Below, piece by piece: positions 1 to 32,000 of a stretch of DNA of 32,000 nucleotides. Position 1 is the stretch's first letter. Each line of letters starts with the position of its first letter. Under the pieces are notes generated by a model. That model worked only from the letters and a program-made list of their open reading frames with translations. It was not told the origin of the DNA and ran no database searches. The stretch is from assembly GCA_963528875.1 (NCBI GenBank), contig CAURWT010000002.1, positions 1 to 32,000 on the forward strand. The letters run 5' to 3'. The stretch is from an uncultured Candidatus Saccharimonas sp. GTDB taxonomy: Bacteria > Patescibacteriota > Saccharimonadia > Saccharimonadales > Saccharimonadaceae. The position numbers and the translations under genes are program-made.

Positions 1-55
1 GACTCCGGAACCAGCGCCAACGCCAACTCCGACTCCGGAACCAGCGCCAACGCCA
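1..55 (+). repeat. 30-bp tandem repeat encoding the Pro/Thr-rich stalk of the LPXTG protein
   Basis: gactccggaaccagcgccaacgcca occurs at 1-25 and again at 31-55 (identical). Locally much more GC-rich than the rest of the window. Confidence 0.85.
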
Positions 56-172
56 GATCAACAATCAACCAAGCAGTTACCAGAAACTGGTGAAAAAGAT
101 TCAACCTCTGCAGTCTTAGCAGGGCTGCTAGCAGCTGGTTTAGCATGGTTCACGCTTCGCAAGAAACAATAA
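2..172 (+). CDS. LPXTG-anchored surface protein, C-terminal fragment (5' end outside window)
   Basis: Frame 2 reads TPEPAPTPTPTPEPAPTPDQQSTKQ-LPETG-EKDSTSAVLAGLLAAGLAWFTL-RKKQ-stop (TAA 170-172). Pro/Thr linker, LPETG motif, hydrophobic helix and basic tail make a classical sortase sorting signal. Confidence 0.9.
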   Translation, partial: TPEPAPTPTPTPEPAPTPDQQSTKQLPETGEKDSTSAVLAGLLAAGLAWFTLRKKQ

Positions 173-202
173 ATAAACTCACAGTCTATCAACTAAAATA
201 AG

Positions 203-225
203 CCCCCTCATTTGAGGGGTTTTTA
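203..225 (+). terminator. Rho-independent terminator after the LPXTG gene
   Basis: cccctc (204-209) / gagggg (214-219) stem, 4-nt loop, followed by ttttt. Confidence 0.8.
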
Positions 226-304
226 AATTATTGTAATATTTATATATGTAGGGTTAAATTTAGCATTTATTAAAATAGCTTAGCTTTATTTTTTGTGTAT
301 TTTA

Positions 305-313
305 TGGTATACT
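305..313 (+). promoter_or_regulatory. Extended -10 promoter (TGgTATACT) of the hydrolase-trpS operon
   Basis: tggtatact at 305-313; only 7 nt separate the -10 hexamer from ATG 321, implying a leaderless transcript. Confidence 0.55.
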
Positions 314-320
314 ATTTTTA

Positions 321-1136
321 ATGTTAGATTCATTTTTGCATAAAACTTTACGCATTCCATATAAATTAAATATTACAAAAATGCGAAAGTCTCAAAACCC
401 AAAAGCTGTGGTGATTTTTATTCACGGAATTGCGAGTGATGCTGGAATGTGGCAAAAAGCCGAAAGCGAGATTCAAGGTGATTTTGATATTTATGCGGTT
501 GATCTAATTGGACACGGAGAATCGCCAAAACCAAAATGGGCAGGTGTTCAACAACTTTCAATTCAGGCAAGGGCGGTTCGAAGAATGGCTTTTTTGATGA
601 AAAAGTATAAAAAACCACTTTTCTTAGTTGGACATTCAATGGGATCTTTGGTAGCGGCAGAATTTTCAAAAAAGTATTCGAACGTAGTAGATGGAATTTT
701 TCTACTTTCGCCACCAATTTATTCACCAGAAGAAGCGCGCGGCTCGATCCAGGAATTTATATTGAAACAAAGCTATAAAAGAATTGTCACGAAGCCAAAA
801 GAATCAATTAAATTTATAAATGCGGTTATCAATACTGGTGCGGTTGATGTTGATAAATTTGAATCTCAAGAGCAGTTTAGGCCGATTCGAAGAGCTTTAA
901 AAGAAGCAATAATTGAACAAGATACTTTTACAGTACTTTCAAAAACCAAAACGCCAACTAAAATCATTTATGGAGTTTTTGACCCCGTTGTGATTGGGCG
1001 AAATATTCGAAAACTCGGTAGGATTAATAAAAATATCACAACTTCAAGAGTTTTGAGTGCTCACGATCCAACAAAATTGATGATTGAGCAGGTTTCGAAA
1101 GGTATTGATAAGATTTTAAAGGAGAAATATGAATAA
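321..1136 (+). CDS. alpha/beta-fold hydrolase
   Basis: 271-aa ORF with VVIFIHG oxyanion-region strand and GHSMGS nucleophile elbow (G-x-S-x-G). Overlaps trpS by 8 nt (atgaataa). Confidence 0.85.
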   Translation: MLDSFLHKTLRIPYKLNITKMRKSQNPKAVVIFIHGIASDAGMWQKAESEIQGDFDIYAVDLIGHGESPKPKWAGVQQLSIQARAVRRMAFLMKKYKKPLFLVGHSMGSLVAAEFSKKYSNVVDGIFLLSPPIYSPEEARGSIQEFILKQSYKRIVTKPKESIKFINAVINTGAVDVDKFESQEQFRPIRRALKEAIIEQDTFTVLSKTKTPTKIIYGVFDPVVIGRNIRKLGRINKNITTSRVLSAHDPTKLMIEQVSKGIDKILKEKYE

Positions 1137-2169
1137 AAAAGTTATTTTAACGGGCGACCGACCAACTGGGAAATTGCATATTGGCCATTATGTTGGCTCG
1201 CTAAAAAAACGTGTAGAATTGCAGAATTCAGGTGAATATGAAACTTTTATTATGATCGCCGACACACAAGCTTTAACTGATAATGCGAAAAATCCTGAAA
1301 AAGTTCGAAATAATGTTTTGCAAGTTGCTCTAGATTATTTAGCGGCAGGAATTGACCCTTCGAAAACTACAATTTTTGTGCAAAGTCAAATTCCGCAGCT
1401 ACCAGAACTTGCGATGTATTATGCAAATTTAGTTTCGATTTCTCGCCTTGAACGCAACCCTACTGTTAAAACTGAAATTAAGCAAAAAAACTTCGGCGAA
1501 GGCGTGCCGAGTGGTTTTGTATTTTACCCAATTTCACAGGCGGCAGATATTACGGCCTTTAAAGCAACTCATGTACCAGTTGGTGAAGACCAGATGCCAA
1601 TGATTGAACTGACTCGTGAAATTTCTCGAGCGTTTAACCAAACATATAAAACAGATACGCTTATTGAACCAGAGGCCATTCTTTCGAAAGAAGGCATTGA
1701 ACGACGCTTGCCGGGAATTAACGGAATGGATGCTAAAATGAGCAAAAGTTTAAATAACGGTATCTATCTGGCGGATTCTTTTGAAGAAATGCGTGCAAAG
1801 GTGATGAAAATGTATACCGACCCTGAGCATATTCGGGTTGAAGATCCTGGAAAGATTGAGGGAAACGTAGTTTTTGCGTATCTTGATGTTTTTGCTGAAG
1901 ATAAAGAGAAAGTTGCTGAAATGAAAGCTCACTACCAAAAAGGTGGTTTGGGTGATGTTGCAGTTAAAAAATACTTGATTGAAGAGATGGATAAAGTTTT
2001 GAAGCCTATTCGTGAAAAACGAGCTGAACTAGAAAAAAATCCTGAGATGATTTATGAAATTCTTAAAAAAGGAAGTTTGAAGGCTGAAAAAATCGCAGCG
2101 CAAACTCTTAAAGAGGTTAAACAAGCAATGAAGATTGATTACTTTGGAGATAAAAATGGCAAAGTTTAA
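1129..2169 (+). CDS. trpS: tryptophan--tRNA ligase
   Basis: 346 aa. Class I motifs GKLHIGHYVGS (HIGH) and KMSKS, with a typical TrpRS N-terminus (VILTGDRPTG). GGAG RBS 6 nt upstream. Confidence 0.95.
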   Translation: MNKKVILTGDRPTGKLHIGHYVGSLKKRVELQNSGEYETFIMIADTQALTDNAKNPEKVRNNVLQVALDYLAAGIDPSKTTIFVQSQIPQLPELAMYYANLVSISRLERNPTVKTEIKQKNFGEGVPSGFVFYPISQAADITAFKATHVPVGEDQMPMIELTREISRAFNQTYKTDTLIEPEAILSKEGIERRLPGINGMDAKMSKSLNNGIYLADSFEEMRAKVMKMYTDPEHIRVEDPGKIEGNVVFAYLDVFAEDKEKVAEMKAHYQKGGLGDVAVKKYLIEEMDKVLKPIREKRAELEKNPEMIYEILKKGSLKAEKIAAQTLKEVKQAMKIDYFGDKNGKV

Positions 2170-3337
2170 TTCTGGTGATATTTTAAAAATTTTGCGAAAG
2201 TTTCAAATTGCAGGCGAAGAAAATGTTCCACGAAATGTTGAAGAGCTAAAAAAGATTACTGCTGATGAATTTTCAGAAATTTTCACTTTTAAATTTAACA
2301 AACATAAGTTTTTTATCGTGGTTGATGGAATGGCCGAAGATGATGAATTTTATATTCAAGATCTTCTTCGAAAGCATTTTGGTGATATTGAAGGTGAATT
2401 AATTAAGAATCCGCTCGATTTAATGATGAGTTTTGCTTTACCGTTTGAAGGCAAAGACATTTATCTCTTTCGAAATATTGCTTCAAAAACAAGGCTTGAT
2501 GTTTATTTGGCTGAAAATTACCCAGAATTCTCGCGGGCAACGATTCAAAAATATATTAAAAATGGCTTCGTAAAAGTGAATGGAAGAATTGCAAAAAAAC
2601 CAAAAGATGCAATTGAAAAAGGCGATAAAATTGAGTTTGAAATTCCAGAAAAAACTGCTGAAAAAATCAACTTTCCAATACTTTTCGAAGATGAAAATGT
2701 TATAGTGATAAATAAGCCTCGTGGAATTTTAACGCATAGCAAAGGTGCTTTAAATGATGAATTTACTGTTGCGGATTTTTTTGAAGGTCGTGACGCAAAA
2801 TTTGGTAAAGGGACGAATCGTGTTGGGATCGTTCATAGGCTTGACCGTGAAACTTCTGGTGTAATAATTGGCGCAAAAAATAATGAAGCTGCTAAAAAGC
2901 TGCAAAAGCAATTTTCAGAACGGACTGCGAAAAAAACCTATGTGGCAATTGTTAAAGGTGTTTTGAATCCAAAAAAAGCCTTAATTGATTTACCTATCGC
3001 GAGAAATGGCTCAGCTCCGAGCACTTTCATGATTCATGCAAAAGGAAAGCCGGCCCAAACTAAATATGAAGTTCTTAAGGAAAATGAAAATTTTTCGTTA
3101 GTAAAACTTATGCCAAAAACTGGTCGAACACATCAATTGCGTGTTCATTTAAGCTATCTAAACCATCCAATTTTAGGCGATAGAGTTTATGATAAAAATA
3201 TTTCGAAATCTGAAAGTGAAGATAGGATGTTTTTACATGCACAAAGTTTAGAGATTACAATTCCGCCCGAAAAAGGTGAGAAAGAATCGCAAAGAATGAT
3301 TTTCGAAGCAGAAATTCCTGAAAATTTTGAGTTGTAA
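2156..3337 (+). CDS. rluD: RluA/RluD-family 23S rRNA pseudouridine synthase with ~115-aa N-terminal extension
   Basis: S4-like segment RLDVYLAENYPEFSRATIQKYIKNGFVKVNGR and catalytic HRLDRETSGV motif. Start placed at ATG 2156 (GGAG at 2146-2149) rather than ATG 2135. Confidence 0.85.
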   Translation: MAKFNSGDILKILRKFQIAGEENVPRNVEELKKITADEFSEIFTFKFNKHKFFIVVDGMAEDDEFYIQDLLRKHFGDIEGELIKNPLDLMMSFALPFEGKDIYLFRNIASKTRLDVYLAENYPEFSRATIQKYIKNGFVKVNGRIAKKPKDAIEKGDKIEFEIPEKTAEKINFPILFEDENVIVINKPRGILTHSKGALNDEFTVADFFEGRDAKFGKGTNRVGIVHRLDRETSGVIIGAKNNEAAKKLQKQFSERTAKKTYVAIVKGVLNPKKALIDLPIARNGSAPSTFMIHAKGKPAQTKYEVLKENENFSLVKLMPKTGRTHQLRVHLSYLNHPILGDRVYDKNISKSESEDRMFLHAQSLEITIPPEKGEKESQRMIFEAEIPENFEL

Positions 3338-3339
3338 AA

Positions 3340-4131
3340 ATGAGAGATTTCTTTGAAAATACAATTTTGAATTCACACGCAAAGATCGTGGAGATCCCTC
3401 GTGGGTTCGGTTTTGAATTTGCTCTAAAAAAGTTAAAATTTTCGAAAGATATTCAAATAATTGAATTCAGGCCAACAATTCACGGTGCGCAAAAAACTGA
3501 AATTATTAATGTTGAGGATATTGAATTTTTGCAGCAAAAAGCAAATGTTAAAAGTGTAAAAAAACGTTGTTTTGTATTAATGAATGCTGAAAAGATGAAT
3601 GAATCTGCACAAAATAAATTCTTGAAGCTTTTTGAAGAGCCAAATAAGAATACTTCTTTTGTACTTTTGACTGAAAATAAGAACGCCTTCGAAAAAACTA
3701 TACTTTCACGAGCGCAGATTTTACGAATTCCGCCAATATCGGAGATTGATTCAATTAAGATGCTTCAAAAATCAAAATTGAGTGAAGATGATAAGAAAAA
3801 AATTCTATTTATGGCGAACGGTTTGCCTGGTGAAATTGATAAACTTTCGAACAGCAAAAAATATTTCAATGAACAGATGGAGATTGCTGAATTTGCAAAA
3901 AGGTGGTTTTTGGGTTCGAAATTTGAAAAAATATTAATTGTGAAAGATTTAAAACCAGAAAGAAATGATATTCTAAAGTTTTTAGAAATTTTGCTTAAAA
4001 TGGTTGACCAAACTTTCGCTCAAAATCCAAAAAAAGGAGCTATAACGGCAAAAAAAATACTTATAGCTTACGATAGAATCTCTAAAAACGGAAATATCAA
4101 GTTGGCTCTGCTTGACCTAATTCTTGGCTAA
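3340..4131 (+). CDS. holB: DNA polymerase III delta-prime-like subunit
   Basis: 263 aa. FLKLFEEPNKNTSFVLLTENKNAFEKTILSRAQILRI matches the clamp-loader sensor region (LKxLEEP ... TIxSRc). No intact Walker A seen, as is typical of delta-prime. Confidence 0.75.
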   Translation: MRDFFENTILNSHAKIVEIPRGFGFEFALKKLKFSKDIQIIEFRPTIHGAQKTEIINVEDIEFLQQKANVKSVKKRCFVLMNAEKMNESAQNKFLKLFEEPNKNTSFVLLTENKNAFEKTILSRAQILRIPPISEIDSIKMLQKSKLSEDDKKKILFMANGLPGEIDKLSNSKKYFNEQMEIAEFAKRWFLGSKFEKILIVKDLKPERNDILKFLEILLKMVDQTFAQNPKKGAITAKKILIAYDRISKNGNIKLALLDLILG

Positions 4132-4155
4132 AATTTGCCAAAATAATAATTTCTA

Positions 4156-4164
4156 TGTTATAAT
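4156..4164 (+). promoter_or_regulatory. Extended -10 promoter (TGtTATAAT) of the TPR gene
   Basis: tgttataat at 4156-4164; 8 nt to ATG 4173; no Shine-Dalgarno possible. Confidence 0.5.
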
Positions 4165-4172
4165 ATATTGGT

Positions 4173-4841
4173 ATGTTAGTTTTAATTTTAATTATTGTTC
4201 TTAGTGCTTATGTTTTTCTAAAAAATCCTGAAAAATTAACAAAAAACGCCCTACCAGATAATTTTGCAAATAAAATTGATAAGTTGTGGCGTGTAGCACA
4301 AGAGGCAATTATTGATAAAAAATATTTACGAGCAGAGAAAGTTTTATTAACAATTTTGCGATTTGATGAACGAAACGCTACGGCGTATAACCGTTTAGGG
4401 ATAATATATGCGGGCCAAAAAAAGTTTGATGATGCTATTGAATGTTTCGAAATTGCTCAAAGCTTAGAAAGCAGTGCATCGAGTCTTCATAATGTTGGCT
4501 TAATCTATCTTGAAACCGAGAATTATCAAAAAGCTGCCCTAGCATTTGAGCAAGCTCTAGAAATTGAAGATTCTGTGCCGACTCGATATATTGCTTACGC
4601 CCGAGCTCTCGAAAAAATGGGTAAAGATAAATTGGCAATTTCAGCACTAGAAAAAGCTATAGAACTTGATGAAAGACCTCAAACTTTACGAACTCTCGGC
4701 TCGCTCTATCTTAAAGTTGAAAATATAGAAAAAGCAAAAGAAATTAAAGATAAATTGGAGTCATTAAAAGATAACAGAAGAGCTATAAAACAAAACCGAA
4801 TCTCTAATGAATCAATTTCAACCAAAAAAATTGCAATGTAA
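4173..4841 (+). CDS. membrane-anchored tetratricopeptide-repeat protein
   Basis: 222 aa. N-terminal hydrophobic helix MLVLILIIVLSAYVFL followed by repeated TPR-like units (AYNRLGIIYAGQKKFDDAIECFEIAQ, HNVGLIYLETENYQKAALAFEQAL). Confidence 0.75.
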   Translation: MLVLILIIVLSAYVFLKNPEKLTKNALPDNFANKIDKLWRVAQEAIIDKKYLRAEKVLLTILRFDERNATAYNRLGIIYAGQKKFDDAIECFEIAQSLESSASSLHNVGLIYLETENYQKAALAFEQALEIEDSVPTRYIAYARALEKMGKDKLAISALEKAIELDERPQTLRTLGSLYLKVENIEKAKEIKDKLESLKDNRRAIKQNRISNESISTKKIAM

Positions 4842-4870
4842 AATCAGGCTTAATGACCTGATTTTATTTT
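4842..4870. terminator. Hairpin terminator shared by convergent TPR gene and P-type ATPase
   Basis: aatcagg (4842-4848) / cctgatt (4857-4863), 8-nt loop, T-rich tail on + strand and A/T-rich flank on - strand. Confidence 0.7.
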
Positions 4871-4952
4871 TACTTTCTAAAGATAGGCGCTCAAAGGCTC
4901 AGAACTAGCGATGCCTGACTTTTTGAAATAATAAAAATAGCCTCCAGAGAGA

Positions 4953-7283
4953 CTATTTATTTTTAGATCTGCTTGAAGCAATGAATAACTGGATAACTGA
5001 AACAAGAATAATCACTGAGCAGATAAACCAGAATTGGCTAATGTTTGGCAAGTTAAATTCGAAAAATTCACGTAAGATTGGAGCACTAAAAATTACACCA
5101 GTGAAAATTAAAGTTCCAATGACATATATTGTTCTACGAATTTTGTTGTTTTTTGAAGGCTTTGAGCCAAGGAATATTTCGCTCAAAATTGTTGCGAAAA
5201 CACCGAACCAAGCAGTTACGATTACAACGGTTGCTAAAATTCCATGCATTATGTGCTTGCTTGCTAGACTGCCGTCAACTTTAAAATATAAACTAATATA
5301 AATAAATGAAATTGCTAAACCACTTAAAATTGCTACCGGCGCAATTGAATAAAGTGTATCCCGCCAGAAGTTCTTAGGGTTAATTTTAGCTTTAGGTATT
5401 GGTGGAAAAAGCGTAGTCAAAACTGTTGGCATTGTTACTAAAATAAAGTTCATGTAAGTAATATGACGTGGTAGAAATGGGTAATTGACGCCGGCAAGCA
5501 TTGTTGCGAAAAGAATTGTTACGCCAAGAATAATTTTATGGAAAAACAAAATTGCAATCATTTCAATCGAAAGCATAATTCTATTCCCAACCTTTACGCC
5601 ACTCGGTAGAGAAGTGAAAGAATTGTCCATCAAAACTAAATCTGCAACACGGCGAGTTGCAGGAGCGCCATCAAACATAGAAATACCCAAATCTGATTTT
5701 TTAATCGCAAGAGCGTCATTTACGCCATCGCCAATCATTCCTGTATATAGTTTGTTTTTCTGAAAAACACCAATAATTTTCTCTTTTTGTTCAGGCAAGA
5801 CTCGTGCAAAAATTGTATTTTTAAGAACAGCCTTTTCGAAGTCTTTTTTCGAAAGATTAGCAAGTTCTGCTCCAGTTATGTATTTTTCAGCATTTTTAAT
5901 TCCGGCTTCAAGGGCGATAAAACTCACAGTTCGTGGATTATCTCCGGAAATTACACGAATTGAAACGCCACGATTTTGTAAAAAGTTAACAGTCTCTTGA
6001 ACATTTGGCCTCAGAGTATTTTTAAGCGTAATTATTGCAATTGGTTCAAGTTTTTCGCTTTCGAGAAGTTTTGAAATTTTACCAGATTTTTTAAATTTTG
6101 CTAGGAGTAAAACTCGTAAACCTTGAGATGCTAAATTATCAATTTTTTTCGAAATGCTTTCAGATTTACTATCTTTTGAGAGATTTTTTAGAATAAATTC
6201 AGGAGCACCGAAAACGATAGATTCTTCTTTATCATTGTTAAGAAAAGTCATTCCAGACAGTTTTCGCGAACTCGAAAAAGCCATATAGTCTGTAATTTTA
6301 AGGTTTGCGTTATCTTTGAACTCATTTAAAATAGCTTGAGCTGTGGCATTTTTCTCAGCAGGCTCTGAGTTTAAAGCATTTAGAATTTGTGCAATTTCTT
6401 CTTTCGAAAAGTCTTTACCAATAACTTCGTAAGAATTAAACTCAATTTCAGGAGAAGTTAATGTTCCGGTTTTATCTGTTGCAAGAACTTCGAGTAAAGC
6501 CATATCTTCTATTGCAGAAATTTTTTGTGGCAGAACTTTAGCTTGAAGTAGCTTCAACGAACCATAAGCGAAGAATAGTGAGCTCGCAAGCAATAGACCT
6601 TCTGGAACGACAACAACTGCAGCGGAAGTTATAGTTTTTAAAATCGTGGTTGGGTCTTCTTTAAAAATAAAGAAATAAACCACGCAAATCACTATAGCTA
6701 GACCGAGCGCAAACCAGCTTAATCTTGAAATTAATTTCGAAATCTTTTGTTGAATTGGTGTAAGTTTTGGTTTGTAGTTTTTGAGTTTTGCTGCCATTTG
6801 GCCGGCTTCTGTATTTTCACCAACAGCTAAAACCTCAGCTTCAGCTTCACCCGAAACTACGATTGAACTCGAAAGAATTTTATCGCCAACATTTTTAGAA
6901 ATAGCATCGCTTTCTCCTGTCAGAATTGATTCGTTAACTTCAAAAGAGTTTGACTTTGTAATTTTTGCATCTGCGGGAATTTCGTCGCCAGTTTTTATAA
7001 AAATCTTGTCGCCATTTTGAAGCTCGGTGAATAAAATTTCTTCAAGCTTTCCATCACGAAAAACCATTGCTCTGGGCGCACTCATTAATTCAATTTTTCG
7101 AAGGGTTAAATATGCACGAACCTCCTGAATTGTTCCAATAAAGGAATTTACTAGAATTACAAAAGAAATAAACCATGCATCACGAACCTCGCCAACAAGC
7201 AAAAGTCCGCCCGCAAGAATAAAAATTGCAATTGAAATTGGGGAAATAAAGTTTCGAAAAATGATTGTTTGAATGTGTTTCAT
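4953..7283 (-). CDS. cation-transporting P-type (E1-E2) ATPase, type II-like
   Basis: 776 aa. Carries DKTGTLT phosphorylation site, TGES actuator motif, PEGL in a TM helix, and GDGVNDA hinge. No CPC or metal-binding domain, so not a P1B heavy-metal pump. Ion specificity not determinable. Confidence 0.9.
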   Translation of the reverse strand: MKHIQTIIFRNFISPISIAIFILAGGLLLVGEVRDAWFISFVILVNSFIGTIQEVRAYLTLRKIELMSAPRAMVFRDGKLEEILFTELQNGDKIFIKTGDEIPADAKITKSNSFEVNESILTGESDAISKNVGDKILSSSIVVSGEAEAEVLAVGENTEAGQMAAKLKNYKPKLTPIQQKISKLISRLSWFALGLAIVICVVYFFIFKEDPTTILKTITSAAVVVVPEGLLLASSLFFAYGSLKLLQAKVLPQKISAIEDMALLEVLATDKTGTLTSPEIEFNSYEVIGKDFSKEEIAQILNALNSEPAEKNATAQAILNEFKDNANLKITDYMAFSSSRKLSGMTFLNNDKEESIVFGAPEFILKNLSKDSKSESISKKIDNLASQGLRVLLLAKFKKSGKISKLLESEKLEPIAIITLKNTLRPNVQETVNFLQNRGVSIRVISGDNPRTVSFIALEAGIKNAEKYITGAELANLSKKDFEKAVLKNTIFARVLPEQKEKIIGVFQKNKLYTGMIGDGVNDALAIKKSDLGISMFDGAPATRRVADLVLMDNSFTSLPSGVKVGNRIMLSIEMIAILFFHKIILGVTILFATMLAGVNYPFLPRHITYMNFILVTMPTVLTTLFPPIPKAKINPKNFWRDTLYSIAPVAILSGLAISFIYISLYFKVDGSLASKHIMHGILATVVIVTAWFGVFATILSEIFLGSKPSKNNKIRRTIYVIGTLIFTGVIFSAPILREFFEFNLPNISQFWFICSVIILVSVIQLFIASSRSKNK

Positions 7284-7290
7284 GTTTTAT

Positions 7291-7299
7291 ATTATATCA
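7291..7299 (-). promoter_or_regulatory. Extended -10 promoter (TGaTATAAT on - strand) of the P-type ATPase
   Basis: Reverse complement of 7291-7299 is tgatataat; 7 nt (ataaaac) to ATG at 7283, implying a leaderless transcript. Confidence 0.5.
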
Positions 7300-7311
7300 G
7301 TTTTTTAAACA

Positions 7312-7335
7312 AGAAAAAACCCTCAAAATGAGGGA
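7312..7335 (-). terminator. Rho-independent terminator of the 233-aa orphan gene
   Basis: On the - strand: ccctca-ttt-tgaggg followed by tttttt (7320-7334 stem-loop, A-run 7313-7319 on the + strand). Confidence 0.8.
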
Positions 7336-7343
7336 GATTAAAA

Positions 7344-8042
7344 TTATTTTTTGACATTAAGACCGACGATTAAACCATAGTATGCATGCGGGTCTTTATG
7401 TTTCTCAATAAATTTTCTATTTTCACGAATAATTCGAAGTTCTCTAGCTAAAGATTTTGGCGTTTTTTCGAAGAGTGTCCTGCGAGATTGCTCCTCTGAG
7501 CGAATTTTGGCAAGGATTTCACTTTTAGAAAGTTTTTCTTCTGAATTGAGAATAATATAGTTCGATAATTTATTTATAATACCCGAAGAATGAAAATAGC
7601 TATTTTTGAAAAGTTTAGCATTAAAGCCGGCCCTTGCAAGTGGCCTAGCGTTTATTTTTTGTGGAATCGCACAAACTAAATAATCAATTTGCGAATCATT
7701 TTTAGCGTATTTAACAACTTCTGAAAATAACTCAGTTAATTCATTGCTGTTAGCTTTAGGTGCAGTAGTAGCAGCATTCACAAAATCAGATATTGCGTAA
7801 ACATTTAGGGCTTTTTTATTAGCTTGTATTTCTTTAAAAAATTTAAGCCCAACCGCCGTGGTTACTTCGTCGTTTTTTCGAATGAAAAACCACTCTTTCT
7901 TGCTATGAAATTCTTCTGGCGAATATGACCCGCGCGTGAGAATTTGCAAACTCATGATTTGTTCTACGATTTTATTTTTGAGCTCGTCGCTCCTAGAATT
8001 ATATAGAGCTTCGATATTATTAGTCTTAAATAATTTAAACAT
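7344..8042 (-). CDS. hypothetical protein (weak GNAT-like C-terminal beta-alpha signature only)
   Basis: Start set at MFKLFK (ATG 8042), preceded by GGAGGT 7 nt upstream; the longer ORF to 8105 would overlap its own promoter. No motif I can name with confidence; INARPLARAGF faintly resembles the GNAT ...LYxKxGF segment. Confidence 0.6.
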   Translation of the reverse strand: MFKLFKTNNIEALYNSRSDELKNKIVEQIMSLQILTRGSYSPEEFHSKKEWFFIRKNDEVTTAVGLKFFKEIQANKKALNVYAISDFVNAATTAPKANSNELTELFSEVVKYAKNDSQIDYLVCAIPQKINARPLARAGFNAKLFKNSYFHSSGIINKLSNYIILNSEEKLSKSEILAKIRSEEQSRRTLFEKTPKSLARELRIIRENRKFIEKHKDPHAYYGLIVGLNVKK

Positions 8043-8076
8043 AAAAGTACCTCCAATATGGACTGAATAGGATAAT

Positions 8077-8105
8077 ATTGTAACATTTTTAGAATCGAGA
8101 GGCAA
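8077..8105 (-). promoter_or_regulatory. sigma70-type promoter of the 233-aa orphan gene
   Basis: - strand reads TTGCCT, 17 nt, TACAAT, with TG at -15/-14 (tgttacaat). Confidence 0.6.
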
Positions 8106-8133
8106 GAATAAGCTTTATTTTTATCATAAAATA

Positions 8134-8142
8134 TGGTAAAAT
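8134..8142 (+). promoter_or_regulatory. Extended -10 promoter (TGgTAAAAT) of the GDPD gene
   Basis: tggtaaaat at 8134-8142, divergent from the orphan-gene promoter; ATG 8158 lies 15 nt downstream. Confidence 0.45.
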
Positions 8143-8157
8143 TTGAAAATAAATATT

Positions 8158-9915
8158 ATGAGACTACTAAAAAACTTCAAACAATCTTGGGATTTTTTCT
8201 ATAAAAATAAATATGGACTTTTGATTGGTGCTTCAGTTTTGCATTTTGCGATGTCGGTGATTGGGGTGAATTTACTTTTTTGGGTTTTTAAACTAATTTT
8301 ATTGTTTTCGAACCAAGAAAATATAACCAAAGATAATTTTTATTTGATTTTTTCAAATCCGTTGAGCTTGTTTTTATGTGTAATTTATATTTTGTTAGTT
8401 GCATTTTTAACCTTTGCGGAGTTTTTTATTCTAATCAATTTCATCAATTCCAGAAGAGAAGGCTCAGCTTTTTCGATAAAAACTACTTTAGCAAAATCTT
8501 TCATGAAATTAAAAGGTTTAATAGGTTTTCAAGTCTTCTTTTTTATAATTTATTTTATTTCGATGGTGCCTCTTGAAAATCTTGGGCTTTCGAGCACAAT
8601 TACTGAACGACTTCGAATTCCTGCATTTATTACGGGTGAAATTTCTAAAACACTAACAGGAACTTTGCTGTATTTTATTTTAATTTTCACGATTTTTTAT
8701 ATAAATTATCGCTTAATTTTTACTTTACCACGCACAATTTTAAAAGATGAGCCGCTTTCGAAAAGTATTAAAGAAAGCTGGAAGGCCACTAAAAAGAAGA
8801 TGCCACAAATTTTAATTCCAATTGGCATTTTCGAAATTATCTTTATGTTTGCAGGATTGCTGCTTATGCTTATTGTTGCTGGGATTTTGGGAATTTTTAA
8901 ACCTTTTATGGGATTTTTACTTTCGAAGACAATTCTTCAAACAATGTTTGATGTGGTGTTTTTTGCTTTTTCGGTTTTTACGAAAATTTCAATTGTAATT
9001 ATTTTGCTAGATAACATTGAACCTCAAAAATCGAAAACTATTGAAAGCAAAAAAGAAAAAAGAAAACGATCAAGTATTCTTATGCTTTTGATGATTTTAT
9101 TTTTGGTTGGCTCAACAGCTATTAACGGAATCCAGATTTATTACAGTAAGATTGATACAAAAATTTTTAAAATTGCGCACCGTGGTGATGTTCGCGGTGG
9201 GGTTGAAAATTCGCTTGAGGCGCTTGAATCGGCCAAGAAAAAAGGCGCAGATTATGCCGAAATGGACATTCAGCTAACGCGAGATAATCATTTTGTGGTT
9301 GTTCATGACTACAATTTGCGTCGATTAACAGGTCGAGATGCACGCGTTCGAGATTTGAATTTGAATGAAATTAGAAAATTAACTATTTCTGAAAATGGTT
9401 TCGAAAGTAGAATTCCGACTTTTGAGGAATATGTAAAACAAGCAGAAAAATTGAAAATTAAGCTTTTGGTTGAATTAAAGCCTAGTGGTGATGAACCAGA
9501 AAATTTTGCTGAAATATTCGTGAATAAATTTCGAAAACTTGGCGTGGAGCAAAAATTTAAAACGATGTCGCTTGATTTGAATTTAATGCGAAAAATTGAA
9601 AAAATTGCACCAGAAATTGAAACTGGTTTTGTGATTCCTTTGCAATTTGGGGATTTTGATGATTCTGAAATTGATTTTTATGTAATTGAAGATTTCTCGT
9701 ATCGGCGACATTTGGCTTTAAAAGCTCATAAAAAGCACCGAAAAATTTTTGTTTGGACATTAAATACTAGAAGTGAAATTTCAAAATATCTACAGGAGCC
9801 AATTGATGGAATAATTTCTGATGAGCTTGAAATGATTAACGAAATTGAGAAAGAAGACCGTTCAAAAGAATCAATTTTTAAAACTTTTATACGAATCTTA
9901 AAGCTTAAAGTATAA
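8158..9915 (+). CDS. multi-pass membrane protein with C-terminal glycerophosphodiester phosphodiesterase (GDPD) domain
   Basis: About 330 aa of hydrophobic helices, then IAHRGDVRGGVENSLEALESAKKKGADYAEMDIQLTRDNHFVVVHD (GDPD HR...EN...E.D signature). ATG 8158 is preferred over TTG 8143, which abuts the -10 box. Confidence 0.85.
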   Translation: MRLLKNFKQSWDFFYKNKYGLLIGASVLHFAMSVIGVNLLFWVFKLILLFSNQENITKDNFYLIFSNPLSLFLCVIYILLVAFLTFAEFFILINFINSRREGSAFSIKTTLAKSFMKLKGLIGFQVFFFIIYFISMVPLENLGLSSTITERLRIPAFITGEISKTLTGTLLYFILIFTIFYINYRLIFTLPRTILKDEPLSKSIKESWKATKKKMPQILIPIGIFEIIFMFAGLLLMLIVAGILGIFKPFMGFLLSKTILQTMFDVVFFAFSVFTKISIVIILLDNIEPQKSKTIESKKEKRKRSSILMLLMILFLVGSTAINGIQIYYSKIDTKIFKIAHRGDVRGGVENSLEALESAKKKGADYAEMDIQLTRDNHFVVVHDYNLRRLTGRDARVRDLNLNEIRKLTISENGFESRIPTFEEYVKQAEKLKIKLLVELKPSGDEPENFAEIFVNKFRKLGVEQKFKTMSLDLNLMRKIEKIAPEIETGFVIPLQFGDFDDSEIDFYVIEDFSYRRHLALKAHKKHRKIFVWTLNTRSEISKYLQEPIDGIISDELEMINEIEKEDRSKESIFKTFIRILKLKV

Positions 9916-9998
9916 CTATTATTTTATTATTTAAACCAATATAAATTTTATGAAAAGCTTATTTTGAAATATATTTTAAACAAAAAATCTAAAAAAGC

Positions 9999-10027
9999 TT
10001 GAAAAATAAGAATAATTATGATAAAAT
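9999..10027 (+). promoter_or_regulatory. sigma70-type promoter of the rplF-rplO block
   Basis: TTGAAA (9999-10004), 17 nt, TAAAAT (10022-10027), with TG at 10019-10020. Followed by a ~105-nt untranslated leader. Confidence 0.6.
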
Positions 10028-10138
10028 TACAAGGTTAATATTAAATGCGAGTGAAATTTGGGAGATTTTGCGCCTCATTTCGAAAGAGATGACCAGCACG
10101 AAGCAAACAAACACTCTTTAAATGAAAGGAAAAGTTCA

Positions 10139-10675
10139 ATGAGTCGAATCGGAAAACTACCTATTGAGGTTCCGGCTGGTGTGACAATCACGATTGACGA
10201 GAACGAGATTTCAGTTAAAGGCGCTAAAGGCGAACTAACTGTGCCTCATTTGTCAGATGTAACTGTCGAACTTGACGGCACAACTTTGAAGGTTATTCGA
10301 AAAAATGACGAACGAGTAGCGCGAGCGCAACACGGCTTGCAACGAGCTCTTTTGAATAACGCTGTAGTCGGCGTCACAAAAGGCTTCGAAAAGAAATTAG
10401 AAGTTAACGGAGTTGGTTTCCGTGTACAAACTAACAATCCGCAAGAGCTTGAAATGCAACTTGGATTCTCACACCCTGTAATCTATAAAGCAAAAGAAGG
10501 AATCGCTCTTTCTAACGATAAAATGGTTATTACGGTTGCTGGAATTGACAAACAAGCTGTTGGTCAAGCTGCGGCTGAAATCCGCGCATTGAAGAAACCT
10601 GAACCATATAAAGGTAAAGGTATCAAATATGTTGATGAAGTTATCTTGCGAAAAGCAGGAAAGGCAGGTAAATAA
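10139..10675 (+). CDS. rplF: 50S ribosomal protein L6
   Basis: MSRIGKLPIEVPAGVTITIDENEISVKGAKGEL is a canonical L6 N-terminus. aaagga RBS 8 nt upstream. Confidence 0.97.
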   Translation: MSRIGKLPIEVPAGVTITIDENEISVKGAKGELTVPHLSDVTVELDGTTLKVIRKNDERVARAQHGLQRALLNNAVVGVTKGFEKKLEVNGVGFRVQTNNPQELEMQLGFSHPVIYKAKEGIALSNDKMVITVAGIDKQAVGQAAAEIRALKKPEPYKGKGIKYVDEVILRKAGKAGK

Positions 10676-11031
10676 TGTCTAAAGCATTAACACTTAAGAA
10701 GCAAAACTTAGCTTTGCGAAAAGGTCGTGTTCGAGCAAAAATTTCTGGAACTGCTGAACGCCCACGATTAACTGTAACTATTAGTAATTTGCATGTTTCA
10801 GCTCAAATTATTGACGATGTTGCACAAAAAACTCTTGTTTCAGCAACAACTGTTGGTTCAAAAGTTAAAGGAACAAAAACTGAACTTGCTGCTAAAATTG
10901 GTGCAGAAATCGCTAAAAAAGCTAAAAAAGCTAAAATTAATACAGTAGTATTTGACCGAAATGGTCGCCAATATGCAGGTCGTTTGCACGCTTTGGCAGA
11001 TGCTGCTCGTAAGGAAGGATTGGAGTTCTAA
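10675..11031 (+). CDS. rplR: 50S ribosomal protein L18
   Basis: 118 aa. RPRLTVTISNLHVSAQIIDD ... VVFDRNGRQYAGRLHALADAARKEGLEF. TAATG overlap with rplF. Confidence 0.97.
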   Translation: MSKALTLKKQNLALRKGRVRAKISGTAERPRLTVTISNLHVSAQIIDDVAQKTLVSATTVGSKVKGTKTELAAKIGAEIAKKAKKAKINTVVFDRNGRQYAGRLHALADAARKEGLEF

Positions 11032-11033
11032 AT

Positions 11034-11618
11034 ATGGCTGAAGCTCAAAAAACTCAGGCTCCACGCCGAAATAACGACCGAAACAATGGTCGAAATGGTC
11101 GAAAAAATGACCGCCGAAATAATAATCGACGCCAAGAACGCGAAGAAAAACAATTCGAAGAATTAGTGATTAACATTGACCGCGTTTCCCGTGTTGTTAA
11201 AGGTGGACGACGCTTCCGCTTTAAAGCTCTTGTTGTTGTGGGTGACCGCAAAAACAAAGTTGGTGTTGGTGTAGCTAAAGGTCAAGATGTGACTGCAGCT
11301 ATCGCTAAAGCAACAAATGTTGCAAAGAAAAACATGATTGAAATCGCGCTTGAGAGCGACACAATTCCGCATGAAGCTGAGAAAAAAGTAACTGGCGCTC
11401 ACGTTCTTTTGAAGCCTGCAGCTCCTGGTACTGGTATTATCGCTGGTGGTGTTGTTCGACAAATTATTGGTGTAACAGGAATTCGAAATATGCTTTCGAA
11501 ATCACTTGGTTCAACAAATAAAGTTAATATTGCTTACGCAACTATAGATGCTTTGAAGAGCCTTGTTCCTAAAGAACAGTGGTTAAATGCACCAAAAGCT
11601 AAAAAGGAGACTAAGTAA
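11034..11618 (+). CDS. rpsE: 30S ribosomal protein S5 with Arg/Asn-rich N-terminal extension
   Basis: Core LVINIDRVSRVVKGGRRFRFKALVVVGD is typical S5. The first ~45 aa are low complexity (RRNNDRNNGRNGRKNDRRNNNRRQ). Confidence 0.96.
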   Translation: MAEAQKTQAPRRNNDRNNGRNGRKNDRRNNNRRQEREEKQFEELVINIDRVSRVVKGGRRFRFKALVVVGDRKNKVGVGVAKGQDVTAAIAKATNVAKKNMIEIALESDTIPHEAEKKVTGAHVLLKPAAPGTGIIAGGVVRQIIGVTGIRNMLSKSLGSTNKVNIAYATIDALKSLVPKEQWLNAPKAKKETK

Positions 11619-12082
11619 TGAAATACAATGAACTCCAAGTTTCTGCAAATAAAGATAAAATTCGTGTTGGTCGCGGTATTTCAGCCGGTCGTGGTAAAAC
11701 TGCTGGTCGTGGTACTAAAGGTCAAGGAGCTCGAACAGGAAAGAAACTTCGTGCAACTTTCCAAGGTGGTCAAAATCCACTTGTTCAGGCAACTCCAAAA
11801 GCTCGTGGATTCAAGTCTTTACGAAAACCAGCTCAAGTTGTATATCTTGACCACTTGAACGATTTAGCTGGTGAAGTTGATAACTTCCGACTTTTTGAAG
11901 AAGGCTATATTTCAACACCTTTCCATAAAGTTAAGGTTATCTCACGAGGTGAATTGAACGAAAAAGTTACTTTAAAAGTTCAAGCTGCTTCGAAATCTGC
12001 CATTGAAGCTATCGAAAAGGCTGGCGGAAAATTCGAAAAAGTTGCAACACCTTTGAAGAAATCTGCAAAAGAAGAAAAATAA
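11618..12082 (+). CDS. rplO: 50S ribosomal protein L15
   Basis: GRGISAGRGKTAGRGTKGQGARTG signature. Starts by TAATG overlap directly on the rpsE stop, so there is no L30 gene between S5 and L15. Confidence 0.96.
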   Translation: MKYNELQVSANKDKIRVGRGISAGRGKTAGRGTKGQGARTGKKLRATFQGGQNPLVQATPKARGFKSLRKPAQVVYLDHLNDLAGEVDNFRLFEEGYISTPFHKVKVISRGELNEKVTLKVQAASKSAIEAIEKAGGKFEKVATPLKKSAKEEK

Positions 12083-12099
12083 TTCTTCTTGAAGTATTT

Positions 12100-12125
12100 A
12101 AAACAGCTCAAAACGAGCTGTTTTA
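12100..12125 (+). terminator. Rho-independent terminator after rplO
   Basis: cagctc (12104-12109) / gagctg (12115-12120), 5-nt loop, flanking A/T extension and tttt tail. Confidence 0.8.
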
Positions 12126-12151
12126 GTTTTAGATAAAAATACTTAAAACTG

Positions 12152-12166
12152 TTTTTTTTTTTTTTT
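12152..12166 (+). repeat. T15 homopolymer tract in the ABC-2 promoter region
   Basis: 15 consecutive T at 12152-12166, ending 11 nt upstream of the -10 hexamer. Confidence 0.9.
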
Positions 12167-12174
12167 GATTTTTG

Positions 12175-12183
12175 TGCTAAACT
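12175..12183 (+). promoter_or_regulatory. Extended -10 promoter (TGcTAAACT) of the ABC-2 transporter operon
   Basis: tgctaaact at 12175-12183; 6 nt (atatat) to ATG 12190, implying a leaderless transcript. Confidence 0.5.
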
Positions 12184-12189
12184 ATATAT

Positions 12190-13113
12190 ATGACAGATAA
12201 AGATATAATTTTAATAAAGAACTTTAAGCTGTCGTTTGGTAATAAAGAAATTATTCGCGGGCTAAGTTTTAATGTTAAAAAGGGCGAAATTTTTGGTTTT
12301 TTAGGATCAAACGGAAGTGGAAAAACAACAACAATTCGAGCTTTGCTGGGAATTTATCAGGCAGATTCGGGTGAACTTTTAATTAATGGTGAAGAATTTT
12401 CGCCCGAAAAAGTTGGTGCGATTGGATATTTACCAGAGGAGCGCGGTCTTTATAAAAAAGAAAAAGTTATTGATGTGATGCAATATTTTGGGCGACTTAA
12501 AGGTCTTTCAAAAAAAGAAGCTCAAGAGTTCTCTAAAAAATATTTGAAACGTGTTGGACTAGAAGATAAGGCAAACTTAAATATTGATAAACTTTCTGGT
12601 GGCCAACAGCAAAAAATCCAGTTAGGAATTACTATTATGGGTAAACCTGAACTACTTATCTTGGATGAGCCAACAAAAGGTTTCGATCCTGTTAATCGCC
12701 AGCTTCTTATGGATATTATCGAGGAAGAAAATGCTCGTGGCGCCACAATTATGATGGTAACTCACCAAATGGAAGAAGTTGAGAAAATTTGTAACCGTGC
12801 ATTGCTTTTAAAAAATGGTAAAATGGAAGCTTACGGCACGGTTGATGAAATTCGAAATAAATTTGGTAAACAGCGAATTATTCTTGAATTTGTTGGTGAG
12901 CTGCCAAAGAGCGATAAATTTGAGATTATAAAAAAAGAAGCAAACTATGCCGAACTCTCATTAAAAGCCGATTCACAAGAAATTCTGAAAGAATTAGTTT
13001 CAAAAAATCTGCAAATTATAAACTTTAAGGTTCAAAAATCAACTTTAAATGAGATTTTCTTGAATATTTATGGCGAAGAAAATGAAGTGGAAAATGAGGT
13101 AAAAAATGTATAA
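12190..13113 (+). CDS. ABC-2-type transporter ATP-binding protein
   Basis: 307 aa. Walker A GSNGSGKTT, signature LSGGQQQK, Walker B LLILDEPT, H-loop MVTHQ, plus a ~80-aa C-terminal extension as in NatA/DUF4162-type ATPases. Confidence 0.9.
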   Translation: MTDKDIILIKNFKLSFGNKEIIRGLSFNVKKGEIFGFLGSNGSGKTTTIRALLGIYQADSGELLINGEEFSPEKVGAIGYLPEERGLYKKEKVIDVMQYFGRLKGLSKKEAQEFSKKYLKRVGLEDKANLNIDKLSGGQQQKIQLGITIMGKPELLILDEPTKGFDPVNRQLLMDIIEEENARGATIMMVTHQMEEVEKICNRALLLKNGKMEAYGTVDEIRNKFGKQRIILEFVGELPKSDKFEIIKKEANYAELSLKADSQEILKELVSKNLQIINFKVQKSTLNEIFLNIYGEENEVENEVKNV

Positions 13114-14347
13114 TCTAGGAACAGTTTTAAGGTTCGAAATCTTCCGTGCATTGAAAAAGCCAACTTTTTGGATTGCGATTTTTGCAATTCCTGTAATTTA
13201 TGGCGTAATGTTTATGTTTGGCGCAATTTCAGGCTCACAAGCGAAGGAGAATCAAGAAAAATTAGCAAAAGAGAGTTTTTCGTTCCAGGTTCAAGATGAA
13301 AGCGGCTTAATCTCTAAGGAGCTTGTTTTACAATTAAAAGGCAGTTTTTCGAATGATAAGCAAAAGGCAATCGAAGCCGTAAAAAATGGAAAACTTAGTG
13401 CATTTTATTTTATACCAAAAGATTTAACCGGTGAAAAGATTGAAATTTATGGAAAAAATACTAATATCAATGAAAACGGCAAATATTCAGCGGTTTTAAA
13501 AACTATTTTGAAGAATTCTGGCGTTCAAGCTACGAATAAAAATCAGTTAGCGTTGATCAATGAAACTTATAAAACTGAGCAAACATTTTTCAAAAATGGT
13601 GAAAAGTATAACCAATTCCCAGAAATGATTGTGCCGGGAATTTTCTTAGCGATATTCTACTTTATTACCGTTTTTCTTTCAAACCGAATGCTTACAAGCA
13701 CAACTGAAGAAAAAGAAAACCGTGTTACAGAGATGATTTTAACCAGTATTTCAGCTAAAACTTTAATTTTAGGTAAAATTATTTCAATTATGGTTTTGGG
13801 GCTCGTTCAAATTTTAACAATAATTCTACCAATTGTCATTGGACTTATAATAATTTCAAGTATTGGAACGCTTGCAAAAGATTTAAATTTACCAGATTTA
13901 ATGCCAATTATCTCGGCTATTAAATGGGATTTTGGTACAATTGCAATTTCTGCTGTAATTTTAGTTGCTGGATTTATGATGACAACAGGATTTATCGTTG
14001 CGCTGGGTTCGGCAATGCCGACCGCACAAGAGGCTTCAAATTATTTTGCAGCAATTATTATGCCACTAATGATGCCACTTTTTGTGCTTCCTTCATTCCT
14101 TTCAAGCGAGCCGAGCGCCTTAACTGTTTTCTTGAGCTACTTCCCGCTAACTTCACCAATTTCCCTGCTTCTTCGAAACACATTGGGGACTTTGAGCTTG
14201 GCAGAAGCTCTTATTGGAATCTCACTTCTTGTCATTTTTGCGATTTTTGCCGTATGGCTAGCGGTGCGAATCTTCCGCTTTGGAACAATTTCTTATGGTT
14301 CAAAAGTAAATCTTAAAAGTATTTTTTCGAAAAAGAAAATTGCTTAA
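13106..14347 (+). CDS. ABC-2 family permease (NatB-like)
   Basis: 413 aa. One N-terminal TM helix, a ~150-aa soluble loop, then 5-6 TM helices. 8-nt overlap (atgtataa) with the ATPase gene; GAGG RBS. Confidence 0.8.
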   Translation: MYNLGTVLRFEIFRALKKPTFWIAIFAIPVIYGVMFMFGAISGSQAKENQEKLAKESFSFQVQDESGLISKELVLQLKGSFSNDKQKAIEAVKNGKLSAFYFIPKDLTGEKIEIYGKNTNINENGKYSAVLKTILKNSGVQATNKNQLALINETYKTEQTFFKNGEKYNQFPEMIVPGIFLAIFYFITVFLSNRMLTSTTEEKENRVTEMILTSISAKTLILGKIISIMVLGLVQILTIILPIVIGLIIISSIGTLAKDLNLPDLMPIISAIKWDFGTIAISAVILVAGFMMTTGFIVALGSAMPTAQEASNYFAAIIMPLMMPLFVLPSFLSSEPSALTVFLSYFPLTSPISLLLRNTLGTLSLAEALIGISLLVIFAIFAVWLAVRIFRFGTISYGSKVNLKSIFSKKKIA

Positions 14348-14366
14348 ATTAGCTTAAAAAAATTAA

Positions 14367-14408
14367 CAAGAGCTGTTCGAAAAAGAATAGCTCTTGACTT
14401 TTATTTTA
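14367..14408 (+). terminator. Rho-independent terminator after the ABC-2 permease
   Basis: caagagct (14367-14374) / agctcttg (14389-14396), 14-nt loop, then acttttatttt. Confidence 0.75.
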
Positions 14409-14422
14409 AAAAGTTGTATAAT
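14394..14422 (+). promoter_or_regulatory. Near-consensus sigma70 promoter of the 108-aa orphan gene
   Basis: TTGACT (14394-14399), 17 nt, TATAAT (14417-14422). The -35 overlaps the 3' arm of the preceding terminator. Confidence 0.6.
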
Positions 14423-14440
14423 TTAAAAGACTTTCGAATC

Positions 14441-14465
14441 AAAAAAATTTTTTTTTGGGGGGGGG
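14441..14465 (+). repeat. Compound homopolymer block A7-T9-G9 in the 5' UTR of the orphan gene
   Basis: aaaaaaa (14441-14447), ttttttttt (14448-14456), ggggggggg (14457-14465). Ends 9 nt before ATG 14475. It is the only G run longer than 5 that I saw in the window. Confidence 0.9.
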
Positions 14466-14474
14466 TAGAACCTT

Positions 14475-14801
14475 ATGAGATTTAGCAAGGATGCTTTAAG
14501 AAAGATATTTGAAGAGTCTTTCGATGATGAAGTTGATAATATCCACAACGGAGGGCATACAGTATCTTTTTATGGTGAAGAATATTCAATGGAATATAAC
14601 TTTCTACGGGGAGATATAACTTTTAGTGGAATAGATGAGAGCAGAATTGGGACTATTTTTATAGTTGAGTCTAATATCTCCTCTTACGAAGTCGATCCGT
14701 CAAGCCCTTTCGGCTATTATGTTGGGCTTTTTGAGGTTAATCTTAGAAGGCATATAGAGTTAAGCCAAAAGAAAACTCGTCGTAGATTTATCACAAAATA
14801 A
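14475..14801 (+). CDS. hypothetical protein, 108 aa, acidic N-terminal part and basic tail
   Basis: Stand-alone unit with its own promoter, a G-rich putative SD and its own terminator. No recognisable motif. Codon usage differs from neighbours (AGA/AGG and ATA frequent, no CGA). Confidence 0.6.
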   Translation: MRFSKDALRKIFEESFDDEVDNIHNGGHTVSFYGEEYSMEYNFLRGDITFSGIDESRIGTIFIVESNISSYEVDPSSPFGYYVGLFEVNLRRHIELSQKKTRRRFITK

Positions 14802-14812
14802 TTTCTCATTTC

Positions 14813-14840
14813 AAGCCCCATTTCGGGGCTTTTCTTTTTT
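14813..14840 (+). terminator. Rho-independent terminator of the orphan gene
   Basis: aagcccc (14813-14819) / ggggctt (14825-14831), loop atttc, then ttctttttt. Confidence 0.85.
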
Positions 14841-14877
14841 CGAAAAAATAAATTTTCAGGATTTTTTAAGTAAAGCG

Positions 14878-14886
14878 TGATAAAAT
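14878..14886 (+). promoter_or_regulatory. Extended -10 promoter (TGaTAAAAT) of the two-component operon
   Basis: tgataaaat at 14878-14886; 6 nt (aaaaat) to ATG 14893, implying a leaderless transcript. Confidence 0.5.
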
Positions 14887-14892
14887 AAAAAT

Positions 14893-15564
14893 ATGAGAAT
14901 TTTGATTGTTGAAGATGAACGGAAAATTGCTCGAGCACTCGGGCAAGCTTTGAAAAATGAAAAATATGCCGTGGACATTTCGCACGATGGGACAGATGCC
15001 TACGCGATGGTTGGAATGATTGACTATGATTTATTAATCCTTGATCGGATGATCCCGGGCGATTATGACGGTTTAAGCTTAACTAAAAAGCTCCGCGAAG
15101 AAGGTAAAAGAGTGCCAATTTTACTTTTAACGGCATTGGGTGAAATTCAAGATAAAACCGAGGGTTTAGATAGTGGCGCAGACGATTATTTAACGAAACC
15201 TTTCGCTTTAGATGAGCTTTTAGCACGTGTTCGAGCGTTGCTTCGAAGGCCGCAAACCCAAGCTGAAACTATTCTAAAAATCGCAGATCTATCATTAGAT
15301 TTAAATGCGCACGAAGTTTTTCGAAATAATCAAAAAATCGAACTTACAAATAAAGAATTTTCACTTCTCGAATATTTAGTGCGAAATGCTGGCCGCCCAG
15401 TTTCGAAAGAGCAAATTATTGCCCATGTTTGGGATTATGATGCAGATATTTTGCCGAATAATATTGAAGTTTATATCAGTTATTTGCGTGAAAAAGTTGA
15501 TAAGCCTTTTGAGAAAAAACTAATCAAAACCGTGCGAGGAATAGGATATAAAATTGATGAATAA
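14893..15564 (+). CDS. OmpR/PhoB-family response regulator
   Basis: 223 aa. Receiver domain (MRILIVEDE ... LLILDRMIPG phospho-Asp region ... DDYLTKPF) plus a winged-helix output domain (LTNKEFSLLEYL ... VRGIGYKI). Confidence 0.93.
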   Translation: MRILIVEDERKIARALGQALKNEKYAVDISHDGTDAYAMVGMIDYDLLILDRMIPGDYDGLSLTKKLREEGKRVPILLLTALGEIQDKTEGLDSGADDYLTKPFALDELLARVRALLRRPQTQAETILKIADLSLDLNAHEVFRNNQKIELTNKEFSLLEYLVRNAGRPVSKEQIIAHVWDYDADILPNNIEVYISYLREKVDKPFEKKLIKTVRGIGYKIDE

Positions 15565-16609
15565 TAAAGAGCAAAAATTATTTAAATTCGGTGGCGATAT
15601 TTTTAAAAGTGCTCATTTTAGCCTTTCGATGCTGTATTTCTTGATTTTGCTAGCGATTGTTGGAATTTTTAATATTGTAATTTTTTATTCGATCAACACT
15701 AATACTATGGAAATTTCCACACCACTCATTGAAACAAGTTTTTCGAAAGACAAAAATAGCTATGGAACGGATGAGCTTCGCGAAAAAATTATCACGGCAA
15801 GAAACAAACGAGCTAGCGAACAGATTACCGAATCAATTCTAATTTTAGATTTTTTAATTTTATTGGCTGGCGGTATTGGTAGTTTTTGGCTGGCGCGCCG
15901 TGCTTTAGAACCTCTTGAAAAAGCTCACAAATTACAGTCTGAATTTGTTTCGAATGCGAGCCACGAAATTCGAACGCCACTTGCGGCGATCCAGCTTGAA
16001 ACTGAAATAATTCTAAAAGATAAAACAGCTTCAAATGATGAGCTCCGCGAAGTTCTGGAGAGCAACTTAGAAGAAGCAAAAAGCTTAACTGCGATGGTGA
16101 AAATGCTGCTTAGTCTTTCGAAAATTAACGAAGAAATTCCACTTTCAGCTGTGAATTTGAACGAAACTATCAAAGCTAGAATTTCAAAATTTCCAGATGC
16201 GGAAAAGAAAATTAAGTTCGAAGATGGCAAGGAATTTATTGTTCAAAATAACGAAACGGCAATTGATGAAATTGCTATGATTTTGATTGATAATGCGCTG
16301 AAATATAATGTTTCGAAAGATCCGATTGAAGTGAAAATTTTTAGGCAAAATCGACAAGCTGTCTTATCTGTCTCGAATTTTTCGAATGAAATTCCGCAAG
16401 ATGAACTAAATAAATTTTTTGATCGATTTTATAGATGTGATAAAGTCCGAAGTTGCAATAACCACACGGAAGGCTATGGTTTGGGGCTTGCAATTGCAAA
16501 AAAGCTGGCGGAAGAAACGCATAGCGTAATTTTAGCTAAAAATGAGAGAATTCCGAAAACTAAAAAATTCAAAACTACATTTTCAGTTTTAATGCGATTT
16601 TCAAGATAG
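15557..16609 (+). CDS. sensor histidine kinase (HisKA/HATPase_c), two TM helices with short external loop
   Basis: H-box FVSNASHEIRTPL, N-box LIDNALKYN, G2-like GYGLGLAIAKKLAE. ATG 15557 (TTG 15554 also possible) overlaps the regulator stop. Confidence 0.88.
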   Translation: MNNKEQKLFKFGGDIFKSAHFSLSMLYFLILLAIVGIFNIVIFYSINTNTMEISTPLIETSFSKDKNSYGTDELREKIITARNKRASEQITESILILDFLILLAGGIGSFWLARRALEPLEKAHKLQSEFVSNASHEIRTPLAAIQLETEIILKDKTASNDELREVLESNLEEAKSLTAMVKMLLSLSKINEEIPLSAVNLNETIKARISKFPDAEKKIKFEDGKEFIVQNNETAIDEIAMILIDNALKYNVSKDPIEVKIFRQNRQAVLSVSNFSNEIPQDELNKFFDRFYRCDKVRSCNNHTEGYGLGLAIAKKLAEETHSVILAKNERIPKTKKFKTTFSVLMRFSR

Positions 16610-16627
16610 TTTTTTTGATTAAAACTC

Positions 16628-16656
16628 TTGATTTTTAAAGATATTTGTGCTAGAAT
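16628..16656 (+). promoter_or_regulatory. sigma70-type promoter of the rplC-rpsH block
   Basis: TTGATT (16628-16633), 17 nt, TAGAAT (16651-16656), with TG at 16648-16649. Confidence 0.65.
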
Positions 16657-16801
16657 AATTGGTGAACTTTATTTACGTAAATATAAAACTTGGCCATGCG
16701 AGGGTCGTAACAGGGAAAACCCGCTTTCGAAACCACGCGAACGCCAAGCTTTAATCGTGGAAAGTTTAACTAATATTAAATTAATTGGGAGCATAAGTGA
16801 A
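16657..16801 (+). promoter_or_regulatory. ~140-nt 5' leader of rplC containing a GC-rich, potentially structured element
   Basis: 16690-16747 (ttggccatgcgagggtcgtaacagggaaaacccgctttcgaaaccacgcgaacgccaa) is ~57% GC in an AT-rich spacer. ttggc/gccaa and gcg/cgc can close an imperfect long stem, with an internal ggg-aaaa-ccc hairpin (hand-folded only). Confidence 0.4.
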
Positions 16802-17416
16802 ATGAAAACACTTCTCGGTACCAAAATTGGTATGACCCAAATCATCGGTGAAGACGGCGTTGTTACACCAATTACGCTCGTTCAAGCCGGCCCTGTAACT
16901 GTGACTCAGGTTAAAACCGTTGAAACAGACGGCTACAACGCAGTTCAAGTGGCATTTGGTGAGGGTAAGAACCTGAGCAAGGCCGTGGCTGGACATGTAA
17001 AACCAGCAGAGGCAACTCCGAAGCATCTTCGTGAGTTCCGCGTTGACGAAATTCCTGCGGATATAAAAGTTGGCGCTAAAATTAATGTTGAAGCTTTCGA
17101 GCTTGGAGACATTGTTGATGTAACTGGAACAAGCAAAGGTAAAGGTTTTGCTGGAACAGTTAAGCGACACAACTTTAACACAAGCAAGAGTTCGCACGGT
17201 GGAAACGGAAACGTGCGTCGTGTTGGGTCAATCGGCTCAATGTATCCACAAAAAGTCTTCAAAGGTAAAAGAATGCCTGGACGAATGGGTCACGACAAAG
17301 TTACTGTTAAAAATCTAACAGTTGCTTACATCGATGCAGAAAATAACTTAATTGGGCTAAAAGGTGCTGTACCAGGACCAAAGAAGGGTCTTATCAGCAT
17401 TGGAGGTAAAGCATAA
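16802..17416 (+). CDS. rplC: 50S ribosomal protein L3
   Basis: MKTLLGTKIGMTQIIGEDGVVTPITLV is a canonical L3 N-terminus. GGGAG RBS upstream of ATG 16802. The 58 upstream codons of the ORF track cover the promoter and leader. Confidence 0.96.
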   Translation: MKTLLGTKIGMTQIIGEDGVVTPITLVQAGPVTVTQVKTVETDGYNAVQVAFGEGKNLSKAVAGHVKPAEATPKHLREFRVDEIPADIKVGAKINVEAFELGDIVDVTGTSKGKGFAGTVKRHNFNTSKSSHGGNGNVRRVGSIGSMYPQKVFKGKRMPGRMGHDKVTVKNLTVAYIDAENNLIGLKGAVPGPKKGLISIGGKA

Positions 17417-18003
17417 TGGCTGAAAAAACAACTCTTCCAAAAAGCGTTTTTGCAGTTGAAGTTCGAAATCATGAACTATTAAAGCTTGCCTATGACGCTT
17501 ATCTTGCTAACAACCGCTTGGCAAGTGCTACAACAAAACAACGCGGTGAAGTTCGTGGTGGTGGTAAAAAACCATGGCGACAAAAAGGAACTGGTCGCGC
17601 ACGATTTGGATCAATTCGAAACCCAATCTGGCGAGGCGGTGGTATTGTTTTTGGACCACGCGGTAACGAAAACTATACTAAAAAGATTTCGAAAACTTCA
17701 AAACGAGTTGCTCTTCGACAAGCTTTGACAGTTCAAGCTGAAAAAGTTCTTGTTGCAGAAATTAAAACAACTGGTAAAACTGCTGAAGTTGCAAAATTCT
17801 TAAAAGAGAATAATTTGGATCGACGAGTTCTTATCGTTGCTGAAAAAACAGACGAACTTATCCGTGCAACCAATAATATCAGTGAAGCTCTACTTGTTTC
17901 GCCAATGTATCTAAACGTATTTGACATTTTGAATGCAGATCACATTGTTATTGTGCCAAAAGCAATCGAAACAATCGAAAACTGGTTAGGAGGAGAAAAA
18001 TAA
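17416..18003 (+). CDS. rplD: 50S ribosomal protein L4
   Basis: RGGGKKPWRQKGTGRARFGSIRNPIWRGGGIVFGP signature; TAATG overlap. Confidence 0.97.
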   Translation: MAEKTTLPKSVFAVEVRNHELLKLAYDAYLANNRLASATTKQRGEVRGGGKKPWRQKGTGRARFGSIRNPIWRGGGIVFGPRGNENYTKKISKTSKRVALRQALTVQAEKVLVAEIKTTGKTAEVAKFLKENNLDRRVLIVAEKTDELIRATNNISEALLVSPMYLNVFDILNADHIVIVPKAIETIENWLGGEK

Positions 18004-18338
18004 TGGCGATCAAACCTATTACTCCACGAGCGACTGAGAAAGCTTATGCTCTTTCTACAACAAAAAATGTTTACGTATTTAATGTACCGCTAACTTTGAA
18101 TAAGAATCAAATCAAAGAAGCGATTGAAAAAGAGTTTGAAGTAACTGTAACTGGCGTTCGAACTGTTGTTCAAGCTGGTAAAACTAAACGAATCAACAAA
18201 TCTCGAAATCCAAAACGATATGTTGCAGGTTTAACAACTCAAAAAGATATTAAGAAAGCTTATGTAACCGTAAAAGAAGGTGATAAGATTGCAATCTTCG
18301 AAGGTACTGAAGCTGAAACTGCTGAGGAGAAGAAGTAA
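18003..18338 (+). CDS. rplW: 50S ribosomal protein L23
   Basis: 111 aa. Position between L4 and L2; ATEKAY...VYVFNV...IKKAYVTVKEGDKI pattern; AGGAGG RBS. Confidence 0.93.
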   Translation: MAIKPITPRATEKAYALSTTKNVYVFNVPLTLNKNQIKEAIEKEFEVTVTGVRTVVQAGKTKRINKSRNPKRYVAGLTTQKDIKKAYVTVKEGDKIAIFEGTEAETAEEKK

Positions 18339-19183
18339 TGGCTATTAAAAAATACAACCCTACGACTCCTGCTCGACGCGGTATGACGACTGAAGACTAT
18401 AGTGAAATTACAACTCGAAAACCGCTAAAAAGTCTTCTTAAAGCGAAAAAGCAAAACGCTGGACGCAATAACTCTGGTCGAATTACGGTTCGACACCGAG
18501 GTGGTGGTGTTAAACGACATTACCGAATCTTAACTCACAAATTGCCAACAGGTTTGACTTTGACTGTTCGAGAAATTGAATACGATCCAAACCGAAGTGC
18601 GCGAATTGCTCGAGTTCAAGATCAAGATGGTAAATTCTACTATGTATTGGCTGATACATCAATGTTCCAAGGTAAAGTTTTCCAAACTGGTAAAAAAGAT
18701 ATTGAAATTGAAGCTTCAAACCGAATGCCACTTTCAGAAATTCCTGTTGGTTCATTGATTTACGCAATCGAAATCACACCAGGAAAAGGTGCGCAAATGG
18801 TTCGTTCAGCCGGAGCTAAAGCTCAGTTGATGGCGAAAGAAGGTGACTACGCTCAGGTAAAATTACCTTCAGGTGAAGTTCGAAAATTCCGATTGGAAGC
18901 AGAAGCAACTCTTGGAACAGTTGGAAATATTCAGCATCAAAACGTTAAACTTGGTTCTGCTGGTCGAAATCGCCGTAAAGGTATTCGCCCAACAGTTCGT
19001 GGTGTTGTTATGAATGCTGTAGATCACCCACATGGTGGTGGTGACGGCGGACGACACGGAATCGGTCGCTCAACTCCACGCACACCTTGGGGTCAACCAA
19101 CTCTCGGCTACAAAACTCGCCGACGTAAGAGTACTAATAAATTTATCGTGAAGAGTCGTCACGAAGCTAAGAGGAGAAAATAA
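18338..19183 (+). CDS. rplB: 50S ribosomal protein L2
   Basis: GRNNSGRITVRHRGGGVKRHYR and MNAVDHPHGGGDGG motifs. Confidence 0.98.
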   Translation: MAIKKYNPTTPARRGMTTEDYSEITTRKPLKSLLKAKKQNAGRNNSGRITVRHRGGGVKRHYRILTHKLPTGLTLTVREIEYDPNRSARIARVQDQDGKFYYVLADTSMFQGKVFQTGKKDIEIEASNRMPLSEIPVGSLIYAIEITPGKGAQMVRSAGAKAQLMAKEGDYAQVKLPSGEVRKFRLEAEATLGTVGNIQHQNVKLGSAGRNRRKGIRPTVRGVVMNAVDHPHGGGDGGRHGIGRSTPRTPWGQPTLGYKTRRRKSTNKFIVKSRHEAKRRK

Positions 19184-19450
19184 ATGAGTCGTTCATTGAA
19201 AAAAGGTCCGTTTATCGACTTCAAGCTTGCTAAAAAAGTAGCGGCTCTTGGAGCAGATGATCGAACAGTGATTAAAACTTGGGCTCGCTCAAGCACAATT
19301 ACACCAGAAATGGTTGGTCGAACTATCGCTGTTCACAATGGTCGTTTACATATTCCTGTATATATTTCAGAGAATATGGTCGGACACAAACTTGGTGAAT
19401 TTGCGCCAACACGTAAATTCCGAAAACACGGCGGAAAGGATAAGAAATAA
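19184..19450 (+). CDS. rpsS: 30S ribosomal protein S19
   Basis: [12 protein letters not shown] ... [17 protein letters not shown]; AGGAG RBS. Confidence 0.98.
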
Positions 19451-19866
19451 TGGCTAATGTAACAACTCGTGCCTATATCAAAGGTATTGGTCAGACTCCA
19501 CGAAAAGTTTCAATCGTGGCAAGTCTTGTTCGTGGTCGAACTGTTGCTGATGCATTAGTAATTCTTGACCACACTCCACGCCGAAGTGCCTTGGCTGTTA
19601 AAAAAGCTATTCAATCAGCTGCAGCTAATGCAAAAAACAATGATAATGCTGATCCAAAAACTCTTGTAATCACAACTTTGTCGGTTACTGCTGGATCGCG
19701 ATTGAAGCGATTTAAACCTCATATGCGAGGAATGGCGCTTCCTTTCCAAAAGAAAACTTCAAACATTTTGGTCGAAGTTTCTGGCGTTGTTAAAGAGAAG
19801 AAAGCTCCAGCTAAAAAAGCTGAAGTTAAGAAAACTACTGCGAAAGCAGAGAAAGAGAGCAAATAA
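19450..19866 (+). CDS. rplV: 50S ribosomal protein L22 with Lys/Ala-rich C-terminal tail
   Basis: RAYIKGIGQTPRKVSIVASLVRGRTVADALVIL, typical L22. Tail is KEKKAPAKKAEVKKTTAKAEKESK. Confidence 0.96.
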   Translation: MANVTTRAYIKGIGQTPRKVSIVASLVRGRTVADALVILDHTPRRSALAVKKAIQSAAANAKNNDNADPKTLVITTLSVTAGSRLKRFKPHMRGMALPFQKKTSNILVEVSGVVKEKKAPAKKAEVKKTTAKAEKESK

Positions 19867-20501
19867 TGGGTCAAAAAGTTAATCCAATTAGCTTCCGTTT
19901 GCAAGCTCATAAAAACTGGGATTCACGATGGTTTGCTCAGAAAAAAGATTTTGCAAAATTCTTGATTGAAGATGACAAAATTCGAAAAACTATCGAAAAA
20001 CGATTCGAAAGTCGACCAACAATTGATCGAATCGAAATTGAACGAACAGAAAACCTTATCACTGTTTCAATTCATACAGCAAAAGCTGGTGTTGTAATTG
20101 GTCGCGGTGGCGCTGGCGTTCAAGAACTTAAAACTCAACTTGAAAAAATGGTGAGTTTACCGGTTCGAATTAATATTGAAGAAGTTCGCCGACCAGAGCT
20201 TTCGGCCAAATTGGTTGCTGAAAATATTGCTAGACAATTGGAACGACGAATCAACTTCCGCCGAGCCGTTAAAATGGCGTTACAAAATACAATGCAAGCA
20301 GGCGCAAAAGGTGTTCGTATTGAGGTTGCTGGACGGTTGAATGGAGCTGAAATGAGCCGCCGTGAGAAATTCTCTGAAGGATCTGTTCCTCTTCATACAA
20401 TTCGCGCAGATATCAACTATCACGGAGCACGTTCGCAAACTCCTGCTGGTATTATCGGCGTAAAAGTTTGGATTAATAAAGGTGAAAGGAACGATAAGTA
20501 A
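19866..20501 (+). CDS. rpsC: 30S ribosomal protein S3
   Basis: [12 protein letters not shown] ... KH-domain [11 protein letters not shown] ... [11 protein letters not shown]. Confidence 0.98.
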
Positions 20502-20920
20502 TGGCTATTTTATTACCAAAGAAAACCGCTCACCGAAAAGTTCGAAAAGGTAAAAATCCAGGCCGAGCAACTCGTGGAAACACTGTTGCCTTCGGTGACT
20601 ATGGATTGGTTAGCCTTGAGAACGAGCGAATCAACTCGCGACAAATCGAATCAGCCCGAACAGCTATGACTCGTTATATTAAGCGTGGAGGTCAGGTTTG
20701 GATTCGAATATTCCCGCACACACCAGTTACTCGAAAACCGCAAGATGTGAAAATGGGTAGCGGTAAGGGAAACCCAGAATTCTTTGTGGCTAAAGTTAAA
20801 GCTGGAACAGTCATGTTCGAAATGAACGGTGTTTCAGAAGAAGTTGCACGCGAAGCTATGCGACTTGCTGGCCACAAACTTCCAGTAAAAGTTAAATTCG
20901 TAAAGAAAGGTGAAATCTAA
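20501..20920 (+). CDS. rplP: 50S ribosomal protein L16
   Basis: RKVRKGK ... [21 protein letters not shown] ... [22 protein letters not shown]. Confidence 0.97.
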
Positions 20921-20921
20921 T

Positions 20922-21191
20922 ATGGCGACTACATTGACAGGTGTTGTTTCGAGCGCTAAAGCCGACAAAACTATCACCGTAACAGTTCATAGCCGTGAAA
21001 CACACCCAATTTACGGCAAGCAATATACTGTAACTCGAAAATATACTGCTCATGATGAAAACAATGAAGCTGGTGAAGGTGACAAAGTTATCATCAAAGA
21101 AGTTCGACCAATTTCGAAAACTAAGAGTTTTGCTTTAGTTGAAATTGTTGAGAAAGCTCGAGGTTCAGTAGAATTGAAAGAGGAGGCATAA
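20922..21191 (+). CDS. rpsQ: 30S ribosomal protein S17
   Basis: [18 protein letters not shown] ... [34 protein letters not shown] 20922 lies 1 nt after the rplP stop (GTG 20910 is the alternative). There is no room for rpmC between L16 and S17. Confidence 0.95.
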
Positions 21192-21559
21192 TGATTCAGC
21201 AAGAAAGCCGACTTAAAGTAACAGATAACAGTGGTGCAAAAGAGATCCTTTGTATTCGTGTACTAGGTGGTTCAAAACGCCGATATGCACGAGTTGGTGA
21301 TATCATTGTCGCTACCGTTAAAGATGCTAACCCAACTGGTAACATTAAGAAAAAATCAGTTGTGAAAGCCGTTGTTGTGCGAACTCGCGACCAAATTCGT
21401 CGAAAAGATGGTTCAACTATTTGTTTCGATGATAATGCGGCCGTAATTATCGCCGACGACAAAACTCCAAAAGCGACTCGCGTATTTGGTCCAGTACCAC
21501 GCGAACTTCGTGACTTAGGATACAACAAAATTATCAGCTTAGCTCCGGAGGTGCTCTAA
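21191..21559 (+). CDS. rplN: 50S ribosomal protein L14
   Basis: [27 protein letters not shown], canonical L14. Confidence 0.98.
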
Positions 21560-21560
21560 T

Positions 21561-21824
21561 ATGGCGTTAAATGGAATTGTTAAGGGTGATAATGTTGTAA
21601 TTATCAGCGGAAAAGATAAAGGTGTTACTGGTGAAGTTGTAAAAGTTTTACCAAAGAAAAATGCTGTTTTGGTTGAAGGCGTTGGCAAAAAACATCGCCA
21701 CATCAAACCAAATCAATTCAATCCGCGCGGTGGAGTAAAAGACATTCATGTTCCAACTCCAGTTCATAAAGTTAAAAAAGTAGAAGCTAAAAGCGCTAAA
21801 TCAAGCAAAAAAGGAGATAAATAA
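21561..21824 (+). CDS. rplX: 50S ribosomal protein L24
   Basis: KOW motif GDNVVIISGKDKGVTGEVVKV; GGAGG RBS. Confidence 0.95.
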   Translation: MALNGIVKGDNVVIISGKDKGVTGEVVKVLPKKNAVLVEGVGKKHRHIKPNQFNPRGGVKDIHVPTPVHKVKKVEAKSAKSSKKGDK

Positions 21825-22402
21825 TGGCTAAAACTACTGTTTATGTTCCTCGCTTGAAAACTCTTTACAAAGATAAAATTGCTAAAGAACTCCAAAGCGA
21901 ACTAGAGCTAACAAATATCCACCAAGTTCCAAAGCTTGAAAAAATCGTTGTTAGCGTAGGAACAGGTAAGAAAAAGGAAGACAAACGTTTTCAAGAAGTT
22001 GTAAAAAATACAATTACAAAAATCACTGGTCAAGTTCCAGTAGAACGTTTACCTAAAAAATCAATTGCGACCTTTAAAATTCGTGGTGGAATGGGTGCCC
22101 CAATTGGCCATAGTGTAACTTTGCGTGGTGATCGAATGTATGAATTTCTTGATCGCCTAGTAAATGTAGCTTTGCCTCGCGTGCGTGACTTCCATGGTGT
22201 TGGAGCAAAAGGTTTCGATAAAGGTGGAAATTACAATTTGGGAATTTTAGAACAATCTGTTTTCCCAGAGCTAACTTTTGAAGAAACTCAAATTCTTCAC
22301 GGTTTGCAGGTAACTTTCGTAATCAAAAACGAAGGTGAAGCTCACAGTCGAGCATTGCTTGAAAAATTCGGAATTCCATTTGAAAAGAAAGGAAAAGCGT
22401 AA
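21824..22402 (+). CDS. rplE: 50S ribosomal protein L5
   Basis: [16 protein letters not shown] ... [16 protein letters not shown] ... [19 protein letters not shown]. Confidence 0.97.
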
Positions 22403-22671
22403 TGGCTAAAAAATCAATGATTGCAAAAGACTTGAAACGCAAAAAAATGATTGAAAAATATGCTGCAAAACGCGCCGAATTGAAAGCTGCTGGCGACCAA
22501 GAAGGTCTTCAAAAGCTTCCACGCAACTCAAGTCCTACACGACTTAAAAACCGCGACAATTTTGATGGTCGACCACGCGGTTATATGCGACGATTTGGTA
22601 TGAGCCGAATCACTTTCCGCATTAAAGCCTCAAAGGGTGAAATCCCAGGCGTAACAAAAAGTAGTTGGTAG
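22402..22671 (+). CDS. rpsN: 30S ribosomal protein S14 (long, Cys-free form)
   Basis: [20 protein letters not shown] ... [20 protein letters not shown]. 89 aa, no CxxC zinc motif. Confidence 0.95.
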
Positions 22672-22686
22672 AAGGAAGGAGAGACT

Positions 22687-23088
22687 ATGTCATTACAATC
22701 AACTGACCCAATCGCCGACCTTCTAACTCGCATTCGAAATGCGGCAATGGTTGGCAAGAACGAAATTCGCGTTCCTTCAAGCAAATTGAAAGAAGTTGTA
22801 GCGAAAGAGCTTGCAAAAGCTAACTATATTGAATCTGTTGAAGTTGAATCAGCAAAACCTCGCGATATCTTGGTGGTTAAAATCACAAAAGAAGGTGAAG
22901 CTGCTCGCTTTAATGAATTAACTCGAATGAGTAAACCAGGACGCCGAATGTATGTTGGCGTAGAAGAAATCCCACGCGTTAAAAGTGGTCGTGGAATGGT
23001 TCTACTTTCAACATCAAAAGGTGTTATGAATGGTTTCGAAGCCAAGAAACAACGACTCGGCGGTGAACTATTGCTAAAAGTTTGGTAA
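22687..23088 (+). CDS. rpsH: 30S ribosomal protein S8
   Basis: TDPIADLLTRIRNA signature; AAGGAG RBS. Confidence 0.97.
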   Translation: MSLQSTDPIADLLTRIRNAAMVGKNEIRVPSSKLKEVVAKELAKANYIESVEVESAKPRDILVVKITKEGEAARFNELTRMSKPGRRMYVGVEEIPRVKSGRGMVLLSTSKGVMNGFEAKKQRLGGELLLKVW

Positions 23089-23106
23089 TCTGAACTTTAG
23101 AAAAAG

Positions 23107-23150
23107 ACAATAAAAAATAAGCTTTTTACTGAGAGCTTATTTTTTATTGT
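23107..23150. terminator. Bidirectional terminator between rpsH and the convergent GH15 gene
   Basis: Perfect 17-bp inverted repeat: acaataaaaaataagct (23107-23123) / agcttattttttattgt (23134-23150), 10-nt loop, with T-runs on both strands. Confidence 0.85.
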
Positions 23151-23295
23151 ATATTATCTTTTTTTACTATAGACAGATTATTTCAGAAAACAACCTTTGG
23201 TAAAAAGTAGCTCTTTAAGGAGTTAACTAGGTATTTGTAAACGTAAATTTCGCCAGGTTTTTGAAACTATTAGCACTAATAATTATGGGTCTTTT

Positions 23296-25260
23296 TTATT
23301 CTTCTTCAAAAGCGACTAAATCTAATAAAGCTGAAACATATTCTGCTTGAGACCAAGTTAGCGGCGCAACCGAAAGATGCTTTAAATTACGTGGATCAAT
23401 CTGTTCAGGTAAAATTCCCGTTGAAGTTTGTTGCTTTAGAACCCATTTGATAATTTCCTCCGCTTTCGAAATTTCACCAAGAGCAATATAAAATTCTGCA
23501 CGCCAAAGTGTCGTTATCGGCCAAATATTTGCTTCGTAATCATCGCCAAATTTATAGTAAATATCATTTTCGAATCTTGGAAGCCCAATATTATCATTAG
23601 CTTTAAAACGATTTTCAAGAGTTTTAAAAGCAGTCTGTAATTTTTCACCTTTAAATTCAAAAAGGTTAAACATAAATGCACCATAAAAACTTGATGAATC
23701 AATTTTTGGGTCTTTATTGCCATCAGCCCAAATTCCACGATAGAAGTAATTACTTTCTTCATTAAAAAGCTCGTTTTGTGCAGCAGAACGAATTTTTAAA
23801 GCTTGCTCGCCCCATTTTTTTGCATCATGCACGCGATTTGCAGCTTGAGCTAATTTTGAAGCAGAGTATAATGCCGCAAAAACAACCGAAGTCGAATAAG
23901 TTGTTGAAAGAAAATCCATCTCCCAAAGCTCATAATTTGGTTTTGGTAAATCATTTTCACCACAAAAATCTACTAAAAAATTAGCAGTCGGCTTCACCAA
24001 ATCATCATAAAATTCATTCAAAATTGAGTTCTCACGAAATTTTTTATAATATTGAGCAAATAAGAAAAGTATTCCTGCGGTTTCATCAATCTGAATAGGT
24101 AGATTTCGAGTATCGCCACCTTGTGAATATGGGTGCCAGCTTGGACCAAGTTCACCATTCGGTAAATATTTATGCATCATAAATCCTCCCAAAGTTAACG
24201 ATCTTTTGCAAAATTCAAAAAACTTTTGAGGTTCATCACGATAGCCAATACGAATCAATGGCCAAATTGCAAAAAGAGCATCACGAGGCCAGCAATAAGA
24301 ATAATCGTCTCGCGCATAATTTAACATTTCACTATCATTACTAGCAATTGGTGCACCAGTTTTCGCAAGATGAGATTTAACTAGCATTAAACTTTGAATA
24401 AAACTTTTTTGATATTTTGAATCAAGTTTTTTTGAAACTCGTAAAGCAGGTGAGAGCCATTTTTGCCAATATTTTTTGGTCTCATTTAAAGCTTTCGAAA
24501 AGCCATTATCTCTAACCTTTTGAAGATTTGTACGAGCAAGCTCGTGGTCATCGGCGCAAGAAATTGAGTATTGAAAATTTGCATTATCAAAAATACCAAG
24601 ATAAAAATTAAACCCAACAACCGAATCGGTCTGTCCATGCTCAACATTTGAGCCCGAAAGAATGCCATCTTCCGCATCGACCCAAGAGCCAAGCTTATTT
24701 TCAATCCCAAACAAGCCAACCGTATGCTGGTCAAAATCTTCAAAAATATTCTGAAGAGGTTTTTCGAAAACTCTTTGAGCAGAAATAATGAAAGCACGTT
24801 TTCCGCGATAGTGCAAAATCGCCTTTTCATTATTTTCGAAAGGCAAGAATTGAACGGTATCGGCCAAGTGAAAACTGCTGTTAATTGCAAAATTTTGATG
24901 CAAAAAAAGCTGAACTTCACGCGGGTAATTTGCAAGATTTTGAACTTGGATTTTTCGCCCAAAAACATCAAAATCACTCACTATAAAATCGGTGAAAGTT
25001 ATTTTAATTTGAAGCTCTTGATTAATAGCTTCAGTTTTTGAGATTAAGGCATTTTCAAAATATTCAACCGAAAATCGCCACTCACCAGAATTGAGCCAAG
25101 AAAAATTATTGCCAATTTTAATTCCGACGCGATGAAAAAGGTCGCGGCCAAGTGTATGATTTTCATAACCGTTATCTGGAAAATAAAAATCGCTCACTAG
25201 ACCAAATTCATTTAACCCGATATTTAAATTACCATTGCTTAAAATTGCTGTTTTTGCCAT
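23296..25260 (-). CDS. glycoside hydrolase family 15 (glucoamylase/glucodextranase-like)
   Basis: 654 aa. N-terminal beta-rich domain plus a catalytic (alpha/alpha)6-type region with YSYCWPRDALF (GH15 WxRD motif) and LPEQIDP. Confidence 0.85.
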   Translation of the reverse strand: MAKTAILSNGNLNIGLNEFGLVSDFYFPDNGYENHTLGRDLFHRVGIKIGNNFSWLNSGEWRFSVEYFENALISKTEAINQELQIKITFTDFIVSDFDVFGRKIQVQNLANYPREVQLFLHQNFAINSSFHLADTVQFLPFENNEKAILHYRGKRAFIISAQRVFEKPLQNIFEDFDQHTVGLFGIENKLGSWVDAEDGILSGSNVEHGQTDSVVGFNFYLGIFDNANFQYSISCADDHELARTNLQKVRDNGFSKALNETKKYWQKWLSPALRVSKKLDSKYQKSFIQSLMLVKSHLAKTGAPIASNDSEMLNYARDDYSYCWPRDALFAIWPLIRIGYRDEPQKFFEFCKRSLTLGGFMMHKYLPNGELGPSWHPYSQGGDTRNLPIQIDETAGILFLFAQYYKKFRENSILNEFYDDLVKPTANFLVDFCGENDLPKPNYELWEMDFLSTTYSTSVVFAALYSASKLAQAANRVHDAKKWGEQALKIRSAAQNELFNEESNYFYRGIWADGNKDPKIDSSSFYGAFMFNLFEFKGEKLQTAFKTLENRFKANDNIGLPRFENDIYYKFGDDYEANIWPITTLWRAEFYIALGEISKAEEIIKWVLKQQTSTGILPEQIDPRNLKHLSVAPLTWSQAEYVSALLDLVAFEEE

Positions 25261-25261
25261 T

Positions 25262-26587
25262 CTAACCTCGCTTTCGTTTTGTAAACATTAAGTTTTTATG
25301 AAGCATTCGCGCAAAAATCTTCTTACGTTTTGTATTTTTTGGGGTTTTAAAAAGTGATTTTTGAAGAATTTTTTGCGTTTTTCGAATATCTTTCAGCCGA
25401 AAATCCATATCTCGCAATGTATCCATAAAGTATAAAAATGCATCATAGGGAGATCTATATGGTGAAAAATATGCATGAACATCGCCATCATTAAAATATT
25501 TCGTGCACATATAATATGGGTGGTCACTCGTAGTTAATCGCCGCCAATCTTCAACCAAATTTCCATTTTGTGAATTGTAAACCCGCGACTTTAAAGCATA
25601 GAGATATTTCATTGCTTCTTGTTGCATTGAATTACCGAGCCAAGCGGTCAAGTCACGCTCAGTATCTGCCCAAGTTACTGTATTCGGCATAGAAATTTCC
25701 GCAACAGGCTCGCTTTGAGCGGCTTCAGTAACGGTTTTAAATCCGTGCTCTGGTTTTTTTAACCAATACGAAACTAAGCTTTCGAAAAAATCAAATATTC
25801 CAGATTCCGCCCACTGATGCTCACCAAATGTTTCATAATCCATAAAAAGATTTATTACATCACCATGATAACTTGAGGATTCTAGCCAACTGATATATTT
25901 TTGAGTTGTAAGCGGATATTCTTGCCAATTTCGATTCGAAAAACGAAAAGCAAGATCGTCGGAAAGTTTATAGTTTTTAAGAAGCAGACGAATATTTTTC
26001 GTACCTTTTGGCTTATAAATATGATTTGGTGTGCGCCATTGCAGAATCGGATCCCAACCCTCGGCTAAAATTGCTTTAAAACCAAAATCCTCTGCCCATT
26101 TAGCAAGTTCGTCATTATATGAAAGCTCGGTATTTCGAAAAGCGGTAGTTTCGATATTAAAAACTTCACGAATTTTTGCCCGATGTGCACGAACTTGAGC
26201 TTCAAATTCTTCACGATCAAAAAAGAAGGCGAGGCTATGATAATATGTCTCGGCAATAATTTCTGCTCGCCCAGTTTGGATAAGACGCTTAAAGCTTTCG
26301 AGAACTTCTGGCGCAAATTCTTGCGCTTGATCAATAAAAGTTCCCGTAATCGAAAATGAAAATTTAAATTCTGGGTGAGTTTTTAATAGTTTTTCGAGCA
26401 GATTATTCATTGGGATGTAAGATTTTTCAGCAACTTTTCGAAAAATCTCGCCATTACTTTGCCGCTTTAGGCCTTTTTCTTCGCTAAAATAATTTTTATT
26501 TGCGCCAACATCAAAAAGTGTTTGATCGTCACGAATGCGCCAGGGCTGATGAACATGAAGGTAGAGAACAATCGACTTCTTAGCCAT
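25262..26587 (-). CDS. glycoside hydrolase family 57 protein (alpha-amylase/branching-enzyme-like)
   Basis: 441 aa. The N-terminal LYLHVHQPWR matches the GH57 HxHQP region. ILAEGWDP and FMDYETFGEH segments are consistent with the family. Basic C-terminal tail. Confidence 0.8.
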   Translation of the reverse strand: MAKKSIVLYLHVHQPWRIRDDQTLFDVGANKNYFSEEKGLKRQSNGEIFRKVAEKSYIPMNNLLEKLLKTHPEFKFSFSITGTFIDQAQEFAPEVLESFKRLIQTGRAEIIAETYYHSLAFFFDREEFEAQVRAHRAKIREVFNIETTAFRNTELSYNDELAKWAEDFGFKAILAEGWDPILQWRTPNHIYKPKGTKNIRLLLKNYKLSDDLAFRFSNRNWQEYPLTTQKYISWLESSSYHGDVINLFMDYETFGEHQWAESGIFDFFESLVSYWLKKPEHGFKTVTEAAQSEPVAEISMPNTVTWADTERDLTAWLGNSMQQEAMKYLYALKSRVYNSQNGNLVEDWRRLTTSDHPYYMCTKYFNDGDVHAYFSPYRSPYDAFLYFMDTLRDMDFRLKDIRKTQKILQKSLFKTPKNTKRKKIFARMLHKNLMFTKRKRG

Positions 26588-27803
26588 TATTTGCCTCCGT
26601 TAAACGTATAAATTCTTCCATAATTTGCTCGGCAATATCACTCCAAGAAATTCGATCATATTCCTCTTGAACACCATTTTTTAAACTCTGTAAGAGATTC
26701 TTATTGGTTGAAACCTCATAAATTTGATTTGCTAGTTTTTTAGTATCCCAAAAATCATAACGTAAAATATTTTGAAGAACTTCGCCTACCCCAGATTGCT
26801 TCGAAATTATTAATGCATTGTTAAAATGAGCCGCTTCTAAAGCTGTTAGACCAAAAGGCTCATTTACTGAGCTCATCACAAAAACATCGGCCACACCGTA
26901 AGCATCACGCCATTTTTCGCCCCGCAAAAAACCCGTGAAGAAAATCTTGTTCGAAATCCCAAAATCACTCGCCATTTTAATAAGTTCATTGCGTTGTTCG
27001 CCATCTCCAACAAGAAGTAGGGAGATTTTTGGGTTTTTCGAAATAGCCTCAGCAACCGCTTGTATTAAAAAAGTTAAACCTTTCTGAACAGTAAAGCGAG
27101 TTAGAGCCATTATTACAGTATGTCCCTGTGATTTTAGGTATTCAAGATAACGGTAGGTTCGATCATCGTAATCTTGCGGATTGGCGAGAGCTGAAGTTTC
27201 GATCGCATTATAAACTACTTCAACCTTTTCGGGCTTAATTTTATACTTCTCAATTATTACATTTCGAGTATTTTTCGAAACAGCAAAAACCCTGTCGGAT
27301 GCGCAAATTCCAGCATATTCAATATCATGGATTTCTTGATTGCCAGAAATTCCACCCGAACGATCAAATTCGGTAGCGTGAATATGAGTAATCAACGGCG
27401 CACCAGTAAGTTTTTTGGCAAGTATTCCAGCCTCCATAGTTAACCAATCGTGTGCATGAATTACATCTGGTTTATTTTCTGGATTACTTAAATATTCACG
27501 AATAAATTCACAATATTCTTTCTGAATTGAACTAATATCTGGTAGAAAATTACTAGCGTTATGGCTTGAACGTATCCAATGTGGAGAATCGTAAGCTCCA
27601 GCACCAAATTTATGAATTTCAGAGAAATTCGTAGCATTAAATACTTTCATGAAATCAATTTCGGTATGTTTATCTTTATACGGAACGACAAATTCAATAT
27701 TAGCGCCACTTTTTGCAAGCGCCTTGGCCATATAAAAACAAGCTACACCTAAACCACCGCTGTTATGGGGAGGAAGCTCCCACCCGAGCATTAGAATTTT
27801 CAT
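26580..27803 (-). CDS. GT4-family glycosyltransferase, glycogen-synthase-like
   Basis: 407 aa. MKILMLGWELPPHNSGGLGVACFYMAKALAKSG N-terminus and C-terminal EPFGLTALEAA (E-x7-E) motif. 8-nt overlap with the GH57 gene. Confidence 0.85.
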   Translation of the reverse strand: MKILMLGWELPPHNSGGLGVACFYMAKALAKSGANIEFVVPYKDKHTEIDFMKVFNATNFSEIHKFGAGAYDSPHWIRSSHNASNFLPDISSIQKEYCEFIREYLSNPENKPDVIHAHDWLTMEAGILAKKLTGAPLITHIHATEFDRSGGISGNQEIHDIEYAGICASDRVFAVSKNTRNVIIEKYKIKPEKVEVVYNAIETSALANPQDYDDRTYRYLEYLKSQGHTVIMALTRFTVQKGLTFLIQAVAEAISKNPKISLLLVGDGEQRNELIKMASDFGISNKIFFTGFLRGEKWRDAYGVADVFVMSSVNEPFGLTALEAAHFNNALIISKQSGVGEVLQNILRYDFWDTKKLANQIYEVSTNKNLLQSLKNGVQEEYDRISWSDIAEQIMEEFIRLTEANNG

Positions 27804-27836
27804 TTTTTTGCCTTTACGATTAGAATTTACATTCCT

Positions 27837-27865
27837 ATTTTAGCAAATTTAAGAGAAAAGCGCAA
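27837..27865 (-). promoter_or_regulatory. sigma70-type promoter of the GT4-GH57-GH15 operon
   Basis: - strand reads TTGCGC, 17 nt, TAAAAT, with TG (tgctaaaat); ~30-nt leader with an aaagg RBS. Confidence 0.55.
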
Positions 27866-27892
27866 GCGGTTTAACCAATTATCCGCCTTAAA

Positions 27893-28585
27893 CTAAATGC
27901 TTGGCGAAAACTGTTTTATTTCTTGAACACATTTCTTATAATCTGGGCAATATTTTTCAACTTCTTGCCAAAATTTAGACGAATGATTCATTTGCCGAGT
28001 ATGACAAAGCTCATGAATAATCACATAATCAATCAAATGGTGTGGCAAATTCATCAACGCAATATTTAAAGAAATTGTTCCACTGGAAGAGCATGAGCCC
28101 CACCGCGTGCCCGTGTGCGAAAAACGCAATTTTTTAAAGCTAAAACCATATTTTTCTGCCAAAAAATCAATTCGGCGGGGTAAATACGCCTTAGCTTGCT
28201 TTCGAAGAATTTTTGATACGGTTTTGCGAATTTCTGACTGAATAAGTGGATTTTCGAAAGCTAACTCTTGCGGGATTTGCACTAAAATCTGATTGCCATC
28301 AAGCGAAATTTTAATTTCTTCGCCCGAAAATTTTCGCAAAAAAAGTGTATGCGTTTTGCCAATTAAATCACCATTTTTATAAAGATTTTTAGCATTATGC
28401 AAAGCAAGCATTTCGCGAATTTGCGTGCGATTATGATTAACTAAACGCTGAACAGCAAACTCCGGCGAATAATAGGGGATTGACGCCCGCAAACTTCTAT
28501 CAACGCCAACAGAAAGTTTCACGGAGCGAGCGAGTTTATTTTTTCGAATTTTAATTTCACCAAACTCTTTATCGACTATAGACAT
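27893..28585 (-). CDS. YgjP/DUF45-like zinc metallopeptidase (M48 superfamily)
   Basis: 230 aa. HELCHTRQMNHS (HExxH) near the C-terminus and overall YgjP-like layout. Confidence 0.8.
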   Translation of the reverse strand: MSIVDKEFGEIKIRKNKLARSVKLSVGVDRSLRASIPYYSPEFAVQRLVNHNRTQIREMLALHNAKNLYKNGDLIGKTHTLFLRKFSGEEIKISLDGNQILVQIPQELAFENPLIQSEIRKTVSKILRKQAKAYLPRRIDFLAEKYGFSFKKLRFSHTGTRWGSCSSSGTISLNIALMNLPHHLIDYVIIHELCHTRQMNHSSKFWQEVEKYCPDYKKCVQEIKQFSPSI

Positions 28586-28591
28586 AAAAAT

Positions 28592-28620
28592 ATTATAGCA
28601 CTTTTAAAAAGAGTTATCAA
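28592..28620 (-). promoter_or_regulatory. Consensus sigma70 promoter of the YgjP-like gene
   Basis: - strand reads TTGATA, 17 nt, TATAAT, with TG (tgctataat); 6 nt (attttt) to ATG 28585, implying a leaderless transcript. Confidence 0.65.
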
Positions 28621-28752
28621 AATCTATTGCCTACGCCTCAACACTTCTAGCTCTTCGAGTTTTAATCGGATATCTTTACGCTTAGCAAAAATAATAAATG
28701 ATAAGTTGTAAAATATAGCGCAGACGAAAAGTGTAGCGATAAGACCACCAAG

Positions 28753-29031
28753 CTACAAGACAACCATAGCAAAATTTGCGCCCATCTTTAGAAGAATAAA
28801 AGAACCAGCTAGTATAGTTAAAAATATTCCTATAAAAATATTCAAGGCACGCTGGTGGCTCTTCCTCTTATTCTGTAAAATTTCAGGATTTTCAATCCTC
28901 TTAACCATAAAATATCCTAAGATAACAGTAAGAAATCCACCCAATATAAAAGCAAACAACAACACGGCAAATATATATACTATAGAAAAAAGAAATACAC
29001 TAAAAATATTAACAACCAATTCAATATCCAT
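28753..29031 (-). CDS. small hydrophobic membrane protein (possibly a nonsense-interrupted longer gene)
   Basis: 92 aa from MDIELVVNIF..., with 2-3 predicted TM helices, in an open frame immediately downstream of tRNA-Trp. Frame stays open for 42 more codons after TAG 28753-28755. Start codon uncertain; ATA/AGG-rich codon usage. Confidence 0.4.
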   Translation of the reverse strand: MDIELVVNIFSVFLFSIVYIFAVLLFAFILGGFLTVILGYFMVKRIENPEILQNKRKSHQRALNIFIGIFLTILAGSFILLKMGANFAMVVL

Positions 29032-29114
29032 AACATAACCAATATACACTAAAATAAAGCAAAAAAACAAGCACAAAATAAAAACCGCCAAACCTGCGGA
29101 AAATAAATTTATTT

Positions 29115-29190
29115 TGGCACGGGCAGAGAGACTCGAACTCCCGACACCAGGTTTTGGAGACCTGTGCTCTACCAACTGAGCTATGCCCGT
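29115..29190 (-). tRNA. trnW: tRNA-Trp (anticodon CCA), 3' CCA encoded
   Basis: - strand: ACGGGCA TA GCTC AGTTGGTA GAGC A CAGGT CTCCAAA ACCTG GTGTC GGGAG TTCGAGT CTCTC TGCCCGT G CCA. Full cloverleaf with 7/4/5/5-bp stems and anticodon loop CT-CCA-AA. Confidence 0.95.
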
Positions 29191-29198
29191 ATGAGACC

Positions 29199-29207
29199 AT
29201 TTTAACA
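29199..29207 (-). promoter_or_regulatory. Extended -10 promoter (TGtTAAAAT on - strand) of tRNA-Trp
   Basis: Reverse complement of 29199-29207 is tgttaaaat; only 8 nt separate the hexamer from the mature tRNA 5' end (29190). Confidence 0.55.
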
Positions 29208-29255
29208 TAAAAATTTCGAAAAGTGAAGAGTTTTTGCAAAATTTTCTGCTAAATA

Positions 29256-29284
29256 TTGACAAAAAAGCTTTTTTGTGATAGAAT
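29256..29284 (+). promoter_or_regulatory. Consensus sigma70 promoter of the 125-aa orphan gene
   Basis: TTGACA (29256-29261), 17 nt, TAGAAT (29279-29284), with TG at 29276-29277. Back-to-back with the tRNA-Trp promoter. Confidence 0.65.
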
Positions 29285-29389
29285 AATAATAAGTTAAAAG
29301 CTTCAACTGTAAAAATTGAGCTTTTGGCTCGTATTTTAAAAGTTGGCTTTTTGCTGGAAATTCTATTTTATATAAAGGAGGCCATAAAA

Positions 29390-29767
29390 ATGGCTAAAGT
29401 AATTTCTTGGGTTCAAACCCAAAATCAAGAAAATCTCGCTGGGATCGGTAAGTATCTTGAAAGAAAAGTGACGCCAAAGACACCTCTGTCTAAAGTTATT
29501 GATAAGCTTGAAAAAGCTTATCAGAAAAATAACATCGAAGAGTTAGTCTTTTGGCTAGCTTACGCTAAGTTTAATGAGTATTCTGTAGAGCGAGGACGCG
29601 AATTCTTCAAGAAGATTGAAGAATTGTGGGCTTCAAAAAGACACCCTGAGCTCTCAAATAAATTTCATTTCTTAAATTCCCGCTTTTCAGAGAATTATTC
29701 AGGCAGAAAAGATAGCGCTCAGATGTATAATCATACTGCGCTATTTGCGGAGCTATCTCTAGCATAG
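29390..29767 (+). CDS. hypothetical protein, 125 aa
   Basis: Start at MAKVISWVQ (ATG 29390), preceded by AGGAGG 7 nt upstream. Has its own promoter and terminator. No recognisable motif. Confidence 0.6.
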   Translation: MAKVISWVQTQNQENLAGIGKYLERKVTPKTPLSKVIDKLEKAYQKNNIEELVFWLAYAKFNEYSVERGREFFKKIEELWASKRHPELSNKFHFLNSRFSENYSGRKDSAQMYNHTALFAELSLA

Positions 29768-29781
29768 TCAACAATAAAATA

Positions 29782-29811
29782 AGCCCGAAACTAATCGGGC
29801 TTTTTCTTTTT
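29782..29811. terminator. Bidirectional terminator between the orphan gene and the convergent ABC exporter
   Basis: agcccga (29782-29788) / tcgggct (29795-29801), 6-nt loop, tttttctttt on the + strand and a T-rich flank on the - strand. Confidence 0.8.
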
Positions 29812-29817
29812 CAATTT

Positions 29818-31602
29818 TTATTCAGCAAATTGTGAATCGTAAAGTTTCGCATAAGCGCCATTTTTCGCGAGCAATTCTTTATGAGATCCTTGCTCAACAA
29901 TATTTCCATGTTCCAGCACTAGAATCAAATCGGCATTTCGAATTGTTGAAAGGCGGTGTGCAATCACAAAGCTCGTACGGCCGTGAGTTAAATTATCCAT
30001 TGCAGATTGAATGGCTGCTTCCGTTCGCGTATCAACAGAACTGGTTGCTTCATCAAGAATCAGCATTGGAGAATCTGCCAAAATAGCCCGCGCAATTGTG
30101 AGAAGCTGTTTTTCACCAGCTGAGATATTATCAATATCTTCAGAAATTACCGTATCATAACCTTTTGGTAAGGTTCGAATAAAGTGGTCGGCGTGAGCGG
30201 CTTTTGCGGCTTCAATAATTTCTTCACGAGTGGCATTAGGTTTTCCATAAGCCAAGTTTTCAGCAATTGTACCATTAAAAAGCCATGTATCTTGAAGAAC
30301 CATTCCAAAAAGGGAGCGAACATCATGCCGCGACATTTTTGAAGTATCAATTCCGTCGATTGTGATTTTTCCGCTATCAATATCATAGAATCGCATCAAA
30401 AGATTCACAAGCGTAGTTTTTCCAGCTCCAGTTGGGCCAACAATTGCCACATTTGAACGCGGCGCAATTTTTGTACTGAAATTCGTAATAATTGGCTTAT
30501 TTTTTGAATACGAAAAATTAACTTTTGAAAACTCTACAGATCCTTTAATTTCTTTTGGCAAAGTTTTTGAAATTTCAACAAAAGTCTCTTCTTCAGCATC
30601 AAGAAAGCCAAAAATTCGCTCACAAGCTGCAACCGTTGTCTGAACACTTGTCATTGAGTTTGCGATATTCGAAATTGGTTGCGTAAATCGGCTCATATAT
30701 TGCATAAAAGCAGTAATCTCACCAATTGTCATCTGACCATTTAATGCACGAACGCCACCAATCACCACAACGGTTAAAGTTGAAAGATTATTGATGAAAC
30801 CCATAATTGGGTAGAGAAGTCCACCAAAAAACTGAGATTTCCAAGATGAAATATACATTTTGTTATTGATTTTTTCGAAATTTTCAACCGATGATTTTTC
30901 GCCATTATAAACCTTAATAACTTCGTGTGAAGAAAGCATCTCATCGGTATGAGCAGTTAAACTCGATGTAAATTTTTGTAAATCCGTAAAATAGACTTGA
31001 CTAAACTTCGAAATAATCATAATAATTCCAACCGAAATTATTCCAGTTGCAAGAGCAATTAGGCTCATTTGCCAGCTAATCGAAATCATCATAACAGTCA
31101 CACCAACAATTGTAATTATTGAATAAGAAAGCTGATTTAAGCTCTCGCTCAAACTGTTGCTGAGTGTCTCGATGTCGTTCGTAATAATTGAAACCGTATC
31201 ACCAGTTTTGTGCTTATCAAAATATGAAAGAGGTAGTCGCGCGATTTTTTTTGAAGCTTCGTCACGTAATTTAAAAACAATTTCTTGAACCATTTGACCC
31301 ATAATCCAGTTTTGCGCATAACCAAAAACTCCTGATCCAACATAGATAGCAATCAAAATAAAGCCAAGTTCGGTAATTTTCGAAAAATCAGGATTAAATC
31401 GAACTGCGCCAGATTGAATTTCAAAATTTTTAGTAATTAAATTAATCATCTCACCCACAATTTGTGGCCCAACAATCGCTGAAACCGAGCTCAAAATCAC
31501 CATAATCGCAAAAAATACAATCAGGAATTTAAACGGTGCAAAATATAGCAAGAGTCGCCAAATTGTTTTTAGCGAAAGTTTGTTTTTTTGATTTTTCGCC
31601 AT
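29818..31602 (-). CDS. ABC exporter, fused permease/ATPase subunit with consensus ATP site (MsbA/LmrD-like)
   Basis: 594 aa. Six N-terminal TM helices; Walker A GPTGAGKTT, signature ISAGEKQ, Walker B LILDEATSSVD, H-loop IAHRLST. Confidence 0.92.
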   Translation of the reverse strand: MAKNQKNKLSLKTIWRLLLYFAPFKFLIVFFAIMVILSSVSAIVGPQIVGEMINLITKNFEIQSGAVRFNPDFSKITELGFILIAIYVGSGVFGYAQNWIMGQMVQEIVFKLRDEASKKIARLPLSYFDKHKTGDTVSIITNDIETLSNSLSESLNQLSYSIITIVGVTVMMISISWQMSLIALATGIISVGIIMIISKFSQVYFTDLQKFTSSLTAHTDEMLSSHEVIKVYNGEKSSVENFEKINNKMYISSWKSQFFGGLLYPIMGFINNLSTLTVVVIGGVRALNGQMTIGEITAFMQYMSRFTQPISNIANSMTSVQTTVAACERIFGFLDAEEETFVEISKTLPKEIKGSVEFSKVNFSYSKNKPIITNFSTKIAPRSNVAIVGPTGAGKTTLVNLLMRFYDIDSGKITIDGIDTSKMSRHDVRSLFGMVLQDTWLFNGTIAENLAYGKPNATREEIIEAAKAAHADHFIRTLPKGYDTVISEDIDNISAGEKQLLTIARAILADSPMLILDEATSSVDTRTEAAIQSAMDNLTHGRTSFVIAHRLSTIRNADLILVLEHGNIVEQGSHKELLAKNGAYAKLYDSQFAE

Positions 31603-32000
31603 TATTTTTCTCCTTTCTTAGATTTTTTCGAAATTACCTTTTTTAAGCTTTTCTTGGCTATCTTTTTCGAAACCGAAACTGCTTTTTTAGTATTTTTTTG
31701 AGTTTTCGAAATAGTTTTTTGCTTTTCAAAATCCTTAATTTGCATTTCAATTTCTTCATCAGAAAGCTGCGAAGATGCTATTTCGCGGTAAATTTCATTA
31801 TTTTTAAGAAGTTCACCATGAATACCAATTCCAACAATCTTTCCACCGTCTAAAACAATAATTTTATCGGCTTGCATAATTGAAGTTACTCGTTGAGCGA
31901 CAATAAACTTGGTTTGCGATTTAGTTTTTATAGCAAGTTCGGCACGAAGCTTAGCGTCGGTTTTATAATCAAGCGCAGAAAAGCTATCATCGAAAATTAA
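31602..32000 (-). CDS. ABC exporter partner subunit, C-terminal fragment with degenerate ATP site and Lys-rich tail (5' end outside window)
   Basis: The frame is open to the window edge: LIFDDSFSALDYKTDAKLRAEL ... KFIVAQRVTSIMQADKIIVLDGGKIVG, followed by a ~55-aa Lys-rich tail. TAATG overlap with the downstream subunit. The ORF-track start at 31877 is an internal Met. Confidence 0.88.
   Translation of the reverse strand, partial: LIFDDSFSALDYKTDAKLRAELAIKTKSQTKFIVAQRVTSIMQADKIIVLDGGKIVGIGIHGELLKNNEIYREIASSQLSDEEIEMQIKDFEKQKTISKTQKNTKKAVSVSKKIAKKSLKKVISKKSKKGEK

Follow-up and report, generated by a model that had tools for sequence, protein, structure and literature searches.

A strongly over-represented TTCGAA palindrome in a low-GC clade of Saccharibacteria

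The window, i.e., the whole stretch of 32,000 nucleotides analysed here (positions 1..32000), comes from an uncultured Candidatus Saccharimonas sp. and carries a dispersed population of 105 TTCGAA sites (exact count), 43 of them as the 8-mer TTTCGAAA. Sixteen sites lie in the rplC-rpsH operon (16627..23089, plus strand), and each of the three reading frames is represented among genes for ribosomal proteins: TTC-GAA encodes Phe-Glu in L6 (10385..10390, plus strand), nTT-CGA-Ann encodes Ile-Arg-Ile in L16 (20703..20708, plus strand), and nnT-TCG-AAn encodes Leu-Ser-Lys in S5 (11495..11500, plus strand). All three peptides are kept in outgroups; consequently, the motif at 10385 is made there by codon choice. 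Other copies are clearly non-coding. One lies within a terminator-like hairpin (14376..14381 in 14367-14396), another between a promoter-like site (14394-14422) and an ORF starting at 14475 (14433..14438), a third directly past a second terminator-like hairpin (14839..14844, after 14813-14831), and a fourth adjoins the tRNA-Trp gene (29215..29220, next to 29115-29190 on the minus strand). This last copy is not the ordinary tRNA GTTCGAATC because it falls outside the T-arm. Two further copies, at 10079..10084 and 16726..16731, are probably in the leaders of rplF (uL6) and rplC (uL3), because the N-terminal ORF extensions at these places lack alignment to 66 outgroup proteins, the one at rplF being absent from all of them; furthermore, L3 is called as a protein of 204 aa with a start further downstream in other assemblies. 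An earlier note on this DNA had already listed the four non-coding copies and the two leader copies, and its coordinates are right within one position, except that a site placed "near 567" is really at 577.

That note had also put the number of copies at about 104, roughly 10-fold above the expectation from base composition, and the exact values bear this out: at 36.0% GC, 10.8 copies would be expected (observed/expected [O/E] 9.8), and the density is 3.3 per kb. More demanding null models fall short as well. Dinucleotide-preserving shuffles of the window give 25.8±4.2 copies (maximum 36), Markov models of order 2 and order 3 expect 45.4 and 56.3 (Poisson P ~4e-9 for 105 against the latter), and a synonymous-codon shuffle within genes, repeated 500 times, gives 42.8±5.0 with a maximum of 56, so that a codon-preserving null does not reproduce the count. 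The sole null that matches it is the order-4 (maximal-order) Markov model, which gives 97.7 copies and is thus formally a reproduction, but this model is circular, and hence no refutation, because the 5-mers on which it is built are mostly fragments of the motif itself (105 of 140 copies of TTCGA and 105 of 148 copies of TCGAA lie inside TTCGAA). No hexamer in the window has a higher z-score. The runner-up by frequency among NNCGNN hexamers has 19 copies; the palindromes next by O/E, GCCGGC (4.7) and CGCGCG (3.7), are represented by just 4-5 copies apiece, the next palindrome with a substantial count is AAGCTT (36 copies, O/E 3.35), and ATCGAT, AACGTT, and TACGTA are depleted.

The entire 6-bp palindrome, rather than its TCGA core, is what gets read: TCGA elsewhere than in TTCGAA occurs 107 times in the window versus 105 expected. 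The preferred form is slightly longer. The base before TTCGAA is T in 66% of cases versus 38% before other TTC, and the base after it is A in 71% versus 43% after other GAA, which yields the 8-mer TTTCGAAA in 41% of the copies (11 of the first 26, in line with the share of about 40% first tallied for these). A consensus outside the hexamer was sought and consists of nothing except this T at -1 and A at +1; the flanks from -6 to -2 and from +2 to +6 barely depart from the background composition. A dispersed repeat element of the REP or MITE type is rejected on this ground, there being no extended conserved sequence around the core. A Chi-like recombination hotspot would need an asymmetric motif co-oriented with replication, and this reading fails because a palindrome cannot show strand skew. 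Spacing, a point raised in the earlier note, is indistinguishable from random placement (mean 299 bp; CV 0.90 versus 0.98±0.09; widest gap 1620 bp versus 1569 simulated), with neither regularity nor clustering within 51 kb.

The coding sites are spread over the three frames (26/35/41) and over genes of both strands, as had been claimed. Since the non-coding share of the window is too small on its own, the analysis was widened to 51.3 kb of this scaffold, where 5.5 kb of non-coding DNA hold 15 copies versus 1.9 expected (O/E 8, P ~2e-9), and so the claim of enrichment outside genes holds as well. Within genes, TTCGAA occupies 49% of Phe-Glu slots, 48% of [FLIV]-Arg-[A..] slots, and 37% of x-Ser-[KN] slots, when codon usage would predict 10-21% across slot types; non-coding DNA is filled to the same degree as the positions where the protein permits the motif (~40-50%). 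The suggestion that the motif pulls codon usage with it is likewise upheld, CGA making up 37-41% of Arg codons here versus 11-25% in other Saccharibacteria with similar GC, and TCG 14-20% of Ser codons versus 8-13%. Peptides are affected as well. Motif-compatible peptides have an O/E of 1.11-1.43 in enriched loci versus 0.94±0.11 where the enrichment is absent; in RuvB, the enriched form offers 8 motif-compatible slots versus 1. In ribosomal proteins, TTCGAA is placed on residues already conserved across the 66 outgroups. Because the sites occur in three frames and on both strands, are in excess between genes, and survive the codon shuffle, the cause acts at the level of DNA and not via amino acids, which is what the earlier note had argued; the same four observations exclude codon or peptide preference as the cause. 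Together with a dispersed mobile repeat, itself unlikely, a preference for codons, codon pairs, or peptides is accordingly scarcely credible: the unusually common CGA and TCG codons speak for it, but non-coding DNA is equally enriched, sequence conservation ends at 8 bp, and the ribosomal-protein motifs lie on residues that were conserved anyway.

The excess is a property of the genome and not of one locus, since the unlinked dnaA-ruvCAB-recA-ftsH locus shows it as well, with O/E 9-12 in three lineages. The enriched organisms are several species of a low-GC clade of Saccharibacteria (TM7) from human-cohort metagenomes, with the lowest GC among the relatives sampled; they are described as tiny, human-associated, and oral. 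Strains of the window's species have an O/E of 8.4-14 (9-10 in loci longer than 10 kb), a second species 7-8, the lineage of locus L063 5.6, and loci L267-269, probably of the same lineage as L063, 11-12. About 75 other loci from Saccharibacteria and Clostridia are at ~1. A neighbouring species, species D (L003/L258), has no TTCGAA in RuvA, in RuvB, or in 7.4 kb of upstream flank. Its ribosomal-protein operon has 11 sites, 9 of them in common with the rplC-rpsH block of the window, and has recombined with that of the window lineage into a mosaic, in which 600 bp are 100% identical to the window and the remainder 82-89% (82-100% overall). Since the species that share this mosaic have GDPD orthologues with 53% of amino acids in common, homologous exchange is active here, and the TTCGAA excess travels with imported DNA.

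Sites are also maintained over time, and gains exceed losses. Between strains, 58 of 62 sites are kept (94%), whereas controls from the same genes and frames predict 50.8 (82%; z = 2.5). When non-ribosomal orthologues of the window and of a second species (B) are compared at near-saturated synonymous divergence (4-fold-site identity 0.42-0.51), the two fill 23 slots jointly and both leave 28 empty, with 16 more filled just in the window and 5 just in B, so that occupancy is correlated (odds ratio 8, p = 2e-4), a correlation that could partly come from slots that are unequal in intrinsic favourability. In the ribosomal-protein operon, site conservation versus L063 and versus L003 is not above that of matched controls. 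The TT and AA flanks of the motif differ at 1 position in 126 motif comparisons between strains (~67 distinct sites), and its central CpG diverges by 2.8% versus 7-9% for other CpGs. In a three-strain comparison, 32 sites are common to all, 7 are present in one strain only, and 1 in two; the mutational routes to new sites include A>G, G>T, C>T, and an indel. Of the 9 site differences that separate the window from L001, 7 are CpG transitions between TTCGAA and TTTGAA/TTCAAA. These latter words are well conserved themselves and occur 100 times, with an O/E of 2.6 on base composition (1.3-1.4 in relatives) and of ~1 once dinucleotide-corrected.

The reading that we favour, albeit tentatively and at somewhat less than even chances, is that TTCGAA, preferably as TTTCGAAA, is an iterated palindrome like the highly iterated palindromes (HIPs) of cyanobacteria, read as a whole site by a factor of this lineage that weakly biases fixation. 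In this model, a trans-acting factor would recognize the full 6-bp palindrome, and substitutions that create a site would be slightly favoured and those that destroy one disfavoured, genome-wide and in whatever DNA happens to reside in these genomes. Such a bias would fill some 40-50% of the positions where the protein sequence permits the motif, and non-coding DNA alike, and would pull along the use of CGA and TCG codons and, to a lesser extent, that of peptides. From the slot counts, its strength is estimated at ln(odds ratio) ~1.3-1.7, comparable in magnitude to selection on codon usage or to biased gene conversion. The agent is probably a putative TTCGAA-specific DNA methyltransferase of BstBI/AsuII specificity, which would either be an orphan or have ceased to restrict. 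Through its methyl mark, the strand or allele that carries the site would be favoured in mismatch repair or, alternatively, in the processing of DNA during natural transformation and recombination. Genes of this kind, for which the earlier note had proposed a search, were not found: in ~110 kb of non-redundant DNA from enriched lineages (~150 kb if strain copies that nearly duplicate each other are counted), which covers ~51 kb of the window's scaffold and ~20 kb for each related locus, nothing encodes a DNA methyltransferase or a restriction enzyme with a palindromic target. The sole restriction-modification-like gene seen there encodes an apparently recently acquired Type ISP-like enzyme in L063, which is rejected as the reader of TTCGAA since its class reads asymmetric sites. 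In addition, the targets of methyltransferases are not normally enriched, which counts against a methyltransferase.

TTCGAA resembles HIPs in several respects. HIP1 is GCGATCGC, and the alternate HIPs are GGCGCC (in Calothrix PCC 7103), rCCGGy, GCsGC, GGGATCCC, and TCGATCGA. These are short palindromes enriched at least 10-fold, at 500-2500 or more copies per Mb (PMC4390886, PMC5861425), with 500-2500 per Mb for alternate HIPs including the hexamer GGCGCC (PMC4390886); TTCGAA is somewhat denser, at ~3,100-3,300 per Mb. Like HIPs, it is dispersed rather than tandem, occurs in genes (in all frames) and between them, is sporadic and lineage-specific with close relatives that are not enriched, and is conserved beyond the neutral expectation (here z = 2.5 within the species and an odds ratio of 8 between species), as are HIP1 sites (PMC5861425). 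A methyltransferase is suspected as the cause in both cases: each alternate HIP co-occurs with a methyltransferase of matching specificity, and a methylation-directed repair ratchet has been proposed for HIPs (PMC4390886). Furthermore, natural transformation has been reported to be up to >100-fold higher with methylated HIP1 (preprint, bioRxiv 10.1101/2024.09.10.611283). However, the host belongs to a different phylum, the Saccharibacteria/CPR, whose genomes are reported to be highly reduced (705 kb in strain TM7x), and TTCGAA is rich in AT rather than GC, with CpG and no GATC at its centre. Because of its host and its AT-rich sequence, it is not HIP1 itself and belongs at most to a wider HIP phenomenon.

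Other systems offer partial parallels. TTCGAA is identical to the sites of BstBI/AsuII-type enzymes and is known in nature as an m6A methylation motif, but genomes normally avoid the targets of the active restriction-modification systems that they host (PMC4687349); a 10-fold enriched sequence shows no such avoidance, and an active Type II system is therefore rejected. At about one site per 300 bp, TTCGAA is as frequent as the Dam site GATC (used by MutH and SeqA) in Escherichia coli, and the strand-mark logic of Dam is that of Elhai's HIP model. GATC is not known to be above chance in E. coli, and whereas it is clustered at the E. coli origin, TTCGAA is not clustered in the origin region, i.e., at the DnaA-box regions around dnaA.

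As possible causes, a target of a methyltransferase or DNA-binding protein and an uptake-type signal, all proposed in the earlier note, still stand. In the latter case, which we consider a good deal less probable than the HIP-like reading, TTCGAA would be a self-recognition signal for natural transformation that has been built up by molecular drive without methylation, the competence machinery preferring DNA with the site and site-bearing alleles replacing site-free ones by recombination. Saccharibacteria are naturally competent through ComEC (PMC10633639), exchange between species is evident from the operon mosaic, and the density of ~3 per kb, the occurrence in every frame, the random dispersal, the conserved sites, and the distorted peptide usage (a detectable effect on the proteome) match descriptions of the uptake sequences USS in Pasteurellaceae and DUS in Neisseriaceae, which occur at ~1-3 copies per kb in naturally competent lineages, form lineage-specific "dialects", and can accumulate by drive alone. 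By simple arithmetic, TTCGAA would in addition be ~50-fold rarer in an actinobacterial host of ~70% GC. However, known uptake sequences are asymmetric 9-12-mers with a dedicated receptor (ComP in Neisseria; PMC3868556) rather than 6-bp palindromes with a single extra base on each side, and a hexamer discriminates poorly because any DNA has one per ~3 kb. Competence genes are found phylum-wide and the enrichment in one clade only, the non-enriched species D still imported motif-rich DNA, and no receptor candidate was found. Palindromes with a CpG core are typical of dimeric or methyltransferase-type recognition.

Still less probable, and about equally so, are two explanations that differ in whether the sites have a function. 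One regards them as a functionless by-product of context-specific mutation or repair, e.g., very-short-patch-type T:G to C:G correction in TT(T/C)GAA, like that by Vsr at the Dcm site CCWGG in E. coli, where a methyltransferase target (here putative) is raised by biased repair; this possibly followed the loss of another repair pathway in an AT-shifted lineage. The predominance of CpG transitions among the differences from L001, the divergence of the in-motif CpG, 2.5-3 times less than that of other CpGs, the low GC of the clade, and the random spacing all speak for it. Yet TTTGAA/TTCAAA, the words from which sites should have been made, show no depletion and are well conserved, sites are gained also via G>T, C>T at position 2, and an indel, conservation is highest at the TT and AA flanks, where T:G repair would offer no protection, and positional conservation lasts across near-saturated synonymous divergence. 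In addition, the Vsr-type effect on site frequency in E. coli is far below 10-fold. Simple T:G repair is thus an unlikely cause, and the bare context-dependent mutation bias suggested in the earlier note is disfavoured because sites and flanks are conserved, gain routes are several, and the source words are undepleted. The other explanation is selection of sites for binding an abundant nucleoid-associated or chromosome-organising protein, the reading that Xu et al. favoured for HIP1, whose distribution is periodic at a scale of 10-90 kb (Xu et al. 2018). Conservation within and between species, the constraint on the whole palindrome and its T/A extension, and the form T3-CG-A3, which could plausibly be a bendable element, agree with this, but spacing within 51 kb is neither regular nor clustered, no candidate protein was found, and the lack of sites in the sister species would be left unexplained.

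If the HIP-like reading is true, a methyltransferase would be expected in the enriched species and should be missing from species D. The TTCGAA of this clade recalls the long-unexplained HIPs of cyanobacteria, and comparison with a close relative without the excess could help to pin down its cause.

The exact count of TTCGAA in the window (36.0% GC) is 105, in agreement with the roughly 104 copies estimated in the earlier note, and no other hexamer there is as over-represented as this palindrome. Base composition predicts 10.8 copies, dinucleotide-preserving shuffles 25.8±4.2 (maximum 36), and Markov models of order 2 and order 3 predict 45.4 and 56.3, respectively (P about 4e-9 for order 3). 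The earlier note had asked whether a codon-preserving shuffle or a higher-order Markov model could reproduce the count. Synonymous-codon shuffling within genes does not (42.8±5.0, maximum 56 in 500 shuffles); an order-4 Markov model, the sole null to approach the observed value, comes near it (97.7), but this model is circular because 105 of the 140 TTCGA and 105 of the 148 TCGAA in the window lie within the motif itself. Outside the motif, TCGA is found 107 times against 105 expected, and the runner-up among NNCGNN hexamers has only 19 copies. Furthermore, the other CpG palindromes flanked by A/T are depleted (ATCGAT, 2 copies; AACGTT, 4; TACGTA, 2). The motif extends weakly to the 8-mer TTTCGAAA (43 copies): T precedes 66% of motif copies versus 38% of other TTC, and A follows 71% versus 43% of other GAA. 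Alignment of the copies in the window reveals no conserved base beyond this flanking T and A, and a dispersed repeat element was consequently rejected. The spacing of sites is random, with neither regularity nor clustering, and there is no clustering around DnaA-box regions.

It had been proposed that the excess has a DNA-level cause rather than reflecting amino-acid preference, and this proposal holds. The sites fall 26, 35, and 41 times in the three reading frames and occur in genes on both strands. Exact protein matches locate the window on a 374.8-kb ENA scaffold (SUKU23-1_SAMEA110373743 scaffold_8). When the window is extended along this scaffold to 51.3 kb, the stretch contains 160 sites, 15 of them in its 5.5 kb of non-coding DNA where 1.9 would be expected, giving an observed/expected ratio (O/E) of 8 that equals that of coding DNA. 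The tRNA T-arm GTTCGAATC was rejected as the origin of these non-coding copies, since the sole tRNA (Trp, 29115-29190) carries no site. (An ORF overlapping this tRNA-Trp, which has a CCA anticodon and lies on the minus strand, is publicly called as a 151-aa protein, a call that is probably spurious.) Together with the codon shuffle, the spread over frames and strands and the intergenic excess rule out a codon or peptide explanation.

It is the motif, then, that pulls codon usage, as the earlier note had also suggested. CGA accounts for 37-41% of Arg codons versus 11-25% in relatives of similar GC, and TCG for 14-20% of Ser codons versus 8-13%. Among the slots at which the peptide permits the motif, 49% of Phe-Glu, 48% of [FLIV]-Arg-[A-initial codon], and 37% of x-Ser-[Lys/Asn] are occupied, whereas the genome's own skewed codon usage would predict just 10-21%. 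In ribosomal proteins, the motif-bearing residues are also present in 66 outgroup Saccharibacteria; thus, the motif in these proteins was mostly installed by synonymous choice. Less constrained proteins are likewise bent towards the motif: motif-compatible peptides are present at 1.11-1.43 times the level given by composition in enriched lineages versus 0.94±0.11 in 45 non-enriched loci, and RuvB has eight compatible slots in enriched lineages but one in a non-enriched neighbour.

In a set of 80 loci surrounding the gene for L2, enrichment is confined to relatives of the window, with an O/E of 9.1, 9.4, and 5.6 at the related loci L001, L002, and L063, respectively, and near 1 at about 75 others. 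The enriched set comprises at least the window's own species (species A: the window, L001, L002, and L082-L089), a second species (species B: L251-257, L259, and L260; O/E 7-8), and the L063 lineage. In non-ribosomal genes, species B and the window share 74-86% protein identity and a 4-fold-site identity of 0.42-0.51. At an unlinked locus, dnaA-dnaN-ruvCAB-recA-ftsH, the O/E is 9-12 in three lineages, and the excess is therefore genome-wide. RuvB homologues of related lineages carry the NCBI name 'Candidatus Nanogingivalis sp.'; Nanogingivalis is the oral G6 group, described as the one whose GC is lowest in the phylum (PMC7427843). As for the window itself, its L2 protein matches Saccharibacteria MAGs, and its S14 protein appears in 3,942 indexed blocks of an assembly collection, most of which, judging from record names, look like human metagenome cohorts. 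Ribosomal gene order in these genomes is unusual and variable (window 10058-12082 and 14475-23088; L081, 1713-2027; L251, 10788 onwards). S10 and an L6-L18-S5-L15 block are separate from the L3-S8 operon, a two-component system is encoded immediately upstream of L3, and in species B, S8 is directly followed by a hydrolase-TrpS-RluD block.

Scans of other collections for TTTCGAAA occurring three times in about 80 bp yielded mostly local excesses among 39 matches in IMG/VR. Two huge-phage-like contigs, L115 (3300044959_000237, 1-11983) and L126 (3300020567_000331, 1-6983), are truly dense, with TTCGAA at 18-24 times expectation within stop-poor repetitive regions. In these regions, TCCGGA is over-represented up to 41-fold and all six frames are almost free of stop codons. 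An array of the 24-bp unit AAAATGTTCCGGAACATATCGGGT spans 2.8 kb of L115 (9178-11976). Complete huge-phage relatives (LR756504, LR756501) are not enriched, and the density of L115 and L126 is not informative about mechanism. A JGI/ENA metagenome scan gave 120 matches, mostly short, a count inflated by selection on the motif; one, L151, a piece of a 171-kb contig of 36% GC, resembles the window's clade. Several other matches, with 46-50% GC and sparse ORFs, look eukaryotic; metagenome contigs of this kind (L170, L205, L231, L248, L172, L154, and L155; 46-53% GC), with a local excess of 6-10 times, are probably eukaryotic.

One neighbouring species provides a contrast. L003 and L258 have a common gene arrangement with 11 sites in the ribosomal-protein operon. 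The species' own genes differ: the 7.4 kb upstream, which encodes RuvA, RuvB, a bPH-domain protein, and a TIR/caspase island, has no site, and the downstream side has 0.7 per kb. Their syntenic GDPD orthologue has 53% protein identity to that of the window, with a 4-fold-site identity of 0.30. The operon itself, rplC-rpsH (window 16627-23089; L258 4225-10688; L003 7455-13918), is a mosaic with 82-100% identity to the window; between the window and L258, identity is 100% over 16927-17527 and 82-89% over 19327-21400. A chimeric assembly of L003 was rejected because L258, assembled independently from another sample, has the identical arrangement. Thus, L003 and L258 represent a distinct, non-enriched species, which has recently imported operon DNA from the enriched clade by inter-species recombination. 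In this recipient, retention of imported sites (9 of 16) does not exceed that of matched controls (9.3 expected); the responsible factor therefore works in trans, as a property of the recipient genome. On its upstream side the operon adjoins a trio of TIR-domain, caspase-like (Peptidase_C14), and TIR-domain genes (L003 4402-6382; L258 1172-3152) that has no TTCGAA and the look of a defence island.

Within the enriched lineages, sites are maintained. Relative to hexamers from the same gene and frame, strains that are 95-97% identical have kept 58 of 62 sites, where 50.8 would be expected (z = 2.5, P about 0.008). The central CpG of the motif shows 2.8% divergence between strains, compared with 7-9% at CpGs elsewhere; the best-conserved motif positions, the TT/AA flanks, are nearly invariant. 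CpGs outside the motif are themselves unusually divergent, given 3.6% overall (window versus L001/L002, 8333-28616), and despite this divergence CpG is not depleted in these alignments (O/E 1.26). Between species A and B, with synonymous sites near saturation, occupancy of the 72 slots compatible in both is still correlated (both, 23; A only, 16; B only, 5; neither, 28; odds ratio 8, p = 2e-4). Among three strains, 32 sites are common to all, one is present in two strains, and 7 are confined to a single strain, a distribution that points to more gains than losses; the gains arose by A>G, G>T, and C>T changes and one indel.

The anatomy of the TTCGAA sites matches that of the highly iterated palindromes (HIPs) of cyanobacteria, including alternate HIPs, of which the hexamer GGCGCC is one. 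Alternate HIPs are sporadic, reach 500-2500 per Mb, and each co-occurs with a methyltransferase of that specificity, and Elhai has proposed a methylation-directed repair ratchet for HIPs (PMC4390886). HIP1 sites, like those of TTCGAA, are conserved (PMC5861425), and methylated HIP1 is reported to raise natural transformation by up to >100-fold, possibly through uptake or processing together with a Chi-like effect (2024 preprint, bioRxiv 10.1101/2024.09.10.611283). However, TTCGAA, which is found in a different phylum, is AT-rich and has a CpG core rather than the GATC core of HIP1; it behaves like a HIP yet is not HIP1 itself. At the population level it has several features in common with uptake sequences, but it lacks the asymmetry and length that define them. 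No article in the paper library searched names both Saccharibacteria and TTCGAA.

With selection on codons or peptides excluded, and a repeat element likewise, what remains is a weak genome-wide bias favouring the complete palindrome, with a size, estimated from slot occupancy, of ln(odds ratio) about 1.3-1.7. Simple repair of the very-short-patch type is unlikely, because its signature was not found (the source words TTTGAA/TTCAAA are not depleted), sites arise by several routes, and the flanks, to which this repair would give no protection, are the best-conserved positions. TTCGAA is a known m6A motif, and Saccharibacteria are naturally competent (PMC10633639); in addition, the mosaic operon indicates active recombination in these lineages. 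Along with the HIP-like anatomy, these points favour a TTCGAA-reading enzyme specific to the lineage. This enzyme would most probably be a methyltransferase and would be coupled to a bias in repair or recombination. No methyltransferase or restriction gene for TTCGAA was found in the window, two 10-kb extensions, related ribosomal-protein loci, and RuvB loci (about 110 kb of non-redundant DNA, or about 150 kb with near-duplicate strain copies); the search turned up nothing beyond a Type ISP-like enzyme in L063 and some proteins that were coiled-coil or of unknown kind. The L063 locus (3189-7973), between nrdD and the ribosomal-protein operon, consists of an N6_Mtase fragment and, after it, a 1358-aa T5orf172-ResIII-Eco57I protein resembling Type ISP restriction-modification enzymes. 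Its 3 TTCGAA in 4.1 kb, versus 1.7 per kb locus-wide, suggest that the gene was recently acquired. A more elaborate and rather doubtful version of the enzyme model makes TTCGAA a methylation-dependent 'self' tag: a lineage methyltransferase would mark it, transformation/recombination or mismatch repair would favour marked DNA, and the motif would spread by molecular drive. Such a tag would set the AT-rich DNA of the epibiont apart from that of the actinobacterial host, which is high in GC and in which TTCGAA should be about 50-fold rarer.

Other features of the window include a tandem repeat with a unit of ~30 nt (GACTCCGGAACCAGCGCCAACGCCAAC...) at 1-60; the ENA copy of the scaffold has an N gap in place of the first 35 bases. 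A possibly slippage-prone homopolymer block, A7-T9-G9 (14441-14465), lies directly 5' of the ATG at 14475, where an ORF of 108 aa with no family match begins.

HIP1 was described in the 1990s, and what creates and maintains HIPs is a long-standing question. To our knowledge, all well-studied cases are cyanobacterial, with large genomes and deep divergences. TTCGAA represents the same kind of signal, arisen independently in a phylum whose genomes are reported to be very small and highly reduced (705 kb in strain TM7x). The origin of HIPs becomes testable here because several species are enriched, DNA passes between them and a motif-free neighbour, and the clade is already present in thousands of metagenomes. 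There are two ways to the cause: comparing gene presence and absence, and, with population genetics on data already available, setting the frequency spectra of variants that create sites against those of variants that destroy them. Motif density is also a sharp marker for genome binning and imported DNA, having revealed the recombinant operon of L003 and L258. If the sites are methylated or required for transformation, they would be relevant to the new genetic tools for Saccharibacteria. Finally, if the self-tag model were true, TTCGAA would become the first system of the HIP type known beyond cyanobacteria, and HIPs and uptake sequences would be joined in one mechanism, within a very small genome and with a motif-free sister as a natural control.

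Follow-up and report, generated by a model that had tools for sequence, protein, structure and literature searches.

Gene content and organization of the window

The window, here the whole 32,000-nucleotide stretch analysed, is assigned from its sequence to a Nanogingivalis-like Saccharibacterium, a tiny oral bacterium of the CPR. The label Saccharibacteria is carried by all but a few of the 80 best L3 loci (the exceptions are unlabelled or labelled Nomurabacteria or Patescibacteria), and a 97%-identical relative of the P-type ATPase of the window is labelled Candidatus Nanogingivalis. The window lies on a long branch in the L3-based phylogeny, which yields no close relatives; these came only from querying with the ABC ATPase, P-type ATPase and GH15 proteins, which evolve faster. 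NCBIfam equivalog models, with Pfam added for non-ribosomal genes, identified each gene at the coordinates given by an earlier sequence-only reading of this DNA. The features are as follows.

321-9915, + strand: abhydrolase, trpS, rluD-like gene, holB, TPR protein, P-type ATPase (- strand), hypothetical gene (- strand) and membrane GDPD (NCBIfam, Pfam)
9999-10027, + strand: promoter-like site of the L6 cassette, TTGAAA-17-TAAAAT with TG extension (consensus match)
10040-10126, + strand: predicted rplF 5' leader RNA (covariance model R2), with core UGCGAGUGAAAU..GGAGAUUUUGCGC, a variable hairpin and AGCAC..CACUC
10139-12082, + strand: rplF-rplR-rpsE-rplO (L6, 10139-10675; L18, 10675-11031; S5, 11034-11618; L15, 11618-12082), without L30; all four above NCBIfam equivalog cut-offs
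12098-12126, + strand: terminator-like hairpin after rplO, followed by a T-run to about 12167 (consensus match)
12190-16609, + strand: ABC ATPase, ABC-2 permease, hypothetical 108-aa gene, OmpR-type response regulator and histidine kinase
16628-16656, + strand: promoter-like site of the L3 cassette, TTGATT-17-TAGAAT with TG extension (consensus match)
16685-16752, + strand: rplC 5' leader, probably a divergent representative of the rplC-leader family of Saccharibacteria (covariance model R1)
16802-23088, + strand: rplC-rplD-rplW-rplB-rpsS-rplV-rpsC-rplP-rpsQ-rplN-rplX-rplE-rpsN-rpsH, 14 genes, with rplC (L3) at 16802-17416
23107-23150, no strand assigned: AT-rich hairpin terminator after rpsH (consensus match)
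23296-28585, - strand: GH15, GH57, GT4 and YgjP-like genes, convergent with rpsH and forming the constant right flank R

The S10-spc order is a textbook gene order, the most conserved in bacteria, frozen by co-transcription, translational coupling and feedback control. Relative to the canonical S10-spc-alpha arrangement of E. coli and B. subtilis, the window keeps the internal order L3-L4-L23-L2-S19-L22-S3-L16-(L29)-S17-L14-L24-L5-S14-S8 as one contiguous run in which only L29 is wanting, as well as L6-L18-S5-(L30)-L15, with the same tight packing and overlaps of stop and start codons. It departs from that arrangement in the distance between S10 and L3, in the upstream position of the L6 cassette, in the lack of L29 and L30, and in having no secY-infA-alpha attached. 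Rather than rplF directly following rpsH, the L6-L15 cassette lies 4.7 kb upstream of L3-S8 on the same strand, which places L6 12.9 kb upstream of the end of S8; rplO is followed by a terminator-like hairpin and the ABC transporter genes, with no secY-adk-map-infA. The upstream position of L6-L18-S5-L15, already described by the sequence-only reading, is borne out jointly by the NCBIfam models and by independent assemblies, and the absence of rpsJ before rplC and of secY, adk, map and infA after rplO by tblastn and gene calls.

None of S10, L29, L30 or SecY is detectable in the window by tblastn (for L29, also by HMM). The L29 slot is empty between L16, ending at 20920, and S17, starting at 20922, and an HMM search for L29 across about 52 kb of the genome of the window and an L29-less gut clade returned nothing. 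Likewise, S5 ends where L15 starts, at 11618, which leaves no uL30 gene in its slot. The lack of uL30 is common to all CPR bacteria (Brown et al. 2015, as cited in PMC9297842), and loss of uL29 in CPR has been published as lineage-specific, complete genomes placing it in some Peregrinibacteria (Tsurumaki et al. 2022, PMC9297842). The adjacency of S5 and L15 and the empty uL29 slot thus resemble the reduced ribosomal-protein sets of CPR bacteria. What these CPR studies (PMC9297842 and Brown et al. 2015 cited therein) describe is the loss of genes, rather than fragmented operons or reordered cassettes.

Chimerism and misassembly are an a priori risk with metagenome-assembled genomes; among the relatives, the L001 contig has a probably chimeric start and is frameshifted. 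For the window, however, the gene order recurs in independent assemblies at 89-97% nucleotide identity, and its junctions are shared, at 89-100% identity, by over 15 contigs obtained independently with different assemblers from different samples, which excludes chimeric assembly and leaves that explanation a negligible probability. The L15|ABC junction was found in L002, L093 and L095, and the S8|GH15 junction in L098-L105, L117, L123, L126, L128, L130 and L132. Separately, a polymorphic breakpoint suggested by an ABC gene with two ATPase domains in L001, standing in place of the L15 of the window, was rejected: the contig start is probably chimeric at the Walker-A motif, the sequence is frameshifted, and all 120 of the 120 best homologues are single-domain proteins of 305 +/- 10 aa.

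Splitting of the cluster across Saccharibacteria

In a survey of 80 Saccharibacteria species, S10 and L3 were never directly joined: the gap is at least 203 nt in 80 of 80 loci, with S10 either 203-4742 nt from L3 or more than 10 kb away. The S8|L6 boundary is interrupted in 36 of 57 informative species (about 63%). Here S8 and L6 are contiguous in 21 species and separated by an insert of 0.75-3.5 kb in 17, and in a further 16 no L6 lies within at least 2.9 kb of S8. The genes inserted between S8 and L6 are heterogeneous, 63 of 92 ORFs being singletons. The most compact illustration is L008, in which S8, a small ORF, a terminator, a promoter, a leader and L6 all fit inside 345 nt.

Judged from these comparisons, the cuts in the cluster are old and common in the phylum. 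The cut is older than the permutation seen in the window: in a sister lineage 11 kb already separate S8 from L6, and the S8|L6 cut is widespread in the phylum. The phylum breaks S10-spc repeatedly at the same two points and can reorder the pieces. Separation of the str, S10, spc and alpha operons by multigene insertions has been described in Gammaproteobacteria and Bacilli (Brandis et al., PMC6735719, PMC8046335). As in the window, insertions and rearrangements in those cases fall at boundaries of transcription units, which stay intact; in contrast, the boundaries in the window lie inside single E. coli operons (S10|L3 and S8|L6), and the order of the units has changed rather than their spacing alone.

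Predicted transcription signals and leader RNAs of the two cassettes

Each half of the cluster has its own predicted promoter, leader and terminator, the promoters and terminators standing at the sites given by the sequence-only reading. Promoter-like matches as a class show no enrichment in this AT-rich region (39 versus 31.8 +/- 5.6 in shuffles), so both promoter-like sites rest on conservation in relatives and not on the scan. The site before L6 has a near-identical layout in L068 and is 93% conserved in L091, while the motif upstream of the L3 leader is present in 61 of 77 loci, compared with 11% of random windows. Sequence comparison further indicates that the hairpin after rpsH is ancestral to the S8 cassette. 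Comparison between genomes supports independent transcription of both cassettes.

Both cassettes open with predicted, conserved 5' leaders that are new to Rfam, neither resembling any family of Rfam 15 by sequence or by model. Upstream of rplC, model R1 finds exactly one site in each of 47 loci; 12 of its 15 pairs show compensatory changes, and 93.8% of cells are paired, compared with 82% for shuffles and 36-56% for slid controls. The predicted family thus combines conserved secondary structure and strong covariation with a location in the 5' UTR of a ribosomal-protein operon. The leader of the window is the top R1 match in the window and lies in the expected place, with a weak score (11.2 bits, E 0.26); an R1 search of sister Nanogingivalis loci gave no match.

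The rplF leader of the window scores 82 bits with R2 (E about 4e-16). R2 matches 13 loci (the window and 12 others), only upstream of rplF, and the leader recurs in every lineage in which L6 has a long leader of its own. In all 13 loci the variable segment folds into a hairpin, with at least eight different stem sequences, while stems P1 and P2 are invariant or changed on one side, the sequence being too conserved for compensatory changes to appear.

Two further ideas about the leaders were discarded. A motif shared by both window leaders, ATGCGAG...TTTCGAAA, proved to be a pattern derived post hoc: TTTCGAAA of the L6 leader sits in a lineage-specific hairpin and is altered in L002, and the motif falls outside both family consensuses. 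Mimicry of 5S rRNA was rejected on local alignment z-scores below 3, mostly around 0, and on Rfam E-value scans without a 5S match.

We infer that the leaders may be binding sites for an encoded ribosomal protein and hence putative elements of autogenous control. To our knowledge, no leader has been known before rplF. Autogenous ribosomal-protein leaders include the E. coli S10 leader recognized by L4 and the S8 site of spc (Fu et al., PMC3616713). The Saccharibacteria leaders are likewise structured RNAs in the 5' UTR of the first gene of an operon, with covariation in the rplC leader, although the known S10 leader precedes S10, whereas the rplC leader of Saccharibacteria follows it. In the CPR, the two RNAs offer concrete candidates for novel feedback circuits between RNA and protein.

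Probable exchange of adjacent blocks in the lineage of the window

The arrangement in the lineage of the window (W) differs from that of a sister lineage by an exchange of two adjacent, co-oriented blocks. Block A, ABC-TCS-L3..S8 (about 11 kb), has as its 5' part the genes at 12190-16609, which W and S1 alike keep joined to the L3 cassette; block B, abhydrolase..GDPD-L6..L15 (about 12 kb), has as its non-ribosomal part the genes at 321-9915, which move together with the L6 cassette. The order is B-A in W and A-B in S2. In maps pieced from several contigs of 93-94% identity, and not from one closed genome each, S1 (L088) reads queA|ABC-TCS-L3..S8; S2 (L091/L092) reads S8, a 101-nt gap, abhydrolase..GDPD, h420, the L6 leader and L6, so that the same genes as at 321-9915 lie between an S8 and an L6 that are 11 kb apart; and T2 reads L15, a mobile element, h96, L33 and GH15.

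The comparison with relatives upholds the permuted order proposed by the sequence-only reading, given that S8 lies upstream of L6 in L091/L092, but not the implication that the cut arose together with the permutation. Similarly, the L6-L15 and L3-S8 sets did move, yet not as ribosomal-protein genes alone, since they travelled in blocks of 11-12 kb with five to eight non-ribosomal genes.

All three swap breakpoints are intergenic, just outside terminators or promoters, the leftmost being placed upstream of 303. Breakpoint 2 lies within 12083-12151, homology to S1 (L088) starting at 12152, and breakpoint 3 within 23152-23295, homology to L091 extending through the rpsH hairpin to 23151; in L091 this hairpin is followed by the co-directional abhydrolase gene. 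On the queA side 25 nt are retained, and the L15 terminator abuts the last 38 nt upstream of the ABC gene. A 1.2-kb stretch between queA and the abhydrolase gene, considered as a possible site of block A remnants, was dismissed because it encodes an LPXTG/PAPTP-repeat protein. The left edge of flank R, at GH15, has been broken by rearrangement repeatedly.

The polarity of the change likely runs from an ancestral A-B to the derived B-A of the window. The reverse would make B-A the original order of the genus, with S8..L6 in the sister lineage as a later state; in its favour, several lineages have W-type S8|GH15 junctions, among them L126, which shares 96% identity with T2 in the right flank. 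However, all other Saccharibacteria with both cassettes visible have L6 downstream of S8, and the S8|GH15 spacers of W and L126 are unrelated, which suggests separate events; B-A as the ancestral state is accordingly improbable.

How the exchange took place physically can only be inferred. The route originally suggested was a tandem duplication, here of the A-B segment and with larger blocks than had been assumed, after which the first A and the second B would have been lost; it suits an exchange of adjacent, co-oriented blocks relative to S2, and the junction compositions fit it. On the other hand, direct translocation predicts identical junctions, no pseudogene remnants occur at the junctions, and no duplicated intermediate appears in about 60 related contigs; this route is possible, though less likely than not. 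Alternatively, recombination at a mobile element, either a prophage integrase or a PIF1/YqaJ/NUMOD helicase-recombinase-nuclease gene, might have moved one block. Sister lineages carry a prophage (integrase, Amidase_5 endolysin and tape measure protein) or PIF1-YqaJ-NUMOD exactly between L15 and h96-L33-GH15, an integrase adjoins h96-L33 in S1, and GH15 has four different left neighbours among related lineages. This association is nevertheless one of position, and the window contains neither a mobile-element gene nor a recognizable att repeat at the junctions; such recombination is thus a tentative possibility.

Taken with the phylum-wide cuts, it is quite likely that S10-spc in Saccharibacteria consists of autonomous cassettes, two adjacent blocks of which were exchanged in the lineage of the window. 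Three cassettes are proposed (rpsJ by itself, rplC-rpsH and rplF-rplO), each presumably with its own promoter, structured 5' leader and terminator; being self-sufficient, they would tolerate insertion of DNA between them and could change place with expression intact. On this view S8 and L6 were already separated by about 10 kb of unrelated genes in the lineage's ancestor, and the adjacent A and B would then have traded places. A more far-reaching proposal, that a single S10-spc super-operon has been replaced by modules each governed by an undescribed, putatively autoregulatory leader RNA (rplC, rplF) and that this modularity permits both spacing and reordering, is possible but somewhat less likely than not. 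These lineages open a direct test of whether contiguity is needed for ribosomal-protein stoichiometry or whether per-module leaders are enough. In addition, phylogenomic and binning methods that expect one syntenic ribosomal-protein block on a single contig will meet split or reordered blocks here.

Beyond the window, S10 lies about 24 kb upstream of L3 (L081, 1713-2027), rpsJ thus not being immediately upstream of rplC, and S12-S7 lies 16 kb downstream of S8. In a relative of 86% nucleotide identity, secY-infA-alpha is located about 3 kb upstream of L33-S10. The unit order of Nanogingivalis-like genomes would accordingly read secY-alpha, S10, L6-L15, L3-S8, S12-S7, co-oriented and nearly the reverse of the canonical order, with the position of secY-alpha taken from the 86%-identical relative and not seen in 92%-identical ones.

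Ribosomal-protein modules in the window

The best description of the feature is a modular set of ribosomal-protein genes, equipped with leaders, of a kind typical of Saccharibacteria; the window's Nanogingivalis-like lineage adds a further block swap. All gene names proposed by the sequence-only reading are borne out by NCBIfam equivalog models, as is its order, with rplF-rplR-rpsE-rplO before rplC to rpsH; the two terminator-like hairpins and two promoter-like sites that it named are present in the sequence. S10, L29, L30 and SecY are all absent from the window.

Features of the window
9999-10027, promoter-like site
10139-12082, rplF-rplR-rpsE-rplO (NCBIfam equivalog models)
12098-12126, hairpin after rplO, with a T-run
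12190-16609, five-gene ABC-2 transporter/two-component cassette between the rplO and rplC cassettes
16628-16656, promoter-like site
16802-23088, rplC to rpsH, fourteen genes (NCBIfam equivalog models)
23107-23150, hairpin after rpsH
3' of rpsH, convergent GH15, GH57 and GT4 genes

Taken as a whole, promoter-like matches in this AT-rich DNA show no enrichment over shuffles (39 versus 31.8 +/- 5.6), so the two sites are credible because of their conservation in relatives. Both the window's lineage (W) and sister lineage S1 have the ABC-2 transporter/OmpR-type two-component cassette attached to that of rplC (12190-16801); no terminator is predicted in the stretch from the kinase gene to the rplC promoter, and the transporter ATPase resembles the second ATPase domain of ribosome-associated RbbA. 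S5 (11034-11618) carries an N-terminal extension of ~37 aa relative to the bacterial model, which matches from residue 38. The window opens (1-200) inside a surface-protein gene whose product combines a region of PAPTP repeat with an LPxTG-like LPETG anchor; a public scaffold (L081 9075-9850) has an N-gap in this repeat, whose copy number varies between assemblies.

The arrangement is not an assembly artefact, a possibility raised by the sequence-only reading, as its junctions recur in independent contigs. Two MAG contigs from other studies are colinear with the window at 95-97% identity, and contig L002 covers 6797-27419. Two scaffolds, of 374 kb and 88 kb (the latter L093), and one GenBank MAG contig (L095) also share the L15|ABC and HK|L3 junctions, and at least 15 contigs from metagenomes share the S8|GH15 junction. 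CALIMO010000104.1 (L001), a GTDB representative contig, has an apparently chimeric start (1-250), joined via the ABC Walker-A motif, and a frameshift at about 900 in the ABC ATPase gene.

Of the 80 GTDB species representatives that match L3 best, nearly all bear the label Saccharibacteria, and a P-type ATPase 97% identical to that of the window is labelled Candidatus Nanogingivalis. All CPR bacteria share the lack of uL30, with S5 beside L15. Lineage-specific uL29 loss in CPR has been published (PMC9297842). The window's species lacks rpmC (L29) at the L16|S17 junction (gap <=9 nt; 20501-21191), as does a gut/rumen Saccharibacteria clade (L029, L037, L041, L043-L046, L048-L050, L052, L064, L065, L074, L079), apparently as independent events; an L29 HMM finds no match in about 52 kb of this genome or within +/-10 kb in that clade.

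The rpsJ gene (S10), which the sequence-only reading proposed to locate elsewhere in the genome, lies with L33 outside the window, about 7.7 kb ahead of it; S12-S7 is found about 7 kb past its other end, and all are on the same strand. In one relative, 86% identical in the L33-S10 region, the secY-sortase-infA-S13-S11-S4-rpoA-L17-L13-S9 unit precedes L33-S10 by about 3.3 kb, a placement not seen in two 92%-identical relatives. With secY placed as in the former relative, the units thus keep their orientation but stand nearly in reverse of the canonical order. A TMEM175-like gene follows rpsL-rpsG (L085 1832-2724, about window +7 kb) with no fusA-tuf there; this genome therefore has a truncated str operon as well.

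Recurrent cuts at S10|L3 and S8|L6

The two cuts are old and recurrent. Across 80 surveyed species, S10 and L3 are separated by at least 203 nt or by >10 kb in every case, and even in 'canonical' genomes a reverse-strand gene lies between them. S8 and L6 are contiguous (18-200 nt) in 21 species, interrupted by a 0.75-3.5 kb insert in 17, and in 16 L6 is absent within at least 2.9 kb of S8; only in the window's species does L6 lie upstream of L3. The interrupted state occupies several separate clades of a concatenated ribosomal-protein tree, and gaps of ~350-370 nt (L008, L040) already hold a terminator, promoter and leader. Inserted ORFs are unrelated between lineages (63/92 singletons) and vary even inside one genus, which marks this junction as an insertion hot spot. 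A literature search found no published description of the S8|L6 split.

Several environmental Saccharibacteria (L005, L011, L012, L034; L008 13014-13139) carry a small rpsH-rplF ORF (~35-40 aa) whose peptide is hydrophobic and has a tail rich in lysine. The gene after rplO in a more remote relative (L096 2425-3135; L6 85% identical) is not secY but one judged by eye, from its EWLPVSSTGH motif, to be undecaprenyl-diphosphatase-like; the L15|secY break therefore also predates the block swap.

Exchange of two adjacent blocks

Close relatives, found via faster-evolving neighbour genes, allowed the sister orders to be pieced together. S1 (89% nucleotide identity) reads L33-S10-...-queA(-), then directly ABC-TCS-L3...S8. 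In S2 (93% identity in ribosomal-protein genes), S8 is followed by a 101-nt gap, abhydrolase-trpS-rluD-holB-TPR-P-ATPase(-)-hyp(-)-GDPD-h420(-), and the rplF promoter, leader and start, which places L6 about 11 kb downstream of S8. Contigs of sister lineage T2 continue with L6-L18-S5-L15, a PIF1/YqaJ/NUMOD gene or prophage, h96(-), L33 and GH15(-). The W order is queA(-), an LPXTG gene, [abhydrolase..GDPD-L6..L15], [ABC-TCS-L3..S8] and GH15(-), so W and S2 differ in the relative order of two neighbouring blocks of the same orientation, about 12 kb (B) and 11 kb (A) long.

Breakpoints, all intergenic
upstream of 303
12083-12151, after the rplO terminator
23152-23295, after the rpsH terminator, which S2 retains

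The observation of the sequence-only reading is confirmed and its interpretation partly right: the order is permuted on the same strand, but the exchanged units are these larger blocks, including non-ribosomal genes, and the cut did not arise with the permutation, as S8 and L6 were already apart in S2. The A-B order, S8 before L6, is probably ancestral because L6 lies downstream of S8 in every other Saccharibacterium, although S8 also adjoins GH15, across an unrelated spacer, in a contig whose right flank is close to T2 (L126), a caveat on this polarity. The tandem duplication with reciprocal loss suggested by the sequence-only reading predicts the junctions found, but these hold no remnants of lost copies; direct or element-mediated translocation predicts the same junctions, and the two routes to the W order are therefore indistinguishable.

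What adjoins GH15 on its left varies among related lineages, with four arrangements (S8, MucBP, and L33-h96 in either orientation), and prophage genes occur at block edges, which points to a rearrangement-prone region. In sister lineages, a prophage with a tyrosine integrase, an Amidase_5 endolysin and a tape measure protein adjoins h96-rpmG (L110 13141-21568; L107, L111, L115, L118, L127, L134; L088 973-1845), and in two distinct genomic settings L33 remains attached on the side of the element, as if carried along. An 887-aa fusion of PIF1-like helicase, YqaJ recombinase and NUMOD/I-HmuI-like nuclease domains sits between rplO and h96-L33 (L108 13434-16097; L109). A 1624-aa MucBP/SdrD_B adhesin gene (L093 12464-17338; L094; L103, L113, L116) lies between the TPR and P-type ATPase genes in some strains and adjoins GH15 in others.

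Leaders of rplF and rplC

Two uncatalogued leaders are the most novel part of the system and may act in autoregulation. Neither leader (covariance models R1, rplC; R2, rplF) matches an Rfam 15 family, even at E = 10, and a literature search found no published description of either leader. In R2, a core UGCGAGUGAAAU..GGAGAUUUUGCGC is followed by a variable hairpin and then by AGCAC..CACUC. R2 matches the window at 10040-10126 (82 bits) and 12 other loci from at least six lineages, in each case immediately ahead of rplF and solely where S8 and L6 are non-contiguous. Its conserved stems vary too little for compensation to show, and the variable segment folds as a hairpin in 13/13 loci, with eight or more distinct stem sequences.

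The region upstream of rplC is alike at almost every locus: a strong promoter comes first, then a small palindromic hairpin, next an irregular ~55-nt hairpin (P1 CUUGGUG/CACCAAG, P2, RGUC...GAAACY) and last a Shine-Dalgarno sequence. The promoter motif occurs at 61/77 loci versus 11% of random windows. R1, a covariance model used together with RNAalifold, gives a single match per locus at 47 loci (E-values 1e-18 to 1e-7), with 93.8% of cells paired versus 82% in shuffles and 36-56% in slid controls, and compensatory changes in 12/15 pairs. The window's probable rplC leader (16685-16752) is its top R1 match and shares the architecture in divergent form (11.2 bits, E 0.26). In one gut-clade Saccharibacterium (L074 241-337), a 5S rRNA gene lies directly upstream of the rplC promoter and leader.
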